Source: a virus
Lineage: Duplodnaviria; Caudoviricetes
Reading direction: 5' to 3' (one strand)
Virus record (IMG/VR): IMGVR_UViG_3300043427_003220
Span: 64,001-128,000 of that record
DNA: 64,000 bases
Positions 1-64,000 of this stretch are shown one piece after another. The number at the start of each line of letters is the position of its first letter. The first letter of the stretch is position 1. The translations under genes were made by a program, and so were the position numbers. The notes under the pieces are model-generated. The model ran no database searches. It saw only the letters and a program-made list of their open reading frames with translations, and was not told the origin of the DNA.

Positions 1-1
1 T

Positions 2-349
2 GGCGGTTACAAAATTAATTATGGAGTGTACAGCCCAACAGTTACGGCAGTATCTGGCGTTGTAAATGCAAATCTTGGAAACTCTTTTAGAGATGTACGC
101 ACAGGAAATAGAGCAATTGCAATCCATAATTTAAAAGATGGTCAGTCCGTGACTATTTTAGTTCAGGGAGCGGCCACAAACGTAATAACAATTACGGCAT
201 ATAGCGATAACGGAATTACAACGATTCCGGTTAAGTATGGAGCAGGTCAAAGCGGTGTAATGGCATCAACGTACTCGCTTTTTACCGTTTATAGGGTTGG
301 TGGAAGTTTAAATTTTGCAGTAATTGGACCAATTCATGGAATAGTATAA
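2..349 (+). CDS. 5'-partial small beta-rich virion protein, paralog of 11548..11970
   Basis: Frame is open from base 2 (GGYKINYGVYSPTV aligns with DGSLKLDYGVFSPTV); shares HNxKDGQSVxILVQGA and SLFTVxRxGG. Confidence 0.85.
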   Translation, partial: GGYKINYGVYSPTVTAVSGVVNANLGNSFRDVRTGNRAIAIHNLKDGQSVTILVQGAATNVITITAYSDNGITTIPVKYGAGQSGVMASTYSLFTVYRVGGSLNFAVIGPIHGIV

Positions 350-350
350 T

Positions 351-1745
351 ATGTTTTTTAATAATACAATCGGTGTTCTGTCTACTCAGATAACAGAAGA
401 GGTGGAAGAGAGGTTTACATCTTCTACTTCTAAAACAATGGCGTCTACATATGTACCAAGTAGCATAAAAATTTGGGGAATTGGAGGAGGCGCAGGCGGT
501 TCTAGTGGCGCAAACGGTGGGAACGGAAATGCTGGTAGCTCTGGTGGGACTGGCAATACTGGGAATGGTGGAGCCGGCGGTGGTGGATTTGGAAATGGCG
601 GCGGCGGTGGAACTGGCTATGGAGGAACTGGAGGCAAGGGCGGCACAAAGGGCACTGGAGGAACTGGAGGTAGCGGAGGAACTGGAGGAAGCGGCGGCGG
701 AGCAGGTTCTGGCAATTTAAATAACTATAATACAGCCGTGTATGATAATTTTAATGATTTCATAGCGGGAGCCCTTTTAGGTATTACGGTTGGAAATGGC
801 GGTTCTTCGGGCACAAATGGAAACTCTACCTTGTTTTTAGTAAATTCAATTGCAAAAACAATATATTCAGGCGGTACCATCAATACCGGTGGCCTCGGAA
901 CGGCAGGCACATCGGGCACTGCCGGAGCGGGCGGTACAGCCGGAGCAAATGGCAGCGGCGGAGCGACTGTCGGTTCCGGCACAAACAACGGAGGTGGTGC
1001 TGGAGGGGGTGCTGGAGGCGGCGGAGGAACTGGAGGCGGCGCTGGCGGTAGTGGTGGTAGCGGAGGTTCCGCCGGAACTGGAGGAACGGGAGCAATTATT
1101 GATGGAATAATATACGGCGCTGGCGGTAATGGCGGTAATGGTGGTAATGGCGGTAATGGTGGTAGTGGCGGAAATGGTGGTGCTGGAGGTGCTGGCGGAA
1201 ATGGTTACGGAGGAGGCGGTGGAGGAGCTTCTGTTTATCAAACAGATTTTTGGGTTTCTTATGCTGGTAATCCCGGCGGCTGGGGTTGGGCCGGCGGTGG
1301 TGGCAGCGGAGCGGCAAATATCATTGCTTTGGGAGGCGGAAATGGGGGGTCTTCTGTAAATGGATACAGTGGAGGTATAGGAGGCACCATTTCAGGAGGA
1401 GAGGTTGCAGGACTTGGTGGCGGCGGTGGCGGAGGCGGAGGTGGGGGCTCAAGCGCTGCTGGTAGTGCGGGTGGAAACGGTTATTATGCAGGCGGTGTGT
1501 ATTACCCAGGAAATGGTGGAAGTGGCGGAAGCGGCGGCGGCGGGAATGGTGGACGTGGCCAGGGTTATCTTGGGCCATACTCCGGAGGTTCCGTCGGCGG
1601 TCAAGGCGGTCAAGGCGGCGGATATGGAGGAGCGGGAGGATCGGGAGGAGCCTCCGGTTCTGCAGGGACTTTGGGCCAATCCGGAACACTTGGACAGGCT
1701 GGCAAAAATGGAATGTTAATAATCAAGTATAAAATTTTTAAATAA
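351..1745 (+). CDS. Glycine-rich putative adhesin/fibre-tip protein (polyglycine-II type)
   Basis: GGxGGx repeats between N-terminal EVEERF..YVPxSIKxWGIGGGAGG and C-terminal IIKYKIFK, both shared with 11982..13247. Confidence 0.8.
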   Translation: MFFNNTIGVLSTQITEEVEERFTSSTSKTMASTYVPSSIKIWGIGGGAGGSSGANGGNGNAGSSGGTGNTGNGGAGGGGFGNGGGGGTGYGGTGGKGGTKGTGGTGGSGGTGGSGGGAGSGNLNNYNTAVYDNFNDFIAGALLGITVGNGGSSGTNGNSTLFLVNSIAKTIYSGGTINTGGLGTAGTSGTAGAGGTAGANGSGGATVGSGTNNGGGAGGGAGGGGGTGGGAGGSGGSGGSAGTGGTGAIIDGIIYGAGGNGGNGGNGGNGGSGGNGGAGGAGGNGYGGGGGGASVYQTDFWVSYAGNPGGWGWAGGGGSGAANIIALGGGNGGSSVNGYSGGIGGTISGGEVAGLGGGGGGGGGGGSSAAGSAGGNGYYAGGVYYPGNGGSGGSGGGGNGGRGQGYLGPYSGGSVGGQGGQGGGYGGAGGSGGASGSAGTLGQSGTLGQAGKNGMLIIKYKIFK

Positions 1746-1761
1746 ATATTTCATGCTTTTC

Positions 1762-1788
1762 TAAAGTTCTTGCAACAAAAGACGATAA
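1762..1788 (+). promoter_or_regulatory. sigma-28/FliA-type promoter
   Basis: TAAA-N15-GACGATAA (consensus TAAA-N15-GCCGATAA), followed by AGGAGG and ATG at 1816. Confidence 0.75.
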
Positions 1789-1815
1789 GATTTATGGTGA
1801 GTGTAGGAGGTACCT

Positions 1816-1884
1816 ATGCTCATCAGTCTTTTATTGGCTTTATTAATAGCCTATGTAGCGGCTAGATTAGGGAGTATTATATGA
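1816..1884 (+). CDS. 22-aa hydrophobic peptide (not in ORF track)
   Basis: MLISLLLALLIAYVAARLGSII; strong SD; ATGA overlap with next gene. Confidence 0.55.
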   Translation: MLISLLLALLIAYVAARLGSII

Positions 1885-2069
1885 AAATGCTTGATATGAT
1901 GATGGCTTATGAGAACGGTGACCTTGATATGGAACAAACCGTAGAATTGTTTCAAAAACTTATTGACAGCGGGCTTATTTTTAGCCTACAAGGTAATTAT
2001 ATGAGAGTGGCCAGAGATTTGGTTGACGCTGGTTTGATTGACTTGACTACTGCTGACATTGAGGAGTGA
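1881..2069 (+). CDS. Small phage hypothetical protein
   Basis: SD GGGAG; AYExGxL..ELFQxLIDSG..LQGxY pattern typical of small phage early proteins. Confidence 0.75.
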   Translation: MKMLDMMMAYENGDLDMEQTVELFQKLIDSGLIFSLQGNYMRVARDLVDAGLIDLTTADIEE

Positions 2070-2071
2070 TT

Positions 2072-2221
2072 ATGGCAATGGAAATGTTTGTTAATAGAAT
2101 CTTAATGTTGATGGCAGGAACACTAACGAGTCACGCTGTTTACGAAATGCTTGAAATTGAGCATAATTCAGTAGACGCCATTGCCACCTATGAAGCCGTA
2201 GTAAACGGAAACATCCTATGA
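2072..2221 (+). CDS. 49-aa hypothetical protein (not in ORF track)
   Basis: SD GAGGAG, MAMEMFVNRILM...; ATGA overlap with next ORF. Confidence 0.6.
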   Translation: MAMEMFVNRILMLMAGTLTSHAVYEMLEIEHNSVDAIATYEAVVNGNIL

Positions 2222-2385
2222 CAAACAAACATGATGACGAACAGGAGCCCAAAGACCCGGAAACTCTCGAAGAGGCTTTGTTTATTATTGCCTGCCATCT
2301 TATTATTTTTGTTTTAAAGGTCGGTTGCATTGTTGCAGGCTGGATGTTGATGGTTGAGTTGTTGAAAAAAATGTTAATGCAATAG
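2218..2385 (+). CDS. 55-aa membrane protein (not in ORF track)
   Basis: MTNKHDDEQ... then hydrophobic segment; translationally coupled to upstream ORF. Confidence 0.6.
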   Translation: MTNKHDDEQEPKDPETLEEALFIIACHLIIFVLKVGCIVAGWMLMVELLKKMLMQ

Positions 2386-2393
2386 GAGGGGTT

Positions 2394-2744
2394 ATGGCCC
2401 TAAATGCTTTGGTTATTGTCGGAAGTTTAATTCTTGGTGGTTTTGCCCTATCGGCAGCAAAACATAAACCGCTACCAGTTGGCTCGTGTATTGCAAACAG
2501 TTTGCTCTGTAATGCTAATGACCCTAACATTGACCCTTGGGAAGTGAAATGCTATACAAGCGCCGTTTTGAAGATTGAGCAAGTTGGCAAACGGTCTTAC
2601 AAAACAAGTTGTATTGATGAAACTGTTCAGTGTAAAGAGTTTGTTAGTTTTGAGGACGCTAAGTCTATTTATTATCCAATTGAGTGTCCAGTTATAAAGA
2701 AAGAGATGCGCCTTCACAACTCAATTCCGTTGCCGAAAGAATAA
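2394..2744 (+). CDS. Exported/membrane Cys-rich hypothetical protein
   Basis: SD AGGAGG, N-terminal hydrophobic segment, 6 Cys. Confidence 0.7.
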   Translation: MALNALVIVGSLILGGFALSAAKHKPLPVGSCIANSLLCNANDPNIDPWEVKCYTSAVLKIEQVGKRSYKTSCIDETVQCKEFVSFEDAKSIYYPIECPVIKKEMRLHNSIPLPKE

Positions 2745-2747
2745 TTT

Positions 2748-2942
2748 ATGAGAATTCTTATAGGAAACATTATTTTATTTATCTGCGTCAGCATTTTAAT
2801 TAGCTCTTTGTTGTATGTTACCAAGATTGCTGACAAATATATGAATGTAGCTACTCAAGTTTATTGCGAACAGCGCGCAGACTTTGATAAATGTTCTCAA
2901 GAATTTAAAGAAAAAACTTCTAAATTAATGAAGGAACGATGA
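2748..2942 (+). CDS. Small membrane protein
   Basis: N-terminal TM helix; overlaps next start. Confidence 0.65.
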   Translation: MRILIGNIILFICVSILISSLLYVTKIADKYMNVATQVYCEQRADFDKCSQEFKEKTSKLMKER

Positions 2943-3901
2943 TGCAGCTATCTGAATTTCTTGAAAAACATTTCAAGCATTTCAACGCAAGAGAAACGCT
3001 GGCTGCTGCTAAGGCTTATAAAGCGCATATTGAGTCTGGTAATCTAATGATGGTTACATTGGCAGGAGCTATGTCCACTGCCGAGCTTGGTATTATCTTG
3101 GCTGAGATGATTCGCCAAGACAAAGTACATGCTATTACCTGTACCGGAGCCAACCTTGAAGAAAGTCTCTATAACTTAGTTGCTTACAATCACTACAAAG
3201 TCATTCCTAATTATAGAGACTTGACTCCCCAAGAGGAGGAAGAGCTTCTCAGCCAACATCTCAATAGGGTCACAGATACTTGTATCCCAGAAGATGAAGC
3301 AATTAGGCTGATTGAAGGTCATTTGTTTGAAGAATGGAGAAAGCTTAATGATGCCGGCAGTTCAGCTTTTCCTCACCAAGTTACATACAATGTAATCCGT
3401 AGCGGTAAACTCAAACCACAGTCCGACCCTAAAGACTCGTGGCTTGTGGCTGCTTGTGAAAAGAATTTGCCCATTTATGTTCCGGGGTGGGAGGACTCAA
3501 CCTGCGGCAACATCTTTACCTCCTACTGCATGGCGGGTGATTTGTCACCTAAGTGTATTAAGGGCGGGATTGAAGCAATGATTGACTTGGCTGGATGGTA
3601 TCAGCGCGTAGCAAAAGACAAGACAGTTGGGTTCTTTCAAGTAGGCGGCGGTATTGCAGGTGACTTTCCCATCTGTGTAGTTCCTATGTTGCACCAAGAC
3701 ATGGGGCTTAGTAATGTTCCGTTGTGGGGATATTTTTGCCAGATAGGCGACTCTACGACTTCTTACGGAAGTTATTCAGGGGCAGTGCCCAACGAGAAGA
3801 TTACTTGGGGGAAACTCTCAAGAGAAACTCCTAAGTTTATGATTGAGTCAGACGCTACTATTGTTGCACCTTTGATTTGGGGGTATGTGCTTGAATATTA
3901 A
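2939..3901 (+). CDS. Deoxyhypusine synthase-like protein (bacterial SpeY/homospermidine synthase type)
   Basis: TGANLEE, NRVTDT, QVGGG and SYSGAVPNEKITWGK (catalytic Lys), ESDATIVAPL. Confidence 0.92.
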   Translation: MMQLSEFLEKHFKHFNARETLAAAKAYKAHIESGNLMMVTLAGAMSTAELGIILAEMIRQDKVHAITCTGANLEESLYNLVAYNHYKVIPNYRDLTPQEEEELLSQHLNRVTDTCIPEDEAIRLIEGHLFEEWRKLNDAGSSAFPHQVTYNVIRSGKLKPQSDPKDSWLVAACEKNLPIYVPGWEDSTCGNIFTSYCMAGDLSPKCIKGGIEAMIDLAGWYQRVAKDKTVGFFQVGGGIAGDFPICVVPMLHQDMGLSNVPLWGYFCQIGDSTTSYGSYSGAVPNEKITWGKLSRETPKFMIESDATIVAPLIWGYVLEY

Positions 3902-3925
3902 AACTCTGCGAGAACAGGTAGTTAT

Positions 3926-3953
3926 AAAAAAAGAAGGCGACGACTACGTCGCC
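3926..3953 (-). terminator. Intrinsic terminator for the leftward early operon
   Basis: GGCGACG-N4-CGTCGCC followed by TTCTTTTTTT on - strand. Confidence 0.6.
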
Positions 3954-4080
3954 ACCCATCCTTTACACCCTACACTTTCTGTATGTGCCCCTACAATTCT
4001 TGAAGCCGAAGAAGAAATTCTGCAATATGTTATGTATTTAGTTTTATTAAACAAAATAAAATAAAGCCATTTTACTGGCT

Positions 4081-4539
4081 TTAGATTGGGTTTGCAGACA
4101 TCTTTTGAATCAAGCTAAGCGTTGTTTTGGCCCTATAGATTTCAAACTTCTTGCCGCTCATAGAGCATCTCATACTATCTCTGTGCATTGATGTCTTAAT
4201 TTGCTTTACCTCTTCTTCAATTGCTGGAGAGTAGGTTTTGCCATTTTCCAACAAGACCTTTACGTAGACTGTAAAGCCGTCCGACCCTAAAGCTGCCACT
4301 GTCAAATAAGCCGCACCATTAGATACTGTAGTCTTTTCAGTGATGGCTGAACTCAACGCTCCAGCCGTCTCTTCGTTTGGAGCCAACAAAATAACACCCA
4401 AAACATCTGACGCCTTGGTCAATTCGGCCACTTCATCAACGCAATCCGTTGTCTTTTCTTCAAGAATCTTATTAATAGACAATCCACTCAATCCCACTAC
4501 TACCACTGCCGCTAAAGCAAACTTAAGAACTCGTTTCAT
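4081..4539 (-). CDS. Exported hypothetical protein
   Basis: SD GGAGGTGAG; signal-anchor MKRVLKFALAAVVVVG. Confidence 0.75.
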   Translation of the reverse strand: MKRVLKFALAAVVVVGLSGLSINKILEEKTTDCVDEVAELTKASDVLGVILLAPNEETAGALSSAITEKTTVSNGAAYLTVAALGSDGFTVYVKVLLENGKTYSPAIEEEVKQIKTSMHRDSMRCSMSGKKFEIYRAKTTLSLIQKMSANPI

Positions 4540-4829
4540 TGCTCACCTCCTACTTCATTATCGTCATCTTCGTCAGAATCTTTAATATTTTCTTTATCGT
4601 CTCTACTCCATTCTTTTTTTAAATGCTCGTCGAGTTTTGGTTTGTGTTTAAGAGGATGATAGTGATTTGTAATCGCATTTAAAACTAAGGCCACGTGTCC
4701 TGCCTTAAACCCTTCTGGTAAATGGCTAGCCAGCTCTTCCGTAAGGTGCTCAAAGCAGAGCTTCTTGGAAAACATAGGCGTTACCATTGCGTCGCATTTC
4801 TTGCATTTTCGCCACCGCTCACCTTCCAT
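4536..4829 (-). CDS. Hypothetical protein with N-terminal CxxC..CxxH Zn-finger-like motif
   Basis: CKKC...CFEH; SD GGGAG; overlap with neighbour. Confidence 0.7.
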   Translation of the reverse strand: MEGERWRKCKKCDAMVTPMFSKKLCFEHLTEELASHLPEGFKAGHVALVLNAITNHYHPLKHKPKLDEHLKKEWSRDDKENIKDSDEDDDNEVGGEQ

Positions 4830-4841
4830 AACACTCCCAAA

Positions 4842-5387
4842 TCAAAAGAAAATTTCTTCAAATTCTTCGTAATCTCTTTCAAAAATTTGCATAGCTTGAG
4901 ACTTGTCATAAAAAGAACGCAAAACGGGATGATGGGTCACATTATCTACTTCTGCAAATACCCACTTAGTTCTAGAAGACTTATGAAATAAAATAGAACC
5001 AACTGAAAATGGGAGCTTTTTGATTTCAGGCTTCTTGTTTTCTTCTTTGGCCGCCCAGCCATGATTTCTTAAAGATGGAGGTTGAGGCTGATATGCTGCT
5101 GGAGAAACTCCTGCCACACTGGACGACATCCCTGTACTCAAGTCAATCTTAACTGTCATGCACAAATTAGAGTCGTAATACTCAACTACGTTCGTCCAAT
5201 GATCGTAGGTTGCAGATGCAAGCCTCTTAATAACAGAGTCGTGCATGTCTAGTGCCGTGTAACTAGGCCACACCATAGTGAACTGATGGTTGTTATTGAC
5301 ATCCATTGTGCCATCAGCTTGCAAAACAGCATTTAATACCGAATCATAAAAAATATCATTTTTATTAAGTGGATACGCCATCGTCAA
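4842..5387 (-). CDS. Hypothetical protein
   Basis: SD AGGAG; operon context. Confidence 0.7.
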   Translation of the reverse strand: MTMAYPLNKNDIFYDSVLNAVLQADGTMDVNNNHQFTMVWPSYTALDMHDSVIKRLASATYDHWTNVVEYYDSNLCMTVKIDLSTGMSSSVAGVSPAAYQPQPPSLRNHGWAAKEENKKPEIKKLPFSVGSILFHKSSRTKWVFAEVDNVTHHPVLRSFYDKSQAMQIFERDYEEFEEIFF

Positions 5388-5613
5388 CTCCTAGGAAGCT
5401 GATTTCATTATTTTCTTTGTCAAAATCACACTCTACAAAATTATCATCAAGAAATTTATCAATAGCTTCAATAAGTTGCTTTGTATAAGCTTCGTTGCCG
5501 GAATAAATTACGCGCATAATGTGTCCAAGCTCACCTTTGGTTCCCAAAGATAGCAACAACACATCCAATGACTCAGAATAAAAATATTTACCTTCTTGAT
5601 CATATTTACTCAT
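5365..5613 (-). CDS. Hypothetical protein, first gene after sigma-28-type promoter
   Basis: SD AAGGAGG. Confidence 0.75.
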   Translation of the reverse strand: MSKYDQEGKYFYSESLDVLLLSLGTKGELGHIMRVIYSGNEAYTKQLIEAIDKFLDDNFVECDFDKENNEISFLGVDDGVST

Positions 5614-5634
5614 ATTGCCTCCTTTGTAATATTC

Positions 5635-5661
5635 TTATCGACGGCTTGACATTATTCTTTA
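5635..5661 (-). promoter_or_regulatory. sigma-28/FliA-type promoter
   Basis: - strand TAAA-GAATAATGTCAAGCC(15)-GTCGATAA. Confidence 0.75.
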
Positions 5662-5870
5662 TACATTTCTTTTATAACAATTCCAACAAAAATTAAAAAT
5701 CCAATAATAATAACATCTTGCATTTTTTCTCCTATATTTTTTTAACTTGCATAGATATATTAAATCTGTTATAAAAATCTTGCAAGTTGTTTTTGTTTTT
5801 TAAAAATGTTTGTAAAAATCACGCACTTAAATATTAAAATAGACATGCGTTTTTAAGAAAAGGAGACGAT

Positions 5871-8258
5871 GTGAGCGATGTAGGCAAAAAACCTAGTTTT
5901 AAACAGGTTCGCACAAATGAAATCGTTGTCCCAAAAGGCACCGACATTACTGTTGCAGGGACGATTACGGCGCTCGATGTTAGTGGCATCAGTTTTGTGA
6001 GGCTTACGGCAGCTACTGAATTGCAAGGAATTGTGGCGCCTGAATCTCCCGCAAATGATGGTAAGTTGGTGACAATAACTAACGCCTCCGCTTCCGATTT
6101 GTTTATTAGAAACGAATCAAGCGGAGCAACCGCCGAAAATCGAATTGTTACGGGCGCCGGAAGAGACTTGCGTATTACAGTAGGTGCATCCTTCACTGCC
6201 GCATATGATATCGCATCTTCACGATGGGGAGTGACAGCGTCTTCCGCCGATGTTAATGTTGGTCGTTTAGATATCGGTGTTGGTACCCTTGCGCTTAGCT
6301 CTGAGGATGTCTCCTTAACGCCCGACAACGTAAACGCTTCTTTAATAGAGGTTACCGCTGGAGCCGCTTCTACAATTCGGTCCGTTGATACTGTAAATAC
6401 CGGAAACATAGTTGTTTTTACTAATAAAACAGGAGCGACCGTTCAGGTAAAAGACGAGGACCTCGGCGCTACGGCTACAAACCGTATTCGTACTGGTACA
6501 GGTGGGCCGCTTACTATCCAAAACAATGCCTCTATAATGCTAAGCTATTCAAACGATAGATGGTATGTTGTTGGCGGTACAGGCACAGGCGGGGGAGCCG
6601 TTGAACAGGTTAGTCAAACAGGAATCGGCGTTTTGGCCAACTATCCAGTTGGTACGCCTTTGTATGTTGATGCCACTGCTTGGAATAAAGCAAGCGCTAC
6701 TGCCGCAAATACGGCCGAAGTCGCTGGTTTAATTAGCCGTAGACTAAATGACGACTTGGCAGAAGTTGCATTGGCTGGAGAGGTTAGTGAGGTTACTTCT
6801 GCGGCGTTTATTGAGGGCGTTTTGCCCACTAGAGGCTCCGTTGTATTTCTTTCAACAACGTCTGGATATTTGACCGTTTCCGATACAACAACTATTGGAT
6901 ATGTAAGTAAGCCAATTGGTATTATCCATAATGTAAATGGAAGCCCTACGCCAACGTCCGTTGATATTATGTTCTACAATCAGCGCGGCATCGTTGTTGG
7001 TAGCGTAAACGCAAGAACTCAGATTAACTTGAATGGCTCTGTTGGTTCTCCGACGGTGACACCAATCCAAAATGTTTCTGCTTATGAGGCAGGAGAAATA
7101 GCAGGCTGGATTAACATTGACGCTACGACTGATTATAGTTTTTATTTTCAAACACAATTTGCAAAAATTCCTAACACCTCTAACTATAACATCGCAGTGC
7201 CCCAAACAGTGGGTAGTACACCTCCCGTTGGATTTTCGGTGGATGTGGTTGCAGGAGTCGTACAAGTAACATTGCCAGCACTAGCGGGCTTTGTTAGTGC
7301 ATATGCAAATTTTGCCCTAAACGCTCCCGCCGTGGGCACAAGCTTACCCCTGAGCGTCAATTCCACTAGCGTTTATACAACCTATAAGGCAGTTACTGCT
7401 GCATACAACATTGTTCCAACAGATAGTCTGATTGTTGCTAGCGGTGCGACCACGTATGCAGTAACACTTCCTACGGCAGTTGGAGCTACTGGTACAACAT
7501 ATACGATTAAATCTGATATGAATGCTGGCGTGTTTTTGACCGTTAACACAACCGGCGGACAATTAATTGACTCTTCAAATAACAAAATTTTGCTAAAAGA
7601 CGAAACACTATCAGTTGTTAGCAATGGCACAAAGTGGATAAATTTATCAGCTCCAGCAAATGAAGGGCGCGGTATTGTGCCACTAGGGTCTGTTATTGCG
7701 GTTGGTAATGTGGCGGGATGGGCATTGCCAACGACTGGACAAATTAAAGATGGATACGCTCTTTGCGATGGTCAATCGTTTCCCGCCGGCAGCAATCCGC
7801 TTTTTACTGGAACTATGCCTAACCTAACAGACGATAGATTTTTGAATGGTTCTACAACCGTGGGCGGAACAGGTGGTAGCACTAGCAAAACAACGACCGG
7901 AGTAGGCGCTTCATTTAATAAAAATGTTTTAAACAGCGATCAGATTGCCCACAATCACAAACTACCGTTTTTAGTTGGTACAACATCTGGGGGCGGCGGG
8001 ATCATTTATGGCTTTGCTTCTGCCGCGACTAGCGGAAATGGTTTGTATGGCAACTCTGCGTCCCCGGGGGGAACTATTACAGCCGCAATTGCAACTATTG
8101 CAGGTACAACATCGGCTAGTTTTGCGCAAGTTTCTGACTCCAACACTGCAACAGTTTCGTGGAACTCAGTGACTGTTAATGCGTCAATGACTCAGGGTAC
8201 AATTTCTGACATTCGACCTAAATATTTTAGTGTTGTGTACTTAATGAGAGTAGTATAA
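5871..8258 (+). CDS. Tail fibre/baseplate protein with C-terminal tail-collar domain
   Basis: VPLGSVI..GYALCDGQ..PNLTDDRFL..HNH..DIRPKYFSVVYLMRV; N-terminus paralogous to 15329..16372. Confidence 0.8.
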   Translation: MSDVGKKPSFKQVRTNEIVVPKGTDITVAGTITALDVSGISFVRLTAATELQGIVAPESPANDGKLVTITNASASDLFIRNESSGATAENRIVTGAGRDLRITVGASFTAAYDIASSRWGVTASSADVNVGRLDIGVGTLALSSEDVSLTPDNVNASLIEVTAGAASTIRSVDTVNTGNIVVFTNKTGATVQVKDEDLGATATNRIRTGTGGPLTIQNNASIMLSYSNDRWYVVGGTGTGGGAVEQVSQTGIGVLANYPVGTPLYVDATAWNKASATAANTAEVAGLISRRLNDDLAEVALAGEVSEVTSAAFIEGVLPTRGSVVFLSTTSGYLTVSDTTTIGYVSKPIGIIHNVNGSPTPTSVDIMFYNQRGIVVGSVNARTQINLNGSVGSPTVTPIQNVSAYEAGEIAGWINIDATTDYSFYFQTQFAKIPNTSNYNIAVPQTVGSTPPVGFSVDVVAGVVQVTLPALAGFVSAYANFALNAPAVGTSLPLSVNSTSVYTTYKAVTAAYNIVPTDSLIVASGATTYAVTLPTAVGATGTTYTIKSDMNAGVFLTVNTTGGQLIDSSNNKILLKDETLSVVSNGTKWINLSAPANEGRGIVPLGSVIAVGNVAGWALPTTGQIKDGYALCDGQSFPAGSNPLFTGTMPNLTDDRFLNGSTTVGGTGGSTSKTTTGVGASFNKNVLNSDQIAHNHKLPFLVGTTSGGGGIIYGFASAATSGNGLYGNSASPGGTITAAIATIAGTTSASFAQVSDSNTATVSWNSVTVNASMTQGTISDIRPKYFSVVYLMRVV

Positions 8259-8282
8259 AGTACAAAAAGGGAGATAAATAAA

Positions 8283-8888
8283 ATGGCAATAGTTTCAATG
8301 ATGTTAAGCGTTAACGGCCCAGGGACTGTGCCACTAGGTGCAATCATTCCTGTTGGTAATGTAGGAGCTTGGGCATTGCCAGCCAGTGGAGAAATTAAAG
8401 ATGGCTTTGCTTTATGCGATGGAACATCTTTTCCTTCTGGAAGTCATCCGTCTTTTGCTGGCAATAGACCAAATCTTTCAGATAGTAGATTTTTACAAGG
8501 TTCTAGCTCTGTAGGCGGAACGGGCGGAGCTAATAGCAAAACACTGGCAACTGCTGAGTTGCCTGCACATACTCATAGTATTGAGCATGACCATGGTTCT
8601 GTGAACACAAATACTACCGGAGCGCATCAACATAATATTTTAAACTCCTCTGCTTTTCCAGGAAACATAGACGATGGTGCAGGCGGTAGTAGTTTTGATG
8701 TTTACAACAATGCAACATTTGGTGGAAATGCTTCGGGCATTGACATGATTACCACCTCAAACGGAAATCATTTTCATACTGTAGATTTACCAAATTTTAC
8801 CGGAACATCCGGAAGCGTTGGCTCCGGTACTGCTTTTGACATTCGTCCACAATATTTCGGCGTAGTTTATTTAATGAGGGTAATTTAA
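8283..8888 (+). CDS. Tail-collar domain short fibre protein
   Basis: VPLGAII..GFALCDG..PNL..RFLQG..ELPAHTH, HxH motifs, DIRPQYFGVVYLMRV. Confidence 0.85.
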   Translation: MAIVSMMLSVNGPGTVPLGAIIPVGNVGAWALPASGEIKDGFALCDGTSFPSGSHPSFAGNRPNLSDSRFLQGSSSVGGTGGANSKTLATAELPAHTHSIEHDHGSVNTNTTGAHQHNILNSSAFPGNIDDGAGGSSFDVYNNATFGGNASGIDMITTSNGNHFHTVDLPNFTGTSGSVGSGTAFDIRPQYFGVVYLMRVI

Positions 8889-8889
8889 T

Positions 8890-9126
8890 ATGGAATACGT
8901 AATTGTTTATAAATACAAGGCATCTTGGTTTTGGAAAAAGCAAAAAGTAACTGGCCACTCATACAATAAAGAAGTGGACAAGCTAGTTCTTTTTAAGCAA
9001 GATGGTTCTTTAGAAGAGATTGCGGAGTGGTCTAAGCATCACGTTAAACTAGGTGTAGATTTTGTTGCTGCACAAAAAAAGCAAATGGAAAAAGAAACAG
9101 GAACTGATATTAAATTAAATGTTTAA
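8890..9126 (+). CDS. Small hypothetical protein
   Basis: Tight spacing after tail-collar gene. Confidence 0.7.
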   Translation: MEYVIVYKYKASWFWKKQKVTGHSYNKEVDKLVLFKQDGSLEEIAEWSKHHVKLGVDFVAAQKKQMEKETGTDIKLNV

Positions 9127-9150
9127 AACAATAATTTAAAGGAGCGTTGT

Positions 9151-10134
9151 ATGAAATATCGCAAATTAAAAATACTAAACATTAGTGAAGTGACTAAGGA
9201 CCTTGAATTACCTGTAAGTGATACAAATTTTTTGTTTCAAAACAATAAGTTAATCACCTACACCGTAGATTATGGCGAAGTAAAACAAAATCAAGAAGAT
9301 GATGCCAGCCGAGAATTGGAAGAGTTTCTAAAAGAACAAGAAAAGAAAAAAAGAGAAAGTATTTATGATTTTGAACAAAAATTTCAACTCAGGGCAGGGG
9401 TTTGGTTTTTTGACCAGCAGGAAGGCTTAAAGGAAATTCCAGAGAGTAAAGAAAAATTTTACGAAACTGAAACAAGCGTTAAATTAAAAAAAATGTTTAT
9501 AAATTTTTTTGAAAAAAGTAATTTGGTTTCCGATAAATTTAACAAAAAAAAGAGAGCATATCTTCTTCACTCAGAACCTGGAATGGGCAAATCAGCCATG
9601 ATTCGTCATTTTTATAGAGGTATTTTGAAGCAAGAGGGGGTTTGCGTTTTACAAGTCAATGGAGATGTTGATTTTCAACAACTTATTAATATTTTTTTAG
9701 CAAATTACAAAGAAGATGTAAAAAAAATTGTTTTAGTTATTGAAGATTTTGGTAAACGCGATTACGGAAATAATATGTCTATTTGGAACCCAAGTTGTTT
9801 AAACTTTCTTGACGGTATGCAAGGATTGTTTCGTGTGCCTACTTTGATTATTTGTACAACAAATTTTCTTGAGCATCTTGGTGCGCAGCTCACAAATAGA
9901 CCTGGAAGGTTTAATAAAATCATCAAAGTTTTACCGCCAAACGACGAAGAAGTTTTTGATTTAGTTAAAGCAATTAACGGAATAGAATTAACGGATTCAC
10001 AAAAAGAAGCTTTTCGCGGAAAACAAATGACCCCTGATCATGTAATTGAGGCAATTTTAAGGCACGAAATCGAAGAAATACCGATTGACGAGGCCGCTTA
10101 TGAAGTTATGAAAGAACGCGAAGGGTTAAGGTAA
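9151..10134 (+). CDS. AAA+ ATPase (BCS1-like Walker B), paralog of 57865..58866
   Basis: KRAYLLHSEPGMGKS, LVIEDF, LNFLDG, TTN, RPGRF. Confidence 0.88.
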   Translation: MKYRKLKILNISEVTKDLELPVSDTNFLFQNNKLITYTVDYGEVKQNQEDDASRELEEFLKEQEKKKRESIYDFEQKFQLRAGVWFFDQQEGLKEIPESKEKFYETETSVKLKKMFINFFEKSNLVSDKFNKKKRAYLLHSEPGMGKSAMIRHFYRGILKQEGVCVLQVNGDVDFQQLINIFLANYKEDVKKIVLVIEDFGKRDYGNNMSIWNPSCLNFLDGMQGLFRVPTLIICTTNFLEHLGAQLTNRPGRFNKIIKVLPPNDEEVFDLVKAINGIELTDSQKEAFRGKQMTPDHVIEAILRHEIEEIPIDEAAYEVMKEREGLR

Positions 10135-10170
10135 AAATCTAAAAAATCAATACTTGCAGAGATTTTTATT

Positions 10171-11523
10171 ATGGCAATAAAAATAGTATATCAGGGCCCA
10201 AATGGTGCAATCGCCTTAGATGAGCAGCAAAATACGACTGTTTCAAGTAATTATACTGTTCAACCATCGGATTATATTATTACAGCAACGGGCGCTGGTA
10301 GCTTTGCTATCACGCTGCCTCCCGCAGGTCCGTCCAACGGAAAAAATATATTAATTAAATGTTTAACAACAGCTTCAATTACGGTTAGCGCACAAGTGGG
10401 CGAATTTATTGATTCTTCTCCGTCTAGAGTTTTAACTAACGGAGAAGTTCTTGATATTATTAGCGATGGCACTAAATGGGTTGACACCATAGGAACGTCT
10501 ATTTCTGGTTCAAAAATTATAGATGGAACAGTTACAGATACAAAATTATCATCAAACGCCGTAACAGAAGCTAAGATAGCGAGCAATGCCGTCACAGAAG
10601 CTAAGATAGCAAATAATGCAGTAACCGCCGCAAAAATTGCAACTGGTGCAGTTGGAAATGATGAAATAAATACCTCTTCCAGTCCTACAGTAAATACAAT
10701 TTATACAAACAATTGGTTTAGAAGCAATGGGGCAACTGGTTGGTACAACCAAACTCATGGCGGCGGTATTTTTATGGAGGATTCCTCTTACATTAAAGTT
10801 TATAATAGCAAGGCTTTTATGCCTTCTGCCGGCAGCGGAAACAACGGAATTGTTTGGCCGTCAAACCCCGGCGGCGGCAGTGGAGATTCGGCCTCTATTA
10901 AATATTATCCAATCAGCGGAGAAAGCTGTCGTCTAGTTTTACAAATTGCAAATGATTCCGATGATGATATAGAACTAAAAACCTCGACTGCTAGCTTACG
11001 AGTTAGCTCTGGCTTATCTTTTATAGGTCAATCGTATGCCTATATGCGAGCTGATTCCGGCGGTCAGTTTACTGCAATAATAGCATCTCCGGGTGGTAAT
11101 TTTCAATCTTCTTGGCCATCTGGATGGGGCGGTGGTTTGGCTACTTGGGATATTATCTGTGCTTCTATTCAGGGCAATATTGTTAATACATCGGACGCTC
11201 GAATTAAAGAAAATGTAAACTCAATTGACAGTGGTCTTGATTTTGTTTTAAAACTAAAACCTGTATCGTTTTATTGGTCTAAAGATTATAATACTTCTCT
11301 TAAAAATCAGCAGTTTGGATTTATTGCGCAAGATATTGAAAAAATTATGCCAGAATTAGTTATTGCGGGCAGTTATGATCATTTTAATCAAACCGAAGGT
11401 GTACGAAGTCTTAATTATATTGGAATAATCCCCTTTTTGACAAAAGCTATCCAAGAACAACAGGAACAAATTCAATCACTTGAAGAACGGATTAAAAAAC
11501 TAGAAGAGTTGATAAAATCTTAA
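10171..11523 (+). CDS. Tail fibre with C-terminal peptidase S74 intramolecular chaperone
   Basis: 10-aa repeats NAVTEAKIAS; WFRSxGxTGWYNQTHGGG fibre motif; SDARIKENV..LKPVSFYW..GFIAQD..coiled coil. Confidence 0.88.
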   Translation: MAIKIVYQGPNGAIALDEQQNTTVSSNYTVQPSDYIITATGAGSFAITLPPAGPSNGKNILIKCLTTASITVSAQVGEFIDSSPSRVLTNGEVLDIISDGTKWVDTIGTSISGSKIIDGTVTDTKLSSNAVTEAKIASNAVTEAKIANNAVTAAKIATGAVGNDEINTSSSPTVNTIYTNNWFRSNGATGWYNQTHGGGIFMEDSSYIKVYNSKAFMPSAGSGNNGIVWPSNPGGGSGDSASIKYYPISGESCRLVLQIANDSDDDIELKTSTASLRVSSGLSFIGQSYAYMRADSGGQFTAIIASPGGNFQSSWPSGWGGGLATWDIICASIQGNIVNTSDARIKENVNSIDSGLDFVLKLKPVSFYWSKDYNTSLKNQQFGFIAQDIEKIMPELVIAGSYDHFNQTEGVRSLNYIGIIPFLTKAIQEQQEQIQSLEERIKKLEELIKS

Positions 11524-11547
11524 TATTGTTAATAAAAGGAAATAATC

Positions 11548-11970
11548 ATGGCTAGTTCAGCAATTGCAGGATTAACTTTAACCGACCTCCAAACACGCTA
11601 TCAAGATGGGTCGCTTAAATTAGATTATGGTGTTTTTAGCCCCACCGTGGATGTAAGTAGTAATACCGTTAATGCCGCTTTAGGGGCAAATTTTAAAGCT
11701 TTGGGGTCGGGAAACAGAACTCTTTCTGTACATAACATGAAAGACGGACAATCTGTCTCTATATTAGTACAGGGCGCCGTAAATAATACAATCACTATTG
11801 CCGCGTATTCTGATGCTGGCTCAACTGCATTGTCTGTGAAATTTGCTGCGGGCCAAGACGGCATAATGGCATCTGCGTGGTCTTTGTTCACCGTAATGAG
11901 AATTGGCGGCACTAGCGGCGCGGGCGCTAACTTTGCAATCGTTGGCGTAATGCACGGAATACCTGCATAA
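11548..11970 (+). CDS. Small beta-rich virion protein, paralog of 2..349
   Basis: Aligns with first ORF; likewise directly precedes a Gly-rich gene. Confidence 0.8.
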   Translation: MASSAIAGLTLTDLQTRYQDGSLKLDYGVFSPTVDVSSNTVNAALGANFKALGSGNRTLSVHNMKDGQSVSILVQGAVNNTITIAAYSDAGSTALSVKFAAGQDGIMASAWSLFTVMRIGGTSGAGANFAIVGVMHGIPA

Positions 11971-11981
11971 AAGGAGACAAC

Positions 11982-13247
11982 GTGATTTTTAACGCTCCAA
12001 TGAAATTAACCCCTCAAAGGGTTGTAGAAGTGGAAGAAAGATTTTCAACTTCTACAACAAAAACAATGACCTCTGCTTATGTTCCTCAAAGTATCAAAGT
12101 TTGGGGAATTGGAGGAGGAGCCGGTGGAGAAAAGGGCGCAACGGGAGCGCAGTGTGCAGGTGTTAATATAGGAAACGCCGGAGTTGGATATGCCGGAACA
12201 AATGGCGGAGATGGCGGAAGTGCAATTGGCGGTCAGGGAGGAGCGGGCTATCAAGGTGGAACGGGTGGTAGCTCAGGAAGAAAAGGAAATAAAGGGTCAG
12301 GAAATTTAAATTCTTATAGCAGTGAAACAAATTTCGACTCTCATTCTGCGTATATTGGAAATACTTTACTAACAGTAACGATCGGTAATGCAGGAACTGG
12401 CGAAGTCATCTCACCCGCCTCAGCGGCAACAAATGGCGGCAATACCACTATTAATATAGGTGGAAATGTTGTTTCAACGTATTTGGGCGGTTCTGGCTTG
12501 CTTGCTGGGGTTGTTGCAGGAAGTGCGGGCAACAGCGGAACAGCTTCATCCGCAACTTGGACAAATAAAAATAAGTCTAATTCAGGAAAAACTGGAGCCA
12601 GTCAGGCTTGGGGCGGCCCTGGAGGGCAGGGAGGACAGGGAGGCAACGGCGGAGCTTCCTCGGTAAACAGCGGCGTATCTATAACGGGATTGTTTGCAAA
12701 TACTTATGGCTCTGGAGGAGCCGGAGGAACAGGCGGCAAGGGAGGAACGGGAGCCGAAGGTGGAGGAGGAGGTTTTGCCGAGGGAGGAGGCGGAGGAGGA
12801 GGAATTTCTCCCCTTTCAAGCGGCGGTAGTGGCTATTGCGGCGGAGGCGGAGGAGGCGGAGGCGCTAATCCTCTAACTAGCGGAGCTGCCGGCGGAAGTT
12901 CCTCAAATGGATATTTTGGCAACTTTGCTGGCAGTGGAATTGACTTTGGTTTTGGAATGACTATTGGCGGCGGCGGTGGCGGCGGCGGTGGAAGAAGCGG
13001 AAATGGCTTTGTTGGAGGAAACGGCGCTGATGGTGGCTTGGGGGGAGCAGGCGGAGCGGGAGGAGGAGGAAAAGGAGGCAATGGCGGTGTGGCAGGCGTT
13101 GGAAGCGGTCCCCCCACTGTTGGCGCAGGCGGAGCTGGCTATAGCGGTTCCGGCGGAACCCCATCTAAACCCGCCGGTGCAGTAGGTACCAATGGCAGTA
13201 ATGGAACGAGTGGATTTGTAATTATTAAATATAAAATATTTAAATAA
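11982..13247 (+). CDS. Glycine-rich putative adhesin, paralog of 351..1745
   Basis: SD AAGGAG + GTG; same terminal motifs, divergent Gly-rich core. Confidence 0.8.
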   Translation: MIFNAPMKLTPQRVVEVEERFSTSTTKTMTSAYVPQSIKVWGIGGGAGGEKGATGAQCAGVNIGNAGVGYAGTNGGDGGSAIGGQGGAGYQGGTGGSSGRKGNKGSGNLNSYSSETNFDSHSAYIGNTLLTVTIGNAGTGEVISPASAATNGGNTTINIGGNVVSTYLGGSGLLAGVVAGSAGNSGTASSATWTNKNKSNSGKTGASQAWGGPGGQGGQGGNGGASSVNSGVSITGLFANTYGSGGAGGTGGKGGTGAEGGGGGFAEGGGGGGGISPLSSGGSGYCGGGGGGGGANPLTSGAAGGSSSNGYFGNFAGSGIDFGFGMTIGGGGGGGGGRSGNGFVGGNGADGGLGGAGGAGGGGKGGNGGVAGVGSGPPTVGAGGAGYSGSGGTPSKPAGAVGTNGSNGTSGFVIIKYKIFK

Positions 13248-13259
13248 GGAGAAAAAACA

Positions 13260-13805
13260 ATGGCTTTTAAGGGATACATTTCGTCAAATACGTATACTAG
13301 CATCGAAAACATAATTTATGAAAAACCTACAAAAAGATGCACCGCAGCATTGTCCGTGTATCAGGACGAGTCCAAAGAAATACGCTTAGGCAATACTTCA
13401 ATTACGATTGAAGGGCATTTCTTAGTACCATCTCTTGTCTCCTTAAAACCTGTCAAAACTGTTCCAAGCGATATTGAACAAGGGGTGTTTTTTCTCATTG
13501 CTCAGGATGCTGAAGACAACTTGAAAGGATTAGACGGCAGAATTGCCAGAATCGGCCTATCAGGAGATGTTGAGTCCTATATACCTGAAAATGAAAGATT
13601 TTTACTATACGTTGAAGACGAGCAAAAATATTACAGCTACAAAAATAATAAATGGATTGAAACTACAGAAGTGTTGTCTGATAAAAGAATTTGGGATAAA
13701 TGGTTTGCTCCAGAAGTTGCCCTATTAAATGGCAACAATACTACAAAACAAATGTACGGGTTTATGAAAACATTGCCACAATTTAAAAATTGCGTAGACG
13801 CTTAA
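13260..13805 (+). CDS. DUF2793-like fibre-associated protein, copy 1
   Basis: MAFKxY..NTYT..; FLIA..AE..DGRIA..YVEDExKYY..W..QFKNCVDA. Confidence 0.65.
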   Translation: MAFKGYISSNTYTSIENIIYEKPTKRCTAALSVYQDESKEIRLGNTSITIEGHFLVPSLVSLKPVKTVPSDIEQGVFFLIAQDAEDNLKGLDGRIARIGLSGDVESYIPENERFLLYVEDEQKYYSYKNNKWIETTEVLSDKRIWDKWFAPEVALLNGNNTTKQMYGFMKTLPQFKNCVDA

Positions 13806-13822
13806 AAATAATTGTAGATTTT

Positions 13823-13858
13823 GCCTCCATTTCTTGATATGAAGGGATTGGAGGCTTT
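13823..13858 (+). terminator. Hairpin that could terminate transcription and occludes the SD of the 13859 ORF
   Basis: GCCTCCA...TGGAGGC stem extended by TTTCTT/AAGGGA pairing, followed by TTT. Confidence 0.5.
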
Positions 13859-14020
13859 ATGCTTAAGTATCAGTTTACTGTAAGAAAGAGCCCCACAGTA
13901 GGGGCAGGAGGCCCTTCCGGCGGCGCATCGGCCTCTGGTGGAGCGGCTGGACAATCTGGAACGGCTGGACAATCTGGCAAAAATGGAATAATGATTATTA
14001 GATATAAAATATTTAAATAA
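13859..14020 (+). pseudogene. 53-aa chimeric ORF: first 11 codons resemble the 16941 peptidase gene, the rest is an orphan Gly-rich-protein C-terminus
   Basis: MLKYQFTVRKS-PTVGAGGPSGGASASGGAAGQSGTAGQSGKNGIMIIRYKIFK*. Confidence 0.8.
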
Positions 14021-14033
14021 GGAAAAAGTAACT

Positions 14034-14582
14034 ATGGCTTTTAAAAACTATTTAGCACCTAATACGTACACAAACATAAGCAATCTCATTTACGAGAAAC
14101 AACTTAAACGTTGTACTGCAATGTTGGAGATTTGGGCAGACGATACTAAAAAAATTCTTTTAGCTAACAAGGGATTAACCGTTGATGGGGCTATTAGGCA
14201 TCCCGCAGTTCCCAGCCTTGTAGATAAGGAAAACGCCCCGCCTGCTGATACGCAACCGGACAAGTATTATATTATTGCCGATAAGGCGGAAGGTGATTTT
14301 GAAGGATACGAAGGCCAACTTACTAAATACAACCCTATTACTAAAGTTTGGGATAAATGGGTTTTGTGGCACAGTTTAATTGTTTTTGTTGAAGATGAAA
14401 AAAAATATTATCAATTTTTTAATGGAAGCTGGTCAGAACTGCCAGATATGTCAAATGATGCTCGATTGTGGGACACATGGCTTGCACCGGAAGTTGCCCT
14501 ATCAAATGGCAACAACCCTATGCAGCAAATGTATAAGCTAATGAAAACATTGCCACAATTTAAAAATTGCGAAGACGCTTAA
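14034..14582 (+). CDS. DUF2793-like fibre-associated protein, copy 2
   Basis: PP..PDKYYIIA..AEGDFEGYEGQL..W..VFVEDEKKYYQF..W. Confidence 0.7.
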   Translation: MAFKNYLAPNTYTNISNLIYEKQLKRCTAMLEIWADDTKKILLANKGLTVDGAIRHPAVPSLVDKENAPPADTQPDKYYIIADKAEGDFEGYEGQLTKYNPITKVWDKWVLWHSLIVFVEDEKKYYQFFNGSWSELPDMSNDARLWDTWLAPEVALSNGNNPMQQMYKLMKTLPQFKNCEDA

Positions 14583-14701
14583 AAATAATTATGGTTTTTA
14601 TTTAAAACTTAGTTAAAATAAAGAAAGACAAAATAGACAATTTAAAAAATGGTACAATATAATTGTCGAGTGTAAACTATTTAAATAAGGAAAATCGAAT
14701 C

Positions 14702-15292
14702 ATGGCTCTAAAAAATTTCCTATCTCCTAATACTTACACAAATATAAGTAATATATACTATGAAAAAAATGAAAAAAGTTGCATGGCGATGTTAGAAATT
14801 TGGCAGGACGAAACTAAAAAAACTCTTTTGGCCAAAAAAGAGGTAAGAATTAGCGGAATTGACCGTGTTCTTTCTGTCAGTAGCCTTGTAAATAAAGAAA
14901 AATCTCCTCCCGCAATTCAAAGCACTGCGATTAGTTATATTGATGGTTATACAAAAATAGAAACACCTATGGGTTATATTATTGCCGACGAAGCAGAGGG
15001 CGATTTTAAAGAACATGAAGGCAAATTAGCTAGATTCAATCCCATGACCCAAGCTTGGGACAAGTTTAAACTGTGGAACAACGCGGTTTTTTATGTTGAA
15101 GATGAAAAAAAATACTATGAATTTTTTTCATTTAAAAATGAGTGGGTAGAAGTAGAAGTAACCAACGATTTTCGTTTGTGGAATGCATGGTTTAGTCCAG
15201 AACTTGCTTTATCAAATGGCAGTAACCCTATGCAACAGATGTATAAGTTTCTTAAAACACAGCCGCAATTTAAAGATTGCGTAGACGCTTAA
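14702..15292 (+). CDS. DUF2793-like fibre-associated protein, copy 3
   Basis: Start moved to MALKNFLSPNTYT by paralog alignment. Confidence 0.7.
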   Translation: MALKNFLSPNTYTNISNIYYEKNEKSCMAMLEIWQDETKKTLLAKKEVRISGIDRVLSVSSLVNKEKSPPAIQSTAISYIDGYTKIETPMGYIIADEAEGDFKEHEGKLARFNPMTQAWDKFKLWNNAVFYVEDEKKYYEFFSFKNEWVEVEVTNDFRLWNAWFSPELALSNGSNPMQQMYKFLKTQPQFKDCVDA

Positions 15293-15328
15293 GATATTAT
15301 TTTTATTTAAAAATAAAAGGAACACACA

Positions 15329-16372
15329 ATGTCTTACATCGGTAATAGACCCTCGTTTAGTCGAGTGCGTACATCTGAATTAGTTGTACAGCGTGGGGCC
15401 GACATTACTACAGCGGGAACCATTTCGGCTCTTGATGTTAGTAACATAAGTCTTGTTCGTCTTACAGCAGCCACAGTTCTTCAAGGAATTGCTGCTCCCG
15501 CTTCTTTGATTAGCAACGGTAAAAAAGTTACCCTTGTTAACGCCAATTCTGTTAGCTTAACGGTTTCTAATGAGTCAGGCTCTGCAACCGCAGCCAACCG
15601 TATTTCCACGGGTACTAGTCGTGACCTTGTTATTACCGCCGGTGCGTCTGTAACTCTTTTTTATAACACAGCTTCTTCGCGTTGGTCCGTTGAATCTTCT
15701 TCGGGCGAAGTTAATATTGATCGCCTTCGAGTTTCTACAGAATCTATTGTATTAAATTCGCAAGACTTGACTCCCTCGGTTTTACCTAAATCTGGATTAA
15801 TTGAGCTAACCGCCGGTTCAGAGACGTCTATCCGCTCTATTGCCACGGGCGTTAATGGGCAATTTCTAGCAATTGTAAACAAAACTGGCTCCTTGTTGCA
15901 AATTGTTAATGAAGACTTAACGGCAACCGACGCCAATCGTCTTGTTACGGGCACCGGCAGTTCAATATCATTGACCAATAATGCTGCGTTGTTTTTAACG
16001 TATCTAAGCTCTGTTTCTAAATGGCAAATTGTTGGTGGAACAGGAAGCGGCGGTGAGCCGCCTACAGAAATGAGTTTACCAAACAACACTACTAGAACTG
16101 TAAAAGATGTTTCAAGTTACGAAACCGGCGAACTAAGTGGGATGGTTTTTATCGCAAATACAACTTCTGCAAATAGTAAAAGATTCCACTTTAAGGCCCA
16201 ATTTGCTAAAAATGGAGCAAATACTGACTATAATATAGGTTTTCAAACCACAGGAGATACTCCTCCCGATGGTTTTAATATAGGAATTACGTCGGCGGGG
16301 CTTATTCAGATTACGCTGCCTAACATTTCAGGTTTTAGTGCAGCCACCGCTAAATTTACGCTGGGAGAGTAA
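15329..16372 (+). CDS. Fibre/baseplate protein, shorter paralog of 5871..8258
   Basis: Shares PSF..VRT.E.VV..G.DIT.AGTI.ALDVS.IS.VRLTAAT.LQGI, ANRIxTG repeats and YExGExxG..F.AQFAK domain. Confidence 0.78.
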   Translation: MSYIGNRPSFSRVRTSELVVQRGADITTAGTISALDVSNISLVRLTAATVLQGIAAPASLISNGKKVTLVNANSVSLTVSNESGSATAANRISTGTSRDLVITAGASVTLFYNTASSRWSVESSSGEVNIDRLRVSTESIVLNSQDLTPSVLPKSGLIELTAGSETSIRSIATGVNGQFLAIVNKTGSLLQIVNEDLTATDANRLVTGTGSSISLTNNAALFLTYLSSVSKWQIVGGTGSGGEPPTEMSLPNNTTRTVKDVSSYETGELSGMVFIANTTSANSKRFHFKAQFAKNGANTDYNIGFQTTGDTPPDGFNIGITSAGLIQITLPNISGFSAATAKFTLGE

Positions 16373-16436
16373 AATTTATCCGTGTTAAAATCACTACAGT
16401 ATCAATAATTCTCGCTGGAAAATGAAAGGGGACATA

Positions 16437-16862
16437 ATGGCGGCAAACTTCTTTAAAGTAAAAAATGGTCTAACTCTTCCTAATTATTCTGATCTATCCA
16501 CACTGCAGGGTATTTCTGGTCCACAAGCAGGCGATGTGGCATCCGTAGGCGGCAAAATTTACGCATACGACGGCACTTCGTGGTCTATTCTCGGCGCTCT
16601 TAGCGTCCCAGTTAACACTGTTACAACTTCTTATACTGCAACTGCTCAAGACTATTTAATTATTTGTGGCGGTTCAGCATCTTATACGGTTACTTTGCCC
16701 TCGTCCGCCGCTGGCCGTGTACTGATGGTAAAAAATAACCAATCGAACGATATCACCGTTGCTCCTGCATCTGGAACGGTTAACGGCGAAAGCGGTGTAA
16801 CAGTCGAACCACTGCAATCGGTTCAGGTTGTTTTTGATGGAAGCAATTGGCATTTAGTGTAA
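16437..16862 (+). CDS. Small virion structural protein
   Basis: C-terminal YT..DY.I..TVTLP..K..DGSNW module also present in the 5871 and 10171 proteins. Confidence 0.72.
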   Translation: MAANFFKVKNGLTLPNYSDLSTLQGISGPQAGDVASVGGKIYAYDGTSWSILGALSVPVNTVTTSYTATAQDYLIICGGSASYTVTLPSSAAGRVLMVKNNQSNDITVAPASGTVNGESGVTVEPLQSVQVVFDGSNWHLV

Positions 16863-16940
16863 TAATAAAAATTATTGATTGTAATTATAAAAAAATTATG
16901 TATTTATTTTAAATAACTGTTATTGCACTTAGGAATTTTT

Positions 16941-17471
16941 ATGCTTAAGAAGCATTTTACTATTAGGAAAAGTTTTATGGTATTCATGAGTTATTTTTTA
17001 TTTGGCACGCTAGTGTCTTGGTGGTCAATTGATAGGGTCTATTACAAAGGCCCTAAATTTCAAGCCCCCGAAACTTCGGAAGCAGTTCTGCTTTTTAGAA
17101 AAAAGTGTCAAAAATTTAAACTAGACAATATTTGTGCGCAAAGATTTCAAAACTTAGTCAGAATTGATGTAACAAACGGCATTTGGTATCAAACAAGCCT
17201 CAATCCCGATATTACAGCCATTGGGCTAACCGAATTTTCTGTATTTTCGCCATTAACAAAAATTTCTATTGACAGACGACTTCTTGTTGATAAAGTCTTG
17301 TTTGACACCACTGTCATCCACGAGTTGGGGCACGCTATTTTTTATCTGGACCATAACGATGAAAAATTAGCAATTATGAATAGTTTTATTAGTGACGAGC
17401 AATTAGTTGGCTATCGTTATGAGACTTTAGTCGATGAAATGTTTAAGGACTTTGCAGACTCTTTGAAATAA
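16941..17471 (+). CDS. Membrane-anchored metzincin (matrixin-like) metallopeptidase
   Basis: N-terminal TM; HELGHAIFYLDH and Met-turn AIMN. Confidence 0.8.
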   Translation: MLKKHFTIRKSFMVFMSYFLFGTLVSWWSIDRVYYKGPKFQAPETSEAVLLFRKKCQKFKLDNICAQRFQNLVRIDVTNGIWYQTSLNPDITAIGLTEFSVFSPLTKISIDRRLLVDKVLFDTTVIHELGHAIFYLDHNDEKLAIMNSFISDEQLVGYRYETLVDEMFKDFADSLK

Positions 17472-17494
17472 GTTATTCGTTAGGGGGAGTTAAG

Positions 17495-18379
17495 ATGGCT
17501 GATAATGACGTTCTAACAGAAGAGTCTATACTTCAGTTAGTAAATCAACTAATAAGCATTGAGGCAGCGGCGCGTGAATCCGCAGACAGTCAAGAAATAA
17601 TTGACAGACAAATTGCCGACGAATCTTTGAGCCAACTGATTAGTCAGGAAATTGACAATAGGCAAAAAGCCATCAGTGCTTTGCAAACCGCTGCCAACCA
17701 GTCCATTACTCGTATTGATGGTAATGTAACTCAATTACAACAATTGTTTAATCAGCGTTATGATTCAATAACGACTCTTATATCCAACCTTAATGCGTCA
17801 TTCGATGAAAAAGTAGCGCTTTTTGATAGTTTGAGGCAAATTATTTTTGCCAATCAATCTAATATCGCTACTCTTCAAGGAGATGAGAATACAGTCGGCT
17901 CAGTAGCCAAAGCTCTTTTTGATGCCAAAGCGTACACAGACGCTAAGGTGTCTCAACTCCTAGATGGCGCTCCCGCTATCTTAGACACTCTTAAAGAGTT
18001 GGCTACTTCTATCGGCAATGACGGAAACTTTATTCAAACTATTAATGATTCTATTCAGGATGCAAAAAATACTGCTGCAGCCAATAAGCAAGAAATGCTG
18101 TCTCTTTTGTCTCATTCTCTTATTAAAAAACAGAGAATAATTCTTAACTCACAGCACATTGCCCAAGGATATGTCGAACTCCCTCATATTAACATCGTAC
18201 CCGACTCTCTAGATGGCCATATTGATAGACTTGGACTTTTTGAAGATGAAGATTTTGAGCTGTCTGAGGTTGACGGTAAGACTCGATTAATGTTCATAAA
18301 TAATTTTGCTATAGGAGGAGAAGAAGAAATCGAAGTTGGTGCCGAATTAAGGGTTAAATATTGGATTGTTCCTGAATGA
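17495..18379 (+). CDS. Coiled-coil fibre protein (short family member)
   Basis: GSVAKA..DAKAYTD, APAILDTLKELA fibre motif, shared C-terminal DRL..E.EDF domain. Confidence 0.75.
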   Translation: MADNDVLTEESILQLVNQLISIEAAARESADSQEIIDRQIADESLSQLISQEIDNRQKAISALQTAANQSITRIDGNVTQLQQLFNQRYDSITTLISNLNASFDEKVALFDSLRQIIFANQSNIATLQGDENTVGSVAKALFDAKAYTDAKVSQLLDGAPAILDTLKELATSIGNDGNFIQTINDSIQDAKNTAAANKQEMLSLLSHSLIKKQRIILNSQHIAQGYVELPHINIVPDSLDGHIDRLGLFEDEDFELSEVDGKTRLMFINNFAIGGEEEIEVGAELRVKYWIVPE

Positions 18380-18423
18380 TTTGATAGATAAGAAATAGGC
18401 TGTTTAAACATAGGAGAGATAAC

Positions 18424-19224
18424 ATGGCCAATTTGCGAGTTAAAAAGAAACACATAAACCCAGATGCGATTGATGGAACTAAGCTAAAGTTGCTGGCTGG
18501 CGAGGCAGTTAGGGTTGTAGACGCTGAGGGCGATACCGTTGAATTGGTTAAATTAGATGCCAGTGGAAATGTCTTGGGCAATGGTTTTGAATTGGCTAAG
18601 AAACAAGACCTAGACGCTGAAGTCACCTCACGTCAAGTTGCTCTATCTGCGGAAGAATCTGCTCGTATTGCCGGCGATGCTGCTGAGCAATCTCGCGCTC
18701 TTGCTGCAGAAGCCGCCCTTCAATCCGCTATTGATGCGGAAACAACATCCCGTCAAGCTGCAATTGCCGACCTTGTCAATAGCGCTCCAGCCGTCCTTGA
18801 TACTCTAAAAGAACTGGCCGACGCCCTTGGCGGTGATGAAGACTTTGCAACAACGATTGCAAACAGATTCTCTAGCATCGAATCCAGCCTTTCTGCTGCT
18901 ACTCAGGATGGCACCGAATATACGGACGAAAAACATCAAGAAATTCTAGATGTTATTTCTGAAACTCTTTTGAAAAAAGAAGAAGTTACTCTTTCTGCTC
19001 AAAATATTACCGATGGGTATGTTGAATTGGCAGGAACAGGGATTATTGCCGATTCTATGGTAGCTTCGATTGATCGTCTCAATGTTTTTGAAAATGAAGA
19101 TTTTAATTTGAGCGTTGTTGATGGGGTGACCCGCATGACATTCCTTAATAGCTTTGCTGCTGGCGGTGATGAAGCCGTCGAAGCAGGCGAAAAGCTTAGA
19201 CTTACGTATTGGAGTCTTGTCTAA
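18424..19224 (+). CDS. Coiled-coil fibre protein (short family member)
   Basis: N-terminal LRVKKK..PDAIDGTK, APAVLDTLKELADALG, shared C-terminal domain. Confidence 0.78.
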   Translation: MANLRVKKKHINPDAIDGTKLKLLAGEAVRVVDAEGDTVELVKLDASGNVLGNGFELAKKQDLDAEVTSRQVALSAEESARIAGDAAEQSRALAAEAALQSAIDAETTSRQAAIADLVNSAPAVLDTLKELADALGGDEDFATTIANRFSSIESSLSAATQDGTEYTDEKHQEILDVISETLLKKEEVTLSAQNITDGYVELAGTGIIADSMVASIDRLNVFENEDFNLSVVDGVTRMTFLNSFAAGGDEAVEAGEKLRLTYWSLV

Positions 19225-19242
19225 ACCTTCCGACCCCCCTTT

Positions 19243-19276
19243 GAGGCGACTCTATTATAGGGTCGCCTCTTTTTTT
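19243..19276 (+). terminator. Intrinsic terminator
   Basis: GAGGCGACTCTA/TAGGGTCGCCTC stem + T run. Confidence 0.85.
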
Positions 19277-19344
19277 ATTGTTTTAGTTAATTCCTGCTAA
19301 AATATTTGTGCATATCTTCCAACCTAAGCAGGAGACTAATAATC

Positions 19345-22300
19345 ATGTCATTGCGTATTAAAAAGAAATTCCTTAATCCAAATGCGGTCGACGGAACTAA
19401 GATTCAACTATTAACAGGTCAAGCTCTTAAGGCAATTAATCATCTAGGAAACGAAATCGACCTTATTAAGATTGATGAAAATGGCAAGGTTATTGTTAAT
19501 GGCTATGAGGCAGCCGACAAAGCCGCTCTTGTTAGTGAAGAGTCTGCTCGTATTGCTGGTGATTTAACCGAAAAAACAGCTCGTATTGCTGGTGATGCTG
19601 CAGAAGCTGCTGCTCGTGAAGCTGCTGATTTGGCAGAGCAATCTGCTCGTCAAGCCGCCGATGACGCGCTTCAGGCTGCTATTGAGGCTTTGGGAGGGCA
19701 GGTTGGAACCAATCTTCAGACAGCTACGTCCGACCTTCAATTTTCTGTATTAGAAGAAAAAACAGCTCGCATGGCCGCTGACAGTGCCGAGCAATCTGCT
19801 CGTATCGCTGGAGATGCTGCAGAAACCGCTGCTCGCGAAGCTGCCGACTTAGCAGAGCAATCTGCTCGTATTGCTGGTGACTTGGAAGAAAAAACAGCTC
19901 GCATGGCTGGGGACGCTGCAGAAGCTGCTGCTCGCCAAGCTGCTGACGCGACGCTACAAACTGCTATTACAGCTCTAGAAGAGCAAGTTGGAACCAATCT
20001 TCAATCAGCAATTTCTGATCTTCAGGCTGCTGACCTTGTTGAAAAAACAGCTCGCATGGCTGCCGACAGTGCAGAAGCTGCCGCTCGCCAAGCTGCTGAC
20101 TCTACAGAAGCTGCCGCTCGTGAAGCTGCTGACCTAGAAGAAAAAACAGCTCGTATGGCTGCTGATGCTACCTTGCAAGCTGCTCTTAGTGCAGAAGCTG
20201 CCACTCGTGAAGCCGCTGATAGTGCAGAAGCTGCCGCTCGTGAAGCTGCTGACCTTGTTGAAAAAACAGCTCGTATGGCTGCTGATGCTGCCGAGCAATC
20301 TGCTCGTATTGCTGGCGACTTGGAAGAAAAAACAGCTCGCATGGCTGCCGACAGTGCAGAAGCTGCTGCTCGTGAAGCTGCTGACCTTGTTGAAAAAACA
20401 GCTCGTATGGCCGCTGATGCTGATGAAACCGCAGCTCGTATTGCTGCTGATTTGTCTCTTCAGTCAAGTATTGATTCAGAAGTCAGCGTTCGTTCCTTTG
20501 CTGATAGTCAGCTTCAGGCAGCAATCGACGCTGAAACAACCGCTCGCGTTGCTTCAGATAGCGCACTTGATGCTCGCCTAGATGTTATTGAGGGCGACGA
20601 TTCAACGGTTGGCTCTGTTGCCAAAGCACTCAAAGATGCTAAAGACTACGCAGACGCTGAAGTTTTGGCAGAAATGTCACGCGCTTTGGCTGCAGAAGCT
20701 GCCCTTGGAGTTAGAATTGATAATGTTCTTTCCAACGTAGACCCTTCTGCTCTTGATTCATTGACTGAAGTTGTTGCCGCTTTCCAAGCCGCTGACGGAA
20801 GCCTTAATAGCGCAATTAGTCTTTTGGCTGGCAATAACTCAACAAATCTAGATGGCGAAGTTTCTGCTCGTATTGCCGCAGACGATGCCCTTGATGCACG
20901 TCTCGACGTTCTTGAAGGTTCCGATACGGTTGTTGGCTCTGTTGCCAAAGCACTCAAAGATGCTAAAGACTATACAGACGCAGAAGTGACAGACGAAGCA
21001 GCAGCTCGCGTTGCCGCCGATAGCGCCGAACAGTCCGCACGTATGGCTGCTGATAGCGCACTTCAAGTCGCTATTAGCGCGGAAGAAGCTTCTCGCGTTG
21101 CTGCGGATTTGGTTGAAAAAACTCGTGCAATGGCTGCTGAAGCCGCCCTTCAGTCTGCTTTGGATGCAGAAGTTACAGCTCGCCAATTTAGCGACTCTGC
21201 GCTAAGCGATGCTCTTGATGTAGAAAAAACCGCTCGTATTTCTGCGGACAATACTCTTCAAAACAATATTGATACTGAGCAAAATGCACGCATTGCAGCA
21301 GACGCTGTTGAACAGTCTGCTCGTATTGCTGCTGATGCTGCTGAGCAAGTTGCACGCGAGGCTGCCGATGCCACCGAACAAGCTGCTCGTATTGCTGGTG
21401 ATTTGGAAGAAAAAACAGCTCGCATGGCTGCCGTGGCTGCGGAAATGTCCAGCCGTCAAGCCGCCGACGATGCGTTGTGGACTCGTGTTAATACAATTGA
21501 AGCGGATGAAAATACGGATGGCTCGCTTCTTAAAATCTTTAAAGATTCTAAGATTTACTCTGATATGAAAGTTAATGCCGAAAAAACTCGTGCATTAGCT
21601 GCTGAATCTACCTTGAATGCAGCAATTGAAGATGAAACCGCAGCTCGCATGGCTGCTGATGCTGCCGAGCAATTTGCTCGTATTAATGGAGATGCCGCAG
21701 AGGCCGCTGCTCGTCAAGCTGCCGTTGCCGCCGAAGCTACCTCTCGTCAAGCCGCTATTTCTTCCGAAGAAGCCGCTCGTATAGCTGCGGACAATGCAGA
21801 AGCCGGCTCACGTCAAGCCGCTGACGCCGTTCTTCAGGGCAATATTAACTCAGAGGCCGCTACTCGCGCTGCTAACGACACATCACTTCAATCAGCCATT
21901 AATGCTGAGGCTGGTTCTCGTCAGGCCGCCGATAATGCTCTCGGTAATCGCCTAAATGTTATTGAAGGTGATGCTAATACCGAAGGTTCTGTTGCTAAGG
22001 CAGAAGCCGATGCTAAGGCTTACGCAGATCAGCTAGCTCTTTCTGCAAATAGCAGTTTGCTTTCAGCAGTTGATGCAGAAAAAACCGCTCGCATTAGTGC
22101 TGACAATTCTGAACAAGCTGCTAGAATTGCTGCAGATACATCTCTTCAGAACGACATCAACTCTGAAATTGCAGCACGTATCGCCGCTGATGATGCAGAA
22201 AAAACTGCTCGCCAAGCCGCCGACGCTTCCCTTCAGTCAGCACTCGCTACTGAACTGGCCAATCGTATTGCTGGTGATGCTGCAGAAGGTTCCGCTCGTC

Positions 22301-24750
22301 AAGCTGCTGATAATACATTGCAAGGAAATATTAATGCCGAAGCCAACGCACGTCAAACCGCTGATGAAGCCCTTGATGCTCGCCTTGACACTTTGGAAGG
22401 TCCTTCAAATGTTGTTGGCTCCGTTGCTAATGCAGAGGCTAATGCTAAGGCTTACGCAGATCAGCTAGCTCTTTCTGCAAATAGCAATCTAATCAATTCG
22501 ATTAATTCTGAAGTAACATCTCGCCAAGCAGCCGTTGCTGGTGAAGCTGCTGCCCGTGAATCTGCTGATCTTGTTGAAAAAACAGCTCGCATGGCTGCAG
22601 ACACGACTCTTCAAAATAATATTAATAACGAAGCCAACGTCCGCGCTTCTGCCGACAGTCAGCTTCAAGCAGCAATTGATAATGAAGCTGCCGCTCGCTA
22701 TAACGCGGATAATGGTCTTTGGAATGGCATTGATGTCGAAAAGACCGCTCGCATGTCTGCCGATAACGCCCTTGATGCCCGCCTAGATGTTATTGAAGGC
22801 GACGCAACAACCGAAGGCTCTGTTGCTAAAGCAGAAGCTGATGCTAAGGCTTACGCAGATCAGCTAGCTCTTTCTGCAAACAGCAATCTAATCAACGCTA
22901 TCAATGCTGAAGTAACCGCTCGTCAAGTAGCCGATGATGCTGAAAAAACAGCTCGCATGTCTGCTGATAGCGCACTTGATGCTCGCCTAGATGTTATTGA
23001 GGGCTCTGATACAACTGAAGGTTCTGTTGCTAAGGCTGAAAAAGACGCTAGAGACTATGCGTATGAGCAGGTTAATGTTGAAAAAACTCGCGCACTTGCT
23101 GCTGAATCAGCATTGGGCGTTAGAATTGACAACGTGTTGTCAAATATTGACCCAGCCGCTCTTGACTCATTTACAGAAGTAGTTGCGGCTTTTCAAGCTG
23201 CCGATAGTAACCTTAACTCCGCTATCAGCAATATTTCTGTTAATGTTTCTGCCGAATTAAATGCAGAAATTACTTCTCGTAAGTCTGCGGATGATGCTCT
23301 TGATGCGCGTCTTGATGTTCTTGAAGGCGGCGACACAGTTACTGGCTCTGTTGCCAAAGCACTCAAAGACGCTAAGGGCTATACGGATTCTTCTGTCAAT
23401 GCAGAAAAAACAGCCCGTATGGCTGCTGATGGTGCAGAAACTGCAGCTCGTGAAGCCGCTGACAGTGCCCTTCAGTCATCTCTCAATGCTGAAGCTGCAA
23501 CCCGCGCCGCTGACGATTTGGTTGAAAAAACTGCTCGTATTGCTGCAGATAATGCCCTTAGTGCGCGTTTGAATTCGCTCGAAGGCGATGCTCTAACTGC
23601 TGGCTCTTTGGCCAATATTCTTGCTCAGGCCAAAGCTTATACAGACGATGAAGTTGCTTCTGAAGAAGCCGCTCGCGTTGCTGATGTTAACGCTGAAGAG
23701 GCTGCACGTATTTCTGCTATCAATAATGAAGCATCGCTTCGTCAATCTGGGGACGACAATCTTGCTGCTCTCATTGGTGCAGAGCAAGCTGCACGCATTT
23801 CAGCCGTATCTGCAGAAGTTTCTTCTCGTCAAGCAGCTGTTTTAGCTGAAGCAGGGGCTCGCGCTTTTGCTGTAATGGCTGTTACAGATAGCCTTAATGC
23901 AGAGGTCACTTCTCGCCAAGCAGCCGTTGCTGCTCTTCAAGAGGAGCTTGACCTTGAGGCTTCATTCCGTATCGCTATGGATGCAGACCTTCAGGATCAA
24001 ATCGACAACCTAGAGCTAACGGCAAATGGCAACTTGCTTGCGACTGTTACCGCTGAAGAGTCTTCTCGTATTGCCGCTGATGATGCAATTATGGCGGCGC
24101 TCAATGCTGAAACCACGGCTCGTGGAGCCGCTGATAGCGCGCTACTATCTAGCATCAATGCTGAAATTACTGCTCGTATGGCGGCTGTGCTTGCCGAAGA
24201 GTCAGCTCGTACAGCAGACGTAAATGCTGAAGAATCTCGCGCAATGGCTGCCGAATCATCTTTGCAAGCAGCTATTGAAACCGAAAAGAGCGCTAGAATT
24301 GCTGCAGATTCTGCTGCGGAAAGTGTAAGAGTTGCCGCTGATAGCGCAGAAGCTGCTTCTCGTCAAGCTGCTGACTTAGAAGAAAAAACAGCTCGTATGG
24401 CTGCTGACTCTGCACTTCAAGTCGCCCTTGATGCTGAAATTACTCGTGCATTAGCTGCCGAGGCAAGCATCAATGCGTCAATCAGCTCAATCAATGCTGT
24501 TCAGCACCGTAAAGAAAGATTTGAACTATCTGCACAAGATATTACAAATCAATTCGTTACCTTGGGTTATTTGGCCGTATCAAATTCTGTTATCGTAACA
24601 GTCAACCGCTTGGCAGCTCATCAGGGTGACGACTACACCCTCAGCGACGCTAATGGCGTAACAAAAATTACGTTTGCGGGTTCTTTGGCAACCGGCGGGC
24701 TTGAAGAGTTGGTTGCTGGAGATGTATTGTTTGTAAAGTATTTAAGCTAA
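19345..24750 (+). CDS. Giant Ala/Glu-rich hendecad coiled-coil fibre protein (about 1800 aa)
   Basis: SD AGGAG + MSLRIKKK; 11-aa ExxARxAADxx repeats; LDVIEG..GSVAKA..DAK.Y and LDSLTE interruptions. Confidence 0.82.
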   Translation: MSLRIKKKFLNPNAVDGTKIQLLTGQALKAINHLGNEIDLIKIDENGKVIVNGYEAADKAALVSEESARIAGDLTEKTARIAGDAAEAAAREAADLAEQSARQAADDALQAAIEALGGQVGTNLQTATSDLQFSVLEEKTARMAADSAEQSARIAGDAAETAAREAADLAEQSARIAGDLEEKTARMAGDAAEAAARQAADATLQTAITALEEQVGTNLQSAISDLQAADLVEKTARMAADSAEAAARQAADSTEAAAREAADLEEKTARMAADATLQAALSAEAATREAADSAEAAAREAADLVEKTARMAADAAEQSARIAGDLEEKTARMAADSAEAAAREAADLVEKTARMAADADETAARIAADLSLQSSIDSEVSVRSFADSQLQAAIDAETTARVASDSALDARLDVIEGDDSTVGSVAKALKDAKDYADAEVLAEMSRALAAEAALGVRIDNVLSNVDPSALDSLTEVVAAFQAADGSLNSAISLLAGNNSTNLDGEVSARIAADDALDARLDVLEGSDTVVGSVAKALKDAKDYTDAEVTDEAAARVAADSAEQSARMAADSALQVAISAEEASRVAADLVEKTRAMAAEAALQSALDAEVTARQFSDSALSDALDVEKTARISADNTLQNNIDTEQNARIAADAVEQSARIAADAAEQVAREAADATEQAARIAGDLEEKTARMAAVAAEMSSRQAADDALWTRVNTIEADENTDGSLLKIFKDSKIYSDMKVNAEKTRALAAESTLNAAIEDETAARMAADAAEQFARINGDAAEAAARQAAVAAEATSRQAAISSEEAARIAADNAEAGSRQAADAVLQGNINSEAATRAANDTSLQSAINAEAGSRQAADNALGNRLNVIEGDANTEGSVAKAEADAKAYADQLALSANSSLLSAVDAEKTARISADNSEQAARIAADTSLQNDINSEIAARIAADDAEKTARQAADASLQSALATELANRIAGDAAEGSARQAADNTLQGNINAEANARQTADEALDARLDTLEGPSNVVGSVANAEANAKAYADQLALSANSNLINSINSEVTSRQAAVAGEAAARESADLVEKTARMAADTTLQNNINNEANVRASADSQLQAAIDNEAAARYNADNGLWNGIDVEKTARMSADNALDARLDVIEGDATTEGSVAKAEADAKAYADQLALSANSNLINAINAEVTARQVADDAEKTARMSADSALDARLDVIEGSDTTEGSVAKAEKDARDYAYEQVNVEKTRALAAESALGVRIDNVLSNIDPAALDSFTEVVAAFQAADSNLNSAISNISVNVSAELNAEITSRKSADDALDARLDVLEGGDTVTGSVAKALKDAKGYTDSSVNAEKTARMAADGAETAAREAADSALQSSLNAEAATRAADDLVEKTARIAADNALSARLNSLEGDALTAGSLANILAQAKAYTDDEVASEEAARVADVNAEEAARISAINNEASLRQSGDDNLAALIGAEQAARISAVSAEVSSRQAAVLAEAGARAFAVMAVTDSLNAEVTSRQAAVAALQEELDLEASFRIAMDADLQDQIDNLELTANGNLLATVTAEESSRIAADDAIMAALNAETTARGAADSALLSSINAEITARMAAVLAEESARTADVNAEESRAMAAESSLQAAIETEKSARIAADSAAESVRVAADSAEAASRQAADLEEKTARMAADSALQVALDAEITRALAAEASINASISSINAVQHRKERFELSAQDITNQFVTLGYLAVSNSVIVTVNRLAAHQGDDYTLSDANGVTKITFAGSLATGGLEELVAGDVLFVKYLS

Positions 24751-24786
24751 TTAGCTAAAGTAATATAAAAAGAAAGGCACAAACAA

Positions 24787-27700
24787 ATGACAACAAGCCT
24801 ACGAATTATAAAGAAAAATATTAGCCCTGACGCAGTCGACGGAACCAAAATCAAGGTTCTCGACGGTCAGGCCCTTCGGGGGACAAACGCAGCGGGCGAA
24901 ACAATCGAAATACTAAAAGTTCAAGCTAACAAGCTTTTAGGTCTTGGCATTGAGATTGCTACCGCCCCCGCTCTTCAGGCCGAAGAGTCTGCCCGCGCTG
25001 CTGGAGACTTGACAGAAAAAACAGCTCGCATGGCTGCTGATGCTACCTTGCAGGCTGCTGTTGAAAAAGAAGTCAGCGACCGTGCTGCTGCCGTTAGTGC
25101 AGAACAAACATCTCGTAATTCAGCTATCACCTTGCTCTCTACAGCAACTCAAGATGCCATTCAGTCAGAAGTTAGCGCTCGTATTGCTGGTGATGCTGCG
25201 GAATCTGCCGCCCGCGTTGCTGGTGATGCCGGACTACAATCTGCCCTTAATACAGAATCTGCCGCTCGCGTTGCTGGCGACCTAGCTGAAAAAACAGCAA
25301 GATTGTCGGCTATTATTGAATTAGAATTGGCAATTGATACTGAAGAATCAGCTCGCGTTGCCGCCGATAATGCCGAAGCGGCTTCGCGTATTTCCGCTAT
25401 CAATAATGAAGCGGCGCTTCGTCAATCTGGAGACGACAATCTTGCTGCTCTTATTGGTGCAGAGCAAGCTGCACGCATTTCAGCCGTATCTGCAGAAGCC
25501 TCCTCTCGTCGAGCTGCGTTGGACGTTGAAAAAACTCTTCGTATTGCCGGCTACCTTGAGGAAATCGCTTCTCGCCAAGCTGCTGATGCTGTCCTTCAGT
25601 CCGCTATTGATGCTGAAACTGCTGCTCGTCAAAACGGCGACAGCGCTGAAGCTGCCGCTCGCCAAGCTGCTGATTTAGCAGAGCAATCTGCTCGTATTGC
25701 TGCTGATGCCTTTTTGCAAGCAAATCTTGATGAAATTGAAAATGCACTTAAAACACAGCAACAAGCGGCAAGTATAAATTTAGCAAACGAACTCACTGCT
25801 GAACAGTCTGCTCGCATCGCCTCCGACGCAAGCCTACAAACGGCTTTAAATGCAGAACAAGCTGCTCGTATTGCTGCTGACCTAGAAGAAAAAACAGCTC
25901 GCATGGCTGCTGATGCTGCCCTAGGGTCTAGAATTGACAATGTATTGTCAAATATTGACCCTGCGGCATTGGACTCATTAACTGAGATTGTTGATGCTTT
26001 TGAAACGGCAGATGAGGCGCTCAATGGCGCAATTGTTACCTTGGCAAATAATAGTACAAATGCTATTAATGCTGAAACTATTACTCGTCAAGCCGCTATT
26101 ATGGCAGAGGAACTTGAGCGCATTGCCGCAGATAATGCGGAAATTACCGCTCGCCGAGCTGCTATCCTAGAAGAGCAATCTGCTCGTATTGCTGCTGACC
26201 TAGCAGAACAATCTGCTCGTGAAATTGCTGTTGACTACCTATCTCAGGCTTTATCTACCGAGATTAGCTCACGTAATTCAGAGTATTTAACTGAAAAAAC
26301 AGCTCGCATGGCCGCTGATGCTGAGGAAGCTGTCGCTCGTGAAGCTGCCGACCTAGAAGAAAAAACAGCCCGCATAGCTGCCGATATTGCCTTGCAAGCT
26401 GCTCTTAGTGCAGAAACTGTTTCTCGTCAGGTAGCCGACCAAGCTGAGCAGGTTGCTCGTGAAGCGGGCGATGCTGACCTTCAGGCTCAAATTAATGCAC
26501 TTAGCGGGTCCTCTGGCACAAACCTAAGCGCACTCGAATCAGCGTTGGCTGCGGAGGTATCTTCCCGCACTATTGCAGATTTGGTTGAAAAAACCGAACG
26601 CATAGCAGCGGATGTATTACTGCAATCAGCAATTGATAGTGTATCTTCGCAGCTTCAAACTGAAACTAACGAACGCTTAGCGGCCATTACTCAAGTAAGC
26701 ACTGATTTAGAACAATCAATAACGCAAAACATTACTATTGTTAATAATAATCATACCGAATTTATTTCAATCACAGAAAACAACTTTATTCAAGAGCGCA
26801 GTCAACGTGCTCAACTTGAAACTAATATGAGTATTGGTTTTGAGGCAGCCGCTGCGGTAAGTGCCGGCATTCAAGCAGACATGGAATTTGGTTTTGGTGT
26901 AGAGGCAGATGCGCGTGTTTCTTTGGGCGTCGCCCTGAGCGCTTCTATTGACGTAGAAGCCTCTGCTCGCGTAGCTCTCGCTACCCAAGTTGCTGCTGAC
27001 ATTGACGTGGAAGCCTCTGCTCGCGTAGCATTAGCCGCTCAAGTAGCCGCTGACATTGACGTGGAAGCCTCTGCTCGCGTAGCATTAGCCGCTCAAGTAG
27101 CTGCTGATATTGACGTAGAAGCTTCAGCTCGCGTAGCTCTTGCAGCGCAAATCGCTGCTGATATTGATGTAGAAGCTTCAGCTCGTGTAGCTCTTGCAGC
27201 ACAAATTGCTGCTGATATTGATGTAGAGGCTTCAGCCCGTATTGCCCTTAGTGCTGAACTAAATGCAGCGATCGACGCAGAGATTTCTGCTCGCATAGCT
27301 CTCGCTGCTGCAATTGATGCTGATATTGCTGCAGAATTGGACATAGAAGCTTCAGCTCGTGTAGCTCTTGCAGCACAAATTGCTGCTGATATTGATGTAG
27401 AGGCTTCAGCCCGTATTGCCCTTAGTGCTGAACTAAATGCAGCAATTGCTGCGGAAGTAGATGCGCGTATAGCACTGGCTGTTCAATTAGGAATTGACAT
27501 TCAAGCAGAAGTCTCCGCTCGTTTAGCGCTGCAGGCAGCTATTGAGGCTGACATTCAAGCAGAAATTTCTGCTCGTTTGGCACTTGCCGCCTCCCTAGAG
27601 CTTGGCCTTAGCCTTGAAGCTGGTGCGCGAGTGGCCCTTGGCGTTGAACTTAATGCAGCAATTTCTGCGGAAGTGGGCGCTCGTGTAGCTCTTGCGGCGC

Positions 27701-29655
27701 AAGTGGCTGCCGAGATTAACGCGGAAGCTTCTGCGCGTGTAGCACTACAAAGCGCTCTTGAATCTGAAGTTGTGGCTCGTATTGCCGATGTTGATGCGGA
27801 AAAATCAGCTCGTATTGCCGGAGATGCTGCAGAAGCTGCCGCTCGTGAAGCTGCTGTTTTTGCTGAACAGGTATCTCGTCAAGCTGCTGACAGCGTTGAA
27901 GCCGGCATTCGTGAAGCTAATGATTTGGCAGAGCAATCTGCTCGTATTGCTGCTGACCTTGTTGAGAAAACAGCCCGCATGGCTGCCGACGCTGATGAAA
28001 CCGCAGCTCGCATGGCTGCTGATGCTGCCGAGCAGTCTGCTCGTATTGCCGCAGACGCTACGCTTCAGACGCAAATGGGCGTTCTTGAAACGCAAATGGA
28101 TGTTCTTGAAACTAATGTTAGTGCTATTCAGACGGTTGACACTTACAAAACAAGTGTATTTATTAATAGCACACACGTTGCCAATCAATATGTCGACATT
28201 TCTTATAGCGGCAGTTTGATTTTATTTTCAGCGACAGTCGATCGCCTTAATCTATACGAAACCACCGATTATATTTTAACGGTTCCTTCTCCCGGCACAC
28301 TTAGAGTAAACTTTACAAGTTCTTTTATGAGTGGCCCAGAAGCAATTACTGAAGGCGATGTTATGCACTGTCAACTCTTCCTTGGGCAGTATCTTGCTGC
28401 TCCATATGATGGAGAGTTTTACGATGAGCTTGCTTCCCGCGTTGACATTTTGCAAGCTAGCGACACAACCGTTGGCTCTGTAGCCAAAGCGTTTAAAGAC
28501 GCTAAGGCATACACAGACGCTCAACTAAGCGCTGTTGTTGGTGCTGCTCCGGAATTGCTAAATACGCTCAGCGAACTTGCCGACGCTATTGGCGATGATG
28601 CTAGCTTTATTTCTACAATGAATAGCAAGATTGCTAGTGAAACTTCTAGCCGTACTGCGGCTGTTAACTCATTGCAGTCTTCGCTATCTGCTCTTGAAGC
28701 GCAAACTGGAAGCAACTTGCAGGCTGCTGTTGCAAGCCTTCAAACGGCTGATTCCGTTGAACAAGCTGTTCGCCAAGCGGCCGATGATGCTGAAAAAACA
28801 GCTCGTATTGCCGCTGACCTAGCGGAACAATCTGCTCGTCAGGCTGCCGACGCAGTCCTTCAAACCAATGTGACAAATGAAACATCTGCTCGTCAGGCTG
28901 CTATTTTGTCAGAGGAACTTGCTAGAATTGCCGGCGATGCTGCTACATTGGTTTCAGCTCAAGCATACGTTGACACTAAAATGACGGCTCTTATTAACAG
29001 CGCTCCTGCTGCTCTTGATACACTTAACGAGCTAGCCGCTGCCCTTGGCAATGACGCCAACTACGCGACAACCGTTGTAAATCAAATTGCTGCGGAAGCT
29101 TCTTCTCGTCAGTCCGCTGACGCTAGCCTTGACAGTCGTCTCGATGTTCTTGAAGGTGCAGATACGGTTGATGGTTCTGTTGCCAAAGCTCTTAAAGACG
29201 CTAAGGCGTACACGGACCTATTCCTAAATGATATCGAGGCTCTTGTTGTTTCTAAAGAATCCGACGTTGTTGACGCAATTGCTGGTTTTGATGCTCGTTT
29301 GACGGACACTGAATCCGAAATTGTTGACGCAATTGCTGGTTTTGATGCTCGTTTGACGGACATGGATGGCGATAAGAACGTAACTAGCTCTGCTGCAACT
29401 GGAACTCTCTTTACAGTTGGTGCTACCGTAAGAAGCTTTGTTGGTCAGGTTTCTGTTTATATTGCCTCCACGGGTAAAGCAGAAGTCTTTGATATTAAGG
29501 CTGTCTTTAATGGCACAAGTTGGATTATGGCTCAATCCAGCGCGGGCGATGATTGCGGAGTTACCTTTTCAATCAATAGTTCCGGTGTTGTAAGTTTCAG
29601 TGGCCCTGCTGTTAGTAAAGTAATGAAATACAAGTATTTCTCAACTTTCATCTAA
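24787..29655 (+). CDS. Giant Ala-rich coiled-coil fibre protein (1622 aa)
   Basis: Same N-terminus and repeats; internal DRL..E..DY domain; APAALDTLNELAAALGND; extra C-terminal beta domain. Confidence 0.82.
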   Translation: MTTSLRIIKKNISPDAVDGTKIKVLDGQALRGTNAAGETIEILKVQANKLLGLGIEIATAPALQAEESARAAGDLTEKTARMAADATLQAAVEKEVSDRAAAVSAEQTSRNSAITLLSTATQDAIQSEVSARIAGDAAESAARVAGDAGLQSALNTESAARVAGDLAEKTARLSAIIELELAIDTEESARVAADNAEAASRISAINNEAALRQSGDDNLAALIGAEQAARISAVSAEASSRRAALDVEKTLRIAGYLEEIASRQAADAVLQSAIDAETAARQNGDSAEAAARQAADLAEQSARIAADAFLQANLDEIENALKTQQQAASINLANELTAEQSARIASDASLQTALNAEQAARIAADLEEKTARMAADAALGSRIDNVLSNIDPAALDSLTEIVDAFETADEALNGAIVTLANNSTNAINAETITRQAAIMAEELERIAADNAEITARRAAILEEQSARIAADLAEQSAREIAVDYLSQALSTEISSRNSEYLTEKTARMAADAEEAVAREAADLEEKTARIAADIALQAALSAETVSRQVADQAEQVAREAGDADLQAQINALSGSSGTNLSALESALAAEVSSRTIADLVEKTERIAADVLLQSAIDSVSSQLQTETNERLAAITQVSTDLEQSITQNITIVNNNHTEFISITENNFIQERSQRAQLETNMSIGFEAAAAVSAGIQADMEFGFGVEADARVSLGVALSASIDVEASARVALATQVAADIDVEASARVALAAQVAADIDVEASARVALAAQVAADIDVEASARVALAAQIAADIDVEASARVALAAQIAADIDVEASARIALSAELNAAIDAEISARIALAAAIDADIAAELDIEASARVALAAQIAADIDVEASARIALSAELNAAIAAEVDARIALAVQLGIDIQAEVSARLALQAAIEADIQAEISARLALAASLELGLSLEAGARVALGVELNAAISAEVGARVALAAQVAAEINAEASARVALQSALESEVVARIADVDAEKSARIAGDAAEAAAREAAVFAEQVSRQAADSVEAGIREANDLAEQSARIAADLVEKTARMAADADETAARMAADAAEQSARIAADATLQTQMGVLETQMDVLETNVSAIQTVDTYKTSVFINSTHVANQYVDISYSGSLILFSATVDRLNLYETTDYILTVPSPGTLRVNFTSSFMSGPEAITEGDVMHCQLFLGQYLAAPYDGEFYDELASRVDILQASDTTVGSVAKAFKDAKAYTDAQLSAVVGAAPELLNTLSELADAIGDDASFISTMNSKIASETSSRTAAVNSLQSSLSALEAQTGSNLQAAVASLQTADSVEQAVRQAADDAEKTARIAADLAEQSARQAADAVLQTNVTNETSARQAAILSEELARIAGDAATLVSAQAYVDTKMTALINSAPAALDTLNELAAALGNDANYATTVVNQIAAEASSRQSADASLDSRLDVLEGADTVDGSVAKALKDAKAYTDLFLNDIEALVVSKESDVVDAIAGFDARLTDTESEIVDAIAGFDARLTDMDGDKNVTSSAATGTLFTVGATVRSFVGQVSVYIASTGKAEVFDIKAVFNGTSWIMAQSSAGDDCGVTFSINSSGVVSFSGPAVSKVMKYKYFSTFI
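26940..27760 (+). repeat. Coding tandem array of 54-bp/18-aa units (DIDVEASARVALAAQxAA)
   Basis: Near-identical units such as gacattgacgtggaagcctctgctcgcgtagcattagccgctcaagtagc. Confidence 0.9.
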
Positions 29656-29663
29656 CAATCTCT

Positions 29664-29691
29664 AAAGGGGGGCAAGTTCCCCCCTTTTTTT
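29664..29691 (+). terminator. Intrinsic terminator
   Basis: AAAGGGGGG-CAAGTT-CCCCCCTTTTTTT. Confidence 0.85.
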
Positions 29692-29707
29692 AGAAAGGAT
29701 TCGATAA

Positions 29708-30049
29708 ATGGCTTTACTAATTAGCAAACCAGCTTCAATAACTAAGGGAACTTCCCAAGTTATTAGCTTTAATCGAAATGAAGTTGCAGCACTTATTACG
29801 GATGCGTATTTTCAAGACCCTTTAAACTGGTCAAAAATTACTTTTTATTATAAAGATGCTACTAACGTACAAAAAGTTTATTGTCATATGAATTTAGTAT
29901 CCGATAGCGGCACGTTTAAGGTTTCAGCGAGAGCGTTTACCAACACGTGGCAACTTTTTAAAATTCTTATAGAAGATTTTGATGGCGGCGTCCATATAAT
30001 TAGACGCGCCGATCTAGGCTCAAATGATGACTTAATAGTAAGTTCTTAA
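29708..30049 (+). CDS. Small virion protein homologous to the N-terminal domain of 30074..32302
   Basis: MALLIxKP..NRxE..AY...NWSK..YY.D..W.L.KI.I.D shared. Confidence 0.75.
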   Translation: MALLISKPASITKGTSQVISFNRNEVAALITDAYFQDPLNWSKITFYYKDATNVQKVYCHMNLVSDSGTFKVSARAFTNTWQLFKILIEDFDGGVHIIRRADLGSNDDLIVSS

Positions 30050-30073
30050 CTATATCAATAAAAGGAACTGACC

Positions 30074-32302
30074 GTGGCCTTACTAATAAATAAACCCAAA
30101 AGAGTCGTGATTGACACGCCCGTCTCTTTAACTCTTAATAGAGCAGAATTGGTTGGACACCTTGCATCTAATGCTTATTGGTCTAATACGAGCAATTGGA
30201 GCAAGGTTTACTTGTATTATTCAGATTCTACAAAAAAACAAGCTATTCCGGTAATTTTTGGTTCTACCAATACTGCTGTTTTTCAATCATCTAGCCGTGT
30301 AAAACAGTCTCGCTGGACGTTGGAAAAAATTGTGATTAAAGACCACGAACGCGGCTTAATCACATTGAGCCGAAGTAAGTATTTTTTGGCTTTAAGTGCA
30401 TGTGATTTTGTTGTTTCTGTTCCAAATAGAGTTCCTTCTAATATATTTCTATCTAACACTTCGGTTGTTGAAAATACGACTTTTGTCGGAAACTTGACGG
30501 CAACTGACCCAGATATTGAAGACCCTTTAGTTTATTCAGTTATCAGTGGGTTTGGAGATGCAGCTAGTTTTCAGATTGTAGGCGACAATGCCCTTCATTT
30601 TGTTACAGCTCCCAACTTTGAAATTAAAAACCAATACAGCGTAAAAATTCGAGTTACAGATTCTAGTGATACCTTTTATGAAAAAGCATTTACTATTAAT
30701 GTTGTTGACGCTAATGATGCTCCAAGCAATATCACCTTGTCTAACAATACAATTTATGAAAATGCAGCGATAAATACTGTAATTGGCACACTTAGTGCTA
30801 CTGACGAAGATGCCGGAGCCACAGCTACATTTAGCATTGTTGGTGGAGACACGGCTTCATTTAATATCACCGGCAACCAGCTAAGAGCTTCTGAATCATT
30901 TAACTATGAAGTCAAGGCTTTATATTCAGTCACTGTAAGAGCGACCGATAATGGTGGCCTAACCTATGATAAAGTCTTTAATATTAGTGTTTTGAACGTA
31001 AATGAATCACCTACTGGCATTACTCTGTCTAGCTCATCTATCAATGAGTACAACGCTATTAACGCTGTCGTTGGTATGCTTACGACAGCGGACCCAGACG
31101 GTGGAGATACTTTTACGTACACTATCGGTGGACCTGATCTTGCCGCATTTAACATTAACGGCAACCAGCTAAGAGCATCTCAAGTATTTGATTATGAAAC
31201 AAAATCGTCTTATTCTATTGAAATTCGTTCAACAGACGCTGGCGGCTACTTTTTTCAAAAATCTTTTACAATTAATGTTAATAATATAATTGAAGCGCCT
31301 ACGGATATTACCTTGTCTGCAAACTCTATAAATGAAAATGCAGCGGTTAATACTGTGATTGGAACCTTGGGAGTTGTTGCCCCTACAGCGCAATTAGCCA
31401 CGTATGTTATTATCGGAGGAGACACCTCTTCCTTTAATATTTTTGGCAATCAGCTAAGGTCTTCTGCTAGTTTTGACTTTGAAACAAAATCTTCTTATTC
31501 TATTACAATTCAAGCAACCGTTGGCGGAGAGGGTTTTAACAAAACCTTTACTATCAACGTCAATAATATTGCCGAGCCACCTTCTGATATATTGTTGTCG
31601 TCCTCCAGCATTGCTGAAAATAACGCAGTAAATACTGTAATTGGCACACTTTCTGCCGTTGGTGATACTTGTACATATTCAATAATTGGCGGCGACACGT
31701 CTGCATTTAATATCAATGGTAGCCAACTCAGAGCCTCGATTGCTTTTGATAGAGAATCTAAATCGTCTTATTCTGTAATTGTAAGAGGAACGACTCCGTT
31801 TAATCAAACTTTTGATAAAGCACTTACGATTACTGTTACAGAAGTCGATGAGTTTGCGCCGACTGGACTTGTAGCTTGGGGTGGCACAATTCGCGGAACA
31901 GATATGGCCACATACAACTCAGCGTCGTATAACGACAAGTTGTTTAGAATTGGTGTGTGGGATAATGATTATTCAGACTATAGCCAATATTTAACAAGGG
32001 GTGCAGGCCCTGGGAAAACACACGTTATTTATCAATACCAATCGGGAACTAATATCAGATTATATTACACAGACGGAACCTATACGACCACAGGATGGAT
32101 AGCATATCAAGGAACCAGTGATGTGTATGATGCAGCTAGATTGGGTCAAGATAGCGCTGGTTATTATCTGTCCAAATTCGAGCATATGACATTTAGCGGC
32201 GGCACGCCTTCTTATTTTTGGATGAAGTTTAAAGTTTACTACGGATTGTCCGATACCGGCAGCTATATTGACGTAGTTATGACCTTCCCTTACGGTTCGT
32301 AA
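30074..32302 (+). CDS. Cadherin-repeat (about 5 repeats) surface/adhesion protein
   Basis: Repeated PxxIxLS..xEN..GxL...D..F.I.GNQL...FDYE.K..YS. Confidence 0.88.
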   Translation: MALLINKPKRVVIDTPVSLTLNRAELVGHLASNAYWSNTSNWSKVYLYYSDSTKKQAIPVIFGSTNTAVFQSSSRVKQSRWTLEKIVIKDHERGLITLSRSKYFLALSACDFVVSVPNRVPSNIFLSNTSVVENTTFVGNLTATDPDIEDPLVYSVISGFGDAASFQIVGDNALHFVTAPNFEIKNQYSVKIRVTDSSDTFYEKAFTINVVDANDAPSNITLSNNTIYENAAINTVIGTLSATDEDAGATATFSIVGGDTASFNITGNQLRASESFNYEVKALYSVTVRATDNGGLTYDKVFNISVLNVNESPTGITLSSSSINEYNAINAVVGMLTTADPDGGDTFTYTIGGPDLAAFNINGNQLRASQVFDYETKSSYSIEIRSTDAGGYFFQKSFTINVNNIIEAPTDITLSANSINENAAVNTVIGTLGVVAPTAQLATYVIIGGDTSSFNIFGNQLRSSASFDFETKSSYSITIQATVGGEGFNKTFTINVNNIAEPPSDILLSSSSIAENNAVNTVIGTLSAVGDTCTYSIIGGDTSAFNINGSQLRASIAFDRESKSSYSVIVRGTTPFNQTFDKALTITVTEVDEFAPTGLVAWGGTIRGTDMATYNSASYNDKLFRIGVWDNDYSDYSQYLTRGAGPGKTHVIYQYQSGTNIRLYYTDGTYTTTGWIAYQGTSDVYDAARLGQDSAGYYLSKFEHMTFSGGTPSYFWMKFKVYYGLSDTGSYIDVVMTFPYGS

Positions 32303-32320
32303 TTTTTTACTGACCCACTT

Positions 32321-32354
32321 AAGACGAGAGTACCCCCTCTCGTCTTTTCTTTTT
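32321..32354 (+). terminator. Intrinsic terminator
   Basis: AAGACGAGAG-N-CTCTCGTCTT + TTCTTTTT. Confidence 0.8.
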
Positions 32355-32425
32355 AATTCAATCTGATAAAATCTTATTATAAAAAGTAGCATTAAATGCG
32401 AAAAACATTCAAACGGAGAGTATAA

Positions 32426-33247
32426 ATGTCAACAGTTTTGACGTCGGAAAATTTTAGTACCTTTACCTCTAACAATATTTCACTTTCGGCGGAAAGAGAT
32501 GCCGGCGCTACGCAGCGCGTCTTACTCCAATTTTTTAGTACCCCTGCAGGCGGTTTGACTTTTAATAGACTGCAGCTTTATCTCAAAAGTAACTTCACGT
32601 CTTCCACGCACGGTATTAAAGTTAGAATTTTTGGCTTTAAAACAAAAACATATCCAAGTATGAGTGATTTGTATTCACCGAGCACATCCGATGAACTCAA
32701 AGCGTCTATTTACATTACAAAAACAGACCCCGAAGTTGTTCTCGTTGGAGACTCTGGTAATTTAACCAATTTAAATTTAACGACTAGCTTTTCTTTAAAA
32801 ACAATTAGTTTTAACAACTCGGTCGTAGTTCCTAGCAATTATCCATCTTATGCAATTGAAATTACCGTACTAAACAACGCATATATTACTTTTGGTCTTC
32901 AAAACTACAATCCGTCAGCAAGAACTTATTTAAGTGGCTCTACTATGTGGTCTAGCTCATCCAATGGATTGATTTTTGCTGCGCAAAATATTCCAGCCTT
33001 TGTTGCCTCTTTTGTTGGAAGTAAAGTTTTTGTAACGTCAAACGCCGATCCTCGCGTGTCTACAATTCAAGTCGGCGGTCAAGGATTGCCAGATGGTTCG
33101 GTTGTAAGATGGACATCAAATAGTCAAAAATTTTACAAAATTTCAGGCGGAGATTTAGTTTACAGGGCAATTATAATTTCAGCTCCATCCGAGTGGGGAT
33201 GGGGAGCGACCGGACAGGCAGCTTGGGCGACATTACAAAGTTTATAA
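32426..33247 (+). CDS. Ser/Thr-rich beta-type hypothetical (probable virion) protein
   Basis: SD GGAG; flanked by terminators. Confidence 0.7.
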   Translation: MSTVLTSENFSTFTSNNISLSAERDAGATQRVLLQFFSTPAGGLTFNRLQLYLKSNFTSSTHGIKVRIFGFKTKTYPSMSDLYSPSTSDELKASIYITKTDPEVVLVGDSGNLTNLNLTTSFSLKTISFNNSVVVPSNYPSYAIEITVLNNAYITFGLQNYNPSARTYLSGSTMWSSSSNGLIFAAQNIPAFVASFVGSKVFVTSNADPRVSTIQVGGQGLPDGSVVRWTSNSQKFYKISGGDLVYRAIIISAPSEWGWGATGQAAWATLQSL

Positions 33248-33290
33248 TTTAATTTAAAAAAACCTCAATTAAATTTGCATAATTACTCTT

Positions 33291-33319
33291 AAAAACGAGA
33301 TTAAATGTCTCGTTTTTTT
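33291..33319 (+). terminator. Intrinsic terminator
   Basis: AAAAACGAGA-N7-TCTCGTTTTTTT. Confidence 0.7.
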
Positions 33320-33395
33320 CTTATATTAAGTATAGTAAAATACCTATAAATAGTTTTTTTACTACTTTAACGCATTAAAATACTTAGGAAAATGT

Positions 33396-35462
33396 ATGAG
33401 CGGAAATACAACTACACCGGTAGCAATGTCTGGCTATATCACTCCTGCTTATACGTTCACCCCTGGGCCGTCGGGCGTAGGCACAATAAACCTCTCTGGA
33501 ATCAATGACTTTAATATCAAACGCCTCGTTGCTATCATTAACCAAACAGCCGGCGAAATCATCTATTCGTCTGCAAACTCTTCATATAATTACACAAATG
33601 TCGTTGGAACAACGATTACTCTTAAAGCGGATACAACTGGTCAAAATTCCACAGATATTTTGCAAGTCGTCTATGATACCGGATACGTCGTTTTAGACCC
33701 TACATTCCCCATCAACATTGATAGTGTTTATGTTTCTAATGAAGTCGAAGTAACAAATGATATTGGAAATCCCCTTCCAGTATTTGGTCCACTAACAGAC
33801 GCTCAACTTCGTGCAACTCCCGTTCCAGTATCTATCTCATCTTCAATTGAACTAGAAGTCAAAAATGATGCCGGCAACCCATTGCCTATTTCTGGCACGG
33901 TAAGTGCTAATCAAGCAGGCACTTGGAACATTAACGATGTTTCAGGAACAATTAGCCTACCCACCGGAGCAGCAACGGCTGCAAAACAAGATACTCAATC
34001 GACTCAACTAACTCAAATTGAATCAGCAATTGATGCTTTATCATTGAACGTTGTGTCTCCTCAAGATATTCTAGGGGTTGGTATTTCTGGAGCAAGATAT
34101 AATCAAGTTGAAATCAACTTTGAAGTGGCTCCAGGTGCCGGTTTAATAACAGAAACATTTACAGGCGGCGGGTTTGTCACTATTACAAGCGGCCATTCTA
34201 TTTATGCAACTGGAGCGGCAGCCACAGCTTCTACAAAGGTGGTGACCACTCAAAAAGTTATCTATCGCCCTGCTCATGAAATTTACAGCTACTTTACGGC
34301 TGCGTTTACTACAGGTGTCGCAAACACATTTCAGCGTATCGGTATTTTTGACGACAATAATGGTTTTTATATTGGATATGAAAATAATTTATTTGGTATT
34401 ACCAAAAGAACCTCCGGAGTTAATACATTTGTTGCCAGAAGCTTATGGAATGGCGATGCTTTAAACGGCGGCTCAACTTCAAACTTTACTCGCAACGGTA
34501 TCCCAGAGGCGATTAATCTAAATTACAGCAATCTTTTTAGAATTAGATTTGCTTGGCTTGGCTCAGCTTCGGTCATTTTTGAAGTATTTAGTCCAGATGG
34601 TTTGTGGATTCCTTTTCACACACTAAAAATACCAAACAGCCAATACGATCCATCAATTACAAACCCAGACTTGCCATTAAGTTTGCATATTTCTAAAAAT
34701 GCGGCAAATGGCACAAATATTGCTGTTGCTACGGCTTGTTGGGCAGGCGGAACCACATCGGACTACGTTAAGATTAGCGACACTTTAACAAACAATACGC
34801 TCGCATCTCTAACTCGCTCTGTTATCACTGGACAAACAACTGCGGGCGGCGGCGGTTTTGTTAACGTCAAAGTAAACCCAAGCGGTGCTTTAACTGTTGC
34901 TGCAACTCAAGATAGTCCTTGGAATGTTAGTGTTTTAGATAGTTGGAAAAGCACATATACTGCATCTGTAACTAACTATATCCCTTACGCAAACGCAACG
35001 GATGTGGTTTGTATTAGCGGCAGCGCTACAAAAACAATTAGAATTTATCGAGTACATATTTCGGGAACAGCGAATCCAGCAAATACTACTAATACAAACT
35101 ACGACATATTTTTAATTAAGCGTTCGACTTTAAACACAGGCGATACGCCAACAGCCGTTGCCCCTATCCCTCATGACTCTGCCAATCCCGCAGCTACAGC
35201 TACCGTTACAAGATACTCTAGCTTGCCTGTATTGGGAACGGCGGCAGGAACTGTTCGGCAGGAAAGCTTGTTTGTAAGCACTGGCTCTAAAGGGGGCGAT
35301 AACCCTGTCCAACCGGGAAGTTTTGTGGACATGGAATTTGCCACTCATCCTAATTTGCAACCAATTGTTTTGCGCGGAGTTAATGAGAGTTTGTGTTTAA
35401 ACTTTAATGGAATTTCAATTTTAGCAAACCTAGAAATTGATATTATGTGGACTGAAGAATAA
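33396..35462 (+). CDS. Probable virion structural/fibre protein
   Basis: VxNDxGNPLP repeats, PLTDAQLRATPVPVS and LPTGAATAAKQD phage structural motifs, beta-rich body. Confidence 0.72.
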   Translation: MSGNTTTPVAMSGYITPAYTFTPGPSGVGTINLSGINDFNIKRLVAIINQTAGEIIYSSANSSYNYTNVVGTTITLKADTTGQNSTDILQVVYDTGYVVLDPTFPINIDSVYVSNEVEVTNDIGNPLPVFGPLTDAQLRATPVPVSISSSIELEVKNDAGNPLPISGTVSANQAGTWNINDVSGTISLPTGAATAAKQDTQSTQLTQIESAIDALSLNVVSPQDILGVGISGARYNQVEINFEVAPGAGLITETFTGGGFVTITSGHSIYATGAAATASTKVVTTQKVIYRPAHEIYSYFTAAFTTGVANTFQRIGIFDDNNGFYIGYENNLFGITKRTSGVNTFVARSLWNGDALNGGSTSNFTRNGIPEAINLNYSNLFRIRFAWLGSASVIFEVFSPDGLWIPFHTLKIPNSQYDPSITNPDLPLSLHISKNAANGTNIAVATACWAGGTTSDYVKISDTLTNNTLASLTRSVITGQTTAGGGGFVNVKVNPSGALTVAATQDSPWNVSVLDSWKSTYTASVTNYIPYANATDVVCISGSATKTIRIYRVHISGTANPANTTNTNYDIFLIKRSTLNTGDTPTAVAPIPHDSANPAATATVTRYSSLPVLGTAAGTVRQESLFVSTGSKGGDNPVQPGSFVDMEFATHPNLQPIVLRGVNESLCLNFNGISILANLEIDIMWTEE

Positions 35463-35698
35463 GATTAAGGCCCCTCTTTTGAGGGATTTATCTTTTGTCC
35501 TACAAGTTACATCTACTGTAATTCACAGAAGAAAAAATAAACTCATAAAAATAACTCAAGACTTTCCAAAATCTGACAATATGTCTCTTATAAAGACATA
35601 TTTATTAGCGACGACTGCGACCGTTACGGTGGCCTTGAAAATTATTGATTTTGCCGTCAATAATAGTAAAATGCCTTAAGTCATGGAGGTTTAAGGCT

Positions 35699-38600
35699 GT
35701 GCTCAAATCATTCAAACAATTAACAAATGAATACGAAAGACTTAAAAAGTCAGAAGAATTCAAAGACTTAACTTCTGACGACTTACTAAATAAAGATATT
35801 ATTCAAAGAATTCAGAAAAAGAGAGTCAATTCTAGCCCAAGCGAAAAAGAACAATTAGACTCTTATATTAAAAACGCTATGCAAAAAGCTCTTCTTAATA
35901 CCTACCATGACCCTAAGTACCCAGAAAAGCTAGACATGGCATGGAGTAAATCTTCACTTGCTGACAATGCTCAGAGGGAGCTTGAAACATCTCCCCGCAA
36001 CTGGCTGACAAAAACGTCAAGTGGCGAATACGATGTTGACACAAATAAACTTAAAGAGTCTCCTCTTTCTTTCTCTGCACTAAAACATATCAAAGACATG
36101 AGTCCTGAAAATGCCAAGAAGATTATGGAAAAACTTAAAGACTCTCCAGAGCTATCTGAGTCGCCGGCCAGAACAGCTAAAGCTGGTGCTATTAGCGAAA
36201 TTGCTAAGTTTGCACCACTAGAGGCGCTATTCGACAAAGACTACACGCCATGGGGTGCTTATGCAGCTATTAAAGAAAAAACAAAAGACTTTACAGAACA
36301 TCCAATATCATTAGACAAACTAAAAGAACTTCACGGTAAGCGTTATTATGGCGACGATACGTCTTATGTTGGTAAAGTGCTGAGTAATTATGTTCTTTCT
36401 CATCCAGACACTCCTAAAGAAGACCTTTTAAGCCATATTCAAAATAACTTTTCTCCATCTTCAGACGTATTAACTCACAAATCTCTAAGCCCCGAAGATA
36501 TTAAGCACGCTGTACGTTTAAGGCTTGCAAACCAAAAAGGCGTTCTTGATAACTTAGAAGGTTTGAATACAAAAGAAAAAGTCGATAAAGGACTAGCAGT
36601 TCTTGAAGGGCTGCATGAATATGCAAAGACTAACCCCGGTATTCATCAAGATATGATTGACTACGGTCTTCACAAATTAGCTTTGAACAATGTTTCAGAA
36701 GAAGTAACAGAGCATGCTTTAAATAAGCTATTGGAAAGATATAATAATAAAAACTATTTATCTAACGACCCTAAAGCTGCTGCCGCCATTAGGGGCAGCT
36801 TGGCCCACAGTATTAATAGTGTAATTCATCCAGACAGCCCTGCTTCGCAAAAAGTTTTGATTGAAATTGCCAAGGGAACTCATTCAATTAAAGACAAAAC
36901 AGGAAAAATCAAAGAAAACGATTTGTTAGATAACATCTTAAATACACGTCGTTTTAGGACAGACGGAAGTCAAAATTTTGTAAACGAAGTAAGACGACAT
37001 GTTATTGAGTCTGGTCACGCGCCATCTATTCAAAGTATTTACAAGCAATGGGGTTCGGCTTGGGGAGTTGAAAGCCAAAAAGCAGAACTAGAACATTTAA
37101 CAAATAAGTTTGACGACAAGACACTCGCCAAAATTGTTCCTCATATGGATGCTGCTTTTTTAAGAAAACATGTATTTTCTAATCAAGAACTTTCTCAAAA
37201 GATTCTCCCACATCTTTCTTCGGCAGCAAAAGCCAAACTTGAAAAAGACGGCGCTCTTGGTGGTATTTCTAAAGAAGACTCTCCTTTGAGTTTTTCTAGT
37301 AATACAGAGATGTTAAGAAAACTAAGAGACGTTGCCGAAGCAAATGGCGGCTCTATTAGTGCAAAACAATTAGGGCAGCATGGATTAAATGAAAATTCTT
37401 TAAAAATTACACACTTAAAAGACGCAAAAGGAAACTATACAAAAGAAGCTATCCAAAAGCACATCGACTCAATGCCCAAGCATAATTACGACTACTCTCA
37501 TACGAGTTGGAAGGGCGCTCAAGTACACTCAAACGAAAAACAGTATGTGTTTCAGCTTAACCACAATGAAGACCTCCTTAATGAAATGAAGAATGCCGGT
37601 GTCTATGACACTTTTGCAAAGACACATGAGCTTTCTTTTAATAGTGACCATCCAGTCAAAGACAATACGTTAGGATGGGTTAGGTATACTAAGGGCAAAG
37701 ACGGGCACATCCACATAGACGAAATTCAAAGTGACTTGGGACGCAGTCTGCATGGGTCTATAAAAGAATACTTAGAAAAACAACCAGAATCTCCTAAAAA
37801 GAAAAAACTAGAAGAGCTGTTTTCAAAAGAAAAAATAGACAAAATGAACGACATTTTGTTTAAAGGACAGCACCCATCAAAGATAATTCATGAAGGGTTT
37901 CTGCAGTTTTTAAGAAACAACGGTAATGTTGGTAAAGATATACATATCTGGCAGGCAATGCCCAAGGCCAAGTTGGCAGGGCAAGATACTGTGGGCAATT
38001 TTAGTCTTAGAGGCTTCTCAGATAACATTGACTTTCATAAAAAAGTTGAAGCAAATAAACCGATTGAAGATTTTGATGCTGGAGAAATTGAACAGGCAGC
38101 AAGAGCTTTTATAGGGCCTGAAGAAACAATTAAGATATACGATAAACATGCGGTCTATAGTCCGGGTACAGCAACACAAGGGCCTGAAGAGATTGGTTTT
38201 AATTTAGAAAACTTCAAGAATGACGTTGTCAATCATCCTCTATACAAACTTGCAATAAGCCACATCAAAGCACATGCCACTAATGACGATTTGGCTTCAG
38301 CCAGAGAACCATTAGAGGAAAATGCAAGTTTTGACGATAAGGTTTCTTATCCCTACACCATCAACGAACTTCCTGTACACATGAAGATTGGCTATCAAGA
38401 GCTACCGCCTAAGCTAGACTATACTCCAGACAGCTATGGCAAAATACAGACACAAAAAACCAAGGATTTAAAAGACCAACCAACGTGGAAGACCAACTTA
38501 AGAAAGTCTCTCAAGGCACTCACTGCTGAATACGAGAGACTTAAAAAGGCTACGGACCCGTATGCTTATATAAATAATTTTGGATATTCTGACGAGTCCG

Positions 38601-39667
38601 ACGACCTATACAATGACATAAGCGATGCTATTGACCATCACAATTTAGTTTCAAATAGACGTGGCGAAATGTATGGAGAAATTTCAGAAGATTACGATAC
38701 TAGCATTAAAAAACCCAGCGAACTTTTACCCGCCCATGCGTTGCAGCAAGAGGTCGGGTGGCTGTTAAAACATCCCAAAGAAGAATGGGCGGCCAAAATG
38801 GCTGAAGCGTTTAAACAAACTGGACGAGATTTTTCTCATATCATAGATAAAAAGTCTAAAAAAGAACTATCTCCGCCTATTACAATTAATGGCGAGCTGG
38901 TTGACGGGTTTGGTAGAGTACATTTAGCGCATGCTTTAGGGGAAAACGTTCCGGTTTTTAATTACAAAAGAAAAAGACTACGAAAGTCTTTTGGCTCGCT
39001 CACTGCTGAATACGAGAGACTTACAAAAGCCGACGCTCCGGTAGTCAAACTTAATCCAGAGCACGGCAGAATGATCGCCGACGCTTACCACAACATGAAG
39101 CACGACCCAAGTCACCCAGAAGTTAAGGCTTCTTACGATGCTCTTATAAATGAGACTAAGCAGCAGTATAAAGATTTGTTGGCGTCTGGACTAAAAATTT
39201 CTAAGATACAGCCTAATATGGATAATCCATATCCGACTTCTAAACACCTACATGCAGACATGACAAACAATAATCACATGTGGTACTATCCAACATCGTT
39301 GGGGTTTGGTTCAGAGGATTCTATTCCTCACGATCACCCAATGTTGCGGGAAACAGAATTTAAAGACCCAGAAGGTAAGCCAATGCTAGCTAACGACGTT
39401 TTCCGGGTAGTACATGACAGCGTCCATAATAAATTAAAAAATGGATTTGGGCCGAAGGGCGAACACGAATCATTCTTGGAACACAAAAAGACCTACAGCC
39501 CCTTGGCTCAAAAAGCATTGGCTACAGAGACGATGGGTCAAAATAATTATGTTAATTTTTCAAGTCAAATTGGCCACTTAAACAGAGCTAAACCGGGTTC
39601 GGCTTATGCGCCGCAAAAGGCAGGATTGATGCCAGACGAAATCATCAATAAGGATTGGCATTCATGA
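35699..39667 (+). CDS. Polyvalent multidomain protein 1 (helical region, GWVR..DEIQSD domain, ParB/Srx-like domain, NDVFRVVHD..ETMGQN domain)
   Basis: GGAGGT at 35685 + in-frame GTG 35699; PPITI..LVDGFGR ParB-like motif; three LxKS..LTxEYERLxK[SA] linkers. Confidence 0.75.
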   Translation: MLKSFKQLTNEYERLKKSEEFKDLTSDDLLNKDIIQRIQKKRVNSSPSEKEQLDSYIKNAMQKALLNTYHDPKYPEKLDMAWSKSSLADNAQRELETSPRNWLTKTSSGEYDVDTNKLKESPLSFSALKHIKDMSPENAKKIMEKLKDSPELSESPARTAKAGAISEIAKFAPLEALFDKDYTPWGAYAAIKEKTKDFTEHPISLDKLKELHGKRYYGDDTSYVGKVLSNYVLSHPDTPKEDLLSHIQNNFSPSSDVLTHKSLSPEDIKHAVRLRLANQKGVLDNLEGLNTKEKVDKGLAVLEGLHEYAKTNPGIHQDMIDYGLHKLALNNVSEEVTEHALNKLLERYNNKNYLSNDPKAAAAIRGSLAHSINSVIHPDSPASQKVLIEIAKGTHSIKDKTGKIKENDLLDNILNTRRFRTDGSQNFVNEVRRHVIESGHAPSIQSIYKQWGSAWGVESQKAELEHLTNKFDDKTLAKIVPHMDAAFLRKHVFSNQELSQKILPHLSSAAKAKLEKDGALGGISKEDSPLSFSSNTEMLRKLRDVAEANGGSISAKQLGQHGLNENSLKITHLKDAKGNYTKEAIQKHIDSMPKHNYDYSHTSWKGAQVHSNEKQYVFQLNHNEDLLNEMKNAGVYDTFAKTHELSFNSDHPVKDNTLGWVRYTKGKDGHIHIDEIQSDLGRSLHGSIKEYLEKQPESPKKKKLEELFSKEKIDKMNDILFKGQHPSKIIHEGFLQFLRNNGNVGKDIHIWQAMPKAKLAGQDTVGNFSLRGFSDNIDFHKKVEANKPIEDFDAGEIEQAARAFIGPEETIKIYDKHAVYSPGTATQGPEEIGFNLENFKNDVVNHPLYKLAISHIKAHATNDDLASAREPLEENASFDDKVSYPYTINELPVHMKIGYQELPPKLDYTPDSYGKIQTQKTKDLKDQPTWKTNLRKSLKALTAEYERLKKATDPYAYINNFGYSDESDDLYNDISDAIDHHNLVSNRRGEMYGEISEDYDTSIKKPSELLPAHALQQEVGWLLKHPKEEWAAKMAEAFKQTGRDFSHIIDKKSKKELSPPITINGELVDGFGRVHLAHALGENVPVFNYKRKRLRKSFGSLTAEYERLTKADAPVVKLNPEHGRMIADAYHNMKHDPSHPEVKASYDALINETKQQYKDLLASGLKISKIQPNMDNPYPTSKHLHADMTNNNHMWYYPTSLGFGSEDSIPHDHPMLRETEFKDPEGKPMLANDVFRVVHDSVHNKLKNGFGPKGEHESFLEHKKTYSPLAQKALATETMGQNNYVNFSSQIGHLNRAKPGSAYAPQKAGLMPDEIINKDWHS
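38519..39023 (+). repeat. Perfect 25-bp direct repeat CTCACTGCTGAATACGAGAGACTTA (38519-38543, 38999-39023)
   Basis: Copies exactly 480 bp apart, in frame, bracketing the ParB-like domain. Confidence 0.92.
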
Positions 39668-42090
39668 ATTTAAGACACTTTCATCGTAGCAACACCGAAG
39701 AATACCAACGTGAGCTGCAAGAGTTGTTTAATCATAAACTAGCATTGGCAAGGTCTTTAAAAGCACTGACCGCTGAGCACGAAGAACTACAAAAAGTCAT
39801 CTTTAGAAACGGCACGCACTACCCTGAATCAACTGACCGTGTAGGCACTCCTCATCCAGAGTTGCGTCATCTTATCGTACATCAAGCAAGAAACGGTAAG
39901 CATGTTTGGTCGTACCATCCAGAACTCAGTAGAATTCACGACAGAAACTTGATACAACTTATGGGCGGTCAAAAGATTGCCGGCAGAAACAATGTGCAAC
40001 TCCCAAATAGACTAGCGTCTTTACAAAAACCGACGGTTTCAGCAGTTAGAAGTTTTGCTAATGATTTGATAAACAATCCAGACAGACACGTCATGTCTGC
40101 CAACACAGACCCAACCAAGCCAAAAGATCATTCAGAAATGCGCGTAAGGCATCTTATTAGTGCATTGACTGGCTCTGATGGATATGAGATAAAAGACCAC
40201 CCAGAAGGGTTTGAAGTTTATGCGCCTCGTCACTCCAAGTCTCAAAAGGCAGACGACATTGCAACTCGTTGGATTTACAACGCTGCTAAAAAAGACTTAA
40301 GGTCTGAAAGAATTTATCCGAAAAGTCCAAATGGAGGCAGTTATGGAACAAAATTTGGAAAATCAATTAGACCCAGACCTTCCAGCAATCTTGGAAGAAG
40401 ACAAACTGATGCAAGAAAGTCTGCAGCTCAAAGACCCCGGTCTTCTAAAGACATTGTGGGTAAGACTGAAGTTGCTTCTAAGCTTTTGAAAGCCGAAGAC
40501 GAAGCGGGCATGACCGCATATCCATTAAAAGATGGATATTCGCTGCACCACGAAACTTCATCTAATGGCTATGACATCTGGAGTATTGGCCATAATGGCC
40601 AAAGAGCAGGTTCATTTATGATTTGTACAGATGAGGGACGCAGGGGCCGCCCGTTTGTCAGTTGGGCAGGAGTAGACAAGCCTCACCGTGGCAAAGGGAT
40701 TGGAGCTGCAGTTTATAAGACTTTGGCTGTACACTATGGTGGTTTAGACAGCGACAGAAACTCAACGTCCGTTGACGCTATCAAGGCGTGGCGTCGTGCT
40801 GGCGGTAGGCAGCTCAAAATTAAAACGGCTTTTGGTGAACCTAGATACACTTTGGAAGGAGACAAGAAAAGACCCCCTATTGTGTGGAATGAAGATTTAG
40901 ACAAAGCACAGGAATTAAATAAAAAATCGCCAAAGCCTTTAAAGGGGCTTCATGCTGAGGCGGCAAAGTACAATAATTTTAATGATTTTAAAAAAGCATT
41001 TTTAAACGAAATAAAACATGGAACATACTGGCATGTAACTGATAACCCTAATTTTCAAATAGACCCAAAAACTGGGCCACGAGATATGACTTCCCTTGGG
41101 ATGGGCAAAAAAGATACTGGCGCGTTAATGATGACCTCGCATCTTGAACATTGGGTTGATTTTTATGGCAAAAAAAATCGACCTTATGCTGCTCTTATAG
41201 ATATGTCCGATGTACACCCAGATGACTACAAACAGGTAAATCGGGGTTTTGGTAATGAATTTTATGTAAAAAATTCGCAAAAAGCTAAAACTATAAAAGT
41301 AATGCCGGTTGATGAAGCCATTAAATACAATCAAAAACAACGCAAAAAAATGCCTCAAAATGAAGAAGAGCTAAGAAATCTTTATGAAAGTGTTCATAAA
41401 CAAAACTCATCTAAGTCTCAAAATTTAGAGAAAACTCGCGGAACTTTGACATTTCCTAAAGTTCTTCCTAAAGATACTCGTCCAGAAGAAAACGTAAAGC
41501 AAATCCCTAAAGACGAAAAGGCTCACCCGATGCACGGCGGGCTATATGAAGTCAAACCTGCTCAAGAGCAGTTCTTACACACAATGGTTCAGGGCATCCC
41601 TGCTGAAGAACAGTACCGAGCCATCACAAGCATTAAAAACCAAATACAGCAAGGAACCATGGGCATCTACCATCCCAAGCAAGAGAAGGCGTTTGCTTTG
41701 GATTCAGATTATTATGTAAAGGCTCATGAAGCCATTCATGCAATGGTTGATAAGGTGGCAAAGCGCCTCAAGGCTCCCTCAACGGATGAAGTTTATCATC
41801 GGATGAACACCCTTATCCACCAAGACGATGTGCCTGTCTTAAAGCACATGCTCATGACCTTTGGTTACCCTGTAAGCAGCCATCATAGGGAACTCATTCC
41901 GTTCATTCACTCAATTTTGCATGACAGAGAAATGAGAAATCATTATATTGAACACCTAAAGCTTTATCGCAATAATTTCGATATAGAGAAGCGTAGAAAA
42001 GACATTCAGCGTTTAGGCAGAACTTGGAATGCTATTCTACAGACAGGCAAGAGAGTGTCTCAGCTATCAGATTTACCTAAAGAGGTGTGA
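39664..42090 (+). CDS. Polyvalent multidomain protein 2 (unknown domain, GNAT, ART-like, HExxH zincin)
   Basis: ATGA overlap; VDKPHRGKGIG GNAT motif A; YWHVT..F..ALMMTS ART-like; HEAIH. Confidence 0.75.
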   Translation: MNLRHFHRSNTEEYQRELQELFNHKLALARSLKALTAEHEELQKVIFRNGTHYPESTDRVGTPHPELRHLIVHQARNGKHVWSYHPELSRIHDRNLIQLMGGQKIAGRNNVQLPNRLASLQKPTVSAVRSFANDLINNPDRHVMSANTDPTKPKDHSEMRVRHLISALTGSDGYEIKDHPEGFEVYAPRHSKSQKADDIATRWIYNAAKKDLRSERIYPKSPNGGSYGTKFGKSIRPRPSSNLGRRQTDARKSAAQRPRSSKDIVGKTEVASKLLKAEDEAGMTAYPLKDGYSLHHETSSNGYDIWSIGHNGQRAGSFMICTDEGRRGRPFVSWAGVDKPHRGKGIGAAVYKTLAVHYGGLDSDRNSTSVDAIKAWRRAGGRQLKIKTAFGEPRYTLEGDKKRPPIVWNEDLDKAQELNKKSPKPLKGLHAEAAKYNNFNDFKKAFLNEIKHGTYWHVTDNPNFQIDPKTGPRDMTSLGMGKKDTGALMMTSHLEHWVDFYGKKNRPYAALIDMSDVHPDDYKQVNRGFGNEFYVKNSQKAKTIKVMPVDEAIKYNQKQRKKMPQNEEELRNLYESVHKQNSSKSQNLEKTRGTLTFPKVLPKDTRPEENVKQIPKDEKAHPMHGGLYEVKPAQEQFLHTMVQGIPAEEQYRAITSIKNQIQQGTMGIYHPKQEKAFALDSDYYVKAHEAIHAMVDKVAKRLKAPSTDEVYHRMNTLIHQDDVPVLKHMLMTFGYPVSSHHRELIPFIHSILHDREMRNHYIEHLKLYRNNFDIEKRRKDIQRLGRTWNAILQTGKRVSQLSDLPKEV

Positions 42091-42494
42091 TTGTGAAGAG
42101 TTTTTTAAGATGTCTAACATATAAAAATGATTATAGTTTTTGTATAGAAGACGGCGTCTTAAAAGACTCTTTTCTTAATATTAAGATAAACCCCAATCCT
42201 TCTATGCTCTTTGCCGAGATGCTTACTGAGTGTTTGTGGAATGTCTGTAGGGTTGATTTTGACTTTATGATAACTTCTTTGACTCCTCCTACAAATGAAA
42301 ATATAGTTAATGATTTTAATAACATAACAAAAACTTGTTATTTAAGACACACAGTAGGCGACCAAGAAACCTACTATCACCTTAAAGACAACTCTCTCTA
42401 TTTGTTTGATAAGCCAAACGAGCCAGTTAAAATAACAGAGCTATTACTGATTGACGGCGATTGGACGATTGTTAAAGAGCAGGACTGCAGATGA
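42087..42494 (+). CDS. Hypothetical protein
   Basis: Overlaps both neighbours. Confidence 0.6.
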   Translation: MIVKSFLRCLTYKNDYSFCIEDGVLKDSFLNIKINPNPSMLFAEMLTECLWNVCRVDFDFMITSLTPPTNENIVNDFNNITKTCYLRHTVGDQETYYHLKDNSLYLFDKPNEPVKITELLLIDGDWTIVKEQDCR

Positions 42495-44104
42495 AAAAAC
42501 TTCTTGAAATTATTGACGAAGTTGCAAAAGAGCATGGGCTTGAATGGTACAAGCCACATAGCGCCGAACCTATCAAAAAATCCTCCGACCCTCTTGCCCC
42601 TCTTATTCAGCAAGCCAAAGCAAATCTTGCTGCAGTTCATAAAGTCGCTTCTCAAGAGCCACGCCCAATGTTGTTTGGCGGTAAGAACGGCTCTGGCCGT
42701 CATGGTTTTGTGTCTTTAGACCCATCCAAACCCAACCAATGGCGTGTCACTCACTTTGTTAAGGGCAAGCCTTCAGGGCACACAGAGGCAGATAGCTTTA
42801 GCGATGCAATTGAAAAGGCTCACAGCTATGGCTACAATGTATCCAAAGAATTATCTGAAGAAGATATGAGTAAGACTGAAGACTTAGAAAAAAACACAAA
42901 TAAAATATCGCCAAGCTTTGCACACATTAAAAATATTGATAATTTTGATGACTTTACTCAATCCGTAAAAAAATTGCCAGAAACAACCAAAAAAGAAATA
43001 ATAAATTATCAAGAAGAGTATAATAAAAATCCCCCACTTTCTTCAAATGAAGAACTTTACTATCACGGAACTCCTTTTTTTAATGAAATTAAAGAAGGTG
43101 GATTTAAGAATACAGAAGGAGGTAGGGCCGGATTCTTAGGTTTTGTGCATAAGGTGCAAAATTTAGGAAACTATTTCAGCAATGACAAAAGATTAGCGCA
43201 CTATTATGGCTCTGACCGAGCGTCTCATCATACTAACAATTCTAATAATTATGAAGTATTATCGGTCAAAGTAAATAAAGGAAACTGCTTAGACCTGACA
43301 GAACCAAAAGTTAAGATACCAACAGCGATAAAAAAATTAGGTCTTAAAAAACTACAGCAATATGATGGGCTGTTACGCTCTCATTTTATTAGAGGTAAAG
43401 ACATGGTTGTTTTACTAGATGACCCTGATTTTGTTAAAAGTTTAACCAATCATGGATACGATAGCGTCAAATTTAAAGAAGACAAAGGTATTTTAAAAAA
43501 TGCTAATAGTTCTGGACATACTTTATTCGTAATGAACCCTAATAAATTGAAAGTTCATAAACCTATCCGTACCTTAAGAGACATGTTTAATCATTTTAAA
43601 GAGTTGTTTGAAGAAGATATGGAACAGGACAAAATGAAAAAATCCGAAGACTTCTCTCGTGTATCTTCTGTTGTTGTTGCTACCGACGACAAGATGTTGA
43701 TGCTCCAGCGCCGCGACAATAACAAGTGGACATTCCCCGGTGGTCATTTAAATGACACAGAAACTCACCTTGAGGGAGCTGTTAGAGAGCTATGGGAAGA
43801 GGCTGGCATCAGAGCTAACCCAGATGAAATGATTCTTCTTGGAAACAAGAAGACTTTTCAAAATAAAGACATTCACGTTTATCTTTATAAAGTAAACTCA
43901 GAAGTCAAACCATCAGCCGCCAATGACCCAGACAAAGAAGCCCAGAAGTTTGCATGGTTGCCGCATGTACTGCCAGAAGATATTAAAGAAAACCTCTATA
44001 TCCCCGTTGGAGACAACTCTTCATTGTCGTTGTTTTCGGTATGGTTGTTGAGACAAAAGACGAATAAACTCAAAAAGTTGGTTGAGGCTAAGAAATCAGT
44101 TTAA
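42491..44104 (+). CDS. Polyvalent multidomain protein 3 (ART-like + Nudix hydrolase)
   Basis: YYHGT..F..GNYFS..A.YY..GYDSV ART-like; complete Nudix box GHLNDTETHLEGAVRELWEEAGI. Confidence 0.8.
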   Translation: MKKLLEIIDEVAKEHGLEWYKPHSAEPIKKSSDPLAPLIQQAKANLAAVHKVASQEPRPMLFGGKNGSGRHGFVSLDPSKPNQWRVTHFVKGKPSGHTEADSFSDAIEKAHSYGYNVSKELSEEDMSKTEDLEKNTNKISPSFAHIKNIDNFDDFTQSVKKLPETTKKEIINYQEEYNKNPPLSSNEELYYHGTPFFNEIKEGGFKNTEGGRAGFLGFVHKVQNLGNYFSNDKRLAHYYGSDRASHHTNNSNNYEVLSVKVNKGNCLDLTEPKVKIPTAIKKLGLKKLQQYDGLLRSHFIRGKDMVVLLDDPDFVKSLTNHGYDSVKFKEDKGILKNANSSGHTLFVMNPNKLKVHKPIRTLRDMFNHFKELFEEDMEQDKMKKSEDFSRVSSVVVATDDKMLMLQRRDNNKWTFPGGHLNDTETHLEGAVRELWEEAGIRANPDEMILLGNKKTFQNKDIHVYLYKVNSEVKPSAANDPDKEAQKFAWLPHVLPEDIKENLYIPVGDNSSLSLFSVWLLRQKTNKLKKLVEAKKSV

Positions 44105-44305
44105 GTCGTCTTTATCGTTTGGCCTATTTTCAATCGCTCTAATAAGCCTAACAGCAAAATGCTTATGAAAATCGTGGTTTGTTTGATTGGCGGGATTTTT
44201 AGCTAACGCATCTAGATAGGCAGTCAAAATATCCTTAGCGACTTTGTTGTCATCTTGGATTCTTTTGATAAGAGACTCGTCAATTTTATAAGTTGTTTGA
44301 TTCAT
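44096..44305 (-). CDS. Hypothetical protein
   Basis: ATGA-coupled to upstream gene. Confidence 0.65.
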   Translation of the reverse strand: MNQTTYKIDESLIKRIQDDNKVAKDILTAYLDALAKNPANQTNHDFHKHFAVRLIRAIENRPNDKDDLN

Positions 44306-44925
44306 TTATTTTTCTTTAGTTGATTGTCTTGAATATGATAATCGGCTGCGCGATATTTAACAATATCCTTTCCGTAGATATACCACTCTCCATTATTTTT
44401 TTGAATATTTTCAAGCAACTCTGCGTGAGTCATCCCCATTCTGTTTGCCGCTCGCTTTAGCAAATAAGTCTCTTGAACAAACCCTTCTAGGCCAGCCAAA
44501 AATGCCTCGGTGACTGGAATGGTTCCGTTTCCAAAAGAAATAGAATGGTGGTGAGTCATAAGCAATGTTCTGTCTAGATATACTCTTACAGTGCAGGCTT
44601 CGTAAATTTCAAACGCTGCGCTCATTGCTGTATCAGCAACGCAAATGGTTTTAAACCCACTCATAGTATTCATAATACTTTCGGCAGCATCAACCATTCC
44701 ACCGTTGCTGTTGATATAGATAAGCAAGGTGTCTCCGGCTTTCATTTTTTCTGTGCGGCCCTTAAGGTTGTCGTCTACATACCAGTTAATTTCGCCGCTC
44801 ATATTAAACATGGCTTGTTTATTGGTTTGCAACTCAGCCAAGACTTCTTGAGGTATCTCTGGATTGGGTTTAGATTTTCCACAAGCGGCTAAAATCATTA
44901 AAAATATCAAAAAAAGTTTTTTCAT
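44302..44925 (-). CDS. Lipoprotein with ClpP-like (S14) protease domain
   Basis: MKKLFLIFLMILAAC lipobox; INSNGGMV, AMSAA (Ser), LMTHH (His). Confidence 0.78.
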   Translation of the reverse strand: MKKLFLIFLMILAACGKSKPNPEIPQEVLAELQTNKQAMFNMSGEINWYVDDNLKGRTEKMKAGDTLLIYINSNGGMVDAAESIMNTMSGFKTICVADTAMSAAFEIYEACTVRVYLDRTLLMTHHHSISFGNGTIPVTEAFLAGLEGFVQETYLLKRAANRMGMTHAELLENIQKNNGEWYIYGKDIVKYRAADYHIQDNQLKKNK

Positions 44926-45482
44926 TTTTTGTATCTCAATGGGTAGAAGACAGAGTGAACTATTTGAATACACTGCTCTTTTGTTAGTATTTTATTATCC
45001 ATCAAAGTAAATACGGCATTTCTTGCTGCAATTGATGGGGTCCATGATAAACACATATGAACAACATTCAGCAGCGACTTTTCTTCGTCTGAAAGTAGTT
45101 CTCTATACAATTCCATGCTCTTTTCTAACTGTTCTCTTATAGACGCAATTTGACCGTCGAGTTCACGGCGTTCTTTGATATTTTGCTTTAAGACTCTTTC
45201 TATTCTTTTTGCAACCAACAAATCAACACTGAGTCTTTTTTCTACTTTTTTCAAACAAATCAACAATATACGTCTAGCTGCGTAATTGTCTAAAAAATTA
45301 CCTGACAATACAATGTCTATTTTGTCTAAAGAATCGACATTTGGCAACTTAAGAAAATCAACTATTGTGCCGCTCCATGTTGAGTCCAGTTGTTTCCAGA
45401 TTCGAGGGCCTGATTCAGAAATATAATACACATCGTATCTATTAATTTTTCTAGATGTGTCTAGTAGTTGACTCTCTTTCAT
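44922..45482 (-). CDS. Hypothetical protein
   Basis: Operon context; start uncertain (45482 or 45521). Confidence 0.65.
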   Translation of the reverse strand: MKESQLLDTSRKINRYDVYYISESGPRIWKQLDSTWSGTIVDFLKLPNVDSLDKIDIVLSGNFLDNYAARRILLICLKKVEKRLSVDLLVAKRIERVLKQNIKERRELDGQIASIREQLEKSMELYRELLSDEEKSLLNVVHMCLSWTPSIAARNAVFTLMDNKILTKEQCIQIVHSVFYPLRYKK

Positions 45483-45486
45483 AAAA

Positions 45487-45702
45487 TTACTTTTTAGCGC
45501 CCTTCTTCTTTTTAGGTTCAATCAATACGACTTTGTCTTCTAATATATCAACGGCCATCTGAGCGGGCATTGAAAGCCATACAAACCCGCCGTCTTCTGT
45601 ATAAATAGAACAGTGTTCTTTGCGGGTTAGGACTCGACAGACTTTTTCTGAATTTAGCCAGACCTCGTTTCCATCGCTGTCCACAAACTTAATTAACTTC
45701 AT
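45487..45702 (-). CDS. Small hypothetical protein (FlbD-like small beta fold, tentative)
   Basis: MKLIKF..GNEVWLN.EKV pattern. Confidence 0.6.
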   Translation of the reverse strand: MKLIKFVDSDGNEVWLNSEKVCRVLTRKEHCSIYTEDGGFVWLSMPAQMAVDILEDKVVLIEPKKKKGAKK

Positions 45703-46052
45703 TTCTTGCCTCTTTTCTTTCTCTTAGTGGCGTAATCGTCTTCTGGGTCATAATCAGCATATTTTTCATAAACGTCTATATCTTCTTCTGCTTCTTGTTC
45801 TCTATATCCCGGAGACTTGTAATCTTTTAACTTATCGTCTTTTTTAAGCTCATTTTTAGTTGGCTCTACCTTTTTAACTATTACCACTTCTGCTCCGCCG
45901 GGTACAATCCTAACCTCTTGATTTGGGAAGCGATACCTGACGTTTTCTAAGAATTCCTCTATTGTCTCGTTTTCCCTTTCCCACTTACAGTCAAAGATTT
46001 CAACAATCGTTCTGCCAGTAATACACGCATGTTGCCTGTTAAAAACCTTCAA
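45699..46052 (-). CDS. Hypothetical protein
   Basis: SD AGGAG, TTG start, overlap with next gene. Confidence 0.65.
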   Translation of the reverse strand: MKVFNRQHACITGRTIVEIFDCKWERENETIEEFLENVRYRFPNQEVRIVPGGAEVVIVKKVEPTKNELKKDDKLKDYKSPGYREQEAEEDIDVYEKYADYDPEDDYATKRKKRGKK

Positions 46053-46088
46053 TTCATTCTCCTAGTAGAAGGTTAATTTATATCTATT

Positions 46089-46358
46089 TTATTCAGGAAA
46101 CGAGCGTTTTATCCCCACATCAATAATATTAAGCACTTGTTCTTTGGTCATCTGGCCATTTTTGAGGCATTCTAAGACATGTAATAAAATACACGCCATT
46201 GCTTCATTTCTTATATTTTGGTTCTTGATAGCATTCATTCTATTGGCAAAGTCATTCGATAATAGACTCACCAAAATTGAAAGTTGGTCAACTTTTTTCT
46301 CTCTTTTTGTCTTTTTTTCATTAATATCAATTACTTTCATAAGTTGCTTTAAAAGCAT
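46089..46358 (-). CDS. Hypothetical protein
   Basis: SD AAGGAG. Confidence 0.65.
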   Translation of the reverse strand: MLLKQLMKVIDINEKKTKREKKVDQLSILVSLLSNDFANRMNAIKNQNIRNEAMACILLHVLECLKNGQMTKEQVLNIIDVGIKRSFPE

Positions 46359-46403
46359 ACTCCTTTCTTTTACAGAGCGTAAAATGGCAAAAGGCTAGTT
46401 AAT

Positions 46404-46432
46404 TTGACATTTAGCCAAGTTATGGCCATAAT
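46404..46432 (+). promoter_or_regulatory. sigma-70-type promoter for the lysis genes
   Basis: TTGACA-N17-CATAAT about 40 bp before the lysozyme start. Confidence 0.65.
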
Positions 46433-46473
46433 TCCTCCTATGGCAACTTTATAGTAATTGAAAGGACTACGCA

Positions 46474-47058
46474 ATGGAAAAGAAAATTTTAGAAGCGGCC
46501 CTTCCTTTGGTGAAGGCTTATGAAGGATGTAAGCTAAAAGCATACAAGTGCCCTGCCGATGTTTGGACTATTGGTTGGGGACAGACAGGCAAAGACATCA
46601 AAGAAGGCGTTGTGTGGACTCAGGAGCAGGCCGACGCTGCGCTGGAAAAGAGTCTGTCTGAGTTTGCCGAAGGTGTGCTGAAGTTGATTAAGGTTAGACT
46701 CAGACCAGAACAGCTCGGCGCTCTCGTTTCGTTTGCCTATAACGTCGGCTTGGGTAACCTATCTAAGTCCACTCTATTGAGGCTAGTAAACGAAGGCAAG
46801 GACACAGACGCTGTTGTTGCTCAATTCCTTGTATGGAATAAGGCCGGTGGTAAGCCGCTATTGGGGCTTTTGTACAGACGAGTCTCAGAAGCATTGATGT
46901 ATTCCACCGGAACATTCAAAAGATTTAATAACTTAGAAGAAATTAAACCCTATATGAATGTTTCTAATGAATTGTTGCCGCCAAAAGAAGAGCCTAAAAA
47001 ATCCGTTGAAAAAGTACCAACAACTTCAAAACCTAAAACACCTAAAAAGAAAGCCTAA
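46474..47058 (+). CDS. Endolysin, GH24 lysozyme
   Basis: EGCKLKAYKCPADVWTIGWGQT, ALVSFAYNVG, STLLR, GLLYRR. Confidence 0.93.
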   Translation: MEKKILEAALPLVKAYEGCKLKAYKCPADVWTIGWGQTGKDIKEGVVWTQEQADAALEKSLSEFAEGVLKLIKVRLRPEQLGALVSFAYNVGLGNLSKSTLLRLVNEGKDTDAVVAQFLVWNKAGGKPLLGLLYRRVSEALMYSTGTFKRFNNLEEIKPYMNVSNELLPPKEEPKKSVEKVPTTSKPKTPKKKA

Positions 47059-47061
47059 ACA

Positions 47062-47670
47062 ATGTTGAAAGAACTTTATGAAAAAATCCCTGTATGGGGC
47101 AAAGTTGGAGCCGTAGCGTTGGTTGCTGGATACTTTATCGGAAGAAGTGCCGTACCTGTTCATACCGAAACGACTTCAGAAACTAAAAAAGAAACAAGTG
47201 AGTCTGAAAACAATAAAAAATCTGAAACTCATACAGAAGACAAAACAAAGACATCTGAAGAATCGTCTAAAAAGACTCAAGGGCCGATTAAGATTATTAC
47301 AAGAGAGACTAAACCAGACGGTACAAAAGTAGATAAGATTATTGTTATTGGACCTAAGACAGAAGAGAAGAACAAAAAAGAGACGGATAGTACAAAGAAA
47401 GAAGATAAAAAAGACGAATCTAGCAACAAAGACAAAAAATCTTCTGAAACAACCAAGCAGACAACAGTGACGCAGCCGCTTCCTTCGTATTCAGTCGGTG
47501 CTCACATCAAAGCACCTGTAGACGAAATTACATCCAACCACTTAAAGAAAGAGTTGGACGTAACCGCTGGATATAGGGTCTATAAGGGATTGTGGATTGA
47601 GGGAGTGGTATCTACCCCAATGGACTTTAAGAAGCCAGCAGTTGGAGTGGGCTTTAGGGTTGAGTTTTAA
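47062..47670 (+). CDS. Spanin-like envelope protein
   Basis: Follows endolysin; N-terminal TM, charged linker, C-terminal amphipathic beta strands ending in Phe. Confidence 0.55.
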   Translation: MLKELYEKIPVWGKVGAVALVAGYFIGRSAVPVHTETTSETKKETSESENNKKSETHTEDKTKTSEESSKKTQGPIKIITRETKPDGTKVDKIIVIGPKTEEKNKKETDSTKKEDKKDESSNKDKKSSETTKQTTVTQPLPSYSVGAHIKAPVDEITSNHLKKELDVTAGYRVYKGLWIEGVVSTPMDFKKPAVGVGFRVEF

Positions 47671-47888
47671 CGCCTACGGCCCGGCCCACAGTCGATTTCT
47701 AGATGAGCGTCTTCAACGCCCAAATTTTGAAAAGTCATTGCAATCTGCATGGGGGTATAAAAATCCCCTGCATTCACTTTGACCTTAACTCTTTCCCCAT
47801 TGATGCGAAGAATGAGCCATGCTGAGCCGTTCTCACGGCCCATCCTTGCGTTGACTGCTTTTTGAATTTGATTAATAAGAACTTTCAT
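47667..47888 (-). CDS. Hypothetical early protein
   Basis: SD GGAGGTG; own sigma-28-type promoter. Confidence 0.75.
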   Translation of the reverse strand: MKVLINQIQKAVNARMGRENGSAWLILRINGERVKVKVNAGDFYTPMQIAMTFQNLGVEDAHLEIDCGPGRRR

Positions 47889-47909
47889 AATTCACCTCCA
47901 TTATAAGAC

Positions 47910-47936
47910 TTATCGTCACGAGTAGGAATAACTTTA
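47910..47936 (-). promoter_or_regulatory. sigma-28/FliA-type promoter
   Basis: - strand TAAA-GTTATTCCTACTCGT(15)-GACGATAA. Confidence 0.78.
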
Positions 47937-47952
47937 GGGTGTGTTTAAAAAA

Positions 47953-48333
47953 TCACAAACCCTCTAATAATTCAGGGAAATCTGCAGTGCGTAAGATGCG
48001 GTCTTTGATGGCCGGGTACTTTTTGACTGCTGCAGCATAAGCCCTACGGTAGATGAATTTATGGTAAGGTACAATGATTTTGTTAAGAAGTTGCATGACG
48101 GGACGACCGTACCTCAAATCCAAGCCATACAACCATTTCGGCCAATGAACATAAACATGACCGGGATTGAGCAGACTGAAGAACCCATAGTAGCCAAGAC
48201 TGCAGTAGACTCTGACCGTGCCAAACTTCTCTTTGCTTTGCCTAACGGGTATGCGACCATAGTGAACGAGGTGCCGGTGAATAAACCAAGCTGCATTGTT
48301 GCAGGCGACTTCAATGCGTTCTTCAATAGCCAT
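47953..48333 (-). CDS. Phage hypothetical protein (QxKEKFGxxRxY family)
   Basis: QSKEKFGTVRVY motif common in phage small proteins. Confidence 0.72.
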   Translation of the reverse strand: MAIEERIEVACNNAAWFIHRHLVHYGRIPVRQSKEKFGTVRVYCSLGYYGFFSLLNPGHVYVHWPKWLYGLDLRYGRPVMQLLNKIIVPYHKFIYRRAYAAAVKKYPAIKDRILRTADFPELLEGL

Positions 48334-48661
48334 GATGGCCCTCCGGCTCTACTAGTACGGCACGGACTCTGCCCAAGGCATTAGAATAACTATTAAAGAT
48401 AAGACTATCTTCAGGGTTAAAAAACCACGCATAAGAAGGGTTATCGGAGTAAACTGTAGAAGTCCAGTAAGCACCATTCCGGCAACTCTTTCTAAACTCT
48501 TCCTTATAGTCCCACAAGTCACACCATTCACCCCTAGTCAAGAGACGTAGGCCGCGTGTCTTTGCCCATTCCATCGCCTCATCGTAAGTCATTGCTTCTT
48601 CGGGCTCGAAGTAAGTGAAGCCGTCGATGGTCATGTAACTGAAATTGGAAACTGCTTTCAT
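48323..48661 (-). CDS. DUF1566/Lcl-like C-type-lectin-fold protein
   Basis: MTYDEA..RLLT..E..YWTST..AW..RVRAV. Confidence 0.75.
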   Translation of the reverse strand: MKAVSNFSYMTIDGFTYFEPEEAMTYDEAMEWAKTRGLRLLTRGEWCDLWDYKEEFRKSCRNGAYWTSTVYSDNPSYAWFFNPEDSLIFNSYSNALGRVRAVLVEPEGHHGY

Positions 48662-49083
48662 TGCTTATCTCCATTCTGTCTGTTTTGTCCGTGATAGTCG
48701 CCCATAGCAAAAAAAACATTCGCCACCCAACCGACGTCGTCAGGGAAGGATGTGACGTATTCAGACAAAACAATCAAATCTTCAATATAATTACCAAGTT
48801 CGTCATGCTTGCCGTGAGTTAACGGAATCCTGCCGGTTTCCAAAATATGCAACGCAGAGCGGCCACTGCGCTCTTCTTTTTCAATCATCTCAACGACTTG
48901 ACATAATCTTTTAAGACCATTGTCGGAATAAACGACTCTATCAAATTTTTCCATTTCTAAGATAGACCTTTCTTCTATGCTTAAAAGAGCGGCAAGTCTG
49001 CTGCGGTTAATATTTAAAGTCTTTAGTAAGTAATCTATTTGGTCTTTTTCATAGTGGCCCATTACTGCTGTCCTTTTGTTCAC
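48658..49083 (-). CDS. HTH (Xre-like) DNA-binding protein
   Basis: LNINRSRLAALLSIEERSILEME. Confidence 0.6.
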   Translation of the reverse strand: MNKRTAVMGHYEKDQIDYLLKTLNINRSRLAALLSIEERSILEMEKFDRVVYSDNGLKRLCQVVEMIEKEERSGRSALHILETGRIPLTHGKHDELGNYIEDLIVLSEYVTSFPDDVGWVANVFFAMGDYHGQNRQNGDKQ

Positions 49084-49267
49084 CTCGTTCTATTTCCAGT
49101 TCCTCCACCGAGTACCATTGGGAATAACTTTTGCATTGATGCTTATCTGCCTCTGCATCCATCTCGTCCTGCATAATTCTGAGACGCTCTTCCGCCTTCT
49201 CTCGGTCAAGGAATGCCGTGGGATGGGAAATGTGGTCACCGTCGAAGCAGATAATGTAGACTTTCAT
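49049..49267 (-). CDS. Small protein family A, copy 1
   Basis: MKVYIICFDG..AFLDREKAE..YSVEELE. Confidence 0.8.
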   Translation of the reverse strand: MKVYIICFDGDHISHPTAFLDREKAEERLRIMQDEMDAEADKHQCKSYSQWYSVEELEIERGEQKDSSNGPL

Positions 49268-49309
49268 GTCGGCTCTCCAGTGTTCTTAATTCTTTGGATA
49301 ACTCGGTGT

Positions 49310-49513
49310 TCATTCCTCGTCCTCCCACTCGTAGACAATCCTTTTGTTAGGCTCGGCATAGGCTGTCGGTGCGTATTTGATGCGCTTCGGCGGCTGCATT
49401 CCTTGGCTTTCGAGGAAGACAATAATTATTTCTGCGTATGACCTGTCTTCTCTATATCCCTGCTCTTCACTGAGAAAGCATGTTAAGCGTTCAATCATCT
49501 CGCTGCGTTTCAT
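49310..49513 (-). CDS. Small protein family B, copy 1
   Basis: MKRSEM..LESQGMQPP..WEDE. Confidence 0.8.
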   Translation of the reverse strand: MKRSEMIERLTCFLSEEQGYREDRSYAEIIIVFLESQGMQPPKRIKYAPTAYAEPNKRIVYEWEDEE

Positions 49514-49704
49514 GTTTCACCTCGTTCCATCTCCAATTCTTCCACCGAGTACCAGTGCGAGTAACTCTTGCATTGATGTTTATCTGCCTCCGCATCCATC
49601 TCGTCTTGCATAATTCGGAGACGCTCCTCTGCCTTCTCTCGGTCAAGGAATGCCGTGTGATAGGAGATGTGGCTACCGTCGAAACAGATTATGTAGACTT
49701 TCAT
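49510..49704 (-). CDS. Small protein family A, copy 2
   Basis: About 89 percent nt identity to 49049..49267 (hand count). Confidence 0.8.
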   Translation of the reverse strand: MKVYIICFDGSHISYHTAFLDREKAEERLRIMQDEMDAEADKHQCKSYSHWYSVEELEMERGET

Positions 49705-49707
49705 ATT

Positions 49708-49917
49708 TCACTCCTCTGGTTCCCATATGTCGGTGGGTTGTATACCGAGCGGTTCGTCTTTTTCTACAATTACTTTCACGGGCTGTGGTAAAGGTGGCCG
49801 CATACCTTGGCTTTCAAGAAGTCTTAATATTAGGTCGGCCATTTCGTCCGGTTCACCCTTCCAATCGTGATACTCAAGAGCGTCGGCCAAAAGTTTGACC
49901 ATTTCACTTCGTCTCAT
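49708..49917 (-). CDS. Small protein family B, copy 2
   Basis: MRRSEM..LESQGMRPP..WEPE. Confidence 0.8.
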   Translation of the reverse strand: MRRSEMVKLLADALEYHDWKGEPDEMADLILRLLESQGMRPPLPQPVKVIVEKDEPLGIQPTDIWEPEE

Positions 49918-50170
49918 GTTCTGGCTCCCACTTGTTTACCTTAATTTTGCGATATGCTTTTGAAAGTATTAAATTTTCATCTACTTTTACGTAGGTTTCA
50001 TACGCTGGCGGCTGCATTCCTTGCTCTTCAATCAAAGAGATTAGCTCATCTGCGAGAAAATGAGCAAACGCCCATATTTCATAGTCTGTAGTATCGGACG
50101 CATAATGATTTTCTCTGATACGCATTGCGATTCTGTCTTTAATTTTCTGCTGTAAATCACTGCGTTTCAT
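49904..50170 (-). CDS. Small protein family B, copy 3
   Basis: MKRSD..IEEQGMQPP..WEPE. Confidence 0.8.
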   Translation of the reverse strand: MKRSDLQQKIKDRIAMRIRENHYASDTTDYEIWAFAHFLADELISLIEEQGMQPPAYETYVKVDENLILSKAYRKIKVNKWEPEHETK

Positions 50171-50173
50171 ATT

Positions 50174-50374
50174 TCACTCCTCTGGAATATAGACTACGCA
50201 AAGATGAAATGTAGAAGGATTTTCGTCATAGTATTTACTAGTCATTTCATTTGTATACCGATCTTTAATCTCACTGAGGAGCATCATGGCTTTCTCATAG
50301 TCCTCAAAAACCTTTCCATGACCAACGACGTGTGAGCCATCTGAGAATTTTCGGACAATAACATAAAGTTTCAT
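50174..50374 (-). CDS. Small protein, distant family A member
   Basis: SD AAGGAG; MKLYVIV..VFEDYEKA. Confidence 0.7.
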   Translation of the reverse strand: MKLYVIVRKFSDGSHVVGHGKVFEDYEKAMMLLSEIKDRYTNEMTSKYYDENPSTFHLCVVYIPEE

Positions 50375-50400
50375 TTGCCGCACTCCTTCAAAGCGACTCA

Positions 50401-50445
50401 ATAAAAAAATGTTATTAATATTCTTAAGAGCACTAATAACATTTT
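50401..50445 (-). terminator. AT-rich hairpin/terminator
   Basis: AAAATGTTATTA...TAATAACATTTT with T run on - strand. Confidence 0.55.
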
Positions 50446-50457
50446 GTAAAAAAACGC

Positions 50458-50736
50458 TTAAGAAACAACTGCACTATCGTCTTCTTGATTGTCTGGGTGC
50501 GACGAATGCTTATCGCCGGGCTTTATTTCAATATAAACTCTATGGGCAGAATATCTGGAATCGGTTGGACCAATTAAATCTTTGATTCGCCACAACAATC
50601 CAGCAAAAGCTTCTGCTGAGTTTTTTTCATATAAATACCCATCTTCCCTTTCCTGAAAGACGTATTTTTGTACCATTTCTGGATCGCTCTCATCCGTAAG
50701 CAGCCATCCGTTTTGAACAACTTCGATCTTAAGCAT
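50458..50736 (-). CDS. Hypothetical protein
   Basis: MLKIEVVQNGWLL; operon context. Confidence 0.72.
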   Translation of the reverse strand: MLKIEVVQNGWLLTDESDPEMVQKYVFQEREDGYLYEKNSAEAFAGLLWRIKDLIGPTDSRYSAHRVYIEIKPGDKHSSHPDNQEDDSAVVS

Positions 50737-50739
50737 AAT

Positions 50740-51117
50740 TTACCCCTGCTCTTCTGATTTTTTCTTTTCAGACAAAACAAACGCCGCCATTTGAATGGTT
50801 GCCTTGTAGGGAGCAATAGCTTCTTTAAGGCCACTTTCTAGTAGCTTCTTAGCTTCTACAGCTCTTTGATACTCTTCATGAGCTTCTAGTTCTTCCTCGC
50901 CGCGCTGTACTTGAACAGCGGCATTAGCAATAAGCTCTTCTAGCTCCTGCTGAGACATCTTGAGGACTTCTTGAATACGGTCGTAAGACATAAACTTAGC
51001 GACCTTACTGTGGAGTTTTTTTGGTACTCCGTATTCTTCAAGCATTCCCTTTTTTTCTTTAGAAGAGACATCATCTGTAACTGAATCATTTGAATTAATT
51101 TTCTTTAGTCTGGCCAT
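50740..51117 (-). CDS. Hypothetical coiled-coil protein
   Basis: SD AGGAG. Confidence 0.75.
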   Translation of the reverse strand: MARLKKINSNDSVTDDVSSKEKKGMLEEYGVPKKLHSKVAKFMSYDRIQEVLKMSQQELEELIANAAVQVQRGEEELEAHEEYQRAVEAKKLLESGLKEAIAPYKATIQMAAFVLSEKKKSEEQG

Positions 51118-51129
51118 ATAAAACTCCTA

Positions 51130-51648
51130 TTAATAAAGTAGTGCGTCGTCTTCGGAATCGGGCAATACGGTATCTTCATAAATTGGTTGCTTTCTTACAG
51201 CTCTAACAGCCTGTTGAGGCTGAGGTGCTGGCTTTCTCTGTTGCTGTTGCTGCTGCTGCTGTTGAGGTTGCTGGGGTCGTTGCTGACCGCCCACAACTTG
51301 GCGAACGGACTGTACAAGAGCTTGTTGTAGTTTAATGCAGGACTCAACAATCTCGTCTACCTTCTCTTGAGCCACTGTCAACTCTTCATCTACAATCTCG
51401 TTGCCCATTAACGTCTCAATGCGTCTCTCGGCAGCCTCAACAAAGATTTGATGAATAGCTTCCCCTTGAGGCATAGCTAAAAATGCTTTTTTAATAGATT
51501 CTGACTCAACCGCTTCAATGAGTTGATTAGCCAACTTGACCTTTTGTAGCGTTGTCATTCGTTTGGGTGCAGTAGCTACAGGCGGCAGCTCTACTGGCTC
51601 TGCGCTCATTTGTCCCTCCTTTTTAGTCTGCGACTTCCTCGTAGCCAT
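51130..51648 (-). CDS. Hypothetical protein with Gln-rich tract
   Basis: PQQPQQQQQQQQQ; operon context. Confidence 0.75.
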   Translation of the reverse strand: MATRKSQTKKEGQMSAEPVELPPVATAPKRMTTLQKVKLANQLIEAVESESIKKAFLAMPQGEAIHQIFVEAAERRIETLMGNEIVDEELTVAQEKVDEIVESCIKLQQALVQSVRQVVGGQQRPQQPQQQQQQQQQRKPAPQPQQAVRAVRKQPIYEDTVLPDSEDDALLY

Positions 51649-51982
51649 TTATCTCCGACCCCCATGTTTCTGTAGCATCTCTAATCTCTTGCAAAAGCGT
51701 CTTACTAAACTCTTTTAGAGTTTTAGAGCCTCTGTCGCACGAGAACAGAATACTCTTTATTTTTGCAAAAAACAAGTAATGAATACGTTTTTTTGGTATT
51801 CGCCCTAGCACATGTCCATACACTTCAATATCCTCTTCAAAACCTAGCTCATCCAACGTATCCAGCGCAGCCTTTTCAATTTTTGCATGGGGAAATACGC
51901 TGGTTTTAAACGGCGTATACGCAATTTCTGCAGCGGTCGTTAGGCACGTTGTGGCGGCAGACTTGTCTCCCCTCATGGTCAA
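51623..51982 (-). CDS. Hypothetical protein
   Basis: Coupled to recA-like gene. Confidence 0.65.
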   Translation of the reverse strand: MTMRGDKSAATTCLTTAAEIAYTPFKTSVFPHAKIEKAALDTLDELGFEEDIEVYGHVLGRIPKKRIHYLFFAKIKSILFSCDRGSKTLKEFSKTLLQEIRDATETWGSEINGYEEVAD

Positions 51983-53124
51983 TCCTCAAGGTCAATATTA
52001 ACTGTTTCGTTTTCTGAAAGCTTCATTGAAGCTGTCATACACTGACGCTCAACCGCTTGGTATGCTGGAGAATCAGGAACCAACGAATCTTCTGTCTTTT
52101 CTTGGCCATGAAACTTATATTCCACGCCCTTTTCGTCCTTGTATGCCCACCAATGAAGACTAGGCTTACCTGAATCTCCCGTTGGGTGGTACACGACTCC
52201 TAGCTTCTTGGCCAAGTTAAACAGCGACCTGTTTTTGTTGACAATCTGACAAGTTTCCATATTGACCTGAAACTCAACAACGCGGCCCTCAACAGTGTTA
52301 CGACTCTTGAGAACACGGGCGCGGATTGTTTTACCAACTTTGACAGCATCTTTATCGCTGTTCTCAATGGTATTATTATCAGCAGTCAAGCCAGCATCCT
52401 TGCGCTCTACTGACTCCATCAAAAGCATGAGGTCAGCTTGGTGCTTAAGCTTCTGTCCGCCTGTAACAATCCATTTTTTAGGGCCGCTTGGGTCTGCAGC
52501 CATATCCTGAATAGCGTGTTGAATAAGAAAGCAAGCTACTTTGTTCTCAGCAGAGATGCGAGTCATAGCCTTAACGAGAGGGCCCATGACTTTAGCCATA
52601 CCGCCAAACTTATTGCCTGCTTGCTCGATTTCGCCTTCTTTAATCTTCTTTTCATCGTACGCAGCGGTGGCACCGCCAAGCGAGTCTACACCAATTGCGC
52701 AAAGACTGTTAGGAGACTCTTTAACACCCTCTTCGAGCATAGAAAGCTTGGCAAATACCTTGTCTGGTTCGTTAGAGCTAATAATCAATAGACGATTGAG
52801 GTCAATACCAAACTGAGCAAGACGACGTACACGGTCAGGCTTGTTGTGTAGATAGTATTCGATGTCAAAGATTACAGCGCCCGCTTCTGGATTAGCCTTC
52901 ATAAGTTGACCAATCCAATAATACATTAGAAAGGACTTGCAGGCCCCAGGAACACCGGCAAGAATGGTAATACGGTCTGTGGGGATTTTGCCCGTGCCCC
53001 AGTTAAGTGCAGGGTCACCTGCGTCAAAGTTAGTTTTATCTTCCTGAGACGCGAGGTTGGCTGCCATTACTGCATAATCAAGGTCGCGGGTCAATTTAGA
53101 AAAATAACTTGGAAGCTTAGCCAT
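51979..53124 (-). CDS. uvsX: RecA/UvsX-like recombinase
   Basis: LAGVPGACKS Walker A variant, IFDIE, GVDSLG, VTGGQKLKH, KSR. Confidence 0.85.
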   Translation of the reverse strand: MAKLPSYFSKLTRDLDYAVMAANLASQEDKTNFDAGDPALNWGTGKIPTDRITILAGVPGACKSFLMYYWIGQLMKANPEAGAVIFDIEYYLHNKPDRVRRLAQFGIDLNRLLIISSNEPDKVFAKLSMLEEGVKESPNSLCAIGVDSLGGATAAYDEKKIKEGEIEQAGNKFGGMAKVMGPLVKAMTRISAENKVACFLIQHAIQDMAADPSGPKKWIVTGGQKLKHQADLMLLMESVERKDAGLTADNNTIENSDKDAVKVGKTIRARVLKSRNTVEGRVVEFQVNMETCQIVNKNRSLFNLAKKLGVVYHPTGDSGKPSLHWWAYKDEKGVEYKFHGQEKTEDSLVPDSPAYQAVERQCMTASMKLSENETVNIDLED

Positions 53125-53161
53125 AATAACCTCCTACAAAATAAAAAAGGGAAAGTCTCAG

Positions 53162-54094
53162 TTATTCTGAGACTTTGAATCCCATTGCCTCGTCAATCAT
53201 CTTACGAGCTTCTGCTTTATAATCAAGAATTTTTGTAAGTTGTTTTTGCAAACTTAGTTCTTGCGCAGGAGTTAGTGTGCCATTACGTGCAATTTCAACC
53301 GATTTTGGCTCAGTTATCAGCGGACACTTTGACCAAGTTATATTAAGGCGAACATAACCGCCGAATAGAGAAAGAGTTTGTTTTTCTTCTTTGTTTACCA
53401 AATCCGGTGTACAAACGGCTTGAGCAACGCGGTCGGCGGCCTTTGCCTTGACAGCATCGCGGCCAAATAGCCAATAATCATCTCTTACAAGTTGTTTAAA
53501 TCTTTCTACTGGCAATTCCATGCGTTTTGCTTGTGCAGCATCAATTGCATTGGTCATTTGCTTCAAAAATTCAACAAACGCAATTGCATTTGGCTGAGGT
53601 TGGAACCTTAGTCCAAAAGAGGGAACATGTTGCATCAAAATAGATGATTCGAGAACCACGCGCTCATCGCAAGCTTGAAGGATAACAAATGACATCGAAG
53701 CAGAAAAGTCTGTTACACAAACTACTTTTTTATTAACAGAACGAATTGCCTGTACAAGCTGTACGCCATCCATTACTGAACCACCGGGGGAGCTAAGAAA
53801 CAAATTAACCGTATCCCCTTGAGCGGTCATCAAAGCAGAGATAGCTTTTGACACGCTGGTTCCGTCAACCTCGCCACGTAGTACGATTGTATTATCAGAA
53901 AGCACAATAGAATTTTTACTAGAAGTAAGCTTTTGTTGGCATTCAAGGCTTTGGCAAGTAACATCGCTGCTATTATTTTTTTGCGACAAAATTGGCTTAG
54001 AACTATTGTTTGAAAACTCAGAAGCTGAGGCTGACCCAACTGTTGTCAAAGCTAGAATAGACAATGGAATAGAAAGAAAAGACTTAAAAAACAC
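53162..54094 (-). CDS. ClpP-like (S14) protease with N-terminal signal peptide
   Basis: GGAGG + GTG start; ..LSILALTTVGSASA signal; LSSPGGSV, SASMS, LMQH, DYWL..AV..AD. Confidence 0.82.
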   Translation of the reverse strand: MFFKSFLSIPLSILALTTVGSASASEFSNNSSKPILSQKNNSSDVTCQSLECQQKLTSSKNSIVLSDNTIVLRGEVDGTSVSKAISALMTAQGDTVNLFLSSPGGSVMDGVQLVQAIRSVNKKVVCVTDFSASMSFVILQACDERVVLESSILMQHVPSFGLRFQPQPNAIAFVEFLKQMTNAIDAAQAKRMELPVERFKQLVRDDYWLFGRDAVKAKAADRVAQAVCTPDLVNKEEKQTLSLFGGYVRLNITWSKCPLITEPKSVEIARNGTLTPAQELSLQKQLTKILDYKAEARKMIDEAMGFKVSE

Positions 54095-54150
54095 AAAACC
54101 TCCAATCGTATTAACAGCATAAGACAACACCATTGTTTCTTATGAAATTA

Positions 54151-54630
54151 TTAAACCATATTTCCTGACATTTGTCTAGTCTCATTAAAACCATATCTTG
54201 AAGCTTTAATGCTAGACTGAGCCATAATGAGATTCATCTTAATCAAATTAAGTTGTTCCAGCATGGCTTCGTACATTGCTTCGCGTTGTTGAGCTGTTTG
54301 AACATCTGTGTCAAGGTTGACAAAGTGTTCGCGTAAGTCAGCAGTAGGCTTGGCAATATTCATTTGTTGGCAGTATTCTGGAAACCGCTCTAGGGCGGCG
54401 AGAGCCTTAGAGCGCTTAACCTCGGAACGCGCCATATTAAAACTATAGGTAACTGACCCCAAGTAACCACTTAAGAGACTCATACCCTCAGACAGAGCGG
54501 AAATGGCCCTGTTGGCATCGTAGTCTGTCTTCAGTTCATGGATATTTGACGCGATGACAAGATAGTTTTTAAGAGTGTCAATGTACTCAGGAATTACATC
54601 TTGAGAATCAACGCGCTTAACTTCTTTCAT
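54151..54630 (-). CDS. UvsY-like recombination mediator (tentative)
   Basis: All-helical, PTADLREHFVNLD; lies between SSB and UvsX-like genes. Confidence 0.5.
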   Translation of the reverse strand: MKEVKRVDSQDVIPEYIDTLKNYLVIASNIHELKTDYDANRAISALSEGMSLLSGYLGSVTYSFNMARSEVKRSKALAALERFPEYCQQMNIAKPTADLREHFVNLDTDVQTAQQREAMYEAMLEQLNLIKMNLIMAQSSIKASRYGFNETRQMSGNMV

Positions 54631-54671
54631 GACTTCCCCCCTAGCCTTCCGTGTTTAAGAGTGTTCCGGCA

Positions 54672-55634
54672 TTACCGGAACACTGCATCAAGAGCGTCGT
54701 CAATTGACGATGGGGCTGCTGCTTTTGGCGCAGTTGGCTTAGGCTGCGGAGCGGGAGTAGGAGTAGACATCATAGCGGGGACATCAACTTCTTCATTGGT
54801 TGGTGTTGAAGCTGCATTGCTACGACGCTCTGGAGTTTTGCCAGCAGAAAGATACTCTTGTACCTCTCCTACAGTCCACATATAGTTGGAAGCAATCTCA
54901 ATAACGTCTGGCAAGTCAGACTCTTTAAGGCTCTTAAGAGCTTGCGATGGCTCTGCCTTAAAGACAGCCAAAACAGGGTCGTCAAGGCCCTCGACTTTCT
55001 GCTCTGTTCTGTAAAGGTCTACAGAATATTCTGTGTTCAATCCTGAACCAGTACGGGAAATGCGCAGCCAACCCGTAGGAGCCATGGTATTAAACAAGTT
55101 GGTGCCTTTACGGCGCAGGGTCTGATACAAGCCTTCTTGAGCTGGCTTGTCACCGTAAGCTTCTGTGCCAAACAAAATCTTAATGACAGTCTCTGGAACT
55201 TCGAGCGCTTCGACCTTGTCTGAGCCCAAGACGTTTACAAGAAGAACGCCCCTGCGTGTTGGTCTGTGAATTCTTGCCTGCGCGTCAAGCTCTTTGTATT
55301 CGGCGCTTTCTTTGTTTTTAATTTCTTTTTGTTTCTTCTTCAGCTCCATAAACAGCTCAAACTGTGGGTCTTTTTGACCTTGAACTTGGAGTGATGGGCG
55401 TGTCCAGTTAGCCATGGTGCCGTCTGGCATCTTTCTCTTATAGGTGAACTTATTGAATCCATAATAAAAGGCGGGATTTCCTCCTCCATCCTTCATATAG
55501 ACAATAGGAATGATTTTGCAGATAAGTGGCTTGCCTTCTGGTACAGTGAGCGCCTTGGGGCGGCCACCAGCAGCAGAGCCAGATTTTGCAGTTTCAGGAA
55601 GAGCATCAGGATTAAAGTTATCAAGAAATGACAT
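54672..55634 (-). CDS. gp32-like single-stranded DNA-binding protein
   Basis: GWLRISRTGSGLNTEYSV, Pro/Ala linker, acidic tail IDDALDAVFR. Confidence 0.72.
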   Translation of the reverse strand: MSFLDNFNPDALPETAKSGSAAGGRPKALTVPEGKPLICKIIPIVYMKDGGGNPAFYYGFNKFTYKRKMPDGTMANWTRPSLQVQGQKDPQFELFMELKKKQKEIKNKESAEYKELDAQARIHRPTRRGVLLVNVLGSDKVEALEVPETVIKILFGTEAYGDKPAQEGLYQTLRRKGTNLFNTMAPTGWLRISRTGSGLNTEYSVDLYRTEQKVEGLDDPVLAVFKAEPSQALKSLKESDLPDVIEIASNYMWTVGEVQEYLSAGKTPERRSNAASTPTNEEVDVPAMMSTPTPAPQPKPTAPKAAAPSSIDDALDAVFR

Positions 55635-55649
55635 AGTAGGTACCTCCAA

Positions 55650-56300
55650 TTAAACATGCTTAGCAATAAATTCAAAAGAAGTGTCAGCGTTCTCCGCTGT
55701 CACAATAAAAGTATCGTCAAAAGTGAGATTATCTTTAGGTGAATCAGAAATAAGTAGTAATTTTGAAGACATATTTTTTAGTGTAGAATAATATTCTTCA
55801 GAAATGTCGTGAACTACCGTGAAGTACACCTTTGTGTCTGTACGCTGAGTATCAAACATACAGCTCAGGGTTGTTCCGTCTTGGCAGCTAACCAAATAAT
55901 CTAAAATGCGTGCATAGTCATAAGGCTCCTTTACTACTAAATCAGTTCCATTGTAAGATTTAACAGGGTCATCCGATACCCTGCAGACCTCGTTAAAGTG
56001 AATCATAATTTCTTGCAGCAAAAGAAGAGATACAGACTCAGACAACTCCATGATGTCGCCTACAGCTGGCAATCTGTGAGAATAGCCCTCTTCTCTTAAA
56101 TAATTAACAGCGTCCATAACAAACAAACCATGCCACGGCATATACTTAGCCTGAGCCTCTAACAATGCGTGGACTGTATCTACAAATATGCTGTTGTCTT
56201 TGGACATCAACACAACCCACACTGGCACTGGAGTGTGTTTACTGTAGATAGTTGACTGTTTGTCTTTAAACGCCCAACGGCTTTTTTCTAGTCTTTTCAT
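55650..56300 (-). CDS. Hypothetical protein in replication block
   Basis: ORF length and context only. Confidence 0.65.
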   Translation of the reverse strand: MKRLEKSRWAFKDKQSTIYSKHTPVPVWVVLMSKDNSIFVDTVHALLEAQAKYMPWHGLFVMDAVNYLREEGYSHRLPAVGDIMELSESVSLLLLQEIMIHFNEVCRVSDDPVKSYNGTDLVVKEPYDYARILDYLVSCQDGTTLSCMFDTQRTDTKVYFTVVHDISEEYYSTLKNMSSKLLLISDSPKDNLTFDDTFIVTAENADTSFEFIAKHV

Positions 56301-56853
56301 CTTTTTTGCCTTTCTTTTTTGGAGTCTGTTTCTTGTTTTTAGGTTTTGGCTCTTTCTCTACAATGAATTGTCCGTACTGGTTATACCAATAGCCAATCAA
56401 TAGGGCATCAATGATGCCTTCATGCGGCTTGCTGCTTCTTTCTGTAGCAAGAAAATCCTCTAAAGGGAAGAGTTTTTTTGCAACCTCTAAACTTCTTGCC
56501 TTGGGGTCTTCAAAAGGTGACTCTGAGTCATGTAGTTTTGTTGCCCAAGTCCGAGGAGCGACTAGTGCAATATTATTTACAATTGCAGAGGCTGTGGCAA
56601 ACAACAGTCCAAAGTTATAGCCAGAAGTCCAAGCTGAGCTGACTCCCTCTCCCGGTCTTGGTGCTTGTCTCTCTAAAACAACAACATCTGGCCGATGATT
56701 GACCATAAGCTGGCCAACTTCAACCAGATTGATTGTTGACTTTTTGTTCTTAAGGTTTTTGTCAATTGGCATCCTGCCGCGAGCAACGACTATGAAGCCG
56801 TCTAAAATTGCATAACCACCCGAAATACCGGGGTCAAAAGCCAAAATTCTCAT
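56266..56853 (-). CDS. ruvC: RuvC-like Holliday junction resolvase
   Basis: ILAFDPGISG, VVLE, G.NFG, PRTW, DALLI. Confidence 0.85.
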   Translation of the reverse strand: MRILAFDPGISGGYAILDGFIVVARGRMPIDKNLKNKKSTINLVEVGQLMVNHRPDVVVLERQAPRPGEGVSSAWTSGYNFGLLFATASAIVNNIALVAPRTWATKLHDSESPFEDPKARSLEVAKKLFPLEDFLATERSSKPHEGIIDALLIGYWYNQYGQFIVEKEPKPKNKKQTPKKKGKKDEKTRKKPLGV

Positions 56854-57851
56854 AAGTTATTCCAGTCAATTAAATTATCCGTCTTATTTATAGTAAATTC
56901 TGGCTTCTTTGTCAATGTTCCCGCCTCTTGCATCAACTTATCTATAGCTACGAGTATCTTATCGTTGTGTATTTCGGGGTCTTTAAAGCAATGAAACAGG
57001 GCGTCTGGCCCAGTAATGTGCAGGTTGTCTCCATGGTTGTCGCCGCCCTCTTCTCGACAGCACGGGCAGGCTATTTGTAACTTGCCGCCAATCTCTGTTG
57101 ATAGTCCCAAGTAAGTATTTACATACCAATCTAGCTTTTTGACAATGTCGGCTCTGTTTACTGCTTGCGGCGAAGCTTGAGCATCCTTTTGAAAGATTTG
57201 GTGCCACTTTGTTTGTTTGTATTTTTCCTCGAACGCAGGAGAATATATAAGGTCAAACAATTCTGAATTGTCAATTCTGTCAGATATTTCGACAATTTGC
57301 TGTACTGTGTTAGACCTGATAGAATTCGGAAACCGAGTGAAACGAGCGGGGTCACTACATGCGCGGTCATTTTTCTCTTCGCATAAAAAATGAATCCTAT
57401 AAAAGATGTCTTTGTATTGTAATAAGCCATTGCTTTTAAGCTCTCCTGTATGATGGTATAGAGGTTCTTTTAAAGAAATAATAAAATGATATGATTTGCC
57501 ACCTGAATAAATGCAAGCCGAGTACGGTAAACCAATCTTTTTCATAAATGGAATTTGTTCTTCGAGTGGCAGTTGGTCAAATTCTATAAGAAAATTTCTA
57601 AGAACAAATACGTTTTCAGATGTTTTATTGATATTAAGTTGTTTTGCGGCATTTACGGCAATGTAAGCGCCCCTTTCAAAGCTTCTGTCAATATACTGAA
57701 GGATAGCTTGCTCTTTTGTCATGGAGAAATGTTTTTGGAGCAGATAGTCTGCCGCCCAGACGTACTGCTCGTCTCCGTATAAAAGAGTCATATACTTAAC
57801 GACGGGCATCAATATATCTCTTTTGATGCCGTCTCGTGGGGAATGGCGCAC
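56850..57851 (-). CDS. AEP/RepB-type primase with C-terminal Zn finger
   Basis: LIEFD, SGGKSYH, D..CSDPARFTRFP; CPCC..HC..H. Confidence 0.72.
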   Translation of the reverse strand: MRHSPRDGIKRDILMPVVKYMTLLYGDEQYVWAADYLLQKHFSMTKEQAILQYIDRSFERGAYIAVNAAKQLNINKTSENVFVLRNFLIEFDQLPLEEQIPFMKKIGLPYSACIYSGGKSYHFIISLKEPLYHHTGELKSNGLLQYKDIFYRIHFLCEEKNDRACSDPARFTRFPNSIRSNTVQQIVEISDRIDNSELFDLIYSPAFEEKYKQTKWHQIFQKDAQASPQAVNRADIVKKLDWYVNTYLGLSTEIGGKLQIACPCCREEGGDNHGDNLHITGPDALFHCFKDPEIHNDKILVAIDKLMQEAGTLTKKPEFTINKTDNLIDWNNL

Positions 57852-57864
57852 AAAGCCCCCTTAA

Positions 57865-58866
57865 TCAAAAATTATCGTAATCGTCATTAAAACCCATCGA
57901 ACGCTGTTCTTTCTTTAGTCCACCCGATTCAGCCTTCTTACGTTGTAGTAGCACTTCAACCACCGCATCCGCAAGAGGAATATCATATAACTCATGCCGT
58001 AACACTGCTTCTTTGCTGTAAGCAGGAGTTAGCTTAGTTCCCACAAACAACTGCTTCTCATCGGCAGTTAGTTCTCTATCCATAAACTTTTCTACAAGAA
58101 AAATAATTTCTTCGTCTTTTGGCGGCTCTACTTCACGGACGATGTCAAACCGTCCCGGTCTACTGGTCAAAGTTTTGTTCAATACATCTAGGTAGTTGGT
58201 TGTGGCTACAATCAAAGTAGGGATTTTGAATACATCTGCGTTGCCGTCCAAGAAGTTAAGCATCTCAGAATCAACACGGCCTGCTCTTTCTTCAAGGCCA
58301 GACCCGCCAATATCCTCTATAACCAAAAGAATCAAGCTGGCAGCCGACTCTTGAGCATTTGAGAACATATCAATCAAAGTCTCAAAGCTGACTTGCTGAG
58401 AGTCTACTCTGAGAATGCAAGCCTTGGGCATCTTGATAATTTGGCGGCAAAAGTAGTTGATGAGGCTAGATTTACCAATCCCCGGTTCACTGCCGAACAA
58501 AAACCCTCTTTTGGGGGCAATCTTTCTTTTCTTGTAGATGTCCAGCTTAGACATAAAGACACTGAAGTGCTTCATGAGTTCTCTGGAGGTGTCTGTCTCG
58601 TAATACTGAATCTCTGTCAGTTCCATGGGCTGAAGACCCTCTTCAGGGGTAATACGCCATGCTCCTTCGGTAATCTTATAGGATTCTTTGGTCTTTGGTG
58701 TCTGAATGTCCATATCTAGCAGGTGAGGTTCTGATACCTTAACGACGTTTCCTAACTCATCTACAGACTCAATAGTCCTATTGACAACAAGCTGATAGTT
58801 GCCTAGCTCAACCTGTAAACCTGCCTGTAACTTAGTAATGCTCCGTACTTTGGCTACTTTAGACAT
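57865..58866 (-). CDS. AAA+ ATPase, paralog of 9151..10134
   Basis: KRGFLFGSEPGIGKS, LVIEDI, LNFLDG, TTN, RPGRFD. Confidence 0.88.
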   Translation of the reverse strand: MSKVAKVRSITKLQAGLQVELGNYQLVVNRTIESVDELGNVVKVSEPHLLDMDIQTPKTKESYKITEGAWRITPEEGLQPMELTEIQYYETDTSRELMKHFSVFMSKLDIYKKRKIAPKRGFLFGSEPGIGKSSLINYFCRQIIKMPKACILRVDSQQVSFETLIDMFSNAQESAASLILLVIEDIGGSGLEERAGRVDSEMLNFLDGNADVFKIPTLIVATTNYLDVLNKTLTSRPGRFDIVREVEPPKDEEIIFLVEKFMDRELTADEKQLFVGTKLTPAYSKEAVLRHELYDIPLADAVVEVLLQRKKAESGGLKKEQRSMGFNDDYDNF

Positions 58867-58876
58867 AACGACTCCA

Positions 58877-59149
58877 TTAATAACTAAAAATCAAATCATC
58901 TGCTGTTACATAAGTGTCATTAAAAAATCTGGGTGTTTCTTGGCGCAATCTGGGGTCCAAAACATCGCTGTGCCACACTGCATTATCAGAAGACCTAGTG
59001 ATGGCCGCTACTGCGACAAACGACTTATCGTCATCAATCCAAAAATTAGAAATAGTTAGAATTAGTCTTGGAGCGTCGTCATCGACATAATAGGCATTTT
59101 GCGATGTTTGGTCGAGTCCACCGTTCATATATCTATTTGGACGCATCAT
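58877..59149 (-). CDS. Hypothetical protein
   Basis: SD GGAGGAGG, overlap with helicase stop. Confidence 0.65.
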   Translation of the reverse strand: MMRPNRYMNGGLDQTSQNAYYVDDDAPRLILTISNFWIDDDKSFVAVAAITRSSDNAVWHSDVLDPRLRQETPRFFNDTYVTADDLIFSY

Positions 59150-60165
59150 TCCTCCTCCACGTCTTCTGCCGGAATCAAGACAAAGTTATCATTCATCTGC
59201 CAAGTCGTAATATCTTTGCCGTACTTGTAAGGATAACGAACTTTTTGAATCTTTAGCCAAGTGCGAACTTCATTGTTGGCATTGACCTTCTTAACAAGCA
59301 TAAGACCATGGGTCGCGTGGGTCAACGACTCTTTTGACTTTCTTAGGCAGCTAAACATATCCCACTGAAAGGCCGACCGCCCTGCTGGCGGATACATTTG
59401 CTGAAAGCAGATAACAGGGGCATACTTAGGAGACTTACGGCTGTTGATTCTGAGGCCAAACTGCTGACTCATAGTTTCAATCTTTTTAAAATCTTCAACC
59501 TTGCCCTTGCCTGTATAACCAATATCAGCCATGGCGTTTGACAACTGGTCAACAAAAATTAAGTCTGGATTAAACTCCTGAGCACACCTAAACGTATAGG
59601 TACATAGGGTCAGCCACCCTAATGACAACCCTTGAGAAGACTCGGCATCTTCAATACGAGAATACTGATAGACTCTCTTAAAAGCTTTTTCATAGGACAG
59701 GCCCAACATTGCGGCCAGCTTACGGCTAATTTCATTCCTATAGGCTTCAATAGGCAACTCGTTGGAAATAATCAAGATTCTTCGTCTGTTAGCAATAGCA
59801 TGGGCAGCGGACTGCATACAAAAAGTTGACTTGCCGTTACCTGTAGGAGCACCCACAACGACAAAAGACTTTTTATGCAAAGTAAGTTGAAACTCATCTG
59901 AAAAGAAGGGAATGCGGTCTTCGACCATGTCTTGAAAATCTTTTGCTTCTGACAACGCTTGTTCAACGAGGCGCTCTTTAAAATCCTCTTCCGCTTCTTT
60001 TTGCTGACGTTCAGATTCTGCCAAAATTTCTTTAAGCTGATTTGGATTAACAAGAATATCTTTTTGGGTGTCTCCGGTTTTAATAGAGACACTCCATGGA
60101 GTATCGGCTCCGACATCTCCAAACTGTGGGCTAGACCAATTTTCGTCTTCGTCGTGAGTAACCAC
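59146..60165 (-). CDS. DnaB/SF4-like helicase (RecA-fold domain)
   Basis: GAPTGNGKST, ISNE, IFVDQL, KVR. Confidence 0.72.
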   Translation of the reverse strand: MVTHDEDENWSSPQFGDVGADTPWSVSIKTGDTQKDILVNPNQLKEILAESERQQKEAEEDFKERLVEQALSEAKDFQDMVEDRIPFFSDEFQLTLHKKSFVVVGAPTGNGKSTFCMQSAAHAIANRRRILIISNELPIEAYRNEISRKLAAMLGLSYEKAFKRVYQYSRIEDAESSQGLSLGWLTLCTYTFRCAQEFNPDLIFVDQLSNAMADIGYTGKGKVEDFKKIETMSQQFGLRINSRKSPKYAPVICFQQMYPPAGRSAFQWDMFSCLRKSKESLTHATHGLMLVKKVNANNEVRTWLKIQKVRYPYKYGKDITTWQMNDNFVLIPAEDVEEE

Positions 60166-60191
60166 AAAAACCTCAACTTAAAGTTGCCATC

Positions 60192-60218
60192 CTATCGGCA
60201 TCACAAATCATAACTTTA
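60192..60218 (-). promoter_or_regulatory. sigma-28/FliA-type promoter overlapping the dnaE 3' end
   Basis: - strand TAAA-GTTATGATTTGTGAT(15)-GCCGATAG. Confidence 0.7.
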
Positions 60219-63200
60219 GTTCCATTAGCGGAACAATTCTTTTTACATCTGGAAAATGCTTTCCATTCCATAACTTAGGAATCATTAAAACCATAACAAT
60301 TTTCTTTGTTTGTAGATGCTCTTTGTATTTGTCCACCGAAGAGCCAAATACATTGATACCTGTAATCTTATCTGTGCCTGTATCCAAAGTAAAGCTCAAA
60401 TAAGGATTGCCGTTCTTTGAAAGTTTTGTCTCGACGTTAGTAATAATTCCAACAACTCCAGCTAAGATTCTTGGTTCGTTGCCATATGTAATGTATCTTC
60501 TAGCATTTTCAGAGGATTCAACTACTTTTGACCAAGACTCAATAATATCCATACGAGGAGCTTTGATGCCACCCTCTGTGTTTTTAGCGTCTGTAGGCTT
60601 AAATTCAATTGGGCGAGTAAATAGAATATTGTCCTCGCTATCGCCCTCAATAAAACCAAATTTATCAATAATCATCTTCTGAATATCTTGGAGCATGGCT
60701 ACGCTGTAAGAATAGATTGGGTTATTTTCAGCTCGCCACAAAGACAAGGTAAATTCATCTTCAATCATAGACAAGCTGACTGTTTGAGTTCTTTTAAGCT
60801 TTCCGCCCGTTGATTTAGAATTCATAGCATCACGAAGTTGAGTAGCATGAATAATAATATCTTTTGGAGTGTCTGTTTGCGACGGCAAAATTTCTTTAAA
60901 AGCTCCGGCGTATAATAGGTTGATTACGGTTGTAGCCGTAAAACTAATTGCGGCCTTGGCTTTTTTAGAATCAGCCAATGCCAATAAAAAACTGCCCCAC
61001 TGATGGTCTGGGTTAGACATATCAACGTGTCCACGAATAAACTCGCCAACCGCTTTAGCGGCCTCAACGCCGACGCCCTTAATCATAGCTAATGGAGCGC
61101 GAATCTTGTCACCTTCAACAATCCATTCGTGAGAGTGGGAATGCAAAACCGATGGCTGGAGAACATATTCGCGGCACTCAGACAAAAAGGCTAGAATCTT
61201 TTCTTCCTTGCCGCGATTGACTGTTAGCTTGCCAAGCCAATAATAAGCGGGGTAGTAACATTTAATCATTGCTTCAATATAAGCAATTACGCCGTAACTT
61301 GCGCTGTGGCTTTTGTTAAAGCTATAGCGGGCAGTTGCAACAACCGTATCAACCAATCGTTGAGCTTGCTCCTCGTTCCAGCCTCTCTTTAGTGCTGCCT
61401 GCTTAAGGTCATCGCACAGGGCATCCATTAATTTTTTATCTTTTTTGCCCGTAGCGCGACGCCAATCATCAGCTTGTTGGTCATTTAAGCCCAATACAAG
61501 CTTGGCAATAGCCATAAGTTGCTCTTGATAAACAAGAACCCCATATGTTTCTGACAAAATTGGCTCTAACTCAGAATGGACATAATAAGGGTGTTTGCGA
61601 TTGTTAGAACACTCAACATAATAATCAGCAGCAGTAAGAACGCTGCCATCAGGAGCTGGAGCATCAAGAGCACCAGGGCGGCAGAGAGCAATAAGGGCTG
61701 CAAGGTCTTTGACATTTTTTGGAGGAGCTTTTTGAATGAAGGGGGCAACCGCTCCTCCACTAATCTGGAAAATACCTGATATTTTGTTTTGATGAATAAT
61801 ATCGGCAAATACGCGCTCGTCGTGCTCAGGTTGTTTCCACTCAAACGAGACGCCCAAGTTTCTTTTAATTGCTTCAAATGAGTATGACAGGCTTTCAAGA
61901 GTTTTAACACCGAGAAAATCGAATTTAACGCCGCCAACATATTCGACCCATTTCATTGTGTAGGCAGTTGCTAATTGGTCATTTACCTTTGTAATAGGAA
62001 TAACATTTTGAATTGGCACTGGAGTAATGACAACGCCGCCGGCATGGACGCCGCGAGCTTTAGGGATACCTGAACAAGCCAATACGACTTCCCAAATCTC
62101 TTTTTCTTCTTCAATATATTTCTTAAATCTTTCGGCAGCTTGCGTGCCGCTTTCTAAAAAACCTTGTACATGCTCGCTTGTGGATTCGTCTTCATATCCA
62201 AACAAAAAATGAAGGTCAGAAACACCCTGCGGCACAAAAGGCATATCGTCCAGCACATCTTCCGTTGATGAGCGTACCTTGCCAAACATCCACCGCTCGA
62301 CTTCGCGGATAGTCAGCTTGAGGCGCATAGCCACATCCGTTGAAATAAGAGCCATCTTGTCTTGGTATTTAGCTTTGAGATAATCAAGGCAGACTTCGCG
62401 TACCGAAATATCTAAGTCAATATCAGGAAATGAGCCTCCTTTAACGCGGCCTTCGTTCAAGAAGCGCGAGAAGGGCAGCTTCCATTCAATGGGGTCAATA
62501 ATTGAAATACCAATCAGGTAAAGCGCCAATGAACTACAACCAGAACCACGGGGGTTGGCAAGGTAGCCACGCTCACGCATAGCGTTACAGACATCATGTA
62601 CCGTAAAGATGTATGGTAAGAAATCATAACCAAGTTGTGTCAGTACGCGGATTTCCTCTTTAAGGCGGTCTGCATAGATGGCTGCTTTTTCTGGGTCTTT
62701 GGGGAAACGGCCATTCTCAACAATCAACTTCTTAAGATGTTGAACCGATGACGACTCTGTCGATACGTTGTAAACAGACTCCATAGTCGGCAGCAGGTGC
62801 CGAGTCTTACTGGTTTCAAACTTATAATCTTTAAATTGCTCAAAAATCTTGTATGAGTTATCAACCCATTCTTCTATGTCTCTCGACGTAATTTCAGGGA
62901 GTTGTTTTAGCAGTGCTTCTGCCCATACGTCTGGGCTTTCTAATGAATAAGAGCAGCTAAACCGCCAGTTGTCGCCAAGGCGAACATCTTGTACAACTTT
63001 ATGTTCTTTGACAGCAATATGAGCATCCTCTGAGATAACGATAGGGTCTTTGTACTTGCGAGCCATCATAATCATAAACTGATTAGTGGCTTTTTGAAGG
63101 TCAATAGGCAGGCCACACTCATCAAGGTCGTTTGGAACAAACATACCTGACTTAATAATTTCTTTTGATACTTTGTCGTATTCTGGCCTAATCCACTTTT

Positions 63201-63798
63201 GGTCTAGGATATGAGGCATAACTTCTACAAAGAAAGATTCAGGCCCAACAATAGACCTAATCTTTTGATAAATTTGTTCTGCTAGCTCAGGGCTTCCAGA
63301 CTTGAGGGCTTTAGAGACAGCCGAACCATAGCAGCCGCTGCCTAAGACAATCTCGCTTCCAATCTCTTGCAGCTCTTCCCATGTAATCAATGGCTTCATG
63401 TCACCGTACTTGATTAAGGCGCGGTCATGAGCAATGGGAGTTAATGAAGAAAAGTATTCATACGCCTTTTGAGTTTTAAACAGGACTGTCATATGACAGG
63501 TGGCCGGCTCTTCTTTGCCATTTTTGTAAATCTTTGGCGGCTCCCACGGAGACATAAGATATGCCTCGACTCCGTGAATAGGAGTGAGGCCAGCTTTCAT
63601 TGATTCTTCATATAGTTCGGCCAAGCCGCCCATCTGGCCATGGTCAGTCAATGTTGCAGACTTGCGTCCCAACTCCTTTGAGCGTTTGACGAGAGCCTTA
63701 ACTGAAGACCCTCCATCAAGAGATGCCTGAGCACTATGGCAGTGAAAGCACATGCACAGTGGGCGATACTTAGGCAATTTAGGAGTTAGGATTTCCAT
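60208..63798 (-). CDS. dnaE: DNA polymerase III alpha subunit (family C)
   Basis: PHP HCHS..TDHG..GVE; RGSG, PDIDLD, HAGGVV, KFDFLG, YQEQ, FNKSHS, C-terminal OB fold. Confidence 0.95.
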   Translation of the reverse strand: MEILTPKLPKYRPLCMCFHCHSAQASLDGGSSVKALVKRSKELGRKSATLTDHGQMGGLAELYEESMKAGLTPIHGVEAYLMSPWEPPKIYKNGKEEPATCHMTVLFKTQKAYEYFSSLTPIAHDRALIKYGDMKPLITWEELQEIGSEIVLGSGCYGSAVSKALKSGSPELAEQIYQKIRSIVGPESFFVEVMPHILDQKWIRPEYDKVSKEIIKSGMFVPNDLDECGLPIDLQKATNQFMIMMARKYKDPIVISEDAHIAVKEHKVVQDVRLGDNWRFSCSYSLESPDVWAEALLKQLPEITSRDIEEWVDNSYKIFEQFKDYKFETSKTRHLLPTMESVYNVSTESSSVQHLKKLIVENGRFPKDPEKAAIYADRLKEEIRVLTQLGYDFLPYIFTVHDVCNAMRERGYLANPRGSGCSSLALYLIGISIIDPIEWKLPFSRFLNEGRVKGGSFPDIDLDISVREVCLDYLKAKYQDKMALISTDVAMRLKLTIREVERWMFGKVRSSTEDVLDDMPFVPQGVSDLHFLFGYEDESTSEHVQGFLESGTQAAERFKKYIEEEKEIWEVVLACSGIPKARGVHAGGVVITPVPIQNVIPITKVNDQLATAYTMKWVEYVGGVKFDFLGVKTLESLSYSFEAIKRNLGVSFEWKQPEHDERVFADIIHQNKISGIFQISGGAVAPFIQKAPPKNVKDLAALIALCRPGALDAPAPDGSVLTAADYYVECSNNRKHPYYVHSELEPILSETYGVLVYQEQLMAIAKLVLGLNDQQADDWRRATGKKDKKLMDALCDDLKQAALKRGWNEEQAQRLVDTVVATARYSFNKSHSASYGVIAYIEAMIKCYYPAYYWLGKLTVNRGKEEKILAFLSECREYVLQPSVLHSHSHEWIVEGDKIRAPLAMIKGVGVEAAKAVGEFIRGHVDMSNPDHQWGSFLLALADSKKAKAAISFTATTVINLLYAGAFKEILPSQTDTPKDIIIHATQLRDAMNSKSTGGKLKRTQTVSLSMIEDEFTLSLWRAENNPIYSYSVAMLQDIQKMIIDKFGFIEGDSEDNILFTRPIEFKPTDAKNTEGGIKAPRMDIIESWSKVVESSENARRYITYGNEPRILAGVVGIITNVETKLSKNGNPYLSFTLDTGTDKITGINVFGSSVDKYKEHLQTKKIVMVLMIPKLWNGKHFPDVKRIVPLMELKL

Positions 63799-63801
63799 TG
63801 A

Positions 63802-64000
63802 TTACTCTTTATGACTGAGTTTTTGATGAATTCTGCTCATCTTGTCTGCAACTGACTCTTCTGCAATATCGGTGAGGAATTCAACAACCCTGTCCATATC
63901 ATGCGCATGGTATGACATCAAGTGCATTGCAAGATTTTTTACTGCGTCTGAGCAGCTCAAAACCATTGCAACATCTTCCAACTGTTCGCCAGTCACTGGA
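63802..64000 (-). CDS. 5'-partial hypothetical protein
   Basis: Frame runs off the window edge. Confidence 0.55.
   Translation of the reverse strand, partial: PVTGEQLEDVAMVLSCSDAVKNLAMHLMSYHAHDMDRVVEFLTDIAEESVADKMSRIHQKLSHKE

Follow-up and report, generated by a model that had tools for sequence, protein, structure and literature searches.

Sigma-28-type promoter sites ahead of non-structural genes in an uncultured freshwater phage

Candidate promoters and the genes behind them

The window analyzed here is a 64,000-nt stretch of the record of an uncultured freshwater phage, whose complete genome (100% complete) comprises 162,747 bp (~163 kb) and was used for all genome-wide counts. Genes were mapped with a simple ORF picker, on whose calls the placement of sites upstream of genes and relative to structural genes depends. 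About half of the phage ORFs had no family match in Pfam and PHROGs searches, and no tRNA was found in a tRNA search.

Five sites of the sigma-28 (FliA) type, termed P1 to P5, were retained in the window together with a sixth, internal candidate (Table 1). The P1 operon ends at the hairpin at 4062-4083, towards which the P2 operon is transcribed from the other side. P1, P2, P4 and P5 had been named in the original prediction, and all four were found on the strands and at the coordinates listed. The end of their CGATA box lies 28, 22, 22 and 25 nt ahead of a correctly oriented start codon, as expected from the 20-30 bp proposed earlier. The four sites are real, but their number was an undercount, since exact matches to the pattern amount to nine in the window. 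We accepted P3, located 19 nt ahead of the ATG of ORF 4081-4539, as a promoter additional to those four; both of its boxes are retained, with an altered spacer, in G002, one of two related phage genomes (G001 and G002) used for comparison. P5 likewise keeps both boxes in G001 and G002, with changes in the spacer.

The site at 55712-55737 is conserved in both relatives, but the coding sequence around it is itself 86-90% identical, which makes this conservation ambiguous; it is possibly a real promoter. A promoter function is doubtful for the matches at 32230(+), 31411(-) and 56960(-). The first has neither a ribosome-binding site nor a start codon in the 90 nt behind it, and it lies in a region that could not be aligned with the relatives. 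Four exact matches lie inside genes, and conservation is lacking for at least one (56960), so that the pattern alone is no proof of function.

Table 1. Promoters, operons and other features in the window. Boxes are given as -35 octamer, spacer and -10 octamer; scores out of 16 refer to the E. coli sigma-28 consensus.
Feature	Position	Strand	Description
Promoter P1, sigma-28-type	1762-1788	+	TAAAGTTC-n11-GACGATAA, 14/16; intergenic, co-oriented; identical promoter in G002
Operon behind P1	1817-4064	+	22-aa hydrophobic mini-ORF and seven more ORFs
DUF7417 ORF, P1 operon	1881-2069	+	Family match
Deoxyhypusine-synthase-like gene, P1 operon	2939-3901	+	Family match
Two-way terminator-like hairpin	4062-4083		P1 and P2 operons converge; same stem on both strands, T-rich tail on minus strand
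Operon behind P2	4081-5613	-	Four ORFs (82, 181, 97 and 152 aa), no family match
Promoter P3, sigma-28-type	4558-4584	-	TAAAGATT-n11-GACGATAA, 14/16; within 3' end of ORF 4536-4829
Promoter P2, sigma-28-type	5635-5661	-	TAAAGAAT-n11-GTCGATAA, 13/16; 22 nt ahead of ATG of gene 5365-5613
TGnTAAAAT extended -10-like box ahead of structural operons	19295-19303	+	Others at 11510, 16383 and 32364
Exact match, antisense in fibre gene	31411	-	Region unalignable with relatives
Exact match, 3' end of cadherin-domain fibre gene	32230-32255	+	TAAAGTTT-n11-TCCGATAC, 14/16
Sigma-70-type promoter of lysozyme gene	46404-46432	+	TTGACA-17-CATAAT, 11/12
Promoter P4, sigma-28-type	47910-47936	-	TAAAGTTA-n11-GACGATAA, 14/16; ahead of 73-aa ORF (47667-47888)
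Replication operon behind P5	54672-60165	-	DnaB-like helicase, 90-aa ORF, AAA ATPase, primase-like, RuvC-like resolvase, two unknown ORFs
Possible internal sigma-28-type promoter	55712-55737	-	TAAAGATA-n11-GACGATAC, 12/16; inside gene, 77 nt ahead of gene 54672-55649
Exact match	56960	-	Not conserved in relatives
Promoter P5, sigma-28-type	60192-60218	-	TAAAGTTA-n11-GCCGATAG, 14/16; -35 box overlaps last codons of DnaE-type polymerase gene

Enrichment, placement and conservation of the motif

In a comparison with shuffled sequence, the exact pattern TAAAG-N16-CGATA had 9 matches in the window where 0.09 would be expected, a count that none of 100 shuffles reached. The whole genome contains 18 such matches and 5 more with N17, while each of the spacings N12-15 and N18-20 yields 0-1. 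Sites were also scored, with no tuning, against the published E. coli sigma-28 consensus TAAAGTTT-n11-GCCGATAA (PMC2859248). At least 14 of the 16 positions agree at 14 genome sites with the n11 spacer, including one perfect 16/16 match, versus 0.17 on average and at most 2 in 30 dinucleotide shuffles; spacers of n8-10 and n12-14 give 0-3 genome sites at this threshold. The fit to the FliA consensus that had been proposed for the four initial sites is borne out at 13-14/16. Within the window, sites agree at 6-7 of the 8 positions of the -35 octamer TAAAGTTT and at 7 of the 8 positions of the -10 octamer GCCGATAA, and the 11-bp spacer between the octamers is the modal phage spacing (18 exact core matches, with 5 more at +1).

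Over 15 phage sites the -35 consensus reads cTAAAGTTt, whose outer C and TT fall outside the search pattern yet are conserved, and the -10 consensus over the phage sites reads (G/T)nCGATAAG. When 86 gene-oriented upstream regions were searched in an unbiased manner, the top 18 enriched spaced 4-mer pairs were all parts of CTAAAGTT...CGATAAG, the best pair being observed 12 times against 0.3 expected. In E. coli and Salmonella, the flagellar and chemotaxis promoters of class 3, which depend on sigma-28 (FliA), combine the same octamers with the same 11-bp spacer (PMC2859248) and are also gene-upstream and co-oriented. In contrast to these, the phage sites, for which sigma-28 dependence is putative, precede accessory, auxiliary and replication genes instead of motility genes, and they carry an extra conserved G after the -10 box (CGATAAG) and a C before the -35 box.

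All 17 intergenic sites of the genome are co-oriented with the next gene. A Shine-Dalgarno sequence and a start codon follow 19-41 nt 3' of CGATA in 16 of the 17 (19-22 nt in 10 of those), and from this distance we infer that the sites would head short leaders of ~12-35 nt. On the ORF map used, no sigma-28-type site lies ahead of any structural gene genome-wide, which extends to the complete genome what had been noticed before.

The two relatives share ~78% identity with the phage and were the only close ones among 78 viral loci retrieved for a DnaE alignment. Where their sequences can be aligned with the phage, both boxes are kept (≤1 mismatch) in 10 of 11 sites, with spacers and flanks altered. 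G001 and G002 each contain 8 exact matches, versus 0 for a reversed control pattern; sites agreeing at 14 or more of 16 positions at n11 number 6 and 5, respectively, and other spacings give 0-3. None of 32 other DnaE-bearing viral records (larger contigs) shares the motif, with 0-4 control-like matches each, and Myxococcus phage Mx1 has 0 matches. The motif appears from these comparisons to be specific to the clade formed by the phage and its two relatives. We conclude that sequence evidence supports a real, enriched and correctly placed promoter class whose two boxes and their spacing fit the sigma-28 consensus.

Some sites share additional sequence past the -10 box, in the form of ATAAGnCTTAT and CTTA-TG-TAAG inverted repeats, and a TTGAC-like word occurs in the spacer of some sites. 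Many sites head regions that are not alignable between the relatives.

Repeated promoter units are known from T4-type phages, in which "promoter early stem-loop" cassettes flank variable accessory genes and carry sigma-70 early promoters. The phage units likewise head small, fast-changing accessory genes, some with a short inverted repeat directly behind the promoter, and differ from those cassettes in presenting a sigma-28 consensus. The motif could also be something other than a promoter, either bound by a phage regulator or spreading with accessory genes as a recombination cassette; the shared repeats and the spacer word would fit copied cassettes or an operator, as would the lack of alignability of many of the regions behind the sites. 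We consider this very improbable: two boxes at a fixed distance, co-orientation, a fixed distance to the ribosome-binding site and an exact match to a sigma consensus are what is predicted of a promoter and not of an operator or recombination site alone, and a mobile cassette may itself be a promoter.

Other promoter types and the factor reading the sites

Promoters of other types were also detected. The sigma-70-type promoter that had been attributed to the lysozyme gene was found (TTGACA-17-CATAAT), and sigma-70-like promoters head the divergent replication and nucleotide modules and also occur directly upstream of a sigma-28-type site near genome position 34.5 kb. In the regions of the sigma-28-type sites, sigma-70-like matches are at chance level (21 versus 16.8; 44 versus 36.2). 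No TAnnnT pattern is present in the -10 box CGATAA, and a sigma-70 consensus scan lists none of P1 to P5. Readings of TAAAGT as a sigma-70 -10 box, or of the spacer word TTGAC as a -35 box, were rejected, as no consistent partner box is present at 16-18 bp. The TGnTAAAAT box is not enriched (5 occurrences versus 6.2 by chance); 4 of the 5 lie 30-57 nt 5' of a co-oriented structural gene, and its assignment to structural operons is positional.

A sigma-28-like factor encoded by the phage itself had been put forward as an alternative. A six-frame search of the genome with Pfam Sigma70_r2, r4 and r4_2 and NCBIfam sigma70-ECF profiles gave no match at E up to 1-10, and Pfam and PHROGs scans of the called ORFs recovered no sigma, RNA polymerase or transcription-factor family. 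With a custom sigma HMM run unfiltered on 2,408 six-frame ORFs of the three genomes, the best E was 0.66, and hhalign against 134 proteins reached a sigma probability of 1.9% at best. As far as sequence methods reach, this alternative is rejected, the complete genome having no detectable sigma-70-family gene.

Phages with their own sigma factors run cascades of this kind in many instances, for example SPO1 of B. subtilis with gp28 and gp33-34, and T4 with gp55. As in those cascades, one set of genes has here a dedicated and highly uniform promoter class separate from the virion genes; unlike in them, no sigma gene is detectable and the promoter copies a host consensus and not a phage-specific one. 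A specificity factor hidden from the profiles, either a very diverged sigma or a protein outside the sigma-70 family, might nevertheless be made early from the few sigma-70-type promoters, in which case the sigma-28-like sites would form a middle class. This scheme would find room among the roughly half of ORFs lacking a family match, and it would be in line with the precedents of SPO1 and T4 and with the sigma-70-like promoter just 5' of the sigma-28-type site near 34.5 kb, tandems being typical of early-plus-middle control. It is unlikely in our judgment, as the simplest reader of both FliA boxes at their FliA spacing would have FliA-like regions 2 and 4, which are detectable neither in the complete genome nor in the two relatives, and no RNA polymerase subunit was found.

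Since no phage sigma factor or RNA polymerase was found, a host sigma-28-family factor (FliA/SigD/WhiG) is the likeliest reader of the phage sites and would act with the core RNA polymerase of the host. Near-perfect sigma-28 promoters in a genome devoid of a sigma gene point the same way, and suggest that the host motility sigma probably switches on the helicase-primase operon, several auxiliary operons and the small accessory genes that make up the variable islands. For the virion genes the signal would be TGnTAAAAT, and promoters of the sigma-70 type would serve the lysozyme gene and head both the replication and the nucleotide module. Under this explanation, to which we assign as a whole a probability of roughly 60%, the window would contain five or six genuine sigma-28-class promoters and the complete genome at least 17.

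Possible host and proposed consequences for infection

The original prediction had pointed to a Bdellovibrionota-like host, on the grounds that FliA drives much of attack-phase transcription in Bdellovibrio bacteriovorus. This premise is consistent with a study of B. bacteriovorus in which FliA-type boxes are reported for 92 of 140 attack-phase promoters with the consensus TTAAG-N16-CCGATA (PMC3627812). As in the phage, a sigma-28-type signal extends in that regulon far beyond flagellar genes and acts as a broad programme switch. The host could then be a predator resembling Bdellovibrio, with most of its free-swimming attack phase under FliA control, and the FliA promoters, with which the phage had been proposed to start its programme, would be its immediate-early class. 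The closest named phage, Mx1, has a Myxococcus given as host in its record, and Oligoflexia and Bdellovibrio figure with 48-53% identity among the mixed top matches of the phage GlpX. However, equally good GlpX matches are found in Alphaproteobacteria and other groups: compared with one genome per species, identities do not exceed 56% and are spread over Alphaproteobacteria, Oligoflexia, Myxococcota, Acidobacteriota and others. The phage mode TAAAG-N15-CCGATA has the E. coli spacing, 1 bp shorter than that of the B. bacteriovorus consensus quoted above in 18 of 23 sites, the longer spacer being present in only 5, and the -35 word is TAAAG versus TTAAG, so that the phage sites do not conform to the B. 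bacteriovorus pattern. A 20-kb phage query against 401 Bdellovibrionota genomes gave short conserved-gene matches only, with nothing that resembled a spacer or a prophage. These comparisons lend no support to a Bdellovibrio-like host, and the scenario built on it seems improbable to us. In the Atlas, the heptosyltransferase matched viral clusters and mixed bacterial ones, no clear regulon emerged when TWAAG-N15/N16-CCGATA was counted in five MAGs, and a megablast search of GenBank phages with a 20-kb query gave no match.

Reading of the sites by a host sigma-28 factor would have the consequence that much of the non-structural programme is expressed only where this factor is free and active, that is, in flagellated, motile cells. 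As a rule, little sigma-28 is present and the anti-sigma factor FlgM binds it, so that it would be surprising for a lytic programme to depend on it. It is to be noted that the sigma-70-like promoters at the module heads and of the lysozyme gene indicate that sigma-28 is not the sole route. A more far-reaching reading, which we put forward tentatively, is that the sigma-28-type sites form the immediate-early class: only motile cells would be infected, for example via the flagellum, FlgM would be exported and sigma-28 free, and sigma-70 could be shut down without harm to phage genes. Given the sigma-70-like promoters that head the divergent replication and nucleotide modules, such timing is conjectural; were it correct, the phage would take over its host by relying on an alternative sigma factor of that host.

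Textbook phages use the housekeeping sigma factor of the host or bring along a sigma factor or polymerase of their own. A full-text literature search, judged at the level of the result entries, found no report of sigma-28-dependent phage promoters. If the explanation favoured here is true, a lytic phage that wires much of its non-structural genes to the motility sigma factor of its host would tie the success of infection to the swimming versus sessile state of the cell, and this would be a novel principle of host take-over and of how phages and hosts interact ecologically in water.

A sigma-28-type motif at fixed spacing

Direct inspection of the window located all four FliA-type sites of the original prediction, and a motif scan against shuffled sequence extended the class: the window has nine copies of the core pattern TAAAG-N16-CGATA, where dinucleotide shuffles predict 0.09, and the whole genome has 18, with N17 giving 5 and each of N12-15 and N18-20 giving 0-1. 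In order to avoid tuning, we scored the genome against the published consensus, TAAAGTTT-n11-GCCGATAA (n11, an 11-bp spacer; PMC2859248), which is that of E. coli. At n11, 14 genome sites matched at least 14/16 positions, including one perfect 16/16; spacers of 8-10 and 12-14 gave only 0-3 sites, and 30 shuffles averaged 0.17 and never exceeded 2. In the window alone, six sites were found at n11 versus 0-1 at other spacers. When spaced 4-mer pairs were scanned with no preset motif in 86 gene-oriented upstream regions, all 18 top ranks were parts of the same motif, the first pair being observed 12 times against 0.3 expected.

The genome, its relatives and the conservation of the sites

The genome is a single viral record of 162,747 bp (42% G+C; the window is its bases 64001-128000), classified by its source as 100% complete with terminal repeats, and its ends overlap exactly over 127 bp. 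Our own simple ORF picker called 188 genes (94% of the genome), and family scans of the ORFs indicated a contractile-tailed phage with virion genes (baseplate, tube, sheath-initiator, portal, major head and many fibre genes) and replication and nucleotide genes (DnaE-type polymerase, helicase, primase, recombinase, SSB and ribonucleotide reductase). The set of fibre-like genes is unusually large: three of its proteins have C1q domains, and two are giants of 1,814 and 1,622 aa. A short stretch of a cadherin protein encoded among the fibre genes matches the HigB toxin profile at E 1e-8, with no separate stretch passing; this match is probably spurious. One of two ClpP-like proteases may be the head maturation protease.

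No near-identical phage was found in GenBank, the nearest named phage being Myxococcus phage Mx1 (polymerase identity 31%). Two close relatives are present in IMG/VR, G001 (122 kb) and G002 (110 kb), with polymerases 89-90% identical to that of the phage and about 78% DNA identity in shared regions. Consensus scoring at n11 gave 6 sites in G001 and 5 in G002, and the exact core was matched 8 times in each, against 0 for the reversed control.

Seventeen sites of the phage are intergenic or within the final bases of the upstream gene and all 17 are oriented toward the next gene, 16 of them with a Shine-Dalgarno sequence and start codon 19-41 nt past CGATA (ten at 19-22 nt). Conservation extends to positions outside the search pattern, where the bases fit the consensus: TAAAG is preceded by C and followed by TT, and CGATA has a G two bases upstream and is followed by AG. 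Both boxes are retained with at most one mismatch in 10 of the 11 sites whose surroundings could be aligned to a relative, while spacers and flanks differ; at the polymerase-helicase junction this pattern is seen in all three genomes. The eleventh, window 56960, lacks this conservation and was put down to chance. Although conserved, window 55712 is only a candidate promoter, since it lies within coding sequence, and the sites at window 31411 and 32230, within a fibre gene not alignable to the relatives and with no start codon near, are doubtful. By every sequence-level criterion, the sites correspond to sigma-28 class promoters. They share consensus and spacing with those of E. coli and differ from the known family in that they lie in a virus and head accessory and replication genes; a full-text literature search, in the text accessible to it, found no report of phage promoters read by sigma-28.

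In a subset of promoters the -10 box is directly followed by a short inverted repeat (ATAAGnCTTAT, then CTTA-TG-TAAG), which could form a stem-loop at the 5' end of the transcript or act as an operator. A TTGAC-like word is seen in some spacers.

Genes behind the promoters and other promoter types

As stated in the original prediction, no site precedes a recognised virion gene. Five sites in the window were accepted as promoters (P1-P5, Table). The first frame behind P1 overlaps the start of the following gene and has a similar counterpart behind the same promoter in G002; the deoxyhypusine-synthase-like gene (Pfam DS, E 2.8e-40) belongs to a family unusual for phage. Beyond the window, promoters of this type lead islands of small genes at about 2.7-3.1, 34.5-36.5, 41.8, 45.3, 49.1-49.3 and 154.8-158.2 kb of the genome, including one operon of aminotransferase-like, deaminase-like and SIS-domain genes. 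Many of these islands fail to align among the three genomes, and the promoters thus mark the variable part of the genome.

Structural operons carry a TGnTAAAAT box that lies 28-57 nt ahead of their starts and lacks a -35 partner. As a candidate late promoter type it has positional evidence only, because its count is at chance level. The sigma-70-type promoter proposed for the lysozyme was found (TTGACA-17-CATAAT), and similar boxes occur in the divergent region heading the replication and nucleotide modules, such matches being at chance level overall.

Table. Coordinates of promoters and other features (L001 to L006, stretches of the genome in their own numbering)
Feature	Position	Strand	Description
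P1	window 1762	+	heads a 22-aa mini-ORF, then seven ORFs including DUF7417 protein and deoxyhypusine-synthase-like genes
P2	window 5635	-	with P3 heads four ORFs, no family match
P3	window 4558	-	with P2 heads the same four ORFs
P4	window 47910	-	heads one 73-aa ORF
P5	window 60192	-	overlaps last codons of polymerase gene; heads helicase, AAA ATPase, primase-like and RuvC-like genes
Mini-ORF	window 1817-1885	+	22 aa, strongly hydrophobic
Deoxyhypusine-synthase-like gene	window 2939-3901	+	P1 operon
Hairpin	window 4062-4083		convergence of P1 and P2 operons; terminator score on both strands
Inverted repeats behind -10 box	L001:2736-2760 (genome 2736-2760); L002:16581-16605 (genome 34581-34605); G001 near 93288; G002 near 23779		
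TGnTAAAAT boxes	window 11510, 16383, 19295, 32364	+	before structural operons
TGnTAAAAT boxes	genome 6646, 55391, 161046		before structural operons
Fibre-like genes	L004:3604-9892; window 17495-29655	+; +	
Cadherin protein	window 30074-32302	+	742 aa; three cadherin domains and Big_9
NUDIX protein	window 42491-44104	+	537 aa; C-terminal NUDIX, weak match to ADP-ribosyltransferase of polyvalent proteins; after two very large virion-type genes
Two ClpP-like proteases and one Clp-type AAA ATPase	window 44302-44973; window 53162-54133; L001:930-1844	-; -; -	
Auxiliary metabolic genes	L003:2299-3201; L003:16958-17881; L006:11590-13543	+; -; +	full-length GlpX-type fructose-1,6-bisphosphatase, family-9 (heptosyl)transferase, and the aminotransferase-like, deaminase-like and SIS-domain operon headed by a sigma-28-type promoter

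The reader of the promoters and the host

Since the genome is complete, the alternative offered in the original prediction, a sigma-28-like factor encoded elsewhere by the phage, could be tested, and none was detected. Six-frame searches with Sigma70_r2, r4, r4_2 and a sigma70-ECF model returned nothing at E up to 1-10, with bacterial controls positive, and no sigma, RNA polymerase or transcription-factor family turned up when the called ORFs were scanned with Pfam and PHROGs. Custom HMMs, built on sigma genes (FliA among them) from five bacterial genomes and run unfiltered against all 2,408 six-frame ORFs of 50 aa or more in the three phage genomes, reached at best E 0.66 (6.7 bits), and hhalign of a sigma alignment against 134 phage proteins a highest probability of 1.9%. 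The simplest candidate for a factor recognising both FliA boxes at FliA spacing would be a relative of FliA. The main rival reading, that a phage factor escaping all these searches reads the promoters, appears improbable. With no such relative in the phage, a host sigma-28-family factor is the most economical reader, and we assign a probability of about 0.62 to host sigma-28 reading a phage regulon of accessory and replication genes.

The promoter class originally predicted holds at the sequence level. The phage-made sigma gained no support from the searches, and the proposed Bdellovibrio-like host is likewise unsupported: the attack-phase consensus of Bdellovibrio bacteriovorus is TTAAG-N16-CCGATA (92 of 140 promoters; PMC3627812), whereas the phage motif is TAAAG-N15-CCGATA, with the spacing of E. 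coli. Searches with GlpX, the heptosyltransferase and DNA identified no host. Metagenome runs of 12 studies, from freshwater, aquaculture and other settings, contain DNA of the phage, and some of them may be its source. The phage carries heptose-pathway genes (a family-9 glycosyltransferase and a SIS-domain protein), which fit a Gram-negative host and weakly suggest one. The motif is absent from Mx1, whose record gives a Myxococcus host, and is not above control in 32 other DnaE-bearing viral records (0-4 matches each), and so is not shared by such phages in general, which fits tuning to a particular host.
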